Shown here: one piece after another, positions 1-64,000 of the stretch
How the letters are laid out: each line of letters opens with the position of its first letter
Numbering within the stretch: position 1 is the first letter of the stretch
Origin: Mustelus asterias
Lineage: Eukaryota
Assembly: GCF_964213995.1 (NCBI RefSeq)
Contig: NC_135826.1
Coordinates: 15,066,001 to 15,130,000 of the forward strand
Direction of reading: 5' to 3'
DNA length: 64,000 nt
The notes under the pieces: model-generated
The model's database searches: none
Told to the model about the DNA's origin: nothing
The model's input: the letters and a program-made list of their open reading frames with translations, nothing else
Position numbers and translations under genes: made by a program

Positions 1-220
1 ATAATAGCACTAGGCCATCGCCTCCCCTAATCTTTTATATGTATCAAATGTTTTTGGCAATCCAAGTATACTTCATCTACTTGCATCCGTTTATCTACCC
101 TGCTAGTTACATTGTTATAATCCCTGGGCAAACTTTCAAATTCTGTTAAGATCTGGTTAGGGACCAGTAACTTTTGTTGTAAAAGCAGATGAAAGTTGAA
201 ATCCAAGTTACTTAGTAACA

Positions 221-533
221 CAGTGGTTCCCAAACATTTTTCACTGGGCCGCACTTCTGGAATAAAAATTTGCTCGCGCCACACCGAATTTTTTCTTCAT
301 AAGAAATACATTCAAAAACAAAACAACTCCTAGCAGTGCTTGATTCATAACATAGAACACAACTACTTTATAATATGATCATGGGACATCCAGAAAGTAT
401 AAAACAATGCAGCTACATAAAAACATCTATCCATTCTTAAATGTTTCCTTGATTGTCCTTGAATCTTCCCGCCACACTTGCCATCCTCTCTCGCCGCACC
501 AGTGTGGCGCGCCGCACCCTTTGGGAACCACTG
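221..533. mobile_element. hAT-type non-autonomous DNA transposon (MITE)
   Basis: 14-bp terminal inverted repeats CAGTGGTTCCCAAA (221-234) / TTTGGGAACCACTG (520-533); degenerate 8-bp flanks TAGTAACA / TACTAAGA. Confidence 0.7.
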
Positions 534-1071
534 TACTAAGAGAATATAGCAGGGATGGGCAACCTAGGCTTGTGAGTGGTCTGCATGAGTGGCCCTCCAC
601 CTCAGTGGGCCGCAAGATTGAAATTGGGGTTGTTTACTAACCATGACCATGAATAAGATTAAATACATTTAATATAAGCTGAATATTTCATAACGAGTTA
701 CAGAAAATGCTTAATCATTTATACATGAATAGAACTATCACCAACTTCAAATGGTAAAAACAAAACAAATACTTACACTTTAGACAGAGGGAGTGCACAG
801 CTCACAGTCAATGTACGCATTCAGCATACACCTCACTTCACTTGCCTTTGATTTACATGCATGTCACAGTCTTACTGGTAAGAAAAAAAGATGTAAATGG
901 AAATCAGCAGAATGTGGCAACTCTGCACATGGGTAACAGTCAACAAAATGTCTTGTGAGCTGCACTCAGAACATAGATGGGGGTTACCCACCTTTGGAAT
1001 CTAGGTACAAAGTACCACTTTCAAGCAAGCAGAAGAGATTTTACTGTACAACAGTCAATATTACAAAATTT

Positions 1072-1418
1072 GGGCGGCACGGTAGCTCAGTGGTTAGCAC
1101 TGCTGCTTCACAGTTCCAGGGACCTGGGTTTGAATCCCGGCTCGGGTCACTGTCTGTGTGGAGTTTGCACATTCTCCCTGTGTCTGCGTGGGTTTCCTCC
1201 GAGTGTTCCGATTTCCTCCCACAGTCCAAAGGTGTGCGGGCTAGGTTGATTGGCCATTCTAAATTGCCCCTTAGTGTCCCGGGATGCATAGGTTAGAGGG
1301 ATTAGTGGGTAAATATGTAGGGATATGGGGATAGGGTCTGGGTGGGATTGTGGTTGGTGCAGACTCGATGGGCCAAATGGCCTCCTTCTGCACTGTAGGA
1401 TTCTATGATTCTATGATT
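1072..1418 (+). mobile_element. HE1-like tRNA-derived V-SINE
   Basis: tRNA-like head with A/B boxes, V-domain TGTGTGGAGTTTGCAC, CR1-like tail ending in TTCTATGA repeats; many copies in window. Confidence 0.85.
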
Positions 1419-1599
1419 ATCTAATACTCGTAACATACAGAGTTAGCATGAGGTAAACCTGAATGAATAGGTAAACTTGTTGAACACAGCACAAACTACA
1501 CATTTAAGTGGCACACATGCCAACATCCGATCACGCTAATTTCTCAGCAACCTACCTAGATGGCAGTGATCACAGAGTTATGAAACGCTTCATATCTTG

Positions 1600-1937
1600 A
1601 GATGGCCTAACGGTATTTTCGCTAGACTTATTAATCCAGAAACTCAGCTAATGTTCTGGGGACCTGGGTTCAAATGCTGCCACGGCAGATGGAATTTGAA
1701 TACAATAAAAAGTATCTGGCATTAAGAATCTACTGATGACCGTGAAATCATTGTTAGAAAAACCCATCTGGTTCACTAATGTCCTTTAGGGAAGGAAACC
1801 TGCCGTCCTTACCTGGTCTGGCCTACATGTGACTCCAGAGCCACAGCAATGTGGTTGACTCTCAACTGCCCTCGGGCAACTAGGGATGGGCAAGAAATGC
1901 TGGCCAGCGAAGTCCATGTCTCATGAATGAATATAAA
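1600..1937 (+). mobile_element. Second SINE family with LINE-derived tail (another copy ~48780-49070, minus strand)
   Basis: B-box-like GGGTTCAAAT; tail GGGCAACTAGGGATGGGCAA..ATGCTGGCC shared with LINE 3' ends at ~6260, ~48100 and ~62040. Confidence 0.55.
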
Positions 1938-2599
1938 AGAAACTACACTGGAACATGAAGTCAGTGCCACTGATCTCATCGCTATACCCTGGAACAGAAA
2001 GTCAGTGCCCACTCAAGATGCGCGTGCAATGTTGCTAATGTGCACTCATTCACTGCTCCATTCACTCGCTTCCCCCTCGCCACAATGTTCGCCATCCTGA
2101 TCAATCAAAGCAAAATACGTGATTTTTGGATAAATATAGGTTTTGCCTGTTATTTTGTTGCTTAAATTAGGTAGACATAAAGAAATGCTTCATTAACGGA
2201 CCATTAGAGGATTTGTCAGCTCATGAAGGAAGTACCTTTTTAACCACATTTGCCCGAGTTCGATGGCCCTATTGCCCTTTCACCGAGCTGCCACTATTAA
2301 TATTCTGTTTATGTTAGTGCAGTTTCATTCTTTTTTGATGCAGACATCACTGACAAACACTACGATTGCACTCCCTGCAGTTACCATGGCAACAAATGTG
2401 ATCGTTACAAAATCTTTTATAACTCTGTCTTCCTCGTGGGATTTCAGCTCTCTTTCTGGGCTGGACCTGATATCACTAATTTGGATTGTCCCAGCAACTT
2501 CTCGCCTCCCAGTTGCTCAACCTCTTCTCACAAGGTTATGTCCCACTTGATTCATAGGGCTGAACCCCAGTATCTAATCATCGCACGCTCCCGCCCCCC

Positions 2600-2866
2600 C
2601 GAATTTGAATTTGATTTATTATTATCACATGTATTGGTATACAGTGACAAGTATTGTTTCTTCTGCACTATACAGACAAAGCATACCGTTCATAGAGAAG
2701 GAAAGGAGAGAGTGCAGAATGTTACAGTCATAGCTGGGGTGTAGAGAAAGGTCAACTTAATGAGTTAGAATAAAGTTTTAGAAGCATAGAGCGAGAGTAA
2801 AAGATAGAATTAGAAGGTATGCTGGGCACAGCTTGCAAGAAGTCACCGCGCTCCAGCGCCATCTTG
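2600..2866 (-). mobile_element. Short non-autonomous Rex1-derived element
   Basis: 2600-2762 is the reverse complement of the Rex1 3' UTR at 6068-6235; the other end reads CAAGATGGCG on the minus strand. Confidence 0.55.
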
Positions 2867-2939
2867 AAACCCTGCTATCTAGCTTCTCAGTAGAACACCA
2901 CTGTTAGCTTCCCTAAGCCCAAACTGTCAGCTGGGGCCA

Positions 2940-4026
2940 CTTAGTTCCTGGCATCCTTCCAGCCTTAGTTCAAACATGGACAGAAGTTCTGAACTCAAGA
3001 GGTGAGGTGAGAGTGACTGCTTACACATCAAGGCTGTATTTGGCCAAGTGGTATCAAAGAGCCCCAGAAAAGCAGGGGTCAATGGGAATCAAGGAAAACA
3101 TCCCACTGGTTGGGAATCATACCTAACACAAGGGAACATAGTTGTGGCTGTTGGAGGTCAATCATCTCAGTACCCGCTATGACTGCAGGAGTGCCCCAGG
3201 GTAGTGCCCCCGACCCAACCATCTTCAGCCGCTTCATCAATGACCTTCCTTTCATCATAAGGTCAGAAGTGGGGATGTTCACTGATGATTGCACAATTGT
3301 CAGCACCATTCAGATACTGAAGCAGTTCCCATCCATATGCAGCAAGACCAGGTCAACAGTCCGGCTTGGGCTGATCAGTGGCAAATAGCATTCGTGCCAC
3401 ACAAGTGCCAGGCAATGAGTATCTCCAACAAGAGAGAATTCAATTATCGCCCCTTGACATTCAATGGCATTGCCATAGCTGAATCCCCCACTATCAGCAT
3501 CTAGGGAGTTACAATTGACCAGAAACTGAACTAAACCAGCCATATAAATACTATGGCTACAAAAGCTGTGTATGAATTCTGTGGTGAGTAATTCTCCTGA
3601 CTTCTCAAAGCCTGTCCACCATCTACAAGGCACAAGTCAGGAGTGGTGGAATACTCTCCCCTTGCCTGAGTGCAACTCCATTAACACTCAAGAAGCTCAA
3701 CACCATTCAGGATAGAGCAGCCCGCTTGATTGGCACCCTACCCAGCAGGTTCAACTGACCAATATATAGTGGCAACAGTGTGTATCATCTACAAGATTAT
3801 TGCACCAACTCACCAAGCATCCTTCGACAGCACCTTCCAAATCTATGACCTTCATCATCTAGAAGGGCAAGGGCAGCAGATGCATGGGAACACCACCACC
3901 TGCAAATTACCCCTTCAAGCCACAAAGCATCCTGATTTGGAAATATATTGTCATCCCTTCACTGTCACTGAGTCAAAATCCTGGAACTCGCCCTAACGGT
4001 GTACCACATGGACTGCAGTGCTTCAA
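2940..4026 (+). mobile_element. Decayed CR1/L2-group LINE (RT 3' part), split by the Rex1 insertion; tail resumes ~6236-6335
   Basis: GVPQGS.PDPTIFS.FINDL and FTDD motifs in ORF 3110-3388. Confidence 0.7.
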
Positions 4027-6235
4027 GAGATTCCCCAACCAGAAACCATGGATGAACAGGGATATCCGCTGCTTGCTGAAGTCCAGGTCTGAGGCGTTCA
4101 AATCAGGCGACACTGACCTATACAAGAAAGCCAGATACAATCTAAGGAGATCCATCAAAGATGCCAAAAGACAATACCGGACCAAGCTGGCGTCCCAGGC
4201 TAGCCACACCGACCCCGCCGACTATGGCAAGGTCTGCAAGACATAACAGGCTACAAGATGAAGGCATGTAAAATCGCCGGCTCCAACGCACCCCTCCATG
4301 ATGAGCTCAATGCATTCTACGCCCGTTTTGAGCAAGAGGTCAGCGAGAGCATGCCCTCCACCCTGGAAGCCCTGGATGAACCTATATCTGGGGTCACCAC
4401 TGCAGATGTTAGAGCAGCTTTCTTGAAGGTCAACCCACGGAAAGCAAATGGCCTGAATGGGGTACCCGGACAAGCACTCAGATCCTGCATGGATCAGCTG
4501 GAGGAGGTATTCACAGACATCTGCAACCTCTACAACAATCTAAGGTCCCTATCTGCTTCAAGAAGACGACCATCATCCCGGTACCTAAGAAAAACCGAGC
4601 AGCTTGCCTTAATGACTATTGGCCGGTGGCTCTGACATCCGTCATTATGAAGTGCTTCGAAAAGTTATTCATGGCACGAATCAATTCCAGCCTCCCGGAC
4701 TACCTGGATCCACTACAGTTTGCCTACTGCTGCAACAGGTCCACAGCAGAAGCCATTTCCCTGGCCCTGCACTCAACCCTGGAACACCTAGATAACAAGG
4801 ACACCTATGTCAGACTCCTATTAATTGACTACAGCTCAGCCCTCAACACTATTATTCCCACGAAACTCGTCTCCAAACTCCGTGACTGGATCCTGAACTT
4901 CCTAACTCACAGACCACAATCAGTTAGGATAGGAAACAACACCTCTTCCACAATCATCCTCAACACCAGTGCCCCACAAGGCTGTGTTCTCAGCCCCCTA
5001 CTATACTCCTTATACACTTATGACTGTGTGGCCAAATTCACCTCCAATTCGATTTTTAAGTTTGCTGACGACACCACTGTAGTGGGTCGGATCTCAAACA
5101 ATGATGAGACAGAGTTCAGGAATGAGATAGAGAATCTAGTGAACTGGTGCAGCAACAATTTTCTCTCCCTCATTGTCAACAAAACAAAGGAGATTGTCAT
5201 CAACTTCAGGAAGCATAGAGGAGAACATGCCCGTCTACATCAATGGGGACAAAGTAGAAAGGGTCGAGAGCTTCAAATTTTTAGGTGTCCAGATCACCAA
5301 CAACTTGTCCTGGTCCCCCCATGCTGACACTATAGTTAAGAAAGCTCACCAACGCCTCGACTTTCTCAGAAATCATAGAAACCCTACAGTGCAGAAGGAG
5401 GCCATTTGGCCCATCGAGTCTGCACCGACCACAATCCCACCCAGGCCCTACCCCCACATATTTACCCGCTAATCCCTCTAACTACGCATCTCAGGGACAA
5501 TTTGTAACCTGGCCAATCAACCTAACCCGCACATCTTTGGACTGTGGGAGGAAACCGGAGCACCCGGAGGAAACCCACGCAGACACGAGGAGAATGTGCA
5601 AACTCCACACAGACAGTGACCCAATCCGGGAATCGAACCCAGGACCCTGGAGCTGTGAAGCAGCAGTGCTAACCACTGTGCTACCGTGCCGCCCAAGACT
5701 AAGGAAATTTGGCATGTCAGCTACAACTCTCACCAACTTTTACAGATGCACCATAGAAAGCATTCTTTCTGGTTGTATCACAGCTTGGTATGGCTCCTGC
5801 TCTGCCCAAGACCACAAGGAACTACAAAAGGTCGTGAATGTAGCCCAATCCATCATGCAAACAGGCCTCCCGTCCATTGACTCTGTCTACACTCCCCGCT
5901 GCCTCGGCAAAGCAGCCAGCATAATTAAGGACCCCACGCACCCCGGACATTCTCTCTTCCACCTTCTTCCTTCAGGAAAAAGATACAGAAGTCTGGGGTC
6001 ATGTACCAACCGACTCAAGAACAGCTTCTTCCCTGCTGCTGTCAGACTTTTGAATGGACTTACCTTGCATTAAGTTGATCTTTCTCTACACCCTAGCTAT
6101 AACTGTAACACTACATTCTGCACTCTCTCATTTCCTTCTCTATGAACAGTATGCTTTGTCTGTATAGCACGCAAGCAACAATACTTTTCACTGAATGTTA
6201 ATACAAGTGACAATAATAAATCAAATCAAAATCAA
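4027..6235 (+). mobile_element. Rex1/Babar-like LINE, 5'-truncated and frameshifted, interrupted by a SINE
   Basis: RT motifs [47 protein letters not shown]; C-terminal RLKNSFFPAAVRLLN; AATAAA(TCAAA)n tail. Confidence 0.85.
5371..5695 (-). mobile_element. HE1-like SINE nested in Rex1
   Basis: Full-length minus-strand copy splitting the Rex1 coding sequence ...FLR|RLRKFGMS. Confidence 0.85.
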
Positions 6236-7084
6236 GAGGGCAGCTCACCATAATCTTCTCAAGGGCAATTAGGAATGTACAATAAAAACGCTGGCCTGAC
6301 CAACAATGCCTACGTCCCCTGAAAGAACTTTATAAAAAGCTGCACCGACCAAATATTGAGTCCCAAGTCCCAGCTGCTCTGAGCATTGCTGCTCTGGGGC
6401 CTCCCTAAGGTCCAATTCTCAGCTGCAGCCAATGGCTCCAAGGACCTCTCCATGCTCCAGCCCCTCAGGAGCACAGAGCTAATGGTAGCACTTCAGCTGC
6501 GTGGAGCCATTCCTCCCCTTCGTGTGCTCTTGATCCATCACATGGGCTAATGTTTTGTGCCATATCCCAGCCCCATGGTCATCGTTATGCGCCACACCAC
6601 CATGCATGCACATTGCCCAATCCCCGCAGCTGCAAAGGAACATTGGAAACTGAGCACGCGTGTGGCCTGTCTCCATGCCTCTGCACCTGCATGCAACTCC
6701 CAGGCATGCTGGGAATTGTAATCCTTGGCCATTGCCTGGAAAACCCACCAAAACAACCTGGGGAAAGTAAATCCCCGCACATCATCTCAAAAAGCTTTGC
6801 TAAATTTGACACAACATGATTTCCCTTTGGTAAAACCACATTGACTTTGTCCAATCATACTCAAACTTCCTACATGCTTTGTCAAGATTTCCTCAATAAT
6901 AGATTCCAGCATTTTCCTGATTGATGTCAGGCGAAGTGGCTCCTTGATTGAATAATGACGTCACATTTACTAACCTTCAATCCATTGTGACAGTTCACCA
7001 GGAAAACCATGATCTGTGCATCCATGGCCTAGATGATCTGATTGGAGCTGCCTGCAGCACAGCCAGAGTAGCTAATGTATGATA

Positions 7085-7442
7085 GAATCATTGAATTACT
7101 ACAGTGCAGAAGGAGGCCATTCAGCCCATCGAGTCTGCACCGACTTTCCAACAGAGCATCTCACCCAGGCCCCCCTCTGTCCTATCCGTGAAACCCCACA
7201 CATTGATCCCGTTAATTCCCCTAACCTGCACATCTTGGGTCACTAAAGGACAATTTAGCATGGCCAATCCACCTAACCTGTACATCTTCCAGACTGTGGG
7301 AGGAAACCGGAGCACCCGGAGGAAACACACGCAGACACAGGGAGAACGTGCAGACTCCGCACAGACAATGACCCAAGCCGGGAATCGAACCCAGGTCCCT
7401 GGTGCTGTAAAGCAGCAGTGCTAACCACTGTGCCACCATGCT
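7085..7442 (-). mobile_element. HE1-like SINE
   Basis: Similarity to the other copies. Confidence 0.8.
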
Positions 7443-8614
7443 GTGATCCTGGAGAAAGTTTCATGCAGGTCTCTGGTACAATGGAAAATGGACGACATTT
7501 TTGCACGACCATCCAGGTTTAATCTCTGTCGCTTTCTGTCTTTCTTCTCCCCCAGTCAGATCTGATCATTGATCGTGATTGGCAGCAAGTTGATTTCAAG
7601 CACACATGCAAGATAAGTATTGTCGTTGGACCAGATGAAACCCATAAGTTAGGACACTCACTATTCACACCATAAAGTAAAAGATGAATCCCAGCTCCAC
7701 ACACACGACCCAATAAAAAAGCCTCGACCTGCAAACATTGCAGCATCAGGCACCTCAAACTCTCCCAGAGTGTTTGCACTGACAGGGTGCTCAGTGACCA
7801 TGTGGGCACTTCCAGTATTTGGACATCACCCAGCCTGTGCCAGGCCACCTAATGATGCCACTCAGCACATGCTAAAAAGCCATGGTTTTGCACATCATTA
7901 CTTCCAATTATGTTGCCTGCTCTTGTTGAATGACATTCACCGCATTAATTCTGTAACTCCAATTAAATAAATTAATCAGTGCTCTGGATTGTCAACTTCA
8001 GCCCCAGAGAAAGGGTTTCTAGAATCCTCAATAGTCTTGTAGAGGCCCTTCTTGAGATTGTGTGTTTGAACGGGCCACGGGTTGATCTCTGGGTTGACCT
8101 GGCATAGTGAGTGTTCAGAATCAAAGATCCAAAATACTTCAAAATGCTGGAAATTAAAAATTAAAAAATCTGGGAAATAACCCCAGCAGGTTAGGCAGCC
8201 ACGAGAAAGAGAGAGAAAAACAGTCCATGATTTTATATGGTCACCGACCTGAAACGTTATCTTTGTTTTTCTCTCTCTACACTGATTTACTTGTAAGCTG
8301 CTGAGTTGTTCTTTGCAGTATTTCCTGTTTCTCTCTGAGGTTGCTCAATGTGGAGCTCTCGCTGTCGAGTGTGGCTGGCTTCCCTGGCAGCCAATCACCT
8401 GGACGGTCAGCTCCAAGGCAGGGAAGTCGCTGTCATTCTGCCCCTCTGCAGGTCACAGGACTAAATCTGTCACTCCCTTGCAGCATGGCACCCACTTTAA
8501 AGCTTTTACAGTCGGTCAGCCGCTGACGAGGCACAGGGAAACACTGAGATAGTGGTGATGGACGCCAGATTTTATCCTATACATCCTTCAAAGATGTTGA
8601 ATGTTAGAGAAATA

Positions 8615-9085
8615 TGATGTGGAGAGATGCCGGCGTTGGACTGGGGTGGGCACAGTAAGAAGTCTCAAACACTAGGTTAAAATCCAACAGGTTCACTCAC
8701 CTGTTGAAGGAGCAGCGCTCCAAAAACTCATGATTCCAAATAAACCTATTGGACTTCAGAATCCCTACAGTGCAGAAGGAGGCCATTCAGCCCAGCGAGT
8801 CTGCACCAACAACAATTCCACCCAGGCCCTATCCCCGCAACCCCCACATTTGCTAATCCCTTAAACCTACGCATCCTGGGACATTAATGGGTAATTTAGC
8901 ATGGCCAATGCAAATCTTTGGAGTGTGGGAGGAAACTGGAGCACCCGGACGAAACCCACACAGACATGGGGAGACGTGCAAACTCCACACAGACGCTGTC
9001 CCAAGCCGGGAATCAAAGGCAGGTCCCTGGAGCTGTGAGGCAGCAGTGCTAAGCACTGTGCCACCATACTGCCCAAACCTGGTGT
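8615..9085. mobile_element. Penelope-derived fold-back element containing a nested HE1 SINE (~8757-9075)
   Basis: TGATGTGGAGATGCCGGCGTTGGACTGGGG terminus; 13-bp TSD TGTTAGAGAAATA (8602-8614 / 9086-9098). Confidence 0.7.
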
Positions 9086-9190
9086 TGTTAGAGAAATAAG
9101 CATCTCAGTGGTCTGGTGCACTGAGATTAAACCCTTCCAACACACCCGATCCAACTGTTTTGTCATGGTATCTGATGTGACAGATATTAC

Positions 9191-9324
9191 TGATGTGGAG
9201 ATGCCGGCGTTGGACTGGGGTAAACACAGTAAGAAGTTTAACAACACCAGGTTAAAGTCCAACAGGTTTATTGGCTACCAAATAAACCTGTTGGACTTTA
9301 ACCTGGTGTTGTTAAACTTCTTAC
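9191..9324. mobile_element. Minimal Penelope-derived fold-back element
   Basis: Near-perfect palindrome ~9229-9324; direct repeat ACAGATATTACTGA at 9180-9193 / 9323-9336. Confidence 0.75.
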
Positions 9325-10099
9325 AGATATTACTGACAGATCCCACAGCAGGGGGAGCTGACAGGCAACTTTTGAGAGTCCTCTGTCTCTCCCCAGAGTC
9401 GATATGAACAAGAGCACTCAGCTGAGGATTCCTAAATGAAGATTTCTGCAACCTCGGCTGATTAAAGATCAGTGACTCAGGGACATTTGACTCATGTGCG
9501 GCTAAATGAGAGTGGGCTCTTCCTCTTATGGTGCTGATAATGGGACAATTGGAGGAGTTCAGAACTTGTGCCTGCAATGCAAAAAGGGAGCGGGACATGG
9601 GAGTGAGGAAGACCCTCAGAAACTGCAGTTTCAGCATAGTGGATGTATCTGTGACCTAGAATCCCACCTCCATACGCCTGCATTTAGCCAATTTCCCTCC
9701 TGTTTGAAACTGGTGGTTGTGCTTCTGGCAGAATAATTCAGACCGCAAAGAGGTTCTGGGAGAGAAAACCTGGTAGAAACTGAGACGGCCAGTTATGATG
9801 TGGAGATTTGCAGAAGGGCCCGGTGTTGTCTCATTTGACTTTACCAGACTGCCACCCCGAAACGGTCATGTGCCATTAGAAGGTCCAGGTCTTTAGAATC
9901 ATTACAGCACAGGAGGCCACCATGTCCATTCCAGCTGTCTGTCGAGCAATTAAATGTCCCATTCCCCTGCTCTAACCTCATCACCCTTCAAGTTCATTTC
10001 CCTCAGTTGCCCTTGCAATTTCCTTTTTAAAATTATTCATCATCTCCACTTGTACCACCCTGTAAACAGTGAGTTCCAGGTCATTATCATTTCAGCACT

Positions 10100-11715
10100 G
10101 ATAGTGACTCCTCAGATACTGTGGCAGCCTGTGTGCATATGCAACAAGACCTGGTCAAAATCCAGGCTTTGGCTGATGTGGCAAGTAACACAAGTGCCAG
10201 GCAATAACCACCTCCAACAAGAGAGAATATAACCATTTCCCCTTGAAATCAATGGCATTACCATCACTGAATCCTTCACTATCAATATCCTAGGGGTTGC
10301 CCTTCACCAGAAACTGAACTGGACTTGCCATATAAATAGAGTGGCTGCAAGAGCAGGTCAAAGGCTAGGGCGGCACGGTGGTACAGTGGTTAGCATTGCT
10401 GCCTCACAGCGCCAGGACCCGGGTTTGATTCCTGGCTTGGGTCACTGTCTGTGTAGAGTTTTCACATTCTCCCCGTGTCTGCGTGGGTTTCCTGCGGGTG
10501 CTCCGGTTTCCACCCACAGTCCAAAAATGTGCGGGTTAGGTTGATTGGCCATGTTAAATTGACCGTAACGTCAGGGAGATCAGCAGGTTGAATATGTGGG
10601 GTTACAGTACTGGGGTCTGGGCGGGATTGTGGTCGGTGCAGACTCGATGGGCCGAATGGCCTCCTTCTGCACTGTAGGGATTCTATGGATTCTAGGAAAT
10701 CTGTGGCGGACAACTCACCTCCAGTCTTCCCAAAGCCTGTCCACCATCTACAAGGTACAAGCCAAGGGCATAATGGAATACTCTCCACTTGTCTGGATGA
10801 GTGCAGCTCCAACAACACTCAAGAAGCTCAATGACATCTAGTATAAAACAGCTACTTTATTGGCAGCCAATGCAGAAACATTCACTCCCTCCACCACCGG
10901 TGCACAGTGAAAACAGTGTGCACCATCAACAAAATGGACTGCAGCAAATCACCTGGGCTCCTTAAGTAGGACCTTCCAGACCCATGACCCCTACCAGCTA
11001 GAAAGACAAGAGCAGCAGCAGATTCTTTGGAACACCACCACCTGCAACTTCCCCTCCAAGCAGCACACCATCTTGACCTGGAATTATATTGCCATTCCTT
11101 CACTGTCATAGAGGTTTACAGCATGGAAACAGGCCCTTCGGCCCAACTTGTCCATGCTGCCCCTTTTTTTAAAACTCCTAAGCTAGTCCCAATTGCCCAA
11201 CTTTGGCCCATTTCCCTCTATACCCATCTTACCCATGTAACTGTCTAAACACTTTTTAAAAGACAAAATTGTACCTGCCTCTACTACTGCCTCTGGCAGC
11301 CTCTGACATTCACCATCCTCTGTGTGAAAAAATTGCCCCCCTGGACCCTTTTGTATCTCTCCCCTCTCACCTTAAACCTATACCCTCTAGTTTTAGACTC
11401 CCCTACCTTTGGGAAAAGATATTGACTATCTAGCTGATCTGTGCCCCTCATTATTTTATAGACCTCTATAAATTCACCCCTCAGCCTCCTATGCTCCAGA
11501 GAAGAAAGTCCCAGCCTATCCAGCCTTTCCTTAAAACTCAAACCATCTGGGTCAAAATCCTGGAATTCATTTCCTAACAGAAATGTGGATGTACCTGCAC
11601 CACATAGACTGCTGGAGTTCAAAAAGGCAACTCACCAATACTGTTTTAAGGGCTATTATTAGGGATAGACAATTAATGCTGGCCAGCAATGTCCATGTTC
11701 TATGAATGAAAAAGA
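10100..11715 (+). mobile_element. Decayed LINE 3' region with nested HE1 SINE (10368-10694, +) and CR1 3' fragment (11107-11548, -)
   Basis: Similarity to 3300-4020; ORF 11284-11622 LDRLGLSSLEHRRLRGEFIEVYKIM. Confidence 0.65.
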
Positions 11716-11877
11716 ATGTTCCCCAATATCATTATGTAGTTCTTGCAAATCTCTGTGACTTTCATACAAATTTCCCCCGCTAGCTTTCTCTTATTATTTG
11801 GAGGCCTACAGAATATGTCCAGTCATGTGATCACCCCCTTTTCGCTTTCCATATCAGAGGAAGTATGATAGGATTGC

Positions 11878-14236
11878 TGTTATGACCAGCCCCGAGTGAG
11901 GTTCCCCAAAGATTGTCATCATCTTTCAGCTAGGATAGTCTATAAGTGTAACAAACCTGGATGAGAAGGGATGACTGGCTCCATGTCTGGCAACAAAGGT
12001 TTAATCGTTCCCTTGGATACCTTTCCAAGACCCATTAGTTATGTTTAAAAATGGACCAATTTAACCAGGCCTTCTTGAGTTAAGATGAAGTAAATTTATT
12101 AACTTCTAAAAAGATAAGGAGAAATGGTAAAACACATGCATCTACATTCATATGGATTAGAAATATGAATTGAGTTCAATAGTAAACAAATATACATTAA
12201 AAGTTATACAAAACAGTCCTTGAGTTGCAAGCATTAGGTGATGGAGCATGTAACCATTATCACTTCATTCCAGTATAGTTGACGCCTGCTTTCAAGTAGT
12301 TAATTCTCCAATTCAGGTGTTCTGTGGTTTAGTAGAGATATTCCAGTTCTTTTTTCCAGCTGCAATCCTTTTTTCTGGCTGGTTGAATTTCATAGTTAGA
12401 GAGAGAGTTTTTCCAGCTGTTTTTCCTCACAGCATACACACACACGCAGATAGCAGTAGGGCAGAGACACAGGCAGCCCTGGGCAGCTCTCTCAGCTAGC
12501 TTTTAACCTCCGTCTTTGTGTACTCCAACCGGCGTCCACTGTTCGATCTAAGGAGACAATTTCACATGGTCCTTTTGATGAGATAGCCATTACGTTCCTT
12601 TGTCTTTACCGGGCATGGTAATCAATCTTTGGATTCTTTTAGAAGTACCTTATCTGGAAACATAGGGAGGGCCTCCATTGTCCCTTCCAGAATCATCCTG
12701 CAGCGGTTCTGTCAGTGGTTGACTGTACCTTCTCAGCCATCTTTGAGGTTTGTACTCCTCAGATTAGCTCAGGTTTCAGGTCACAGCCTTCAGCCATTCT
12801 GTACAGCTCATTAATGAAGGATCAACAGGTTCTCTGTCGATTGGGCATGTTTATTGAAGTTAACCCTTTCAAGGATCTTGCTATTTCTGTGGTTAAGTGT
12901 TTTCCTGCGCTTGTCGGTTTTGGCTCCCGCAGTAATAGCAATCCTGATCTCAGTGTTTAACCTTTTTCTGCAATGGCTGCCTGGATCGACAGTTAGCGTC
13001 GTCCCTGCTTTACCGCTTTACCTGTTTTTAGGTTCTTCAAAGAGTCAAATCCCTCCTTCTGATGAGTTTACAGTATTCAACTTTCTTCAGGACTGGTCCA
13101 GGAATTTAAAATTTTTAACTCACCCCTGCTAGGTGCACACTGCAACACTCTGGTATTGAAGATGGACCTCCATGGGATTCGGTGGAGTCTTCTGCTGAAG
13201 TGAAACCCAACACTGCATATTTAAAACTTTATCCTTATTGTTATTGCTTTTAAATGGGAGGCTTTCTGCTGAACAGAGAAAATTAAGATGGCCGCTACAA
13301 GTCACCTGATCACAGGGTTGCCCACCCTGTCTGGGAGTTATCCCCAGCAGTTTCAAGAACAAAATAATTATTTCTTCCAGCTTTTAGAATTTCAAACTAA
13401 CCTCTTGTAATCAATAGAAGCTGAGAAAGTGCAGACAAACTGGCTCCCCTTCCCTGAACTGTCACAAAAAGAAAGATCCAACCTTATTACTGGAAAAGAT
13501 AATTATAACCAAGTTCTTTCTCTCCTGAGGAGAAACAAATGAATTCTGGCCAGCAACACAGAAACGAATTGCAAAGCTACAATTAACCAGTAATAGGCCA
13601 CATCCCAACCCACGTCCCTGGCTTTTTGGACAGTTTTAACATCACATCTTTGAACCTCACAGATGGACCTGCTGTTTTAACGTCAACTGGACAGAACTCC
13701 AGCAGCCAGGTTCAGTAAGCAGTCCCAACTCTACAAACCCTGTTTAAATTTAAAAGATCTGACCAAGTGGTCTGAACACAGAATCGTACCACAGCAATGT
13801 TTGTTTTAAGGATTTTCTTTTTGATTTAACCAGCCAGAAACTCATAGGAGAATCCCATCATGAGGGTAACACCCTCTGGACTCTGACATTGGACTCTGGA
13901 ATGCATGTGAACGAATAATTACTTTTTTCTGTGGTCCCTGCACTATTAAACTTCTTTTTTCTATCCGTCACCCCATTTACTCTAAGTATGTGCGGAATTG
14001 GACAGAGTAAATATACCTTTTTCCGAGTTTTCAATATGCAAAATAAACTGAGCTTTTAAATTAAGCCTAACTTCTGTTTGCAGTGGATTAATGGTAAATT
14101 TGGATCATAAAAGCTAAGGGATTGGGAAAACACAATACCATCTTTTTTACAAAACAAATTCCAAACACCTTCTACTCACGGACAAGTGGTAAGAGGAAAT
14201 TAGTGAAGGTTATCTGTTTCTTTTCTGTCTGTAACT
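11878..14236. mobile_element. ~2.4-kb non-coding insertion (possibly solo-LTR-like) splitting an old CR1 endonuclease relic
   Basis: TGTTA...TAAC ends; both flanks translate on the minus strand as decayed CR1 EN (KGVIT..IFCRPPN); no clear TSD. Confidence 0.35.
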
Positions 14237-14399
14237 ATATACATTGATGCAATGAATGTCCAAGCTAGGAGCTGTCTCCATGCTTGCTTCTACACATGAC
14301 TCTGTCCGTCACTGCACTGAGTCCTAGATGCAGGTCATGTCTTCACTTACATCACTGTGTGGGTGGTGTTGTACTCAGTTCAATGTTAACCCTTTATAT

Positions 14400-15208
14400 A
14401 GTAAGAAGTTTAACAACACCAGGTTAAAGTCCAACAGGTTTATTTGGTAGCAAAAGCCACACTTTCGGAGCTGCAAGCCCCTTCTTCAGGTGAGTGGGAA
14501 TTCTGTTCACAAACAGAGCATATAAAGACACAAACTCAATTTACATGATTAATGGTTGGAATGCGAATACTTACAACTAATCAAGTCTTTAAGAAACAAA
14601 ACAGCATGAGTGGAGAGAGCATCAAGACAGGCTAAAAAGATGTGTATTGTCTCCAGACAAGACAGCCAGTGAAACTCTGTGGGGGTTACAAATAGTGGGA
14701 CATGAACCCAAAATCCCGGTTGAGGCCGTCCTCGTGTGTGCGGAACTTGGCTATCAGTTTCTGCTCAGCGACTCTGCGCCGTCGTGTGTCGCGAAGGCCG
14801 CCTTGGAGAACACTTACCCGAATAAGCGTTCTCCAAGACGGCCTCAACCGGGATATTGGGTTCATGTCCCACTATTTGTAACCCCCACAGAGTTTCACTG
14901 GCTGTCTTGTCTGGAGACAATACACATCTTTTTAGCCTGTCTTGATGCTCTCTCCACTCATGCTGTTTTGTTTCTTAAAGACTTGATTAGTTGTAAGTAT
15001 TCGCATTCCAACCATTATTCATGTAAATTGAGTTTGTGTCTTTATATGCTCTGTTTGTGAACAGAATTCCCACTCACCTGAAGAAGGGGCTTGCAGCTCC
15101 GAAAGCTTGTGTGGCTTTTGCTACCAAATAAACCTGTTGGACTTTAACCTGGTGTTGTTAAACTTCTTACTGTCTTTACCCCAGTCCAACGCCGGCATCT
15201 CCACATCA
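14400..15208. mobile_element. Penelope-like element (3' end plus inverted pLTR)
   Basis: ~330-bp inverted arms (14400-14729 / 14838-15171); minus strand encodes a GIY-YIG-type C-terminus RRRVAEQKLIAKFRTHEDGLNRDFGFMSHYL*; 13-bp TSD TAACCCTTTATAT (14387-14399 / 15209-15221). Confidence 0.85.
15070..15114 (+). ncRNA. Minimal type I hammerhead ribozyme motif in Penelope pLTR
   Basis: CAC-CTGAAGA-A-GGGGC ttgca GCTCC-GAAA-GCTT-GTG: core boxes, 5-bp stem II, palindromic AAGCTT stem III. Confidence 0.65.
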
Positions 15209-15374
15209 TAACCCTTTATATGTCAGACACCTAAACTGCACTGAATTGCTCAACCACCTGGACTTAGATGGTTAAACTCTAGCAGTACATTTATGTCCTT
15301 AAGGTTTGTCTCTTGCCATCTGTACCTAACTTGGTGCTTCAGGGTGGCACAGTGGTTTGCATGGCTAACCTTCG

Positions 15375-15702
15375 GGGTGGAATGATAGCACAGTGGTTAG
15401 CACTGCTGCCTCACAGCACCAGGGACCCGGGTTTGATTCCAGCCTTGGGCAATTGTTTGTGTGGAGTTTGCAAGTTCTTCCCGTGTCTGCATGGGTTTCC
15501 TCCCACAGTTCAAAGATGTGCGGGTTAGGTTGATTGGCCATGCTAAATTGCCCCTTAGTGTCCAAAGATGTGCAGGTTAGGGGGATTAGTGGAGTAAATG
15601 CATGGGTTTACAGAGTTGGGACTGGGTAAGGTGCCCTGTTGGAGAGTTTGTGCAGACTTGATGGGTTGAATGGCCCCCTTCTGCACTGTAAGGATTCTAG
15701 GA
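15375..15702 (+). mobile_element. HE1-like SINE
   Basis: Similarity to the other copies; absent at the paralogous site ~39270. Confidence 0.8.
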
Positions 15703-15744
15703 TTTTATAATTTGGTACACCATAGATAAGTGGGGCGTTACTAC

Positions 15745-16036
15745 AGGGAGAATGTGAGGACCCCAGAATCAGGCAACTCTTAAGTTTCAAAATCTTTTAA
15801 GTAATGGAAAATGAGTTGATTGAATTACTGAATTTTCCGACGTCAAACCAACCAGAAGAAAACTGGTACATGGGGAAAGACCATCGGGTGAGGTACAAGA
15901 TGGCTGCCAATTATTGCTGGACTGATATCAATGACATTGGGAACTGTGTCTCCTGAAGAATAATTCTGGGACAGTCCATATCAATAGCGTCACCAAAGCA
16001 GCTTTGGAGATGGTGGTGATTGTCTGCTGTGCTGCC
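15745..16036 (-). pseudogene. Possible decayed, inverted Ig V-like relic (paralog ~39302-39911)
   Basis: Minus-strand acceptor TTTAAG|G followed by frameshifted GD(T/A)ID(L/M)DC, WYQ (TGA in this copy), FSSGWF and PDSGV motifs at V-domain-like spacing. Confidence 0.3.
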
Positions 16037-16194
16037 CTTAAAGGGACAATCACCACAGAGTCAGAATCAACTCGACACTCTCTAACCATCCAGAATTAAA
16101 CTTCCCATTTTTAACTAAAAGCAAAATATAATTCTGGTCGGAAAATTCTTTATTTTGTAATGATAGCAACACCTCTCTTACTCTTGCCTTCTCT

Positions 16195-16537
16195 TTATAA
16201 GAGTTTATAAAGAATGTTGATCCAAAAACTGACCAGGCCACAAACCGTCCCCAATACTGCAGAATGAAGCTTCTTTAAACAGTGACGTGTCCGACCGTTA
16301 CTGAAATGGGTGGAGCTGAAACTGAGACATTTGTATGTGTTGGAGTAAAATGAAGATATGTTGAGTTTGTCTCTGTTTTGGACAGTCCCTCTCCTTAAAA
16401 TAACATTGCACAGTTCCTGCTGGGACCCAGCTGTTAGTTATTATCACCCAGCTAACCACACTGAAAGCTGATTGGTGGAAGCTGCCATCTCAATGCAGTT
16501 TAGCTTCAATCAATCTCTTTCAACATTTCCATGAAGT
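16195..16537. promoter_or_regulatory. Conserved upstream module, copy 1
   Basis: 38-bp core 16391-16428 identical at 40230 and 62585; ETS TTCCTG, E-box CAGCTG, RUNX AACCACA, inverted CCAAT. Confidence 0.55.
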
Positions 16538-16726
16538 TCAATTAGCTCTCAGTGTTCTGAATCTACGATAATAACAGCTACTGATAGAGTATCTCTTTTC
16601 AGATGCCAACTTAAGAAACTAACTCAAACTAACTTAGGGACAAATTAAGAGGGGCAGCTCCCCAAAAGAAAGGGGGAGCAGCCCGAACCAAAAACAAAGT
16701 CGAAAGGAAACTTAAAACGTCAAACC

Positions 16727-19062
16727 AGAAGGTGCAAAAAGGGGTCACGAAATGTTCTTGGCAGACAGGATTAAGGAGAATCCCAAGGCATTTTATTCAT
16801 ACGTTAGGAACAAAAGGGTTGTTAGGGAAAAAATTGGACCTCTCAGGGACAAAAGTGGGGAATTATGCTTGGAGCCCAAAGAGGTAGGGGAGATCCTAAA
16901 TGAATACTTTGCGTCGGTATTCACTAAGGAGAGGGATGTGTTGACTGGGAGTGTCTCGGAGGGGAGTGTTGAACCGTTGGAGAAAATCTCCATTACAAAG
17001 GAGGAAGTGTTAGGTTTGTTAGAGAATATAAAGACTGACAAATCCCCAGGGCCTGATGGAATCTATCCAAGGCTGCTCAGGGAGACGAGAGGTGAAATCG
17101 TTGGGCCTCTGACGCAAATCTTTGTCTCGTCACTGGACACAGGTGAGGTCCCAGAGGATTGGAGGATAGCCAATGTGGTCCCGTTATTTAAGAAGGGTAG
17201 GAAGGATAACCCGGGTAATTATAGGCCGGTGAGCTTGACGTCCGTGGTGGGGAAGTTGTTGGAGAAGATTCTTAAAGATAGGATGTATGCGCATTTAGAA
17301 AGGAATAAACTCATTAACGATAGTCAACATGGTTTTGTGAGAGGGAGGTCATGCCTCACTAACCTGGTGGTGTTTTTTGAAGAAGTGACCAAAATGGTTG
17401 ACGAAGGAAGGGCCGTGGATGTTGTCTATATGGACTTTAGTAAAGCATTTGATAAAGTCCCTCATGGTAGGCTAGTGAAAAAGGTTGGATCCCATGGGAT
17501 AAAGGGGGAGGTGGCTAGATGGGTGGAGAAATGGCTTGGTCATAGAAGACAGAGGGTGGTAGTGGAAGGGTCTTTTTCAGGCTGGAGGCCTGTGACTAGT
17601 GGTGTACCACAGGGCTCTGTATTGGGACCTCTGCTGTTTGTGATTTCTATCAATGATCTGGAAGAAGGAGTAACTGGGGTGATCAGTAAGTTTGCGGACG
17701 ACACAAAACTGGCAGGACTTGCAGATAGTGAGGAACATTGTCAGAGGCTACAGAAGGATATAGATAGGCTGGAAATTTGGGCAAGGAAATGGCAGATGGA
17801 GTTCAATCCTGATAAATGCGAAGTGATGCATTTTGGTGGGAATAATGTAGGGAGGAGCTACACGATAAATGGAAGAACCATAAAGGGTGTAGAGACGCAG
17901 AGGGACCTGGGTGTGCAAGTCCACAGATCTTTGAAGGTGACGTCACAGGTGGAGAAGGTGGTGAAGAAGGCATATGGCATGCTTGCCTTTATAGGACGGG
18001 GCATAGAGTATAAAAGTTGGGGTCTGATGTTGCAGATGTATAGAACGTTGGTTCGGCCGCATTTGGAATACTGCGTCCAGTTCTGGTCGCCACACTACCA
18101 GAAGGACGTGGAGGCTTTGGAGAGAGTACAGAGGAGGTTTACCAGGATGTTGCCTGGTATGGAGGGGCTTGGTTATGAGGAGAGATTGGGGAAACTGGGG
18201 TTGTTCTCCTTGGAAAGACGGAGGATGAGGGGAGACTTAATAGAGGTGTATAAAATTATGAAAGGCATAGATAGGGTGAACGGTGGGAAGCTTTTCCCCG
18301 GGTCGGTGGTGACGTTCACGAGGGGTCATAGGTTCAAGGTGAAGGGGGGGAGGTTTAACACAGATATCAGAAGGACATATTTCACACAGAGGGTCGTGGG
18401 GGCCTGGAATGTGTTGCCGGGCAAAGTGGTGGAGGCGGACACACTGGGAACGTTTAAGACTTATCTAGACAGCTATATGAACGGAGTGGGAATGGAGGGA
18501 TACAAAAGAGTGGTCTAGTTTGGACCAGGGAGCGGCGCGGGCTAATTGTTCCTTGTTTCTCGTTTCAAGGCTTCATTCTATGATCATCTTGCTGGTGCCA
18601 GTACAGAGCGAGACTGCGGATAGTTGGGAACCTGTCTCGGGGGCAGGGAATTCATATGGTGTTCGTGGAAGTGGAAATGACTAGGGTTGGGAAGCATTTT
18701 CCGATCAGGGCCATTGTGATCTCCTGGACTCGTTTCGATTGCCTCAGGGGGTCGGAGAGGAATTTCCCAGATTTTTTTTTCCCCATATTGGCCCTGGGGT
18801 TTTTCACTCTGGGTTTTCGCCTCTCCCTGGAGATCACATGGTCTGGAATGGGGGGGTGGGGGTGAGTTAATAGGTTGTAATGAACAAAGCATCGTAGCTG
18901 TGAGGGACAGCTCGGTGGATAGGATATTGGTATGTAGATAGGCTGGAAAATTGGGCGGGGATCCTGGTTTCAGGATTCAATCCTGGACCGGGGAGCGGCG
19001 CGGGCTTGGAGGGCCGAAGGGCCTGTTCCTGTGCTGTATTGTTCTTTGTTCTTTGTTCTTTG
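16727..19062 (+). mobile_element. Young CR1 LINE (family A), 5'-truncated
   Basis: Uninterrupted RT ORF; long 3' UTR ending (TTCTTTG)n. Confidence 0.92.
16752..18518 (+). CDS. CR1 ORF2 reverse transcriptase, C-terminal 588 aa
   Basis: [37 protein letters not shown] motifs. Confidence 0.85.
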   Translation: MFLADRIKENPKAFYSYVRNKRVVREKIGPLRDKSGELCLEPKEVGEILNEYFASVFTKERDVLTGSVSEGSVEPLEKISITKEEVLGLLENIKTDKSPGPDGIYPRLLRETRGEIVGPLTQIFVSSLDTGEVPEDWRIANVVPLFKKGRKDNPGNYRPVSLTSVVGKLLEKILKDRMYAHLERNKLINDSQHGFVRGRSCLTNLVVFFEEVTKMVDEGRAVDVVYMDFSKAFDKVPHGRLVKKVGSHGIKGEVARWVEKWLGHRRQRVVVEGSFSGWRPVTSGVPQGSVLGPLLFVISINDLEEGVTGVISKFADDTKLAGLADSEEHCQRLQKDIDRLEIWARKWQMEFNPDKCEVMHFGGNNVGRSYTINGRTIKGVETQRDLGVQVHRSLKVTSQVEKVVKKAYGMLAFIGRGIEYKSWGLMLQMYRTLVRPHLEYCVQFWSPHYQKDVEALERVQRRFTRMLPGMEGLGYEERLGKLGLFSLERRRMRGDLIEVYKIMKGIDRVNGGKLFPGSVVTFTRGHRFKVKGGRFNTDIRRTYFTQRVVGAWNVLPGKVVEADTLGTFKTYLDSYMNGVGMEGYKRVV

Positions 19063-19341
19063 TGATTATCGGGGTTGATAATACACCCTAGCCCCTGCGG
19101 CGCCCAGCGGTCGCGGAAGGCGCTACTGATAGAGTAAATTTTATTCAAGAATCAGTGCAATGTTTGAATAATCTAACTATTAGTTGATGGCAGATTAGAA
19201 TATGATAGTCAGGTGATGGGCAAGTTAGTACATCAATAACTAGTTAAATCTTCAACTTTTTCTGTGAAACGTGTTCACTCACTGTTGAAACAGTGGCAAT
19301 GGTGACAGGGCAAGATTGTCTAAAAGCTAATTGTGGCTGTT

Positions 19342-22300
19342 CAAAGAACAAAGAACAAACAAAATTACAGCACAGGAACAGGCCCTTCGGCCTTCCAAGC
19401 CTGCACCGACCATTCTGCCCGACTTAACTAAAACCCCCTACCCTTCCGGGGACCATATCCCTCTATTCCCATCCTATTCATGTACTTGTCAAGACGCCCC
19501 TTAAAAGTCACTACCGTATCCGCTTCCACTACCTCCCCCGGCAACGGGTCTGTGTAAAAAAATCTGCCTTGTATATCTCCCTTAAACCTTGCCCCTCGCA
19601 CTTTAAACCTGTGCCCTCTAGTAATTGACTCTTCCACCCTGGGAAAAAGCTTCTCACTATCCACTCTGTCCATGCCTCTCATAATCTTGTAGACTTCTAT
19701 CAGGTCTCCCCTCAACCTCCGTCGCTCCAGTGAGAACAAACCAAGTTTCTCCAACCTCTCCTCATAGCTAATACCAGGCAACATCCTGGTAAATCTTTTC
19801 TGTACCCTCTCCAAAGCCTCCACATCCTTCTGGTAGTGTGGCGACCAGAATTGAACACTATATTCCAAGTGCGGCCTAACTAAGGTTCTATAAATCTGCA
19901 ACATGACTTGCCAATTTTTAAACTCAATACCCCGGCCGATGAAGGCAAGCATGCTGTATGCCTTCTTGACTACCTTCTCCACCTGCATTGCCATTTTCAG
20001 TGACCTGTGTACCTGGACACCCAGATCCCTTTGCCTATCAATACTCTTAAGGGTTCTGCCATTTACTGTATATTTCCTATCTGTATTAGACCTTCCAAAA
20101 TGCATTACCTCACATTTGTCCAGGTTAAACATAGAAACATAGAAACCCTACAGTGCAGAAGGAGGCCATTCGGCCCATCGAGTCTGCACCGACCACAATC
20201 CCACCCAGGCCCTACCCCCACACATTTTACCCGCTAATCCCTCTAACCTACGCATCCCAGGACTCGAAGGGACACTTTTTAACCTGGCCAATCAACCTAA
20301 CCCGCACATCTTTGGACCAGGTTGATCCATCTGCCATCTCTCCGCCCAAGTCTCCAACTGATCTATATCCTGCTGTATCCTCTGATGTTCCTCATCGCTA
20401 TCCGCAAATCCACCAACCTTTGTGTCGTCCGCAAACTTACTAATCAATCCAGTTCCATTTTCCTCCAAATCATTTATATATATTACAAACAGCAAAGGTC
20501 CCAGCACTGATCCCTGAGGAAAACCACTTGTCACAGCCCTCCATTCAGAAACACACCCTTCCACTGCTACCCTCTGTCTTCTTTGACCGACTGAGTTTTG
20601 TATCCACTTTGCCAGCTCACCTCTGATCCCATGCGACTTCACCTTCTGCACCAATCTGCCATGAGGGACCTTGTCAAAGGCCTTACTGAAGTCCATGTAG
20701 ACAACATCCACTGCCCTACCCTCATCAATCATCTTTGTCACTTCCTCGAAAAACTTGATCAAGTTCGTGAGACACGACTTCCCCTTCACAAACCGTGTTG
20801 CCTCTCACTAATACGTCCACTTATTTCCAAGTGGGAATAAATCCTGTCTCGAATAATCCTCTCCAATAATTTCCCTACCACTGATGTAAGGCTCACTGGC
20901 CTGTAATTACCTGGATTATTCTTGCTACCCTTCGTAAACAAAGGAACATCATTGGCTATTCTCCAATCCTCTGGGATCTCCCCTTTGTGCCCTGTTTGTG
21001 ATCAGAACTCCCACCCACCTGACAAAGGAACAGCCTGTTCCAAAAGCTAGTGACTTTTGCTACCAAATAAACCTGTTGGACTTTAACCTGGTGTTATTAG
21101 ACTTCTTACTGTGATCTCCCCTGTAGCCAGTGAGGATACAAAGATTTCTCTCAAGGCCCCAGCAATTTCCTCCCTTGCCTCTCTCAGTATTCTGGGGTAT
21201 ATCCCATCAGGCCTTGGGGACTTGTCTACCTTAATGTTTCTCAAGAACCCCAATACCTCCTCCTTTCTGATCTCAACATGACTCAAACTATCTATGCATC
21301 CTTTCCCAGACTCATCATCCACCAAGTCCTTCTCTTTGGTGAATACTGGCACAAAGTACTCATTTAATACTCCGCCCATTTCTTCTGGCTCCACGCATAG
21401 ATTCCCTCCCCTGTCCTTGAGTGGGCCAACCCTCTCCTTGGCTACTTTCTTGCTCTTTATATATGTATAAAAAGCCTTGGGATTTTCCTTAATCCTGCTG
21501 GCCAATGATTTTTCGTGACCCTTTTAGCCCTCCATAATCCTTGCTTAAGTTTCTTTCTACTTTCCTTGTATTCCACACTTGCTTCGTGTGTTCCCAGCCT
21601 CCTGGCTTTGACAAATGCTTCCTTTTTCTCTTTCACTAGGCTCACAATATCTCTTGTTACCGAAGGTTCCCAAAACTTGCCATACTTATCTTTCATCCTT
21701 CCAGGAATGTGCCGGTCCTGAATCTCTATCAACTTACACTTGAAAGCCTCCCCATGCCAGATGTTGATTTGCCCTCAAACATCTGCCCCCAATCTACATT
21801 CTTCAGTTCCTGCCTAATATTGTTTTAATTAGCCTTCCCCCAATTTAGCACCTTCACTTGAGGACTACACTTATCTTTATCCATCAGTACCTTAAAGCTA
21901 ACTGAATTGTGGTCACTGTTCCCGAACTGCTCCCCGACTGAAACATCGATCACTTGGCCAGGCTCATTCCCCAATACCAGGTCCAGTATGGCCCCTTCCC
22001 TAGTTGGACTATCTACATACTGTTTCAGGAAGCCCTCCTGGATGCTCCTTACAAACTGTGCCCCATCCACGCCCCTAGCACTTAGTGAGTCCCAGTCAAT
22101 ATCGGGGAAATTAAAATCTCCCACCACAACAACCCTGTTACTTTTACACCTTGCCAAAATCTGCCTACATATCTGTTCCTCAAACTCCCGCTGGCAGTTG
22201 GGCGGCCTATAGTAAACCCCCAACATTGTGACTACACCTTTCCTATTGCTGAGCTCTACTCATAGTGCCTCGCTGTATGAGCCTTCCGAGGTGTCCTCCC

Positions 22301-22655
22301 GGAGTACAGCTATGATATTCTCCTTAACCAGTAGTGCAACTCCCCCACCCCTTTTACATCCCCCTCTATCCTGCCTGAAACATCTGTATCCCGGAATGTT
22401 AAGCTGCCAATCCTGTTCTTCCCTTAACCAAGTCTCTGTAATGGCAACAACATCGTAGTTCTTAGTACTAATCCAAGCTCAAAGTTCATCTGCCTTACCT
22501 GTTACACTTCTCGCATTGAAACAAATGCACTTCAGTCCATCAGACCTGCTCTGCTTAGCAATCCCACCCTGCCTGCTGTTTCTCTGAGTCTTACTGGCCC
22601 TACTCTCTGGCTCCCCTTCAGCTAATTCACCTTTGCTTTGGTTCCCATCCCTCTG
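19342..22655 (-). mobile_element. CR1 LINE (family B) ORF2 EN+RT, disrupted, with nested SINE fragment (~20129-20317) and Penelope fragment (~20985-21112)
   Basis: CICFNARS, GVYYRPPN, GDFN, SDH endonuclease motifs and RT ORF fragments; (CAAAGAA)n tail. Confidence 0.9.
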
Positions 22656-22902
22656 CCGGGGAGTGAGAACCAATGTTCATCTGTAAATTGTTCAGGGTCT
22701 TCGCTCTGAGGGTGGGAAACAGAGGTTAATTGTTATCGCATCCCATCCTGCCTTTGGATGGGGGGCGGGGAGGGGGGTGGATGGGAACAATCATTGGGAT
22801 TTTCACAGAGGAGCCTTCTTAATTGGCGAGGAGACAGGTTCCCTTTTGATTTGGGGAGCCAAGTGGTCTCTTGAAAGGCCAATGAGGGCTTTTTCATCTC
22901 AA

Positions 22903-23208
22903 GAGGCGTCACGGTAGCACAGTGGTTAGCACTGCTACCTCACAGTGCCAGGGAACTGGGTTCGATTCCTGGCTTGGGTCACTCTGTGCAGAGTTTGCAT
23001 GTTCTCCCCGTGTCTGTGTGGGTTTCTTCCGGGTGTTCTGGTTTCCTCTCACAGTCTGAAAGACATGCTGGTTAGGTGCATTGGCCATGCTAAATGCTCC
23101 CTCAGTGTACCCGAACAGGCGCCAGAGTGTGGCGAATAGGGGATTTTAACAGTAACTTCATTGTAGCGTTAGTGTGAGCCTACTTGTCTCACGAATAAAT
23201 AAACTTAA
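22903..23208 (+). mobile_element. V-SINE variant with a different tail (other copy 40481-40793, minus strand)
   Basis: Same head as HE1; tail TAACTTCATTG...AATAAATAAACT. Confidence 0.75.
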
Positions 23209-23699
23209 AAGGAGTAGGTGGCTGCAGGAAAGGGTAAGTAACAGAGGATTCAACATGGAGGCACTGTCTCACCAAACTTTTAAAAGCTTTCTGAAGGGAC
23301 TGTTGCTGTGGGCAGATCACCACTGGTTGAGTGGCGTGGAACCTCTTTACAAGCAGCATGTGGCTGCTCCTGCAGTGCCTGCCTGGAGCACTGGCTCCCT
23401 AATCTGTCACCAGGTACCAGCCTCCAGGTTCCTGAACTGGTCCCTGGCAGTATGGAATTGGAGACTGACCAGAAAATTCCAGCTAACCTCCTTTAATTGG
23501 AGTAAAGAAGAAGCTTAACAAACCTGATTGGCTCCATGTGGCATGGGGAACAGAAAGGCCTTGGAGGCTCGAAGCTCTCCCATCCTTAAAATGGCCACTC
23601 TGGGACTGGTATTGGGAAAGCAGCACCAACATTTTCACCTCCTGTCCTGCCTTTGTTGGGCCCAAATTTCCTGCCTATTGAGTCAGGACTCTGTTTGGG

Positions 23700-24860
23700 A
23701 GTCACACAGTCCAACAGGGAGGAGGTGTTGGAGAATGATCGCAGAACTCAGTGATACAGAGGGATCTGGGTGTCCTGCTACATGAATCACTAAACATTAA
23801 TATATAAATACATCATGTGCCCAATAAGACAAATGGAATGTTGGTATTTATTGCACAGGGAAATGGATATAAAAATGGGAAAATTTTAGCAGCAGTACAG
23901 AACCTTAATAAAACCGTCTCTGGAGTAATGGATAAAGTTTGGTCTCCTTATTTGAAAATGGATATAGTTGTGTTTCACACAGTTCAGAGAAGGTTCACTA
24001 GACCCATTCTTGTGATGAAGGGCTTATTTAATGAAGAAAGTTTGAAAAGGTTGCACCTTGACCCATTAGAATCATAGAAACCCTACAGTGCAGAAGGAGG
24101 TCATTCAGCCCATCGAGGCTGCACCAACAACAATCCCCATAACCCCACGTAGTTACCCTGCTAATTCCCTGATACTAAGGCCAATTTAGCATGGCCAATC
24201 AACCTAACCCGTACATCATTGGACTGTGGGAGGAAACCAGAGGAAACCCATGCCGACATGGGGAGAAAGTGCAAACTCCACACAGACAGTGACCCAAGCC
24301 AGGAATTGAACCCGGGTCCCTGCTAGCCACTGTGCGAAGTCTCACAACACCAGGTTAAAGTCCAACAGGTTGATTTGGTAGCAAATACCATAAGCTTTCG
24401 GAGCGCTGCCCCTTTGTCAGATGGAGACTGTGCCACCATGCCACCGATTAGAGTTCAGAAGAATGAGAGGTGATCTTATTGGAACATAAGATCCCTGAGG
24501 GGACTTGATAGGGTGGATACCCAGAGGATGATCCTCTTGTGGGGGGAGACTAGAACTAGGGGGACACAGTTAAAGAGTAAGTGGTTTCCTTTTTAAGATG
24601 ATGAGGATATTTGTTTCTCTCAGAGTGTTGTTTAGCCTGTTTAATTCTCTATCTAAAGAGCAGTGAAGGCTGGATTATTAAATCAATTCAGGGCAGAGCA
24701 ATGCAGATTTCTGGTAGACAAAGGGGTCAAGGGTTATGATGTGGGGTGTGGGGAGGCAGAATAAAGGAGTTGAGAACATAACCAGATCAGCCTGATCTCA
24801 GAGAATTGTGGAGAAGCCTCAAAGGACTGAATAGCCGACTCCAGTTCCTAAGTTCTGTGT
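23700..24860 (+). mobile_element. Old CR1 3' fragment with nested SINE and Penelope pieces
   Basis: ORF 23817-24077 WSPYLK..VQRRFTR. Confidence 0.65.
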
Positions 24861-25211
24861 TTCAAATGGTTTCTCTTGTAGGGAGCTATTAGTAATGATA
24901 TAGAAAAGTATCTCCACATCATAGAAAAGTAATACAGTGTTCTATTTAATAAGCTTTTTATTAATGAGAGCCACGAGTGGAGAGATTTACACCAGATTGC
25001 ACCATTTGCAACAGAGAATTGGAGGTGAACAGCAATTCATAGTTCAGCTTTGAACAGAGGAAGCAGGCAAACATGAAAAGGAGAAGTGGGAAATATCAGA
25101 GAGAAACTATCTTCAGTTTGAAATGTGATTCAGTCTCTAACTGGGCTGAGGTGTCACTACATCAATCTCAATCTCTGACACTGAATGGGAGGCTTTCAGA
25201 TCCTTGCTCTG

Positions 25212-25293
25212 ATTGGTGAGTGTCAGTTCTCGAATTTGCATGGCTGTCCTTCCTGTTGTGAATGGCTCTATAACTGGCTCCAATGGGCAGCTG
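25212..25293 (+). promoter_or_regulatory. Ig light-chain V promoter, cluster 1
   Basis: ATTGG 25212, octamer ATTTGCAT 25234-25241, CTTCCTG, TATAA 25269-25273, E-box CAGCTG 25288-25293. Confidence 0.85.
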
Positions 25294-25355
25294 CTGCCAC
25301 ACTCAGTCACACACACACTCACTGAAGGGAGGCAGCAAGCTCACTGGCACAAAGG

Positions 25356-25401
25356 ATGTGGACCTGGTGTTTTTTCTGCTCTCTGGCACTGTGTCTGGGC
25401 T
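25356..25401 (+). CDS. IgL leader exon, cluster 1 (MWTWCFFCSLALCLG)
   Basis: ATG, hydrophobic peptide, phase-1 GTAAGT donor, 105-bp intron. Confidence 0.92.
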
Positions 25402-25506
25402 GTAAGTACAAACACTGAACTCTGCTCCTGCCGCTGCGGCAAACGGGGGGCTTGGAATCACTTTCAGACAGTCAATTTATAATGTTTAATCTCTGCTCTC
25501 TTACAG

Positions 25507-25833
25507 ATGGACAGACTCAGACTCTGACTCAGCCTCCAGACCTGAGTGTGAAACCGGGAAACACGGCCACACTGGACTGTAACATTGGAACGGGTGATAG
25601 CAATAGACTGAACTGGTACAAGCAGACCCCAGGAGCAGCTCCTCAGTGGGTCCTCAGCTTTTACCACTCATGGAGTGCCCCGAGCTATGGATCTGGGTTT
25701 AGCAGCGACCGTTTCACATCGACAGCCAACAGCGGCCACAACATTTACCAGTTAATCATAAAGAACGTGGGGGTGAATGATGCTGCCGTCTATTACTGTG
25801 GAAAGTGGGTTTCCTCGAGCAGCAGCTATGTGT
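25507..25833 (+). CDS. Ig light-chain V segment, sigma-type, cluster 1
   Basis: TTACAG acceptor; TLDC, WYKQ, long CDR2 with YGSGFSSDRFTS, DAAVYYC; followed by RSS. Confidence 0.95.
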
Positions 25834-25861
25834 CACCGTGACAGAAGGTAAGACAAAAACT
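25834..25861 (+). other. 12-bp-spacer RSS of V1
   Basis: CACCGTG-ACAGAAGGTAAG-ACAAAAACT. Confidence 0.93.
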
Positions 25862-26176
25862 GGCAACAGTAAGTGTTATACAATTAATGACTTTGTGTTC
25901 GGTAAAACATTGTAAAGTTTTACATTTCACCAAATCACTTTAATTTTGCCCTTTATGCAATATTTTCCAATTGATATAATTTAATAATTGATAACAATCT
26001 GAATCTCAGTGGACAGTATTGAGCATCGGTGACATTTTACTGTCAGCATGTGGGTGTTGCTGTGAGTTCATTCCTTACTGTCCCACACCAGCAGGAACAC
26101 TGGGAATACATGAAGCCTGATTAATGCTGGACTGCAGAATCTGAAACATGTTTTCTGTCTGATTTCCAGGATCCGG

Positions 26177-26215
26177 GATAACTGTATGGACTGAACCCTA
26201 AAACACCACACTGTG
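26177..26215 (-). other. 23-bp-spacer RSS of J1
   Basis: GATAACTGT-23 nt-CACTGTG; heptamer perfect, nonamer 5/9 to GGTTTTTGT. Confidence 0.8.
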
Positions 26216-26252
26216 TGGGTGTTCGGCCAAGGGACCAAACTCTTTGTCGCAG
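26216..26252 (+). CDS. IgL J segment, cluster 1 (WVFGQGTKLFVA)
   Basis: FGxGT motif, phase-1 GTAAGT donor. Confidence 0.95.
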
Positions 26253-27824
26253 GTAAGTGGCTGGAAATTCTCTCCTGCAGAAACTAGCTGTGTGAGTTTA
26301 GACATTTGGAAATGAATGAATAATTCAAACTCAGTTATTTCTTAGCACCTAGTTAAATGTTAATTTGACACATAGTGCTATTTCCATGCGTAGTCTCCAG
26401 CAACAGACTGACGAACCAGAAACACAGCAATAATTATTAGTGTGGTATGTCTGAATTTTGCTTCCTGACACTGTCTCTGAATAATCATGCTGCTGGACAT
26501 CAGCACTCTTTCTATTGACAAGTGCTCTGACTTTATGCATTCATTTCTGATCTTCCATATCGGTGGCTGTATTTTAAATAATAGTTGGTGCAGATAGAGT
26601 TTTGATCAGGAGGTGTTGCAGTTTCTTCAATCACTAATGGTGGGCAGTGCTGGGGAAAGTGTTAAATTGTGGTCTTCTCTCCTGGTTCAGCTGTTTTGTT
26701 GATGAACTGCAGGAACACTATTCACTGTTACGTGCGCTGTGGTGAATTAAATCTAAAGAAAGGAATTCACTGCATGCAACCCCTTTTTAAAGTCCTAAAG
26801 TGTTTGACATTGAAGTCTTTACTTCTGAAGGGTGGCAACTAAAGAGAGCAGCAAGTTAATGCACAGCAAGATCCCACACACCACAGTGTGACCAATCACC
26901 AGGTTCATGATAGGATTATTTGAAAGAATACTGGCCAGGACACTGACAACAATGTCACGGGGTCTTTTTGCATCAACCTGAACAAGCAGTCTGTTAGAAA
27001 CAAAAGCAACGCTGTCATCATATCATACTCACTCTGTACTCCCCAGAGGTGTTGGCCTAAACATGGTCTTGATTCCATATTTCTTGCACTCAGTTCCTTC
27101 CCTCAACCCATTTTCCCTTAAATATATCGATGATTAATCGGTGCCATTTCCTGATCTTGCTCGGAGCTGCAGAATTTCCACTTTCCACCGGCCACATGGT
27201 CCATTTCCAACTCTCTCCTTCCTTTCTGTAACTTCTCCATCTCTATTTCTGAGCAAAGGTTATCAAACTAATATCCAGTATAAACCCAATTACTCCCCAA
27301 CATCCCACAAGTGTAATGTAGGGCTCTGTTCCATTCTCCCAGTTTCTCTGTCTCTGTGACTCTTCTCAGACCTGCCATACCAATACTTATATTTCTTTCC
27401 TTCCCCCCCATCCTTAACCAAGAATTCTGCCACCCCCAGCAACACATCAGTTTTTAAAATATATTTTACATTTTTAACGCAATAAGATGTCAGAAGGTAA
27501 ATGACAGGAGTATTATCAAAGAAAGTGTGTTGCAGAGCATCATAAGGAGATCTTGGGGTCAATAGGTTAGTTTTAAGGAACTTCACGCTCAATGTTCCCT
27601 TCCCACCTACCCCATTTGAGAGGTTCCTGACTCTCTCCTCCTCAAACTTACCCAGGTCATGCTGGAACTCATGGGAACGGTGAACCCTCCCAGCTCTCCC
27701 CAATTGACAATTCCTGCCTGATTAGATGGGACAGGGAACATCAGTGGGTCATTGACCCATGAGTAGCCAAACCTGTCCTCATCTCCCACCCACAACCCTT
27801 TCAGTGGGGTGGGAGGGAGGCTGG

Positions 27825-28151
27825 AAACATAGAAACATAGAAACCCTACAGTGCAGAAGGAGGCCATTCGGCCCATCGAGTCTGCACCGACCACAATCCC
27901 ACCCAGGCCCTACCTCCACATATTTACCCGCTAATCCCTCTAACTACACATCTCAAGGACAATTTTTAACCTGGCCAATCAACCTAACCCGCACATCTTT
28001 GGACTGTGGGAGGAAACCGGAGCACCCGGAGGAAACCCACGCAGACACGAGGAGAATGTGCAAACTCCACACAGACAGTGACCCGAGTCGGGAATCGAAC
28101 CCGGGACCCTGGAGCTGTGAAGCAGCAGTGCTAACCACTGTGCTACCGTGC
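27825..28151 (-). mobile_element. HE1-like SINE in J-C intron 1
   Basis: Young, nearly full-length copy. Confidence 0.85.
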
Positions 28152-28616
28152 TGGAGATGGGGGAGGAGGCACTGGGGGAGTATGTTCAGCATCAGAACCC
28201 ATCCAATTAGATTTTCAGAGGCAGTGAGCACTTAGTTTTTGTTGGGAAGTGGAATCCAGTATCTGTGCTCTCCCTGATCAGGGATGCTGAGATTGAGTGA
28301 AGTGTCCCTGCTACACTGACTGAGTTCAACAACTCTACACAGACTGGGGATAGTATCTGACATCTGGAGGTTAAGATCCCCCAGTGAGTGATGCTCTAAT
28401 CCACAGAGTCAGCAGAAGAATCCTAAATAATATCTTCCACATCAAACTGAGTACTTTCTATTCCTAAACCTTTGCCAATTAGGGTAATGTCCGCTCACTC
28501 AATGAATTTCTAGAGTCCATTATAGGAAACTGAAACCTTTCACTGGAACTTCTTTTAAACTCGAAACTAAGTTGAATTTTTCTCTAACAACTTGTTTTCT
28601 CTGGTTCTGATTACAG

Positions 28617-28939
28617 CTCAGCAACTCCCTGATCCTTCAGTGAAACTGCTGGGACCTTCAGCCGATGAGTTATCCACTAAAGGAGCCGGCACGTTAGTTT
28701 GCCTGGTCAGCAAACTGTCCATGGGCTTTGCTGCGGTCAGCTGGACAGTCGATGGGAGTCCGACGAGCAGTGATGTCCAAACCAGCGTGGCGTCGCGGAA
28801 CTCAGACAACACCTTCAGTCTCAGCAGCTACCTGACAGTCCCTGGCAGAGATTGGAGCAGTGGGAAGGTATACTCCTGTTCAGTTCAACAAGGAGCAGCT
28901 TCAAAAACAACCGCAAGCGCCTCACAATCCAACTGTTAA
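28617..28939 (+). CDS. IgL constant exon, cluster 1
   Basis: TTACAG acceptor in phase with J; PSVKLLGPS, TLVCLV, VSW, FSLSSYL, YSCSV, terminal Cys then TAA. Confidence 0.95.
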
Positions 28940-29276
28940 ATAGATGGAAGTTTCATTGTGTCAGCTTCCTGAGTAATTAGAATCACTTTATCTTCCTCCA
29001 CCATTATCCACCCTCTACCCTGGTACCTGCTGCTTTTCATGTTTTCCTTTGCTTTGTCTGATTCTGCTGTATCATTTGAGTTGTTTGTATCTGAGGCTGG
29101 TTTTGTTCAATCTCTCCCATGGCAAGAAGCTACACCAGGGTTAAAGTGATCAGTTGCTTAGCTCCAATCAGGAATTTGAGTTGAAAATGTGTTGTTTGCC
29201 CAGCAGCCGTGCCAGATTTAATGCAAGTTTCTTCTCTGCAGCAGCTGGGCAATGACTGTCACTGAGTGTAATTTTC

Positions 29277-29282
29277 AATAAA
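29277..29282 (+). terminator. Polyadenylation signal, cluster 1
   Basis: AATAAA followed by GT-rich tract; paralogous signal at 47032. Confidence 0.7.
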
Positions 29283-29499
29283 GTGAATGTGTGCAGGAAA
29301 TATTGCCGTGTGTGTTCTGTCACTTTGTGCGCATCCGGATCCCTGACTGATGAGGCCAGGACCTGATTTCGGTGAGATTTGGGCAGGGAGATGACAAACC
29401 TTCCAGAGGAGAGATGACGGGGGAATTAATATTCATATTGCAAATACGGAAAAATAAATTAATGGAAACGTAGAAGTAACATTGGGTGCTCATTTTTAA

Positions 29500-29736
29500 T
29501 GATGTGGAGATGCCGGCGTTGGAGTGGGGTAAACACAGTAAGAAGTCTAACAACACCAGGTTAAAGTCCAACAAGTTTATTTGGTAGCAAAAGCCAATAG
29601 CTTTCAGAACAGCTGTTCCTCCGTCAGGTAACTCCCACCCACCTGACGAAGGAACCGCCTGTTCCAAAAGCTAGTGGCTTTTGCTACCAAATAAACCTGT
29701 TGGACTTTAACCTGGTGTTGTTAGACTTCTTACTGT
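29500..29736. mobile_element. Penelope-derived fold-back element
   Basis: Same terminus as the other copies, inverted arms, ~14-bp imperfect TSD TGCT(C/A)ATTTTTAAT, CTGACGA..AAAGCT hammerhead-like relic. Confidence 0.7.
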
Positions 29737-30229
29737 GCTAATTTTTAATCCAGGGGAACAGAGGTCAATAACAAAGTGTAATTATTGAACCCACACAGAT
29801 CATTGGCGAGCTCATAGTTACAATAGTGGCTGTGATTTTCCCGAGTATCATAATGATGAGAATACAGGAGTGATCCACGCTGGTCTGTCCGGCATGTTCC
29901 GGACCACAATCGGCACACATTCAGTCACTTTTTGCGAGGGTGGTGAGTGCCCTCCAATGGGTCCCTTCATGAATCCCCCCATGCTCCACCACTTAAAGAC
30001 CCCCGCCCCCTTCATTCTCCACCCCTGCACAATCAGCTCCACACAACCCTCCTGCATAGCCTCAAGTCAGACCCCACCCCCTCTCAGGCTCCACCTCTTG
30101 GCACTGTCCCTGGCACATTGGTACTACCAGGATGTCAGATGGGCACTGCCATGGTGCCAGGTGGGTACTACCCAGCCCTCTCCCTGACCACCCAGGGCTT
30201 CAATGGCCTCTGAGTCCCTGGTGTTTAGA

Positions 30230-33200
30230 ACTATGATGTTGTTGCTATTACAGAGACTTGGTTAAAGGAAGGACAGGATTGGCAGCTGAACGTCCCAGGA
30301 TACAGATGTTTCAGGGGGGATAGAGGGGGATGTAAAAGGGATGGGGAAATGGCACTCCTGGTGAAAGAGAATATCATAGTTGTACTGTGGGAGGACACCT
30401 CAGAGGACTCATACAGCGAGGCAATATGGGTAGAGCTCAGGAATAGGAAGGGCGTAGTCACAATGTTGGGGGTTTACGATAGGCTGCCCAACTGCCAACG
30501 GGAGATAGAGGAACAGATATGTAGGCAGATTTTGGCAAGGTATAAAAGTAACAGGGTTGTTATGGTGGGAGATTTTAACTTCCCCGATATTGACTGGGAC
30601 TCACTTAGTGCTAGGGGCGTGGATGGGGCAGAGTTTGTAAGGAGCATCCAGGAGGGCTTCTTGAAACAGTATGTAGATAGTCCAACGAGGGAAGGGGCCA
30701 AACTGGACCTGGTATTGGGGAATGAGCCCGACCAGGTGGTCGACATTTCAGTAGGGGAGCAGTTCGGGAACAGTGACCACAATTCAGTAAGCTTTAAGGT
30801 ACTGACGGATAAAGATAAGTGTAGTCCTCAAGTGAAGGTGCTAAATTGGGGGAAGGCTAATTACAACAATATTAGGCAGGAACTGAAGAATGTAGATTGG
30901 GGGCAGATGTTTGAGGGCAAATCAACATCTGGCATGTGGGCGGCTTTCAAGTGTAAGTTGATAGGGATTCAGGACCGGCACATTCCTGGAAGGATGAAGG
31001 ATAAGTATGGCAAGTTTTAGGAACCTTGGATAACGAGAGATATTGTGAGCCTAGTCAAAGAGAAAAAGGAGGCATTTGTCAAGGCTAGGAAGCTGGGAAC
31101 ACATGAAGCAAGTGTGGAATACAAGGAAAGTAGAAAGAAACTGAAGTAAGGTGGGCTAAAAGGGGTCACAAAAAATCATTGGCCAGCAGGATTAAAGAAA
31201 ATCCCAAGGCTTTTTATACATATACAAAGAGCAAGAGGGTAGCCAGGGAGAGGGTTGGCCCACTCAAGGACAGGGGATGGAATCTATTCGTGGAGCCAGA
31301 GGAAATGGGTGAGGTATTAAATGAATACTTTGCATCAGTATTCACCAAAGAGAAGGACCTGGTGGATGATGAGTCTGGGAAAGGGTGTGTAGATAGTTTG
31401 AGTCATGTTGAGATCAAAACGAAGGAGATATTTGGATTCTTGAGAAACATTAAGGTAGATAAGTCCCCAGGATCTGATGGGATATACCCCAAAATACTGA
31501 GAGAGGTGAGGGAGGAAATTGCTGGGGCCTTGAGAGAAATCTTTTGTATTCTCACTGGCTAAAGGGGAGGTCCCAGAGGATTGGCTAACAGCTAATGTTG
31601 TTCCTTTGTTTAAGAAGGGTAGCAAGAATAATCCAGGTAATTACAGGTCAGTGAGCCTAACGTCAGTGGTAGGGAAATTATTGGAGAGGATTCTTCGAGA
31701 CAGGATTTACTCCCACTTGGAAATAAGTGGACGTATTAGCGAGAGGCAACATGGTTTTGTGAAGGGGAGGTTGTGTCTCACTAACTTGAACAAAGAACAA
31801 AGAACAATACAGCACAGGAACAGGCCCTTCGGCCCTCCAAGCCCACGCCGCTCCCCGGTCCAGGATTGAATCCTGAATCCAGGATCCCCGCCCAATTTTC
31901 CAGCCTATCTACATACTAATATCCTATCCACCGAGCTGTCCCTCACAGCTACGATGCTTTGTTCATCACAACCTATTAGCTCACCCCCACCCCCCCATTC
32001 CAGACCATGTGATCTCCAGGGAGAGGCGAAAACCCAGAGTGAAAACCCCAGGGCCAATATGGGGAAAAAAAATCTGGGAAATTCCTGTCCGACCCCCTGA
32101 GGCGATCGAAACGAGTCCAGGAGATCACACTGGCCCTGATCGGAAAATGCTTCCCAATCCTATTCATTTCCACTTCCACGAACACCATATGAATTCCCTG
32201 CCCCCGAGACAGGTTCCCAACTATCCGCAGTCTCGCTCTGTACTGGCACCAGCAAGTTGATCATAGAATGAAGCCTTGAAACGAGAAACAAAGAACAATT
32301 AGCCCGCGCCGCTCCCTGGTCCAAACTAAACCACTCTTTTGTATCCCTCCATTCCCACTCCGTTCATATAGCTGTCTAGATAAGTCTTAAACGTTCCCAG
32401 TGTGTCCGCCTCCACCACCTTGCCCGGCAACACATTCCAGGCCCCCACGACCCTCTGTGTGAAATATGTCCTTCTGATATCTGTGTTAAACCTCCCCCCC
32501 TTCACCTTGAACCTATGACCCCTCGTGAACGTCACCACCGACCCGGGGAAAAGCTTCCCACCGTTCACCCTATCTATGCCTTTCATAATTTTATACACCT
32601 CTATTAAGTCTCCCCTCATCCTCCGTCTTTCCAAGGAGAACAACCCCAGTTTCCCCAATCTCTCCTCATAACCAAGCCCCTCCATACCAGGCAACATCCT
32701 GGTAAACCTCCTCTGTACTCTCTCCAAAGCCTCCACGTCCTTCTGGTAGTGTGGCGACCAGAACTGGACGCAGTATTCCAAATGTGGCCGAACCAACGTT
32801 CTATACATCTGCAACATCAGACCCCAACTTTTATACTCTATGCCCCGTCCTATAAAGGCAAGCATGCCATATGCCTTCTTCACCACCTTCTCCACCTGTG
32901 ACGTCACCTTCAAAGATCTGTGGACTTGCACACCCAGGTCCCTCTGCGTCTCTACACCCTTTATGGTTCTTCCATTTATCGTGTAGCTCCTCCCTACATT
33001 ATTCCCACCAAAATGCATCACTTCGCATTTATCAGGATTGAACTCCATCTGCCATTTCCTTGCCCAAATTTCCAGCCTATCTATATCCTTCTGTAGCCTC
33101 TGACAATGTTCCTCACTATCTGCAAGTCCTGCCAGTTTTGTGTCGTCCGCAAACTTACTGATCACCCCAGTTACTCCTTCTTCCAGATCATTTATATAAA

Positions 33201-34578
33201 TCACAAACAGCAGAGGTCCCAATACAGATCCCTGCGGTACACCACTAGTCACAGGCCTCCAGCCGGAAAAAGACCCTTCCACTACCACCCTCTTTCTTCT
33301 ATGACCAAGCCAGTTCTCCACCCATCTAGCCACCTCCCCCTTTATCCCATGAGATCCAAACTTGATGGAGTTTTTCCAGGAAGTGACAAAAATGATTGAT
33401 GAGGATAAGGCAGTGCATGTTGTCTACATGGCCTTTGACAAGGTCTCTCATGGCAGACTGGTGCAGAAGGTGAATTTGCATGGGATCAGAGGTGAGCTGG
33501 CAAAACTGTCTCGATCATAGAAGACAGAGGGTAGCAGTGAAAGGGTGCGTTTCTGAATGGAGGGCTTTGACAAGTGGCGTTCCTCAGGGCTCAGTGTTGG
33601 GACCTTTACTGTTTGTAATATATATAAATGATTTAGAAGAAAATGTAACTGGTTTGATTAGTAAGTTTGCGGATGACACAAAGGTTGGTGGATTTGCGGA
33701 TAACGATGTGGACCATCGGAGGATGCAGCAGGATATAGATTGTTTGGAGACTTGGGCGGAGAAATGGCAGATGGAGTTTAATCCAGACAAATGTGAGGTA
33801 ATTTTGGAGTGTCAAATACAGATAGGAAATATACAGTAAATGGCAGAACCTTTAAGAGTACTGACAGGCAGAGGGATCTGGTGTCCAGGTCACTGAGAGT
33901 GGCAACACAGATGGAGAAGGTGGTCAAGAAGGCATATGGCATGCTCGCCTTCATTGGCCGGGGCATTGAATTTAAAAATTGGCAATTAATGTTGTAGCTT
34001 TATAGATCCTTAGCTGGGGCGCACTTGGAATATAGTGTTCAATTCTGGTCGCCACACTACCAGAAGGATGTGGAGGCTTTGGAGAGGGTACAGAAAATAT
34101 TTACCAGGATGATGCCTGGCATGGAGGGCATTAGCTATGAGGAGAGGTTGGAGAAACTTGGTTTGTTCTCACTGGAATGACGGAGTTTGAGAGGCGACCT
34201 GATAGAAGTCTACAAGATTATGAGGGGCATGGACAGAGTGGATAGTCAGAAGCTTTTTCCCAGGGTGGAAGAGTCAATTACTCGGGGGCATAGGTTTAAA
34301 GTGCGAGGGGCATGGTTTAAAGGAGATGGATGAGGCAAGCTTTTTACACAGAGGGTGGTGGGTGCCTGGAAGTCGCTGCTGGGGGAGGCAGTGGAAGCAG
34401 AAACAATAGTGACTTTTAAGGGGCATCTTGACAAATACATGAATAGGATGGGAATATAAGGTTGTGGTCCCTGGAAAGGGAGCGGGCTTTCGTTCAGATG
34501 GGCAGCATGGTTGGTGCAGGCTTGGAGGGCTGAAGGGCCTGTTCCTGTGCTGTAATTTTCTTTGTGTTTTGTTCTTTG
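30230..34578 (+). mobile_element. CR1 LINE (family B) ORF2 EN+RT, disrupted
   Basis: EN and RT ORF fragments closely matching 19342-22655 in opposite orientation. Confidence 0.9.
31790..33358 (-). mobile_element. Young CR1 (family A) nested in family B copy
   Basis: ORF 32326-33333 nearly identical to the 16752 ORF; TSD AACTTGA (31783-31789 / 33359-33365). Confidence 0.92.
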
Positions 34579-36719
34579 CCATCGCACCAACTCTCCGCTA
34601 GTGGAGACCAGTAGTGATTCTTGTGGGCCTTGTGCCGGATAGGAAGGTTGCGGGAGGTTGGAGGATCCGGCCAGAACGGCCGTTGCATTTTTAAATGCTA
34701 ATTTAAACCTGCTAATCATCCTCGATTCAGTTGGTGCCATTATAAAGGGACCAGGACGATTGCAAACCTTTTGGCATCGTGTCCGCACGCTATTTTCCGG
34801 GATCAGCACAATCTGCGCCAGACACGGCGAGGTTGGAAATTTGCCCCCTGTGTGTCCAGTTTTGGGCACCTATTTTATGAAGGACAACTCGCTCCTGAGC
34901 AAATGGCGAAATGCAAAAGTAGATAAATTATTCACTAAAATCCAGACGGAGCTGAGGAAGAATTTCTTTTGCTGAATTTTATATTGCTCCCAATCCTCAG
35001 GCCTATTGCTTTTGCTTGCCAATTTGTATGTTCGTTTCTTGATTCTGATATTGTCTCTAATTTTCCTTGTAATTCATGGTTTGGCCACTGTTCCCTTCCC
35101 ACTCTTGCGCCAACTATACCCATGCCCCTGGTAAGAGGGGGCGAGATTGCTGCTTAGCCCCTGAAGGAAGGAGAATTGGAGACCCTACCATCACTATCCA
35201 CAGCTCCAGATTACAGCACACATGTCAAAGTCATTTGCCACAGAAACTCTGACTCAGATTTCAGGTCAGTGGTGATCTCATTGAATGATGGAGCAGACAT
35301 GATGGGCTGAATGGTCTAATTCTGCTGCTATGTCTTATGGTCCTTGGTGATGCCGGTTAGCTCTCCCGTCCCGGCTGGGGTGGATCTGGGGCCTGGCTCC
35401 TTGCCCAGAATGTGGCCCAGCAAATCTGCTCTGCCATTGAATGAGATAGAACATAGAACATTACAGCGCAGTACAGGCCCTTCAGCCCTCGATGTTGTGC
35501 CGACCAGTGAAACCAATCTAAACCCCTGAGATGACTGCTCTGAAATGATAATCCTCAACTCCTCTTTCCCACCTTATTCCCATAACCCTTGATTCCCTTA
35601 CTGATTAAAAATATGTCCATTTGAGCTTTGAACATACTTAAAGTTCCAGCTTCTACAGCCCTCTGTGGTAAAGAATTCCACAGATTCATTCCCCTCTGAG
35701 ATATCGAACTTTACTTCTGGTCATTTTCCTTTGGGATCTGTCCCTTTAAATCCAGGTGCTGTCCACAAGCAGTTTAAATGGGAATGTCTGCACTTTGGAG
35801 CAAATGGATTAATTCTGAATTCCAATTGCTGTCAGAGAGAGAATTACATAACTAATTGGATATTATATACTTTAGCCAGGAAAATCAATATTGCAAAATC
35901 TCCCAGGGAGACGGATCTCAGTGTTCTGCAGGGGAAACTGCACGGTTCACAGCTCAGACTTTTTTATTTCTGAATTTTAAGATTTAGTTGCTGCTCCAAC
36001 ATCCAGAATTGGATGAGGGGAATTTGTCCAATTAAGCGATTGCCTTCCACCCAACATTCTCGGACCACAAACTTCTTCCGTTTCCCTGGTAACGGGCTCA
36101 TGTTGACTTTACTGTTCAGAATCACAATGTCCTCTCTGACTCAGAATTGAATCACAAACTCCACATCCATCCATCAGTAAGACTGGGTACTCCTCCCTCT
36201 GCAACATCAAATGTGTCTGTTCTTGCCTCAGCTCATCTGCTGCTGGGAACCTCACCCGAGGGTTTGTTACTTTTCGACGTGACTTTTCTTCATGCTTTCC
36301 TGGGCAGGGATGAGATGCCCATACATTCTTTACACTTTCAGCCCACTGGGCTCTAACCTTCCTCGGAGGCACCAGCTTCTCGGAGCTCCCTCCCCGTTCA
36401 CGCTCAAGCTCCAGAGCGCCCAGCTCAAAGCGGGCGAGGATTGGCAGGTTGGACACTCCGGCATCATTGGCACATCTTGCAGAGTTTTCGTGGCAACATT
36501 TCTCCTGTAAGTAAGTGCAGAGCTCCATTGGGTATTCAACCCTCCACCTCCAGCACCTTACCATGCTGCCCCCTCTTCACCCCCGCAAGGCATGCGGATG
36601 TCCCATCCCATTTGTACACCTGACTCATTGATGGAGCCAGGTCTTCAGATTTCAGATTGCAACTATGGACGGGCACTCTTCCTCAGTCCCTCACACTGGA
36701 TAAAGCCCATTCAGAACTC

Positions 36720-36900
36720 ACTCATGCTAAACACAGAAGGTCATTGAATCTTTTGCTGTATCCATGTGCACCGGACCAGGTCATGCCCGCTGACCTCAGC
36801 TGCCACCTCTGCCCAGGCCTTCTTGGTTTCATGTGGTGCCCTCCTGCTTCCATCCCTCGGTGTGAGGATGTCCCTCCTCCACAGGGCACGCAGAAATCAT
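36720..36900 (-). mobile_element. PIF/Harbinger Myb/SANT ORF relic (similar relic ~59820-59920, +)
   Basis: Translates RRDILTPRDGSRRAPHETKKAWAEVAAEVS..R.TWIQ/KRFNDL. Confidence 0.55.
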
Positions 36901-38131
36901 TTGAGAGGCAGTGGGGTGGGGTATACTGCCCACCTGAAGTTCCCTCCCGCCTGCTGTCTTTCTGCTGCTGCAGCCGCCATGATCAGACTTCCCTCTGCCT
37001 CCTCCATTATCTTCAGCAGCCTCTGACAGCCGCCATTAAACTTTATGCCGGGCCGCTGGGCCAAATGCCCACTGCATGCCTACCCCTGCCAGCCCTGCTG
37101 ACCCACTCTGGACAAGTCTCACAATAGTCAGCATGCTGGTCAGTCAGTGTTTATCACTTTCCTTCATTGACCTCAGGATCACTGCGCACACACGTTAAAT
37201 TCAGGCCGTAATTATCTTCCGATCTGTTTCTAATGAAGATAAGGAGCAACGAAAGGAGGATGAGCAACATTGAGAGATACACATCACCCAACTGACAACG
37301 ATTTGCAGGTTAGGTCGATTGGCCGTGCTAAATTGCCCCTGAGTGTCCCATGATGGGGGATGAGCCATGGTAAATGTGTGGGTGGAGGAGAGAGCCTGGC
37401 TAAGATACTCTGTCAGAGATTCAGTGCAGACTTGATGGGCTAAATGGCCTCCTTCTGCACTGTAAGGATTCTAACTGACAGAGCAGGAGTCCAAGTGAAG
37501 AGCGGGAACTGTACGGTTTGTATTGTCTGCTCTCACAACACATATTCCCCGTACTGCAAACAACAATAACAACAACTTCCATTTATATAGCACCTTTAAC
37601 TTAATGAAACATCCCATGATACTTCACAGGAGCATTATAAAACAAAATGGGGGAAATTCCCCCGTCCGACCAGCCACAGGAATTGTAGCGGACTGGGGTG
37701 GGGGGGGTGGTTGTGGAGGCGGTGGCGGAGGGGGGGACCCCACAAATGTCCATTAACTACGGGCAGGATTTTCCGGTTTGGAGTGAGAGCGGCCGGAGAA
37801 TCCCACCCAATATGTCACTGAGCCACAGAAGGAGATATTGGGTCAGGTGACTAAAAGCTTGGTCAAAGCACTAAGTTTTAAGGAATGTCTTAAAAGAGGA
37901 AAAATTGTGGCAGGGAACTCCAGCATTTGGGTCCTGGGCAGCTGAAGCCTTGGACACCAATGGTGGAGCAATTATTACTGGGAATGGACAAGAGGCCAGA
38001 GTGTGTGAGGAGAAATACTATTCACATGGGTATAGTGTCCTTCCATAGGGTGATCAGCAAGAAGGTGCCACTACAGTCATATGTTTTATGGTCAATTATG
38101 TTGTCGGGTAGCTCTTGGTACCTTTTGTCCA

Positions 38132-38310
38132 TGATGTGGAGATGCCAGCGTTGGACTGGGGTGGGCACAGTAAGAAGTCTCAGGACACCAGGTTAAAGTC
38201 CTCACACTTTAGGTGACTCACACACCTGAAGAAGGAGCGACACTCCAAAAGCTTGTGCTTCCAAATAAACCTGTTGGACTTTAACCTGGTGTTGTGAGAC
38301 TTCTTACTGT
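38132..38310. mobile_element. Penelope-derived fold-back element
   Basis: Family terminus; 11-bp TSD CCTTTTGTCCA. Confidence 0.7.
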
Positions 38311-39344
38311 TCCTTTTGTCCACCTAGTGGGAACATCAACTTCTCTGTTTTCCAACACCCTGGCCGGGATTTGCCAGCCACGCTCACCCCAAAACCAGAA
38401 AATTCCACCTGAGGTCAAAGGACCGTAACTTGGTCCGTGCTCCCCCCCCCTCCCCCCCTCCCACCCACCCCGCCCCTGCTACAATTCCCATGGTGGAGGA
38501 GACAGGAAAATTCCCCCCTCTTGTTAACTTGAGACAACAAATAAAATAGTTGAATGCGTTGTTTATAGAATGATCCTTTTTATATTAATAAATAATGAAG
38601 CTTAACAATAACTCAGCAGAACAGTAATAACAGTAATAGCTATGAAAACAGGAGCACTAGTAAAACAGGTTTCTCTTGCAGAACACTCGCTTGCTGCCCT
38701 CCAAAACCCGCACATGCTCAGAACCCTCAACAGATGCCAGTAAAACAATTCCATAGGAGGAAAGTCTTATAAGAACACTCTGTACTCAAAATGACGTTCT
38801 GTAACACACTCAAACTGATGTCTCTCCACAGGGTGCAGCATAAGTTAACAAGTTGTATGTTTAGTTAACTCCAGGATTATATGTCCATTATGGGACGTGA
38901 ATAATATTTCTATCATTTGGGAAAATGAATATTGCTGTCTGACCATTCCTGAAGTCCAATCTCTGGACAACTCTGGACTGTGGAAAGGAACGGAGCTGTC
39001 ACTGGAGAGTCAAATTCTCCCACTCGTCCAGATAGCTTTCCAGGTCAAAGCCGTGATAGGTAGATGGTATTTCTTTCCTGGACTCACAACGTGCTTTAAG
39101 CTATCCCAGTACATGAGGAATACAATCGAAAAAGAAGTTGTTTCAGCAGAGAGTAGCACTGGCAGCTCACCAATATTTCTGTGTTGTTCAACCACCTGGA
39201 TTCAGCTGGTTAAACTCCAGCAGTACATCTGAAATCCTGAAGGTTTGTCTATTGCCACTGGCACCTAACTTAGGTGGATATGGGTAAGTGAGGTGTTCCT
39301 GCAGGGAGAATGTGAGGACCCCATAATCAGGTGACTCTTAAGTT

Positions 39345-39655
39345 GGGGCGGTACGGTGGCACAGTGGTTAGCACTGCTGCCTCACAGCGCCAGGGACCTG
39401 GGTTCAATTCCTGGCTTGGGTCACTGTCAGTGTGGAGTTTGCACATTCTCTTTGTGTCTGCGTGGGCTTTCTCTGGGTGCTCAGGTTTCCTCCCACAGTC
39501 CAAAGATGCGCAGGTTAGGCCATGCTAAATTGTCCTTTAATGTCAGGGGAACTAGCTAGGGTAAATGCATTGGGTTATGGGGATAGAGTCTGAGTGGGAT
39601 TGTAGTCGGTGTGGACTCAATGGGCTGAATGGCCTCCTTCTGCACGATGGGATTC
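39345..39655 (+). mobile_element. HE1-like SINE
   Basis: TSD TAAGTT; empty site at paralog ~15781. Confidence 0.82.
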
Positions 39656-40031
39656 TAAGTTTCAAAATTTTTAAGTAACGGAAAATGAGTTGATTGAATT
39701 ACTGAATTTTCCGACATCGAACCAACCAGAAGAAAACTGGTACATGGGGAAAGACCATCGGGTGAGGCACAAGATGGCTGCCAATTATCGCTGGACTGAT
39801 ACCAATGACATTGGGAACTGTGTCTCCTGAAGAATAATTCTGGGACAGTCCAGATCAATAGTGTCACCAAAGCAGCTTTGGAGATGGTGGTGATTGTCTG
39901 CTGTGCTGCCCTTAAAGGGCACCAAAGCAGATTTGAGTCAGACCTGACTCAACATTCCTTAACCTTCTGGAAATTAACTTCCTATTTTTGACTAAAAACA
40001 AAATATAATTCTGATCAGTAATTTTCCTTCT

Positions 40032-40377
40032 CTTTATGAGAGTTTATAAAGAATGTTGATCCAAAAACTGACCAGGCCACAAACCACCCCCAATACTGCA
40101 GAATGAAGCCTCTTTAAACAATGACGTGTCCGACCGTTACTGAAATGGGTGGAGCTGAAACTGAGACATTTGTATGTGTTGGAGTAAAATGAAGATATGT
40201 CGAATTTGTCTCTGTTCTGGACAGTCCCTCTCCTTAAAATAACATTGCACAGTTCCTGCTGGGACCCAGCTGTTAGTTATTATCACCCAGCTAACCACAC
40301 TGAAAGCTGATTGGTTGAAGCTGCTATCTCAATGCAGTTTAGCTTCAACCAATCTCCTTCAACATTTCCATGAAGTT
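40032..40377. promoter_or_regulatory. Conserved upstream module, copy 2
   Basis: Near-identical to 16195-16537; core 40230-40267. Confidence 0.55.
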
Positions 40378-41470
40378 TCTGAATCCATGGAAATAACGTA
40401 TTGTATCAGTAAATCTTATTCAGGAGTTAGTGCAATAGCGTTCAGTGTTTCCATAGTCAGTAGCTGGTTAATGGCAGATTAAATTTAAAGTTTATTTATT
40501 AGTGTCACAAGTTGGTTTACATTAACACTGCAATTAAGTTACTGTGAAAATCCCCTAGTCGCCACAGTCCAGTGCCAGTTCAGGTACACTGAAGGGAGAA
40601 TTTAGCATCGCCAACGCACCTAACCAGCCCATCTTTTGGACTGTGGGAGGAAACCGGAGCACCCGGAGGAAACCCATGCAGACACAAGGAGAACGTGCAG
40701 ACTCCGCACAAACAGTGACCCAAGCCGGGAATTGAACCCATGTCTCTGGAGCTGTGAGGCAGCAGTGCTACCCACTGTGCCACCTTGCTGCCCTACAGTG
40801 CCACGGTGCCACCCTGTGCCACTGAAGTTAAATCTTCAGCCCTTCTCTGTTATGCATGTTCACTCACTGGCAATGCCAATAGAGCAAGATTGTCTAAACG
40901 TCATCTGAGGGGCTTCGTGGGCTGGATTCTCCCTCCGAGGGTGGGAAATAGAAGTTGGGATTGTTATCAAGTCCCAGTCCCTCCATCCCGGGACGGGGCT
41001 GTGGAATGGTGGGTACATTCTGGCTGGGCTCTTGTAGTCGAAGCTAAAGGGGTCTTGCAACTTGAGAGGAGCTGTAGACAGCAGGAAAGACTAAGTAACA
41101 GTGAGTGTCCTATAGTGAGGAGTTTGCTGTATCATGTTTGAGATGGTTTCCCTTGAAGGGAGCTATTAGTATTCGTGTCGAATCCGTGTATGAGACTAGT
41201 ATCCATCATCATTTTTATAACGTTACCATTGACGAGAACCAGAGTATCTAAACTTCAGGGACTGCAGCAGTTCAAGAAGGCAGCTCACCACCACCTTCTC
41301 CAGGGCAACAAGGGATGGGCCATAAGTGCTGGCCGAGCCAGCGACACCCATGTCCCACAACTGAATACAAAAATTGTTGGTTTTGCACCAGATTGTAATA
41401 TAGCAGGCACTGAAACAGAAAATGCTGGAAAATCTCAGCAGGTCTGACAGCATCTATGGAGACAGAATAG

Positions 41471-41509
41471 AGCTAACGTTTCAAGTCTGGATGACTCTTC
41501 ATCAGAGCT
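41471..41509 (-). ncRNA. Minimal hammerhead ribozyme motif (second Penelope-type family)
   Basis: Minus strand AGCT-CTGATGA-A-GAGTC atcca GACTT-GAAA-CGTT-AGCT with palindromic AACGTT. Confidence 0.55.
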
Positions 41510-41744
41510 AAAGACAAAGAAAAATGTAATATAGTAGGAATGTTTTCTTGTTGGGGTGTGAACAGCAATTCATAGTTCAGCTTTGAACAGAGGAAGCAGG
41601 CAAACATGAAAAGGAGAAGTGGGAAATATCAGAGAGAAACTATCTTCAGTTTGAAATGTGATTCAGTCTCTAACTGGGCTGAGGTGTCACTACATCAATC
41701 TCAATCTCTGACACTGAATGGGGGGCTTTCAGATCCTTGCTCTG

Positions 41745-41826
41745 ATTGGTGAGTGTCAGTTCTCTAATTTGCATGGCTGTCCTTCCTGTTGTGAATGGCT
41801 CTATAACTGGCTCCAATGGGCAGCTG
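41745..41826 (+). promoter_or_regulatory. Ig light-chain V promoter, cluster 2
   Basis: ATTGG, octamer ATTTGCAT 41767-41774 (full TAATTTGCAT decamer), TATAA 41802-41806, CAGCTG. Confidence 0.85.
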
Positions 41827-41888
41827 CTGCCACACTCTGTCACACACACACTCACTGAAGGGAGGCAGCAAGCTCACTGACACAAAGG

Positions 41889-41934
41889 ATGTGGACCTGG
41901 TGTTTTTTCTGCTCTCTGGCACTGTGTCTGGGCT
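41889..41934 (+). CDS. IgL leader exon, cluster 2
   Basis: Identical to leader 1; GTAAGT donor. Confidence 0.92.
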
Positions 41935-42039
41935 GTAAGTACAAACACTGAACTCTGCTCCTCCCGCAGCAGCAGACGGGGGGCTTGGAATTATTTTCAG
42001 ACAGTCAATTTATAATGTTTAATCCCTGCTCTCTTACAG

Positions 42040-42366
42040 ATGGACAGACTCAGACTCTGACTCAGCCTCCAGACCTGAGTGTGAAACCGGGAAACACGGC
42101 CACACTGGATTGTAACATTGGAACGAGTGATAGCTATGCAGTGAGCTGGTACAAGCAGACCCCAGGAGCAGCTCCTCAGTGGGTCCTCTATTATCATTAT
42201 TCTCTCAGTGCCCCGAGCTATGGATCTGGGTTTAGCAGCGACCGTTTCACATCGACAGCCAACAGCGGCCACAACATTTACCAGTTAATCATAAAGAACG
42301 TGGGGGTGAATGATGCTGCCGTCTATTACTGTGGAAAGTATTTTTCAAGCAGCAGCAGCTATGTGT
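42040..42366 (+). CDS. Ig light-chain V segment, sigma-type, cluster 2
   Basis: Same framework as V1, open frame, RSS follows. Confidence 0.95.
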
Positions 42367-42394
42367 CACAGTGACAGAAGGTAAAACAAAAACT
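42367..42394 (+). other. 12-bp-spacer RSS of V2
   Basis: CACAGTG-ACAGAAGGTAAA-ACAAAAACT. Confidence 0.95.
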
Positions 42395-42709
42395 CGCAAC
42401 AGTAAATGTTATACAATTAATAGCTTTGTGTTGGGTAAAACATTGTAAAGTTTTACATTTCATCAAATCACTTTAATTTTGTCCTTTATGCAATATTTTC
42501 CAATTGATATAATTTAATAATTGATAACAATCTGAATCTCACTGCCCAGAATTGAGCGTCGATGACATTTTACTGTCAGTGTGTGGGTGTTGCTGTGAGT
42601 TCATTCCTTACTGTCCCACACCAGCAGGAACACTGGGAATACATGAAGCCTGATTAATGCTGGACTGGAGAATCTGAAACATGTTTTCTGTCTGATTTCC
42701 AGGATCCGG

Positions 42710-42748
42710 GATAACTGTATGGACTGAATCCTAAAACATCACACTGTG
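42710..42748 (-). other. 23-bp-spacer RSS of J2
   Basis: GATAACTGT-23 nt-CACTGTG. Confidence 0.8.
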
Positions 42749-42785
42749 TGGGTGTTCGGCCAAGGGACCAAACTCTTTATCGCAG
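42749..42785 (+). CDS. IgL J segment, cluster 2 (WVFGQGTKLFIA)
   Basis: FGxGT motif, GTAAGT donor. Confidence 0.95.
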
Positions 42786-43831
42786 GTAAGTGGTTGGAAA
42801 TTCTCTCCCGTAGAAACTAGCTGTGTGAGTTTAGAAAATAAGAAATGAATCATTCAAAATCAGGTATTTCTTAGCAGCTACTTGTTAAATGTCAATTTTA
42901 ATGAAATCTTTAGTCTCCAGAACCTGTTCTGATAATCAGACACAGGAACAATTATTGGTTCCGCATGTCTGAGTGTGTGTCTCTGTCACTCGCTGTTTAT
43001 TAATGTTTTTGTGTATTGATTCTGTTCACAGTCCTCTGATTTTACAAATTCCTTTCCAAAATGGTCTATGAAATTGATTATTATATTTTGAAAATGCGGT
43101 TGGTGCAGATCGATTTTTGATCATTATATGGTGCGATTTAAATCTAAGGAAATGAATTTGATTTCTTTGACACCTTTCATGTCCTGAAGTGTTTCACTCA
43201 CTGTCCCTTTTGAAAGGGTGATCATTGCTGTATGCAGCAAACACGAGAGGCAACTAATGCACAGCAAGATCCCACACATAATGAGATCAGTTATTATATT
43301 TAATGGAATTAATTTAAGGAATATTGACTGTGACGCAGGGACAACAAGGTGACGGGACCTGTTGCATCTCCATGAACAGCAGCCTTTTCAGAAACAAAGC
43401 ATTGCTTATACTGTCCTGTAATTGCTCAGTTTTCCAGTCAAGTGTTGGTCTAAACATTGTTCCTGATCCATATTTATTCTACTCGAATCCCCTCCCTGAG
43501 CTTCATTCTCTGGTACATTAATGATGGTCTCAGTGCAGTTTCATACTCTTGCACTGAACAGGAAAATCTCATCAACTTTGCTTCCAATTTCGAACCTCTT
43601 ATCTTTACATTGTCCATCTCCAATCCAGCCCTTCCTCAACGTGTCTGTCACAATTTCTGAGGGCAGGTTATCAAAACAATGTCCACAAAAGCCCACTAAC
43701 TGTTCCAGCTACCTTAAATATATTTGATTCATGCCACATTCTGTAAGATCTCTACCCCATTCTTCCAGAATTTTGGTCTCTTGTGTAAGTGAACCCTGAC
43801 ACCTACCATCCCAATGCTAATGATATGTCTT

Positions 43832-44049
43832 AATAAAAGCAAATTACTGTGGATGCTGGAATCTGAAACCAAAAGAGAAAATGCTGGAAAATCTCAGCAG
43901 GTCTGGCAGCATCTGTGAGGAGAGAAAAGAGCTGACGTTTCGAGTCCAGATAATTTGACAAAGGGTCATCTGGATTCAACATCAGCTCTTTTCTTTCCTT
44001 ATAGATGCTCCCAGACCCGCTGGGATTTTCCAGCATTTTCTCTTTTGTT
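43832..44049. mobile_element. Fold-back element (second Penelope-type family) in J-C intron 2
   Basis: Inverted arms; 14-bp TSD TAATGATATGTCTT (43818-43831 / 44050-44063). Confidence 0.7.
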
Positions 44050-45578
44050 TAATGATATGTCTTCCTGCCTCCCCTTAACCAAGGATTCTGCTGCCCATCA
44101 ACTTGTATTTATATAGCCTCTTCAGGTAAAAATTCCCAAAATGTTTGCAATTATCAAACAAAGTATTTTGCTGATTCCGATAAGGGAATATTAAGTTAGA
44201 GATCAAATAGAAGGAACCTCATGATCAAAACTCTATTCCGACTCCATTTGAGAGACCCTTGATTCTGTGTTCTTCAAATACTCCATCCCAATTCCTGCTG
44301 GAACACCCCTCTGCTTCTATCCCTCTTTCCTTCATGCTCGCCCATTGATCTTATTGCTGATCCTTTTGAGTCCATTTACTGTGAATCTTGTGTTTCGACG
44401 TTGAGTCAAGAGCTCAGGTTCTGGGTTAAATTAACTCCAATGTTATGTGGAACAACACGTCCTATATAACAAGAGTCTGGGAGGAGTGACAGTGTGGTGA
44501 AAGGCCTCACTGAGTATGTGCTGAAGTTTGGCTTTGAGAGCTAACACCCAGAGCAGGCCTCCCACCACTGGCTTCATTGTGAACTGCTGCTGGTTGTCAT
44601 GTTGACATTGTGCCTGTCCTGATGGGTTAGTGTTGCTGTGTGCATTACCAGCAATCTCACCACAACCCAAGGACACTGGGCAAAGGAAATTGTGGAGATA
44701 TTGTCCCAGAGTTACTTAAACCCCCCTAGATACAGTGAAGTTTATTTTAACATGGCGAGTGTTTACGATCTGGAAGGCACTTCAGGACTGGCAGAGGCTT
44801 TAAAATGGAATTGGATAATTGTGTAAATAGAAAAGAGTTGCAGGATGATGGGGAGAAGGCTGGGGCACTGGGACTAGTTGACTTGCCCTTACAGGGAGCC
44901 AGCATGGATACGACAGGCCGAATAGCCTCCTCTTGAGCTGTAACCATTCTCTGATTGTCCAATCAGCATGTGTAGAATTTTGTAACACTTTGTAACTTTC
45001 TATTTCCAGTCATGTACACTTGGATATTTTCTCCCTCATTCCCTCAGCCTTGTACCAGTGGGAGCTTTGAACACCAGGGAAGGATCATTGAATATCAAAT
45101 GGGGAATAATATTAGCTTTTAGTTCTCCTCTCTCTACAGAAGGTTAATGGGGGTAATTGGAGCACCACCAGAGGCCATTCGCTGACCTGTCACTTAGTAC
45201 TTTACAGACCTCTAGAGCACATACTAGGTGACCTCACCTGTTTTGGTATTGGATAGTTTGAGTGACTTCTACCCTTCCTGTGGCAGTGGGTGACCATTAA
45301 TGGATGGGTATTAATGATGGGTGGTGTGTAATGGGGAAATGGAAGAGGAGGATGGTATGGATACATTACCTGGGTCTGTGCCAATTTACACTGACAGTTT
45401 GTGACTCTCAAGTCCAGTATTGGCTCAATTTCAAGACAAATCCAAATAGATTTTCAGAGGCAGTGATCATTTGTTTTTGGTGAGCACTGCGATCCAGAAT
45501 AATTTCTCTCCCCATTGAGGGGCACGGAGGTCAAATGCAGCTTTTCTGGTGACTCACCTGCTATCAGCCAACTCAACA

Positions 45579-45660
45579 GCTGCGATGGCCGAGTGGTTAA
45601 GGCGTTGGACTTGAAATCCGATGGGGTTTCCCTGCGCAGGTTCGAACCCTGCTCGCAGCG
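45579..45660 (+). tRNA. tRNA-Ser (anticodon UGA)
   Basis: 82 nt; acceptor stem GCTGCGA/TCGCAGC plus discriminator G; A box TGGCCGAGTGG; anticodon TGA 45612-45614; long variable arm; B box GGTTCGAACC; TTTT at 45681-45684. Confidence 0.92.
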
Positions 45661-45722
45661 AGTGTGTTAAAAGCTGTTTCTTTTCCTCAGTCATTTCTTG
45701 AAAACTGGTTGCCATTCCTATA

Positions 45723-46068
45723 GGGCGGCACGGTAGCACAGTGGTTAGCACTGCTGCTTCACAGCTCCAGGGTCCCGGGTTCGATTCCCGGCTCGGGTCA
45801 CTGTCTGTGTGGAGTTTGCACATTCTCCTTGTGTCTGCGTGGGTTTCCTCCGGGTGCTCCGGTTTCCTCCCACAGTTCAAAGATGTGCGGGTTAGGTTGA
45901 TTGGCCAGGTAAAAAAAAAAATTTTCCCCTTAGAGTCCTGGGATGCGTAGGTTAGAGGGATTAGTGGGTAAAATATGTGGGGGTAGGGCCTGGGTGGGAT
46001 TGTGGTCGGTGCAGACTCGATGGGCCGAATGGCCTCCTTCTGCACTGTAGGGTTTCTATGATTTCTAT
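45723..46068 (+). mobile_element. HE1-like SINE in J-C intron 2
   Basis: Young full-length copy. Confidence 0.85.
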
Positions 46069-46349
46069 GGAACACAGACTGGGGATAGTGTCTGGGGTCT
46101 GGAGGTGAAGATCCCACAGTGAGTGATGCTCTAATCCACAGAGTCAGCAGGAGGATCCTAAACAATATCTTCCACATCAAACTGAGTACTTTCTGTTCCT
46201 AAACCTTTGCCAATGAGGGTAATGTCCGCTCACTCAATGAATTTCTGGAGTCCATTATAGGAAACTGAAACCTTTCACTGGAACTTCTTAAACTCAAAAC
46301 TAAGTTGAATTTTTCTCTAACAACTTGTTTTCTCTGGTTCTGATTACAG

Positions 46350-46672
46350 CTCAGCAACTCCCTGTCCCTTCAGTAAAACTACTGGGACCTTCAGCTGATG
46401 AGTTATCCTCTAAAGGAGCCGGCACGTTAGTTTGCCTGGTCAGCAAACTGTCCATGGGCTTTGCTGCGGTCAGCTGGACAGTCGATGGGAGTCCGACGAG
46501 CAGTGATGTCCAAACCAGCATGGCGTCGCGGAACTCAGACAACACCTTCAGTCTCAGCAGCTACCTGACAGTCCCTGGCAGAGATTGGAGCAGTGGGAAG
46601 GTATACTCCTGTTCAGTTCAACAAGGAGCAGCTTCAAAAACAACCGCAACCGCCTCACAATCCAACTGTTAA
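46350..46672 (+). CDS. IgL constant exon, cluster 2
   Basis: 4 aa differences from C1; intact acceptor and terminal Cys. Confidence 0.95.
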
Positions 46673-47031
46673 ATAGATGGAAGTTTCATTGTGTCAGCTG
46701 CCTGAGTAATTAGAATCACTTTATCTTCCTCCACCATTATCCACCCTCTACCCTGGTACCTGCTGCTTTTCATGTTTCTCTTTGCTTTGTCTGATTCTGC
46801 TGTATCATTTGAGTTGTTTGTATCTGAGGCTGGTTTTGTTCAGTCTCTCCCATTGCAAGAGGCTTCACCAGGGTTAAAGTGATCAGTTACTTAGCTCCAA
46901 TCAGGAGCTACGTTTTAATGGGTGGCTCGCTCGTCCCCAATGCTGAGTTTAATGAAAATTATGAATGAAACTAGTTTATGATTAGCCAACAGTATCAGAT
47001 TGATAATGACTGTCATTGAGTTGAACTTGCC

Positions 47032-47037
47032 AATAAA
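47032..47037 (+). terminator. Polyadenylation signal, cluster 2
   Basis: AATAAA in a context paralogous to 29277. Confidence 0.7.
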
Positions 47038-49155
47038 GAGAATCTGCAGGAAATATTTCCATGTGTGTTCAGTCATTTGAATGGAATTTAATGCCCCTCT
47101 GGAGATGTGTTCAGAAGCAGTGGGATGGGGGAGCATGATTTCGGGGTGGTGGGTGTGGGTGAATACTGTTGCCTTCCCCCACCATTTGATTTTAAATCGA
47201 GAGCTGGATGTCCTGCCAGCAGCTGTCCCACCCACAGGCCAACTGAGGCCACGTTACTACGTAAAGGTCTTGTCCTGTTGCTGCTGGTAATCAACCTATG
47301 AGGGGCAGGGATTCACCTCCAGTTAACCCTACTGATGTTATCGTCTGGGGGAGGTCCCTTGTACTCTGTGTCTGATCGAGGCGCCCAGCATCGTCAAGGG
47401 ATTGGCCCACAAGAAGGTTACCCTCCTTTCACTGCCAACCTTCATCCCGCTCACACTGACAGCTTTTTAGGGATCCATGGCCGACCTTTGCTGCAGGCCT
47501 CACTGCAATACCAGTGGTGACCACCGCTGGTGCTGCTGCTGCTGCTGTGTTTGCTGCCAATCTGGCTGGTTGTTCTCAAGGGTGGGATGGCTGTCCCAAA
47601 GTTAAAAAACGCAGTAATTAAATTACCCCAGCAGTGCTGGTAGACCTGATGGTATATGTTGCACTGCTCGTTATGGGGAATCCAGAGATTGGTTTAGTGG
47701 GCACCAGATGATGTGGGGATGGTCGAGCCCCCTACTGCCCACACTAAATTCCGCTCCTTGTGTGCCACGTCCCATCCCTGAACCACCAAATGATTAGCAT
47801 CTGAGTACAGTGGCATGTACCTTGTACAAGCTGCATTTGCAACAACAGGGCAAGGCTCCTTCAACATCTAAACTCATAACTTCTGCTATCTCGATGAAAA
47901 AGAACGGTTGATGCTTAGGAACACCACGACCTGCAAATTCCCCTCCAACTCCCACCCGGTCCTGACTTGGAACTATTCGCTGTTCCTTTACTGTCATTGG
48001 GCCAAAATAATTAAATGTCCTCCTGAACAGCACTGTGCCTATACCATATAAACTGCAGTGGTTCAAGAAAGTGGCTCGCCACCACCTTCTCGGGGGCAAT
48101 TAGGGATGGAAAGGAATGCTGGCATTTCATGAATGCCATAAATGAATTTTAAAAAAGACAATGCATTGCTCCAATTCTGATCCAGTTTTGCCATGCAGGA
48201 ATGTGATGGGAAGTCAGATAGGGTCCAGGATTTGATCAAAATCTTTCAAAAGTCCTTGGATATGGGATTTGGATCAGATGTCTGGAGAGTTACCACCAAT
48301 GTAATTGTTTCTCATCGAATGAACTAGGAATGTTATAGATAGACCAACAGGCTGCATCAGTGGGGAACATCCAGATCCCACAATACAAGCTAAATTAGTG
48401 TTCAACTGGAGACAGAGAGCCAGAATACTTTCTTAAGTCAGGTCTTGTGGGAGAACATTGGAGTTATTGTTTCAGAATAAGGGGTCACCAATTTAGGACA
48501 GAACTGAGCAAAATGTTTTTCTCTCAAAAAGTTCTAAGGTTTTGGAAATCTCTTCCCCAAATTGAGGCTGAGGCAGAGTCTTTGAATATCTTTAAGGTAG
48601 AGATAGATGCATTCTTTACAAGCAAGGGCTGAAAGGTTATCGGGAGTAGGCAGGAGCATGGGGTTGAGGTGAAAATCAAAGGCGTCGGGTACAACTGAGT
48701 GTACCACCATGATGAATGCAGGGAACCGTGCACTGAGGTGCATGATGTGCATGTGATGATCACGCACCAACTGTCTGTTTTTTTAATTTGTTCATGGGAT
48801 GTGAGTGTCATTGGCTGGACCAACATTATTGCCCATCCCTGAGGGCATTTAAGAGTCGACCACATTGCTGTGGGTCTGAAATCACATGTAGGCCAGACTA
48901 GGTAAGGATGGCAGATTTCCTTCCCGAAAGGGACATTAGTGAACCAGATGGATTTTTATGACAATCAACTTTGGTTTCATGCACATCGTCAGACTTTAAT
49001 TCCAGATTTTTATTGAATTCAAATTATGCCATCTGCTTTGGAGGGATTTGAACCCACGTCCCTGGGGCATTACCGAATTGGAGAAAAAGTTGAGGGCAGC
49101 CGTGACCCTCATGGCCACTGGGAGTGGGTGTCCTCCTCCTCCCCTTGGTGCCGGG

Positions 49156-50399
49156 GTCATGAAGGGAAAGTCATGTTTGACTAATTTACTGGAATTTTTG
49201 AGGAAAGAACGAGTGTGGTTGACAGAGGGGAACTGGTGGATGTGGTGGATTTCCAGAAGGTATTCAATAAGGTGCCTCACAAAAGGTTGCTGCATAAGAT
49301 AAAGATATACAGAGTTGGGGGTAAAGTGTTAGCGTGAATTTAGGATTGGCTATCTAACAGAAAGCGGAGAGTCGGAATAAATGGGTGCTTTTCCGGTTGG
49401 CAATCAGTGACTAGTGGCGTGCTGCAGGGATCGGTGCTGGGGCCTCAACTAGATGACCTGGAGGAGGGGACCGAGTGTAGGGTAACAAAGTTTGCGGATG
49501 ACACAAAGATGAGTGGGAAAGCAAATTGCGTGGAGGACACAGAGTCTGCAGAGAGATTTGGATAGGCTAAGTGAGTGGGCAAGGATCTGGCAGATGGAGT
49601 ATAACGTTGGTAAGTGTGAGGTTATCCACTTTGGAAGGAATAATAGTAAAATGGACTATTATTTAAACGGTGAAAAATTACAACATGCTACTGTGCAGAG
49701 GGACCTGGGGGTCCTTGTGCATGAATCACAAAAACTCAGTTTGCAGGTGCAGCAGCTGATCAAGAAGGCAAATGGAATGTTGGCCTTTATTGCGAGGGGG
49801 ATGGAGTATAAAAGCAGGGAGGTCATGCTGCAACTGTACAGGGTACTGGTGAGGCTGCACCTAGAGTACTGTGTACAATTTTGGTCCCCTTATTGAAGAA
49901 AGGATATATTAGCTTTGGAGGGGGTACAGAGAAGGTTCACCAGGTTGATTCCAGAGATGAGGGGTTTAGCTTATGAGGAGAGATCGAGTAGACTCGGCCT
50001 TTACTCATTGGAGTTTAGAAGGTTGAGGGGAGATCTTATAGAGACATATAAGATAATGAAGGGGCTAGACAGGGTAGAAGCAGCGAGGTTATTTCCACTT
50101 ACAATGGAAACAAGAACTAGGGGGCATAGCCTCAAAATACGGGGGAGTCAATTTACAACAGAGGTGAGGAGGAACTTCTTCTCCCAGAGGGTACTGAATC
50201 TTTGGAATTCTCTGCCAATGGAGCAGTACAGGCTATCTCGTTAAATATGTTTAAGTCACAGATAGATAGATTTTTAACCATTAAGGGAATTAAGGGTTAT
50301 GGGGAGCGGGCAGGTAAGTGAAACTGAACCCACTATCAGATCAGCCATGATCTTATTGATGGCCTACTCCCGCTCCTATTTCTTATGTTCTTATGTTCT
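49156..50399 (+). mobile_element. CR1 LINE 3' part
   Basis: RT fragments 49513-50244; (TTCTTATG)n tail. Confidence 0.85.
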
Positions 50400-53300
50400 A
50401 CCAGAACCTGGCACAAGTACCGCACTGTCTCCTGGTTCAGTCGCAGACTTTAGCGGCACATGTTGTCCAGCACTTGTGGAATGAGCAGCACCTCATGTAT
50501 ACATGTAACCTTCAGTAGGGCTGCATTCAGACCCCATCCTCGGCCTAATGGCTGGATGGTTCCTGAGCCTCCACAGCAGCCCCCTGATCTTTGGCTGGTT
50601 GTTCAGGTCAGGCCTGGGCTGGCCCTGGTGCTCTCGCCATTGCATTTCTGCCTCGGCAACAGTGATGTGGAACATTGCCAACTGGTCTGGCTGAATTCTG
50701 AAATTCATAGCCATTCTGTGAGGAGACAGAGAAGGAGAGAGAAGGTGAGTCAGCAAGGCCACCCATCCTGGACCCTCAGTTCCTCCCTACTCCTCTTGTC
50801 ATCCTGCCAGCCCAACCCTCACTGTTCCCATCTCCCAGCACAGCCTCGAGGGGCTGCTGCCCTTATCATTTAGCTCGCACAGTCACAGGATAATGTCCAT
50901 CGCCTCTTATTCCTGACCAGGGGAGGCCCTCCCATCACCTCAGTAATGGAGCACCTCGTTTTCTGGTGAAAATAGATGCCATGCCTCCTGGATCCACCAG
51001 TGTTGTCATGTGGTCCATGGTGCGAGGCACCAGGTGAGTCCTCACTCAGACCCTGCCTACAACGGCCTCTTCCCCTGAGCCAAACCTGGACGTTGTGAAT
51101 GGTGACATTGCTGCATTATCAATGATGATGGACAGTTATAGAGTCATAGAGGTTTACAGCATGGAAACAGGCCCTTTGGCCCAACTTGTCCATGCCGCCA
51201 ATTTTTTTTAAACCCCAAAACTAATCCCAATTGCCCGCATTTGGCCCATATCCCTCTATACCCATCATACCCATGTAACATGTGACAAATAACAGTGGAC
51301 CCAGCACTGATCCCTGAGGCACACCGCTGGTCACAGGCCTCCAGTTTGAAAAACAATCCTCTCCAACTACCCTCTGGCTTCTGTCAAGAAGCCAATTTTA
51401 TATCCATTTAGATACCTCACCCTGGATCCTGTGAGATTTAACCTTATGCAACAATCTACCACGCGGTACCTTGTCAAAGGCCTTGCTAAAGTCCATGTAG
51501 ACAACATCAACTGCACTGCCCTCATCTACCTTCTTGGTTACTTCTTCGAAAAGGTGATTGGAAGCCCAATGGTGGCATGAATGTGAGAGGGCAAGGCACT
51601 ATCAGAAGTGAACAAGGAAGCCCGTAAGCTGCTCAGGCTTGAACATAAAGCCACCGTCTTATTGTCGAGTGACCATATTCTATGGAACAGGCCAGCCAAT
51701 GTAGAAATTGTGAATTCAAGCTAAAGTCAGTCCACAACCTCCCCACTCCCACCCCTTCTAGGATAAGGACTTGACAGTCCAGCCCTGTCCCCTTCGGTGA
51801 CTTGCAGCTCGGCCCTTGCTCGGCAAAGATTCATGCCTCACAATCCCTCCAGCCCAATTCAGCAGCCTCTAACCGCCAGGGCCAGTGGCAGCAACATCGA
51901 GATGCTGGACAGTGTGGCCCTAATGCTGAGTCTCCCAGGGAGACCAGTAGGGTCATCCTCCTTCAGGGACCCTTGTGCCTTTGTGTGTGAGCTGGGGCAG
52001 ATGCTGATGTAACGAATGACAGGCTTGAGTTTGGTTCCTCAGCCTGGGCAGTAATGACATTCTGAGAGATCTGCTTTTGTTGCAAATGTGGCAGATACAA
52101 CATCTGGTACAAAAATCCGTCCATCCAAACTTCTCACTTCTGTTAGAGGCTTCACAGACAAGGATGAAAAGCCTGAACCTGAAAGAAAATGGCATGAGAA
52201 AACTTTCCTCCAGGAAGACTCAGATAGTTGGGAACAACGTTCTATGAAAAAATAGGCCCAGAATAAACAGCTGTGCTTAAAAGACGAATCACATCAGGGT
52301 CAGTGAGGCATTAAATGATTGTATCAACAATGGAGGCTTTGATCTCCCCTGTAACTGTCAGTCAAAAACTTTTAGCAGCTCATGCTCCATTTGTGCCTCA
52401 TGTAAAGCAAGCCAGATAATACCCTCCTCATCGTGGTTTGGGTTGTAAGTGAAAGTTTTGTCACACACCATGGAGCAGGAGGTGATAAATGTGAACCAAA
52501 CCTGAAGGGAACTGACGCCTTCCCGTCAATCAAAGGAGTTCAAAGAGCTCTGGTAACAGCCATGGCTCCTGAAATTGAGGAAGTCTTATCCAACAATGTG
52601 AATGGAGTGCAGCTTTAACGTGGAAGGCTGATGGATATTCATGGGCGTGCATTTCCATCTAAACAGGGGACTTTAAAACTCTAACATGCAGCAAACAGGA
52701 AACATTGATTTCAATGCTAAGGTGCCTGAAATTCAAACCTCAGCAGAGACTTTCTACCACCCTACGGCAACATGGAGGAGTCTAGCCAGGGGACCCCCAT
52801 CCCAGGGTAAATCCCCCCCTGGGTGAAACCCTTCCTCCAGGAGTGGCCGCCCTTATATCTCCCTGCAATAGGGCCCCTCTAAACCCTCGAAGTTTGTTAG
52901 CGATGGTCCATTCCTCACCCTCGGAGTCCAGGCCGCCTGATCCATGCTTTTAAAGAGCAACACCAATTGGTGCGCACGGGAAACCTGGCAGGAGAGGCTG
53001 GAGCGTCGCGGGAGGAGGTTGAATCAGGCTTCCAGATTGCTAATTAAATGCAAATATGCAAATATGCATAATATGTAGGTTCTCTCTGAGCGGGAATCTG
53101 TTTGGGACTGGCGGGACGAGCTGAGAGACTGATAAAAATAGACATTGAATCATAGAAACTAGAAGCAGGAGGAGGCCATTCAGCCCTTCGAGCCTGCTCC
53201 ACCATTCATTTTGATCATGGCAGATCATCAAATTAAATATCCTGATCCCCCCTTCCCCCCATATCCCTTGATCCCTTTAGTCCCAAGAGTGATATCTAAT

Positions 53301-53698
53301 TTCTACTTCAAGTCAGACAATGTTTTGGCCTCAACTACTTTCTGTGGTAGTGAATTCCACACATTCACCACCCTCTGGGTGAAGAAATTTCTCCTCACCT
53401 CAGTTCTAAAAGGTTTACCCCTTATCCTCAAACGATGAGCCCCAGTTCTGCACTCCCCCATCATTGGCAACATTCTTTCTGAATCTACCCTGTCTTATCG
53501 TGTTAGAATTTTATAAGTTTCTATGAGATCCCCTCTCGCTCTTCTAAACTCCAGTGAATATAATCCTAACCGACTTAGTCTCTCCTCATATGACTGACCT
53601 GCCATCCCAGGAATCAGCCTGGTAAACCTTTGCTGCACTCCCTCTATAGCAAAGACTACCTTCTTCAGATAAGGACACCAAAACTGCACACAACACTC

Positions 53699-54008
53699 TG
53701 TGGTGAACCATAGTTGTTTACCACTATGAGTACTGAACCATAGATGGTCAGCACTATGGGTACTTGTAGATATGTTGGCTGTGTTGTCACTGTTGGGGTT
53801 AGGGTTGGGGTGTTCTACCTGTTGATATTGTTCTGTGGTACACTCCAGTTGGCTCCGCCTACTTGGAGGAATATAAAGGTCACTGCACTGCGTGGTGACC
53901 CTTTAGTCTGGGATTGTATTGTACATAGTGTGCTCCATTCTTGTTAGTAATAAAAGCCTTTATTTCCCGGGTACGATCCAGCCTCCCGAGTGATTTAATC
54001 GCGCATCA
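53699..54008 (+). repeat. 5' LTR (310 bp)
   Basis: Direct repeat with 58089-58395; TATAAA 53872-53877; AATAAA 53949-53954. Confidence 0.95.
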
Positions 54009-54043
54009 ATTTTATTACAAACAAATTTTGGTAAAAAAAAACC

Positions 54044-57000
54044 ATGGAGCAAATGTTGAAACCCGATCGGCTTACCTTAGATCCACGTGCAGCGGGAGCG
54101 TCGAACACTTTCGACCATTGGTTAAAGTGTTTTCAAGACTACATCGACGCCTCAACAGCCGTTCAAAACGACGCCGATAGACTGCGGGTCCTCCACGCAA
54201 GGGTAAGCGACACTGTATACTCATCAATCTGCAATGCCCAAGACTACAAAGGGGCCATCGAACTACTTAAGAAACTGTACGACAAACCGCCAAACGAGAT
54301 CCATGCTCGACACCTTCTAGCCACTCGACGGCGGCAGCCCGGCGAAACGACAGGACAGTACCTGCGCGAACCTCAGCAGCTCGCCAGAGCCTGCAACTGC
54401 AAGCCAGTGTCGGCGGCCCAGTATACTAACGACTTGATCCGAGATGCGTTCGTGGCGGGAATCGGCTCATCGTATATTCGCCTGCGGCTGCTAGAGCAAG
54501 GTAACCTAGACCTAGCTAAGACGGTGGAATTGGCTGACACGATGGAAAAGGCCTCCAGTAGTCTAGACACTTACCCCACCAACCATGTGGGAACATCGTG
54601 GCAAGTACAGCCACCGACTCAACTCTACCCAGCGGCTCCGAAAAACTGCACGATTGTGCTTTCAACCTCGGACCTGATGATGGCGGCAGCTCCAGGAGGC
54701 CCGCGGTGCTATTTCTGTGGATTGGCGAAACACCCTCGGCAGCAATGTCCAGCCAGAACGGTATTTTGCCCCGCGTGTGGGAAGAAAGGGCATTATGCCA
54801 AAGTATGCAGGGCTAAACCACTCTCCAAGCATAGCAGCGCGGCGTGTGATTCTCCAGAGCCTGTCTCCTTGTCTCCAGCTTCTTCGAGGTCTTCCACCAC
54901 GTGCGATTCCAGAGCGCCGCCATTCCTGACGATGAAGACGCAAGACATGTGCGACCTGCAGGGGCCGCCACTTTTAGCGCCACCGACCATGTGCGATCCA
55001 TGGGCGTGGCCATTTTGGTCGGCACCGACCGCAGACGACCAGCAGGGGTCATCATCATCAACCATCTCGGCTGCCTGCAGTTGCACTCAAGACCCAACGG
55101 TGGCGTCAATCATCCTGGACCAGGCCAAGCCTCACAGACTCGACAAGTCCATGATGGACATAGAGGTAAATGGACGCCTAATTCATTGTTTGTTTGACAG
55201 CGGGAGCACGGAGAGTTTCATTCACCCTGACACCGTGAAACGGTGCGGTCTCCGAGTATGGACTGTCAGACAGACAATTTCGATGGCGTCGAGGTCCTGG
55301 TCTGTTACCGTGCTTGGGAGCTGCTTGGTCAACCTAACGGTGCGGGGCACAGTTTATGAGAACTTCAGGCTCCTTGTGTTATCGCAGCTTTGCGCTCCGA
55401 TACTCCTGGGACTAGACTTTATGGTCCACCTGAGGAGTGTAACCCTGCAGTACGATGGGCCACTCCCGCCACTTTCAGTGGGGGAACAGCGGCCTCCAAA
55501 TTGCCCAGCGCGCTCCACGTGTAGCCTCTTGACACTCAGAATCACCCCACCATCTCTATTCGGGAATCTCGTGCCAGGCTGCAAGCCCATCGCAACTAAG
55601 AGCAGGTGTTACAGCGCTGAGGATCGGATCTTTATTCGATCTGAAGTTCAGCGGCTCCTTAGGGAAGGGATCATTCAACCTAGCACTAGTCCATGGAGAG
55701 CGCAAGTCGTGGTGGTTAAAACTGGAGACAAACCCCGGATGGTCACAGACTATAGTCAGACCATTAATAGATACACGCAGCTGAATGCGTATCCTCTCCC
55801 GCGCATATCTGACATGGTCAACCAGATTGCGCAGTACCGGGTGTTCTCCACCATTGACTTGAAGTCAGCTTACCACCAGCTCCCCATTCGCCCAGAGGAC
55901 CGAAAATATACGGCCTTTGAGGCGGATGGTCGTCTTTACCACTTTTTATGGGTTCCTTTTGGCGTCACGAATGGTGTCTTGGTCTTCCAGTGTGCAATGG
56001 ACCGAATGGTGGACCAAAACGGGCTTCGGGCTACCTTCCCGTACCTGGCCAACGTCACTATCTGCGGCCATGACCAGCAGGACCACGATGCCAATCTCCT
56101 TAGATTTTTACGCACTGCGTCTCGCCTGAATCTGACCTACAACAGGGAGAGTTGTGTATTTAGCAAACGCCGCCTAGCAATTCTCAGATACGTGGTGGAA
56201 AACGGGGTCCTTGGCCCTGATCCAGACCGTATGCGTCCCCTCCTTGAACCCCCCCTACCCACTAGTATCAAAGCACTGAGAAGATGCTTAGGCTTCTTCT
56301 CATACTATGCACAGTGGGTTCCCAATTATGTGGATAAAGCCCGTCCGCTCATAAAGTCTACCTCTTTTCCCCTAGCAGCAGAGGCTCGCTTAGCCTTTGA
56401 AGGGATAAAAGCTGACATCGCGAAAGCCACGATGCACGCTGTCGATGAGTCCATCCCCTTTCAGGTGGAGAGTGATGCATCTGATTTCGCCCTGGCCGCC
56501 ACACTTAACCAGGCGGGCAGGCCCGTCGCCTTTTTCTCTCGCACCCTCCAAGGCCCTGAAATTCCGCACTCCGCGGTGGAAAAAGAGGCTCAGGCAATTG
56601 TGGAGGCCGTCCGGCATTGGCGCCATTACTTGGCGGGAAAACAATTCACCCTGCTCACGGACCAGCGGTCCATGGCGTTCATGTTCAACAACACGTTACG
56701 GGGTAAGATCAAGAATGATAAAATCTTGAGGTGGAGAATCGAACTCTCCACCTACAACTATGATATCATGTACCGTCCGGGGAAGTTCAATGAGCCCTCG
56801 GACGCCCTGTCGCGTGGAACATGTGCAAGTGTGCAGGAGGATCGATTACAGGCCCTCCACAATGATCTCTGCCATCCGGGGATCACTCGGCTCTTCCATT
56901 TTGTAATGGCCCGGAATATACCCTACTCAGTGGATGATGTTAGGTCAATAACCCAAAGATGCCAGGTATGTGCCGAATGCAAACCGCACTTCTACCGACC

Positions 57001-58087
57001 TGACAGGGCACACCTCATTAAAGCCACTCGCCCTTTTGAAATACTGAGTGTGGACTTCAAGGGCCCCCTTCCTTCGACAGATCGGAACGTGTACTTCCTC
57101 AACGTGATTGACGAGTATTCATGATTCCCTTTTGCCATTCCCTGTTCAGACATGACCGCTGCCACGGTTATCAAAGCATTACGGGATCTTTTCACCCTGT
57201 TCGGTTACCCCAGCTATATCCACAGTGATAGGGGCTCGTCATTTATGAGTGACGACTTGAGGCAATACCTGCTCTCAAAAGGGATTGCCTCAAGTAGAAC
57301 TATGAGTTACAACCCCAGGGGTAACGGGCAGGTTGAAAGAGAAAATGCTACAGTCTGGAAGGCTGTCTTACTGGCGTTGAGGTCTAAGGGTCTTCCAGTC
57401 TCCCGTTGGCAAGAGGTACTTTCTGATGTGCTCCATTCCATCCGGTCCCTCCTGTGTATGGCAACCAACGCTACTCCACATGAGAGGATGTTTTCCTTCC
57501 CTAGGAAGTCTTCCTCTGGGACCTCATTGCCATCTTGGTTGATGTACTCAGGACCTGCCCTCCTGCGGCGGCATGTTAGGACCCGCAAGTCCGACCCTTT
57601 GGTTGAACAGGTCCATCTCCTCCACGCCAACCCTCAATATGCCTATGTGGCATATCCTGACGGGCGAGAGGACATGGTCTCTATTAGAGATCTGGCGCCT
57701 GCAGGGGTCTTGGAAACCCCAGTCGCTCCCACACCCCTAGTTAGGGACCCTTTGACCTTTATCTCCCCTCCTGACAGGGCGCGGGCAGTATCGGGACCAC
57801 CACTTAATCCTCTTACTCCCGTGTACAGCTTGCCTGAGTCCAGGAGATTGTCGTCACCTCGAGGCTTGCTCGAGTCCAGCAGATGGTCGCCACCTTGTGG
57901 TCCACCTGTCCGTGACACTGGCCACCGCCTTGGAGAGAGGGTCATCACGGTCACCAGAACCGGCGTTACCGCCAGTGTTGAGGAGGTCGCAGAGACGGTG
58001 CGGTCCTCCAATACGACTGAACTTGTGAATATTTGGACAGTTTGTTCTGTTTTTGCCCCGCCGGCCTTTGTCTTAAAGGAGGGGTGA
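54044..58087 (+). pseudogene. Single gag-pol ORF with one in-frame stop (57122-57124) and a mutated RT catalytic motif
   Basis: Two CCHC knuckles, FDSGS protease, RT YLAN, RNase H SDAS..EKE, integrase HHCC and SVDFKGP..HSDRG..GQVERE; the two ORFs share one frame. Confidence 0.88.
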
Positions 58088-58088
58088 A

Positions 58089-58395
58089 TGTGGTGAACCA
58101 CTGTTGGTTACCACTATGAGTACTGAACCATAGATGGTCAGCACTATGGGTACTTGTAGATATGTTACTGTTGTCACTGTTGGGGTTAGGGTTGGGGTGT
58201 TCTACCTGTTGATATTGTTCTGTGGTACACTCCAGTTGGCTCCGCCTACTTGGAGGAGTATAAAGGTCACTGCACTGCCTGGTGACCCTTTAGTCTGGGA
58301 TTGTATTGTATATAGTATGCTCCATTCTTGTTAGTAATAAAAGCCTTTATTTCCCGGGTACGATCCAGCCTGCCGAGTGATTTAATCACGCATCA
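58089..58395 (+). repeat. 3' LTR (307 bp)
   Basis: About 10 substitutions and a small indel relative to the 5' LTR. Confidence 0.95.
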
Positions 58396-60207
58396 CACTC
58401 CAGGTGTGGCCTCACCTATACAATTGCAGCAAAACATCCTTATCCCTATACTCAAATCCTCTCGCTATGAAGGTCAATATACTACATGCATTCTTTACTG
58501 CCTGTTGTACCTGCACAATTACTTTCAGCGACTGATGCATGAGAACACCAAGGCCTCGCTGATTATCCACCTCTCCCAATTTACACCCATTCAAGTAATA
58601 ATCTTCCTATTATTGCTACCAAAGTGGATAACTTCACATTTATCCTACTGCATCTGCCATGCATATGCCCACACACTCAGCCTGTCCAAATGATGCTGAA
58701 GCATCTCTGTATGGTCCTCACCCTCCCACCCAACGTTGTATCATCTGCAAGTCTGGAGATAATACATTTAGTTCCCGCTTCCAAATCATTAATATATAAT
58801 GTGAACAGTTGGGTTCCTGGCACAGATCCCTGCAGAACTCCACTCGTCACTGACTGCCAATCAGAAAAAGACCCATTTATACCAACTCTTTGCTTCCTAA
58901 CTGCTAACCAGCTTTCTATCCATCTTAAGACATTACCTGCAATCCCATATGCTTTAACTTTACCTCGTAGTCTGTTATGTAAGACCTTGTCGAAAGCCTT
59001 CTGAAAGTCTAAATAAACCACATCCACTGATTCTCCTCGGTTATCTTTACTAGTTACATCCTCAAAGAATTCCAATTAAGTTGTCAAGCACGATTTCCCT
59101 TCTGTAAATCCATGCTGACTTTGTCCGATTATACCACTGCCTTCCAAATGCTGAGTTATGAAATCCTTGATAATAGACTCCAGCAACTTCCCCAGTACCA
59201 ACGTTAGGCTCACTGGTCTATAGTTCCTTGTTTTCCCTCTACCTCCCTTTTTGAAATAGCTCGATGCCCAGTGGGAATCCTGATTTAGCCCTGGTGCTGG
59301 ATTCAACAGACCATCGGGATTCTCGGCTGTGACTAGTGGACCTGGAGAATCCCCCTCTCAGCCTCCACTCCTGACTCGGATACCAAGTAACAGGACTGTA
59401 ATGGACTGTAACGTTGGAACATTATACAACAATTATGGGTAGAATTTTCCCAAAATCTTTCAAAGTGCCATATCAGCGAAACAACAGGGGTGTTTTGCGC
59501 AGGTTCCTTGGTCCGCTTTGCGTCGCAATCTTCCGACACTCAGTGCAGTGAAAGAACCTCCATGCGATTCATGCCATCATGGATGCACCAGTCATCTGAC
59601 TCACCCAAAGTGGTACAGCTTTGCGCTGTCAAGCAGGGGCAGCTCCATTTAAACACTAACAGTACACACAGTCACGCCAGGAAGTTTATTTATTTAAAGT
59701 TTATTTATTAGTCAGAAGTAGGCTTACATTAACACTGCAATGAAGTTGCAGTGTTAATGTAAACTTACTCTGACGCCTGTTCGGGTACACTGAGGGAGAA
59801 TTTAGCATGGCCAATCCACCTCGTAGAGCTGCTCCACAATTTATGCAGGGGGAGTTGGGCCGGCTACTTGATGCCATGGAAGAGAGGAGGGCCATCTTCT
59901 TCCCCAGAGACGGTTGGCGGCCCAATGGGCTACCGCCATGAATCAGCCATAATTCCCACAGTCATGATCACTGTCAGTCACCTGATTCCTGGAAGTGAGC
60001 TGAGGACAGGATTGTGTTGGTTTGTGTCTACATGTCTGCCTACACTCACTGCCTCGAGTCCCACATGAAGACATTGACATTCAATGGCATTAACATCACT
60101 GAATCCTCCACTTTCAGCACCCTTAAGGTTGCCATTGACCAGATATTGAACCAGATCAGCTGCATAAATGCTGTGGATACAAGAGCAGGTCAAAGGTTGG
60201 GAATCGG

Positions 60208-61587
60208 CATAACTCAGCATTTAGAAGGCAGTGGTATAATCAGATAAAGTCAGCATGGATTTACAAAACGGAAATCATAGAAACATAGAAAACTACAGCA
60301 CAAAACAGGCCCTTCGGCCCCACAAGTTGTGCCGAACATATGCCTACCTTTTAGGCCTACCTATAACCCTCCATCCTATTAAGTCCCATGTACTCATCCA
60401 GGAGTCTCTTAAAAGACCTTATTGAGTTTGCCTCCACCACCACTGACGGCAGCCGATTCCACTCGCCCACCACCCTCTGTGTGAAAAAATTCCCCCTAAC
60501 ATTTCCCCTGTACCTACCCCCCAGCACCTTAAACCTGTGTCCTCTCGTAGCAGCCATTTCCACCCTGGGAAAAAGCCTCTGAGAGTCCACCTGATCTATG
60601 CCTCTCAACATTTTATATACCTCTATTAGATCTCCTCTCATCCTACGTCTCTCCAAGGAGCAAAGACCGAGCTCCCTCAGCCTATCCTCATAAGGCATGC
60701 CACTCAATCCAGGCAACATCCTTGTAAATCGCCTCTGCACCCTTTCAATCTTTTCCACATTCTTCCTGAAATGAGGCGACCAGAACTGAGCACAGTACTC
60801 CAAGTGGGGTCTGACGAGGGTCTTATATAGCTGCATCATTATCCCTGGACTCCTAAACTCAATCCCTCGATTGATAAAGGCCAGCACACCATACGCCTTC
60901 TTAACCACCTCCTCCACCTGTGGGGCCGATTTTAGAGTCCTATGGACCCGGACCCCAAGGTCCTTCTGATCCTCCACAGTACTAAGAGTCTTTCCCTTTA
61001 TATTGTACTCCTTCATCCCATTTGACCTGCCATTTATCTGGGTTGAAGTTAAATCATGCTTGACAAATTGATTGGAATTCTTTGAGGATGTAACTCGTAA
61101 AGTTGACCGAGGAGAATCAGTGGATGCGGATTATTTAGACTTTCAGAAGGCTTTCGGCAAGGTCTTACATAACAGACTACTAGGTAAAGTTAAAGCACAC
61201 GGGATTGCAGGTAATGTCTTGAGATGGATAGAAAGCTGATTAGCAGATAGGAAGCAAAGAGTTGGTATAAGTGGGTCTTTTTCTGATTGGCAGTCGGTGA
61301 CTTGTGGGCTTCAGCAGGGATCTGTGCCAGGAACCCAACTGTTCACATTATATATTAATGATTTGGAAGCGGGAGCTAAATGTATTATCTCCAGATTTAC
61401 AGATGATACAAAGTTGGTTGGGAGGGTGAGGAGGATACAGTGATGCTTCAGCGTGATTTAGACAGGCTGAGTGTGTGGGCATATGCAAGGCAGATGCAGT
61501 AGGATACATGTGAGGTTATCCACTTTGGTAGCAATAATAGGAAGATTATTACTTGAATGGGTGTAAATTGAGAGAGGTGGATAATCA
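60208..61587 (+). repeat. Inverted copy of decayed CR1 segment 58560-59160, inside another LINE (~60070-62105)
   Basis: Shares idiosyncratic deletions with the nearby copy. Confidence 0.65.
60279..61050 (-). mobile_element. CR1 3' fragment
   Basis: ORF 60357-61016; TSD AAATCAT (60272-60278 / 61051-61057). Confidence 0.85.
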
Positions 61588-62419
61588 CCTCATGACTCCC
61601 CAAAACCTGTTCACTATCTGCAGGGCACAAATCAGGAGTGTGATGGAATACTCTCCTCTTGCCTGGATGGGTGCAGCTCCAACAACACTCAAGAAGCTTG
61701 ACACCATCCAGGACAAAGCAGCCCACTTAATTGGCACCCCATCCACCACCTTCAACATCCACCCCTTCCACCATTGATGCACAGTGGCAGCAGTGTGTAC
61801 CATCTACAAGATGCACTGCAGCAACTGACCATGGACCCTTCGACAGCACCTTCCAAACCCACAAACTCTTCCACCCAAAAGGACCAGGGCAGCAGATGCA
61901 TGGGAATACACCCAATTGCAAAGTTCATCTCCAAGCCTTGGACATATATTACCATTCTTTCACTGTCAAAATCCTGGGACCTGTGTCATATGAACTGCAG
62001 TGGTTCAAGAAGATGGTTCGCCATCACGTTCTCAAGGGGAATTAGGGATGGGCAACAAATGCTGGCCTAACCAGCGATACCCACATTCCATGAACAAATA
62101 AAAATAAGAATGGTCACTATTGATTGCTGTTGGCACCTTCAGCACCTGTGTGGCAGCAGCGACCCAAAAATGAGTTAAACTTCATCCAGAGAAGGAATAA
62201 AATCACACATTGGATCAGTTAACCCTTAGGTGGAGAAATAAGATGGATGTCATCGAATTGAAGGTCATTGTACATCTCAAAGGATTTTCCTCCTATGACT
62301 TTGATTGAGAGGCCGCTATCACCCAGAGTTAAACTGGTCATGTGATGTTCGGTGAATAAAACTGTTGGGTCCATGAACACAAGCAACAAACATGGCAGAA
62401 ATTCAGGAGCAATTTTTGT

Positions 62420-62765
62420 TAAAATTGACCTTGTTCAGATTGCATCGGAGACAATCTCCCTAAAAACAGTGAGTGTCTGACAGACTTAAAGAAACACGTC
62501 AAATTAAACAGAAACCAAGATATTTGTGTATTGTTGGTATAAGATACAGATTTGGAGGGTTTGATTCTGTTCTGGACAGCCCCACTCCTTAAAATAACAT
62601 TGCACAGTTCCTGCTGGGACCCCAGGTGGTTGTTAGTTTCACCCACTGGAGGAAGCTGGTTTGGGCGGCACAAAATCATATTTAAAATCTAAAGCTGATT
62701 GGATGGGGCAGCCATCTAAATGCGGTTTAACTTCACTCTATCCCCTTCAATATTTAAATGAGGTG
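62420..62765. promoter_or_regulatory. Conserved upstream module, copy 3 (diverged)
   Basis: Invariant 38-bp core 62585-62622, E-box CAGGTG, AAAGCTGATTGG 62691-62702. Confidence 0.5.
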
Positions 62766-62785
62766 AAATTATTACATCCACGGGT

Positions 62786-64000
62786 TAGATAGAACATAGA
62801 TAGAACATAGAACATTACAGCACAGAACAGGCCCTTCGGCCCACGATGTTGTGCCGACCTTCATCTGAAACCAAGATCAAGCTATCCCACTCCCTACCAT
62901 CCTGGTGTGCTCCATGTGCCTATCCAATAACCGCTTAAATGTTCCTAAAGTGTCTGACTCCACTATCACTGCAGGCAGTCCATTCCACACCCCAACCACT
63001 CTCTGCGTGAAGAACCTACCTCTGATATCCTTCCTATATCTCCCACCATGAACCCTATAGTTATGCCCCCTTGTAATAGCTCCATCCACCCGAGGAAATA
63101 GTCTTTGAACGTTCACTCGATCTATCCCCTTCATCATTTTATAAACCTCTATTAAGTCTCCCCTCAATCTCCTCCGCTCCAGAGAGAACAGCCCCAGCTC
63201 CCTCAACCTTTCCTCATAAGACCGACACTCCAAAACAGGCAGCATCCTGGTAAATCTCCTCTGCACTCTTTCCAGCGCTTCCACATCCTTCTTATAGTGA
63301 GGTGACCAGAACTGCACGCAATATTCCAAATGCGGTCTCACCAAGGTCCTGTACAGTTGCAGCATAACCCCACGGCTCTTAAACTCCAACCCCCTGTTAA
63401 TAAAAGCTAACACACTATATGCCTTCTTCACAGCTCTATCCACTTGAGTGGCAACCTTTAGAGATCTGTGGATATGGACCCCAAGATCTCTCTGTTCCTC
63501 CACAGTCTTCAGAACCCTACCTTTGACCCTGTAATCCACATTTAAATTTGTCCTACCAAAATGAATCACCTCACATTTATCAGGGTTAAACTCCATTTGC
63601 CATTTTTCAGCCCAGCTTTGCATCCTATCTATGTCTCTTTGCAGCCTACAACAGCCCTCCACCTCATCCACTACTCCACCAATCTTGGTGTCATCAGCAA
63701 ATTTACTGATCCACCCTTCAGCCCCCTCCTCTAAGTCATTAATAAAAATCACAAAGAGCAGAGGACCAAGCACCGATCCCTGCGGCACTCCGCTAGCAAC
63801 CTGCCTCCAGTCCGAAAATTTTCCATCCACCACCACCCTCTGTCTTCGATCAGATAGCCAGTTACCTATCCAATCGGCCAACTTTCCCTCTATCCCACAC
63901 CTCCTTACTTTCATCATAAGCCGACCATGGGGGACCTTATCAAACGCCTTACTAAAATCCATGTATATGACATCAACCGCCCTACCTTCATCAACACACC
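62786..64000 (-). mobile_element. Young CR1 LINE running off the window
   Basis: Open RT ORF 62877-63962; (ATAGAAC)n tail. Confidence 0.9.

What the first reader, a model, noticed from the sequence alone, without database searches (positions are those of the whole stretch)
16195..62765. Thrice-repeated non-coding module at ~23-kb spacing: candidate IgL cluster enhancer/divergent promoter, and a pointer to a third cluster
Seen: CTCCTTAAAATAACATTGCACAGTTCCTGCTGGGACCC (38 bp) is identical at 16391, 40230 and 62585 (spacings 23839 and 22355), although copy 3 is otherwise much diverged. An E-box follows in each and is retained through a substitution (CAGCTG, CAGCTG, CAGGTG), then an invariant AAAGCTGATTGG (inverted CCAAT). 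The core holds ETS (CAGGAA), C/EBP-like and MEF2/TATA-like motifs, and copies 1-2 add RUNX AACCACA. Copy 2 is 1.6 kb upstream of the V2 ATG; copy 1 has been pushed to ~9 kb from V1 by TE insertions. On the minus strand the order CCAAT, E-box, ETS, TATTTTAA, donor CTG|GTCAGT, acceptor TTTAAG|G reads like a divergent spliced transcription unit. Inference: a cis-regulatory unit duplicated with each cluster.
Basis: partly seen in the sequence, partly recalled or inferred. Interest (0 to 1): 0.72.

Follow-up and report, generated by a model that had tools for sequence, protein, structure and literature searches.

The report
Candidate shark antibody light-chain cluster enhancer
A short non-coding sequence, packed with binding sites typical of B-cell enhancers, is repeated about once per antibody light-chain gene cluster in a shark genome and is probably each cluster's own on-switch, although no experiment has shown this yet.

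Summary
The 38-bp core occurs exactly at 16391, 40230 and 62585, inside a ~350-bp non-coding module. The window holds two shark Ig-sigma V-J-C clusters.

Colinear anchors tie copies 1-2 to the V promoter downstream. The module is 96.5% identical between clusters, against 71-83% for adjoining spacer and intron. Copy 3 is 76% identical overall but 51/54 in the core.

The core packs kB-like, MEF2, C/EBP-like, ETS and E2A-type motifs. The motif statistics depend on the thresholds chosen.

A third, older sigma gene is annotated in the same species on a contig of equal length. This supports the third-cluster prediction, but its position is unverified. A decayed V relic lies 3.2 kb left of copy 3.

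The divergent spliced-transcript reading is unsupported and the ~23-kb spacing is coincidental.

Best reading (0.6): a per-cluster upstream B-lymphoid enhancer. The main rival is gene conversion of neutral flank, since conversion among these clusters is evident. Function is inferred only, and no other shark genomic DNA could be searched.

The parts
16190..16545 (+). Module copy 1 (candidate upstream enhancer of cluster 1)
   Evidence: 335/347 identical to copy 2; profile hit
16380..16433 (+). Core of copy 1: kB-like 16380-16389, MEF2 16394-16403, C/EBP-like 16405-16414, ETS 16412-16418 (minus), E2A-type E-box 16428-16433; then RUNX 16454-16460 and inverted CCAAT 16468-16475
   Evidence: motif scans, (consensus patterns recalled)
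40030..40385 (+). Module copy 2; core starts 1659 bp upstream of the V2 leader ATG
40219..40272 (+). Core of copy 2: kB-like 40219, MEF2 40233, C/EBP-like 40244, ETS 40251, E-box 40267; then RUNX 40293 and CCAAT 40307
62400..62785 (+). Module copy 3, the diverged paralogue; net 33 bp longer between core and CCAAT; similarity runs up to a LINE tail at 62786
   Evidence: 228/299 identical to copy 2 with 66 gap columns
62574..62628 (+). Core of copy 3: kB-like 62574, MEF2 62588, C/EBP-like 62599, ETS 62606, E-box 62623; then CCAAT 62695 and RUNX 62721
   Evidence: 51 of 54 columns identical to copy 2
15781..16045 (+). Second conserved island left of copy 1, with a YY1 motif (15897) and a second kB-like decamer (15968); not found at copy 3
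   Evidence: 256/264 identical to 39656-39919; separated from the module by a 76.6% spacer
39656..39919 (+). Second conserved island left of copy 2 (YY1 39771, kB-like 39842)
16591..19135 (+). LINE insertion (RT ORF 16716-18515) with a 14-bp target-site duplication, first of the insertions between copy 1 and V1
   Evidence: TSD at 16577 and 19122; Pfam RVT_1
19133..19324 (+). Colinear anchors of the module-to-promoter spacer (match 40408-40482 and 40826-40898); further anchors at 23211-23262 and 24858-24980
   Evidence: 81, 83, 71 and 72% identity
25025..25355 (+). V1 promoter: inverted CCAAT 25209, octamer 25234, TATAA 25269
   Evidence: 98.8% to promoter 2
25356..28939 (+). Ig-sigma cluster 1: leader 25356-25401, V 25507-25833, 12-bp RSS from 25834, J 26216-26252 with 23-bp RSS, C 28617-28939
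41558..41888 (+). V2 promoter: inverted CCAAT 41742, octamer 41767, TATAA 41802
41889..46672 (+). Ig-sigma cluster 2: leader 41889-41934, V 42040-42366, J 42749-42785, C 46350-46672
   Evidence: segments match P0011 letter for letter apart from the junctions
59357..59421 (+). Decayed V-sigma relic (FR1 to the start of CDR1), 3.2 kb left of copy 3; no leader, promoter, J, C or module found for it
   Evidence: 47/64 nt; nhmmer E 6.8e-7 with no hit in the reversed control; SW score 64 vs at most 32 in 12 shuffled-query scans
62786..64000 (-). LINE whose tail abuts copy 3; it fills the place where a third V promoter would be expected
   Evidence: 71.5% to the RT-coding 17397-18458 on the opposite strand; tail repeat

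Best explanation
The module is a B-lymphoid enhancer that belongs to the 5' end of each Ig-sigma V-J-C minicluster and was copied with it.

Shown: it is non-coding, lies upstream of the V promoter in clusters 1-2 (1.2 kb in cluster 2), is an island of high identity among diverged neighbours, and keeps a 55-bp core in a much older paralogue.

Inferred: NF-kB, MEF2, an ETS factor, an E-protein and probably C/EBP, RUNX and NF-Y bind it in developing and activated B cells. It then acts on the octamer/CCAAT/TATA V promoter of its own cluster, opening V-J for RAG and raising transcription, and it may also help target somatic hypermutation.

Also inferred: copy 3 serves a third, older sigma cluster (P0021) right of the window, pushed away by the LINE at 62786.
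For: Position: 4 colinear anchors at 71-83% link copy 1 to promoter 1 exactly as copy 2 is linked to promoter 2, while the module itself is 96.5%. The J-C intron is 71%.

Constraint in copy 3: 51/54 core columns against 76% overall. In the ungapped blocks, 46/48 columns match inside motif footprints against 91/121 outside (Fisher p 9e-4). Both in-motif changes fall on degenerate consensus positions.

Motifs: E-box, NF-kB, MEF2 and Ets are the four site classes named for Ig enhancers in PMC3972084. With 1 mismatch allowed for kB and MEF2, the only 55-60-bp windows of the 64 kb that hold all four are the three cores. 3 of 20000 core shuffles did so, and 30 shuffled windows gave 5 clusters in all. 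All 3 kB-then-MEF2 doublets among 123 MEF2 hits lie in the cores. Bird Ig-lambda enhancers have the same doublet 3-4 nt apart (read by eye); here the gap is 4 nt.

Age and third cluster: P0021's V groups with two catshark genes (99/96), and a clade of the three same-species V domains is rejected (p-AU 0.014). An unconstrained V relic nearby has decayed to 47/64.

Not coding or structured RNA.
Against: No functional data exist, and no cross-species DNA comparison was possible.

Gene conversion is evident. Non-coding V-J spacer, 3'UTR and pre-C intron are also 95-97% identical, and P0021 shares the species-specific leader and a 97% identical C. Identity alone therefore does not prove selection.

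The motif result depends on thresholds. The cores qualify in 16 of 36 definitions and in none of the 20 that demand an exact kB or exact classical MEF2; clusters elsewhere range from 0 to 84. Patterns were chosen after seeing the sequence, the Fisher test is partly circular, and the three copies are one origin.

The PU.1-IRF composite of lambda enhancers is absent, and order and orientation of the other sites differ. The classical Ig enhancers lie in the J-C intron or 3' of C (established knowledge). The V relic left of copy 3 and the unverified position of P0021 leave copy 3's partner open.
Confidence: 0.6

Rival explanations
1. The module is functionless flank of an old tandem duplication, kept alike by gene conversion between clusters. 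The 38-bp block is a short conversion tract and the motifs are chance.
For: Mosaic of 95-99% islands with sharp edges that include non-coding DNA. C domains group by species while V lineages are trans-species. P0021 shares the derived leader. Lax motif definitions give chance rates up to 0.47 per 350 bp.
Against: The island is cut off from the promoter island by 1.2-8.5 kb of 71-83% spacer and TEs, so something local has to anchor it. Copy 3 keeps sites through consensus-neutral substitutions and across a 33-bp length change rather than as one clean tract. The V relic decayed.
Confidence: 0.17
2. It is an enhancer or boundary, but it acts mainly on the preceding cluster as a 3' element (copy 2 on C1, copy 3 on C2 or on a decayed cluster), or on both neighbours.
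For: Copies 2 and 3 lie 11.3 and 15.9 kb after C1 and C2. Enhancers work from either side (PMC3972084 Discussion). A V relic lies left of copy 3.
Against: Copy 1 has no Ig segment in the 16 kb to its left. Copies 1-2 are colinear with the downstream promoters, and the regions after C1 and C2 share no homology beyond the polyA region. No CTCF core consensus was found in the window.
Confidence: 0.1
3. It is the promoter and first exon of a leftward spliced non-coding transcript, with the left island as its second exon.
For: Strong CCAAT box 73 bp from the core. GT and AG sites in a fitting order in copies 1-2. The left island is separately conserved at 97%.
Against: No TATA consensus. The donor is 7/9 like 274 sites in the window. 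The acceptor has a weak pyrimidine tract. Copy 3 lacks the left island, its CCAAT spacing differs by 33 bp, and CpG is depleted (o/e 0-0.18). No structure signal (z 0.1-1.0).
Confidence: 0.08
4. It is a dispersed repeat or transposon relic that happens to lie near the clusters.
For: The window is TE-rich, and a genome-wide search could not be run.
Against: Only 3 copies, all on +, whereas true repeats here occur many times in both orientations. No terminal repeats or target-site duplication shared by the copies. Copies 1-2 sit in colinear unique flank. No Pfam match above cut-off in the module frames scanned.
Confidence: 0.05

Closest known systems
Ig-lambda enhancers of birds and mammals (cIgLE, hIgLE, mouse E2-4 and E3-1), also hypermutation-targeting DIVAC elements; PMC3972084 (passages, Discussion, Figs S2 and S4 as text)
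   Same: Compact cluster of E-box, NF-kB, MEF2 and Ets sites; kB directly followed by MEF2 (3-4 nt in birds, 4 nt here); an Ets site and an E-box further right; light-chain locus.
   Different: No PU.1-IRF4 composite. The kB site has one mismatch. No E-box left of kB. The Ets site is on the other strand and only 8 nt from MEF2. There is an added CCAAT box. It lies 5' of V and once per cluster, not 3' of C. Homology beyond motifs was not tested.
Chicken Ig-lambda 3'Core (PMC3972084)
   Same: E-box, CBF/RUNX, C/EBP and Ets-type motifs close together.
   Different: 3'Core lies downstream of the enhancer and is described without a kB-MEF2 doublet.
V-region enhancers of mouse Ig loci, EVH1 and E88 (PMC9984487, passages); V8E/PAIR (PMC10390877, start of abstract only)
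   Same: Enhancers among V genes that raise germline transcription and rearrangement of nearby V segments.
   Different: They organise megabase translocon loops; here each V-J-C unit of 4-5 kb has its own copy at 1-9 kb. Motif content was not compared.
Promoter-enhancer holocomplex model for shark Ig miniclusters (PMC2435157, passages)
   Same: Predicts cluster-local, infrequently formed complexes that start rearrangement.
   Different: The model concerns IgH and names no enhancer sequence in the passages read.
Elasmobranch Ig-sigma (type IV) light-chain miniclusters
   Same: V 71/92 and 74/92 identical to nurse shark sigma P0022 without gaps; split V-J-C.
   Different: Nothing in the genes themselves is unusual, apart from a degenerate J nonamer and a changed leader start.

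Membership tests
Ig locus transcriptional enhancer | Non-coding and not a structured RNA | tested here: met
   Frames broken across copies and no codon periodicity. One Pfam hit below cut-off (E 0.009) among the 4 module-region frames scanned. No Rfam hit at gathering score; 3 chance hits at E 0.75-3.6. Fold z 0.1-1.0.
Ig locus transcriptional enhancer | Cluster of B-lineage factor sites | tested here: met
   Four classes within 55 bp, unique in the window at 1 mismatch; threshold-dependent, 16 of 36 definitions.
Ig locus transcriptional enhancer | Sequence constraint on the sites | tested here: inconclusive
   46/48 vs 91/121, but between paralogues subject to conversion; no orthologous DNA available.
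Ig locus transcriptional enhancer | Open, acetylated chromatin in B cells and position-independent activation | not testable with these tools
   Needs ATAC, ChIP and reporter assays.
Ig-lambda-type enhancer / DIVAC | kB site directly followed by MEF2 | tested here: met
   3 of 3 copies, 4-nt gap, each site 1 mismatch from the recalled consensus; bird arrangement.
Ig-lambda-type enhancer / DIVAC | PU.1-IRF4 composite site | tested here: not met
   5 exact composites in the window, none in a module.
Ig-lambda-type enhancer / DIVAC | Upstream E-box before kB; location 3' of C | tested here: not met
   The only CASSTG box in each module is right of ETS; colinearity places the module 5' of V.
Ig-lambda-type enhancer / DIVAC | AID-dependent stimulation of hypermutation | not testable with these tools
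   Needs the DT40 GFP-loss assay.
Divergent TATA/CCAAT promoter of a spliced transcript | TATA consensus at fixed distance from CCAAT, splice sites kept in all copies | tested here: not met
   No TATAWAWR; spacing 73/73/106; acceptor region absent from copy 3.
Dispersed transposable element | High copy number, both orientations, TIR/TSD/tail | tested here: inconclusive
   Not met within the window; the genome-wide count was not testable.
Ig-sigma (type IV) light chain, for the adjacent genes | Closest named relatives are sigma; long CDR2 | tested here: met
   77% and 75% to nurse shark and horn shark sigma; same CDR2 length as P0022; long sigma CDR2 per PMC5985310. No sigma-2 sequence was fetched for contrast.
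Ig-sigma (type IV) light chain, for the adjacent genes | Split V and J with 12/23 RSS | tested here: met
   12-bp spacer after V and 23-bp before J; J nonamer only 5/9 to the recalled consensus.

The most novel reading that the evidence does not exclude
The module is the autonomous switch of each shark sigma minicluster, setting both stochastic V-J activation and hypermutation targeting. Its kB-MEF2 doublet is inherited from the same ancestral light-chain enhancer as the tetrapod Ig-lambda enhancer, which would then have moved from 5' of V to 3' of C as clusters became translocons.
Probability: 0.12. Interest if true: 0.8.

Novelty: new variant of a known kind. Interest (0 to 1): 0.48.

Why it matters
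How one of many shark Ig miniclusters is switched on in a B cell is an open question. The published model invokes a rarely formed promoter-enhancer complex (PMC2435157, passages) but names no enhancer. My searches of the open library listed no paper whose title or abstract start describes a shark Ig enhancer. Subscription papers are not held, so absence from print is not shown.

A 55-bp core with defined sites, present in three natural variants at different distances from their promoters, gives a direct test of that model. It also tests whether Ig enhancer and DIVAC grammar predates bony vertebrates. If it is only converted flank, it is an ordinary product of concerted evolution.

Tried and rejected
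Protein-coding exon: rejected. Known or structured RNA: rejected. Decayed V promoter or other cluster part: the module was aligned with 7 non-module segments on both strands; the best case was 2 of 200 shuffles reaching the score, not significant over 14 tests.

A neighbouring gene that could own the module as its promoter: 114 frames of 62 aa or more in unique regions gave one RT fragment and one sub-threshold hit. Short exons would be missed, so this is weak.

Homology between post-C1 and post-C2 or left-of-copy-1 DNA: none in 7 pieces. My anchor 3 coordinates misaligned (60.8%) and were left out of the anchor count, so 4 of 5 anchors are reported.

The plasmid search with the module found nothing and is uninformative. 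PDB gave only generic antibody hits. Table S1 of PMC12227049 (part 1 of 2 read) did not locate these genes. The Atlantic cod light-chain enhancer paper is recalled only; one search found 0 papers, so it is not used. The text of Fig S4 of PMC3972084 is scrambled, so mammalian kB-MEF2 spacing was not read from it.

Accessions and cluster members of P0011 and P0021 could not be obtained, so P0021's coordinates stay unknown. REST and MHC class II S-X-Y readings were considered by eye from recalled consensus and dropped for lack of the partner sites. The 33-bp length change equalling three helical turns may be chance. Trees used 21 of the fetched elasmobranch proteins plus the two window sequences. 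No eukaryotic DNA collection was available, so genome-wide and cross-species tests stayed unchecked.
Full report
Observation. The 38-mer is present at 16391, 40230 and 62585 and nowhere else on either strand. It lies in a module of about 350 bp, and a profile of the three copies finds no fourth. The perfect run is unlikely by chance at the background identity of copy 3 (p about 0.0004-0.013 for 73-80%).

Setting. The window holds two complete V-J-C clusters on +, with leader, V, 12/23 RSS, J and C. The V domain is 77% and 75% identical to proteins named sigma light chain of nurse and horn shark and has the same long CDR2. Cluster 2 matches P0011, a protein NCBI names from Mustelus asterias, segment by segment. 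Each V has a complete promoter with inverted CCAAT, octamer and TATAA, so the module is not the V promoter, and it is not homologous to it. Most of the rest is LINE, SINE and LTR DNA.

Which cluster owns the module. Between copy 1 and promoter 1, four short anchors match the 1.2-kb spacer between copy 2 and promoter 2 in order, at 81, 83, 71 and 72%. A fifth that I tried was misaligned. A LINE with a 14-bp target-site duplication and further insertions account for the extra length. The DNA after C1 and after C2 shares nothing beyond the polyA region (7 pieces tested), and no Ig segment lies left of copy 1. So copies 1 and 2 are 5' parts of the duplicated unit, and the near-equal 23-kb spacing is an accident.

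Pattern of identity. Clusters 1 and 2 are a mosaic. Promoter is 98.8% identical, V-J spacer 95.0%, pre-C intron 95.3%, C 97.5% and 3'UTR 96.6%, against 71% in the middle of the J-C intron. The module (96.5%) and a separate island to its left (97.0%) stand out from spacers of 71-83%. In trees, C domains sort largely by species while V domains do not. This is concerted evolution of old duplicates, so high identity marks where conversion or selection has held on; it does not by itself prove base-level selection. This is the main weakness of the case.

Copy 3 and the third cluster. Copy 3 is 76% identical to copy 2 overall but 51/54 in the core. Its similarity continues to the tail of a LINE at 62786 that fills the rest of the window. 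P0021 is a third sigma protein named from the same species, not encoded in the window, on a contig of the same length as P0011. Its V is 73/92 and 67/92 identical to V1 and V2 and groups with two catshark genes (99/96); holding the three same-species V domains together is rejected (p-AU 0.014). An old third cluster fits an old third module. That it lies right of copy 3 is inference, because coordinates could not be obtained. Against a simple picture, a decayed V fragment sits at 59357-59421 (47/64 nt, E 6.8e-7, no control hit) with no detectable leader, promoter, J, C or module of its own. It shows that a further cluster existed or was partly copied, and how far unconstrained DNA has decayed. 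It also leaves open that copy 3 once followed a cluster. P0021 shares the species-specific leader, so conversion does reach cluster 3.

What the core holds. All consensus patterns below are recalled, not taken from a call. From left to right: a kB-like decamer, 4 nt, a MEF2 site, a C/EBP-like site, an ETS site and an E2A-type E-box, then RUNX and CCAAT. PMC3972084 names E-box, NF-kB, MEF2 and Ets sites as required in Ig enhancers. Its Fig S2 shows kB followed after 3-4 nt by MEF2 in four birds. By eye the chicken kB fits the consensus exactly and its MEF2 departs by one base; the shark sites depart by one base each. With one mismatch allowed, the three cores are the only 55-60-bp windows holding all four classes (3 of 20000 core shuffles; 5 clusters in 30 shuffled windows), and they hold all 3 kB-MEF2 doublets among 123 MEF2 hits. 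The result is sensitive to definitions: 16 of 36 catch the cores, 20 do not, and background clusters range from 0 to 84. Between copies 2 and 3, 46/48 motif columns match against 91/121 others (p 9e-4, partly circular). The two changes inside motifs are consensus-neutral, and RUNX appears at a different place in copy 3. The PU.1-IRF composite is missing from the module, but exact composite and ISRE motifs sit in the conserved intron just 5' of both C exons.

Other readings. Coding exon and structured RNA are rejected. The divergent spliced unit lacks a TATA consensus, its donor is one of 274 equal or better, and its acceptor region is absent from copy 3. A dispersed repeat is unlikely from what the window shows but could not be tested genome-wide.

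Mechanism. Shown: position, copy structure, constraint pattern and motif content. Inferred: binding by NF-kB, MEF2, ETS, E-proteins, RUNX and NF-Y in B cells, action on the V promoter of the same cluster, germline transcription and RAG access, and possibly hypermutation targeting, by analogy with PMC3972084 and with V-region enhancers (PMC9984487). I put 0.60 on this, 0.17 on converted neutral flank, 0.10 on a 3' or shared element, 0.08 on an antisense promoter and 0.05 on a repeat. It works like an Ig-lambda-type enhancer in motif grammar but fails two defining features, so it is not filed as a member.

Literature seen. Passages: PMC5985310, PMC12227049 (supplement search and part 1 of 2 of table S1), PMC5192425, PMC2435157, PMC4279169, PMC9984487. 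PMC3972084: passages, Discussion and Figs S2 and S4 as extracted text. PMC10390877: listing and start of abstract only. Searches listed no description of a shark Ig enhancer; subscription journals are not covered.

Verdict. This is a real feature and probably a per-cluster upstream enhancer, a new variant of a known kind. Interest is 0.48: useful and directly testable, but unproven, with a live neutral rival.

Noticed in passing
window 59357-59421 (+): Decayed V-sigma fragment between cluster 2 and copy 3, with no leader, J, C or module of its own; possibly the trace of a fourth cluster.
   Followed up: yes
window 28337-28615 and 46072-46348: A 95%-identical intronic island just 5' of each C holds an exact Ets-IRF composite (28455, 46190; differing only at a free position) and an exact ISRE motif (28526, 46261). 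It is a candidate intronic partner element, or merely a conversion tract extending from C.
   Followed up: partly
window 15781-16045 and 39656-39919: Second conserved island (97%) with a YY1 motif and another kB-like decamer, separated from the module by a 77% spacer and absent at copy 3; unexplained.
   Followed up: partly
window 26177-26215 and 42710-42748: The J RSS nonamer matches the recalled consensus at only 5/9 in both clusters, and the V1 heptamer (25834) differs from V2's at one base; this may bias rearrangement.
   Followed up: no
window 25507-25833: V1 is a mosaic: frameworks identical to V2 but CDR1 and CDR2 residues shared with the P0021 lineage; V1 and V2 differ almost only in the CDRs.
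   Followed up: partly
window 25356-25401 and 41889-41934: The leader start differs from that of the other sharks seen and is shared by all three genes of this species; the upstream ATG that catshark models use appears out of frame here (read by eye).
   Followed up: no
window 45579-45660 (+): tRNA-Ser(TGA) gene inside the J-C intron of cluster 2 only.
   Followed up: no
window 53699-58395: Gypsy-type LTR retrotransposon, LTRs 95.5% identical, with protease, RT and RNase H in a 1029-aa frame and integrase split by a stop.
   Followed up: no
window 14400-15209: Head-to-head inverted repeat element (782 bp, 92% self-complementary) flanked by a direct repeat of about 12 bp; resembles Penelope-type structure (recalled).
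   Followed up: no
window 15340-15708 and 39340-39655: SINEs of one family inserted independently, about 70 bp apart, in the homologous left flanks of copies 1 and 2.
   Followed up: partly
window 26407-26470: A window in the J-C intron of cluster 1 with 5 motif classes, lying in DNA that is not conserved in cluster 2; shows the background level of such clusters.
   Followed up: no
window 11711-14399: 2.7 kb of single-copy DNA left of copy 1 with no Pfam hit; looks LTR-like by eye, untested.
   Followed up: no

Follow-up and report, generated by a model that had tools for sequence, protein, structure and literature searches.

A Ty3/Gypsy retrotransposon lineage in Mustelus asterias with a primer position complementary to its own LTR: a candidate for self-priming

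The window analysed here (64,000 nucleotides of Mustelus asterias, positions 15,066,001 to 15,130,000 of contig NC_135826.1) contains a Ty3/Gypsy LTR retrotransposon, the features of which are listed in Table 1. The order of its domains (gag, protease, RT, RNase H and integrase) is that of Ty3/Gypsy elements, its RT has the Ty3 RT as its best match among solved structures (E 2.7e-42), and the TG...CA LTRs, target-site duplication and polypurine tract expected of this group are all present. The copy is decayed, its frame being interrupted by a premature stop at 57122-57124 and its RT catalytic motif being degenerate, and its 5' and 3' LTRs differ by 10 mismatches in 307 aligned bases. The leader between the primer position and the ATG (54025-54043) is just 19 nt long and contains T and A runs, its length being variable among family copies; in several relatives the ATG lies within a few bases of the duplex described below, and the helix may also affect translation. 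The insertion site (53495-53698 and 58396-58500) is a minus-strand fragment of a LINE-like RT, and 48000-64000 is filled with similar LINE-like RT fragments, which we take to be of the CR1/L2 type. ARAGORN reports two tRNA-like sequences in the window (39336-39422 and 45579-45660), one without a valid anticodon and one Ser-TGA, which are possibly SINE-derived.

Table 1. Positions of the Ty3/Gypsy copy and its parts, in window numbering
Feature	Positions	Strand	Remarks
Left target-site duplication, 5 bp	53694..53698	+	repeated at 58396-58400
5' LTR, 310 bp, TG...CA	53699..54008	+	
TATA box (TATAAA)	53872..53877	+	predicts an RNA start near 53900-53905
LTR arm, predicted 3' part of self-primer	53941..53955	+	AATAAA at 53949-53954 inside; cut predicted directly behind 53955
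53-nt loop (rest of R and U5)	53956..54008	+	predicted strong-stop DNA template
Single unpaired A between LTR-terminal CA and duplex	54009..54009	+	
Primer-binding position	54010..54024	+	complement of the LTR arm, not of a tRNA 3' end
Gag, protease, RT, RNase H and start of integrase, one frame	54044..57124	+	two CCHC knuckles
Remaining integrase, same frame past the stop	57125..58087	+	without chromodomain
Polypurine tract	58075..58088	+	
3' LTR, 307 bp	58089..58395	+	second arm copy at 58328-58342

A previous sequence-only reading of the window had noticed that the primer position is the reverse complement of a stretch inside the 5' LTR, and its coordinates and letters were borne out when the window was re-inspected. 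The two 15-mers, 53941-53955 and 54010-54024, are complementary at 14 of 15 positions, the mismatch being 53946/54019. This mismatch is particular to the window copy, as the pair is A-T in 177 of 189 family copies, most of which pair at 15 of 15 positions. The TGG of a tRNA-type primer site is missing as had been claimed: none is found within 19 nt of the LTR end, and the first one, at 54029-54031, varies among family copies. The hallmark of tRNA-primed elements, a TGG lying no more than a few bases past the 5' LTR and pairing with a tRNA 3' end, was not found. At up to one mismatch, the window contains the 15-mer at three places against an expectation of 0.01, none of 100 shuffles reaching three, and all of these places belong to the one element: the primer site, the 5' arm and the 3' arm at 58328-58342. 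RNAfold predicts the helix in all four folded stretches, with z-scores of -3.7 and -3.1 for the two tight stretches and of -1.07 and -1.55 for the two 150-nt stretches.

The family to which this copy belongs is abundant, one junction pattern having 707 exact matches in the 3.68-Gb assembly and its control none. From this assembly, 205 loci were fetched and 189 unique copies kept, the first 30 of which had been picked by likeness to the LTR and leader and the others regardless of the arm. Among all the loci taken from the assembly, including those of the other families below, two with identical flanks on different contigs (L223/L224) and two with identical scores and junctions (L550/L551) probably represent duplicated or haplotype sequence in the assembly. 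Two pairs of the duplex are variable and remain complementary in 174 and 178 of the 189 copies: 53947/54018 is G-C in 100, C-G in 51, T-A in 23 and discordant in 15 copies, and 53945/54020 is T-A in 149, C-G in 29 and discordant in 11, where some copies were picked by primer-site variants, so that these allele counts are not genome frequencies. Among 613 columns, the near-fixed differences between subfamilies number four for G versus T, six for G versus c45 and seven for C versus T, and each of these sets includes one complementary pair. Under random placement, the probability of this is 1.6e-4 to 1.3e-3 in each case, where the three alleles of a single pair depend on each other. Thirty further copies were chosen solely by a rarer primer-site variant; 25 of them have a perfectly matching arm, and they revealed two additional compensated subfamilies. 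The nine copies chosen by a variant at 54017 include no perfect arm match, with one or two mismatches each. Crossover mapping over the 189 copies, which should tell a cut behind the arm apart from copying up to the cap, detected no hotspot at two switch costs and with or without CpG columns, and favours neither of the two. Covariation of this kind is evidence of selected or templated pairing, not of priming itself.

The two LTRs of single copies were also compared. Among 100 further copies, the 3' LTR lies inside the fetched stretch in 73; these LTR pairs differ by a mean of 6.7 mismatches, and 57 of the 73 copies have a perfect 5-bp duplication. The 5' and 3' arms are identical in 54 of the 73 copies, and the primer site is the exact complement of both in 51 of these 54. 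A separate set of 40 copies, chosen mostly for mismatch, gave 28 usable LTR pairs, and in several mismatch-selected copies the 5' arm is altered while the 3' arm still matches the primer site. The notion that foreign patches in the 5' LTR are confined to the predicted primer was rejected, as the copies concerned had been selected for mismatch and the 73 unselected pairs disagree: in these, 78 subfamily-type differences fall in U3, 25 before the arm, two in the arm and eight after it. Since such patches are spread over the whole LTR, they are more likely to result from post-insertion gene conversion than to be the trace of a primer. Differences between the two LTRs of a copy often come in short clusters, at sites that tell subfamilies apart (for example L220/L446, L279/L393, L282/L396 and L198/L370). 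Judged by these sequences, the patches suggest that short gene conversion between copies after insertion is frequent, which would inflate LTR-based estimates of age. It could accordingly be argued that the inverted repeat has no function and that its halves are matched by palindrome correction at the DNA level or by chromosomal gene conversion, and the common occurrence of short subfamily-type patches between LTRs suggests that conversion is frequent. We consider this very improbable: in the 54 copies mentioned above, the arm allele of the 5' LTR is also present in the 3' LTR, where no partner lies next to it, pairing was broken rather than perfected by conversion in most of the discordant copies inspected, and priming would be left unexplained.

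The pairing extends to other families of the same genome. Sixty loci (one place being fetched twice) were picked by two distant gag proteins alone and scored blind; 58 of them form 11 or more of 14 Watson-Crick pairs without a shift of register, compared with five of 1200 shuffles. The letters of the arm vary by family, and the succession of CA, A and duplex is kept in 58 of 60. Among these differences, a change of AATAAA to ATTAAA is mirrored in the partner strand, and an alignment of 10 host copies has two-sided changes at four of 20 predicted pairs. Many copies of the related host families have open frames of about 1350 codons, and parts of the lineage have spread recently. Loci with a SURL-like gag in the same genome, tried as a control, were uninformative, being old copies with undefined LTR ends.

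Named proteins related to the element come from corals, octocorals, a jellyfish and Trichinella, and a search of viral contigs found no relatives. A metagenome scan contributed 79 loci, of which 15 have a usable LTR pair and 64 have none under the criteria applied; the 15 LTR-defined rows represent about eight families. The duplex of 13 of these 15 is reached by at most one of 300 shuffles, its letters differing from locus to locus, the spacer is exactly A in 12 of 15, and none of the 15 has a TGG primer site. At L120 the duplex is 7 bp long and non-significant (82 of 300 shuffles). L127 conforms by eye on the other strand; its LTRs (L127:3786-8200) are opposite in direction to the pol match and are the reverse complement of the LTR of L092, which suggests an internal inversion. 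For a comparison of 23 families, 10 of the host and 13 distant, five of the 64 loci lacking a usable LTR pair were added (L093, L095, L135, L142 and L160), in four of which the LTR end was taken from the duplex itself and is therefore circular as evidence for its position. The spacer is one A in all 23, the anchors having been chosen on that junction, and the loop is 20-65 nt long. The arm ends in an A run; the first base of the loop is G or A in every one of the 23 families, mostly with CC behind it. In nine of 10 host families, a TATA motif precedes the arm by 64-81 nt; none of the 13 distant ones has one within 150 nt. Relative to the LTR end, the duplex keeps one register in elements that are only 39-61% identical to the window element in RT-RNase H, which largely refutes palindrome correction or gene conversion as its source. 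Among the relatives compared, there was none that keeps the post-LTR sequence and lacks the pairing. The covariation that the sequence-only reading had proposed as a check was seen at three levels, pairing being compensated within the family, among the other host families and at distant loci, and the pairing feature is real and lineage-wide.

Whether a host RNA could nevertheless serve as primer was addressed through the complement of the primer site. Its 16 bases have 264 matches in the genome, against 16 for a control; the first 30 of these matches contain no tRNA gene, all 30 being junctions of the element, so the host tRNA that would have contradicted self-priming did not appear among them. 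A search of Rfam over 53600-54200 returned no match. The primer site shifts between subfamilies in step with the LTR, which argues against a host primer, as the latter would fix the site. Going by the sequences compared, no single tRNA can fit the window family, the other host families and the distant loci, and the primer is very probably derived from the element.

The helix could instead have a regulatory role, masking the 5' poly(A) signal or aiding packaging, with priming carried out by a protein, a piece of host RNA or some other means. Selection on a hairpin would also be expected to produce covariation, and all 10 host families and seven of 13 distant ones have the hexamer within the helix. 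The remaining six distant families have an arm without a canonical hexamer, two of them having one outside the helix and four having none. The suggestion of the sequence-only reading that the hairpin may suppress premature polyadenylation in the 5' LTR holds as a possibility where the arm contains the hexamer, but burial of the signal cannot be the conserved purpose of the duplex, as the hexamer is paired in only seven of 13 distant families. The helix also sits exactly where a primer must bind, its site differs between families and subfamilies when a host primer would reset it in each cycle, paired double changes occur on very short branches, and neither tRNA genes at the first 30 matches nor an Rfam family offers a host primer. 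A purely regulatory role is therefore improbable, and self-priming is preferred.

The sequence-only reading had called the element Mag-like. This holds for gag only, and weakly (E of about 8e-5 to P0029 and P0030), whereas the RT-RNase H stands on its own long branch, being about 27% identical to that of the SURL-like P0030, within the 24-32% found for outgroups. In a FastTree tree of RT-RNase H with 132 rows (81 ingroup proteins, the window, 19 loci, 30 of 52 outgroup candidates and one extra), 102 ingroup and 30 outgroup rows are split by a long branch with support of 1.0 and 0.93; the tree is midpoint-rooted and without named references, so that the name of the clade and an independent origin are beyond its reach. 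The most basal members of the lineage, such as P0161, P0190 and P0227, show 37-45% identity. Mag elements are generally tRNA-primed. The Mag lineage (Mag/Jule, 'New Mag' and SURL) shares with the window element a single gag-pol frame and two CCHC knuckles, the latter being found in the gag of most relatives. By eye, the N-terminus of gag resembles New Mag and SURL representatives in part 7 of supplementary file 3 of PMC3670739, and the motifs GVTNG, YLDNV, YLDNI and RHLLATR of the window element's own lineage have no match in the portion of that supplement searched. A motif search of the supplements of a mollusc paper, files that may hold no sequences, likewise gave no match, and an Atlas search with gag led to unnamed arthropod gag clusters.

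The closest known parallels are Tf1 and Tf2 of Schizosaccharomyces pombe, Tj1, Tosmo1-3 and the Tf1/sushi chromoviruses, which also have the Ty3/Gypsy domain order and no tRNA site, and whose primer site just past the LTR-terminal CA complements their own LTR, as described in the available portions of PMC10085805, PMC7175516 and PMC4600332. No chromodomain was detected in the two ORF pieces of the window or in 18 of 18 relatives (E 0.01), which places the element outside Tf1/sushi though it would work like them. Unlike that of Tf1, the arm is probably internal rather than at the RNA 5' end, and in most cases the poly(A) hexamer forms its end. For a tail-to-loop pairing like that of the third duplex in the Tf1 'pretzel', none of the 23 families exceeds its shuffles (p 0.10-0.93), and a short inner helix is predicted but has no two-sided changes. 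The Tcn1 clade of Gypsy and the TAR lineage of Copia in plants were predicted from sequence to self-prime on comparable grounds, namely 10 bp or more of the LTR that pair with a stretch 0-5 bp past the 5' LTR; they differ in having plant and fungal hosts and in being a chromovirus (Tcn1) or a Copia lineage (TAR), and the parts of PMC6317226 at hand do not connect this with the poly(A) signal. Skipper of dictyostelids and GalEa of fungi likewise lack a canonical TGG site, but Skipper has no LTR complement and the hairpin of GalEa lies within the internal region, according to the portions available of PMC5006619 and PMC6934838.

In LTR elements, the edge of the LTR is set by the 3' end of the primer, and the primer site is a copy of the primer made during plus-strand synthesis. 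The arm is probably the primer, since the duplex ends one base from the CA, in the position that a primer 3' end would take. Self-priming from the element's own LTR, as put forward in the sequence-only reading, is strongly supported by the covariation, and we infer that the lineage likely primes reverse transcription in cis with the arm of its own 5' LTR rather than with a tRNA. We propose that in host families the RNA starts about 35-50 nt upstream of the arm. The TATA motif 64-81 nt before the arm in nine of 10 host families would then make the primer about 50 nt long, with just its 3' part paired. The arm would fold onto the primer site, and the RNA would be cut right after the terminal As of the arm, probably by the RNase H of the element, by analogy with Tf1, whose RNase H cleaves the RNA duplex (PMC7175516 and PMC10085805, in the parts available). 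The new RNA 3' end would prime strong-stop DNA across the loop, and this DNA would jump to the 3' R by way of the short segment that runs from the cut to the poly(A) site. During plus-strand synthesis, the primer site would afterwards be rewritten from the primer, such that a mutation of the arm could reach its partner without a second mutation. Copying of the primer would explain the paired double changes on very short branches, for which selection on pairing is also possible. Burial of the 5' poly(A) signal may be a side benefit where the arm contains the hexamer.

With a 5' arm, the overlap for the first strand transfer would be short. This difficulty disappears if the same arm acts as primer but comes from the 3' LTR copy, cut or trimmed past the hexamer, or in trans from a short LTR transcript, as strong-stop DNA would then run to the cap and provide the full R for transfer. 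The 3' LTR holds an identical arm, thousands of candidate LTR-bearing places (3428 at first look) could supply such RNAs, and the covariation fits equally well. Polyadenylation, however, normally cuts 10-30 nt past the hexamer and not beside it, the loop is kept short at 20-65 nt in all 23 families, and the 5' arm is predicted to be the first to pair with the primer site, which lies 53 nt away. We regard a 3' or trans origin of the primer as unlikely, though less so than the purely regulatory hairpin, and retain the 5' arm in cis.

In the literature searched, with subscription papers and Repbase reports outside its scope, self-priming is described just for Tf1/sushi, Tcn1 and TAR, with conjectures for Skipper and GalEa, as far as the available portions of the sources go (including PMC6238403 and PMC5341516). 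The accessible part of PMC3601003 presents self-priming as characteristic of Tf1/sushi chromoviruses and as perhaps ancestral to tRNA priming. The present lineage with its own-LTR primer geometry was not found in that literature, self-priming having been shown before mainly in yeast Tf1-type elements. Some Repbase entries for fish Gypsy elements reportedly mention self-priming.

Taken as a whole, our reading, which we favour somewhat over its alternatives, is that of a deep, chromodomain-less Ty3/Gypsy lineage extending from cnidarians and nematodes to vertebrates, in which self-priming would be independent of that in Tf1/sushi, the internal arm would be cut after the hexamer, and the primer site would be rewritten in each cycle, so that the primer drifts fast and yet stays paired. 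With 707 junction matches in the genome, the family is abundant enough for the primer to be directly searchable in host RNA and cDNA. Annotation pipelines that require a tRNA site would misannotate such elements, and the lineage would, as far as its primer site suggests, escape silencing by tRNA fragments aimed at primer sites. Such a second large lineage in animals, its primer geometry being different, is relevant to the question of whether self-priming had a single origin or multiple origins.
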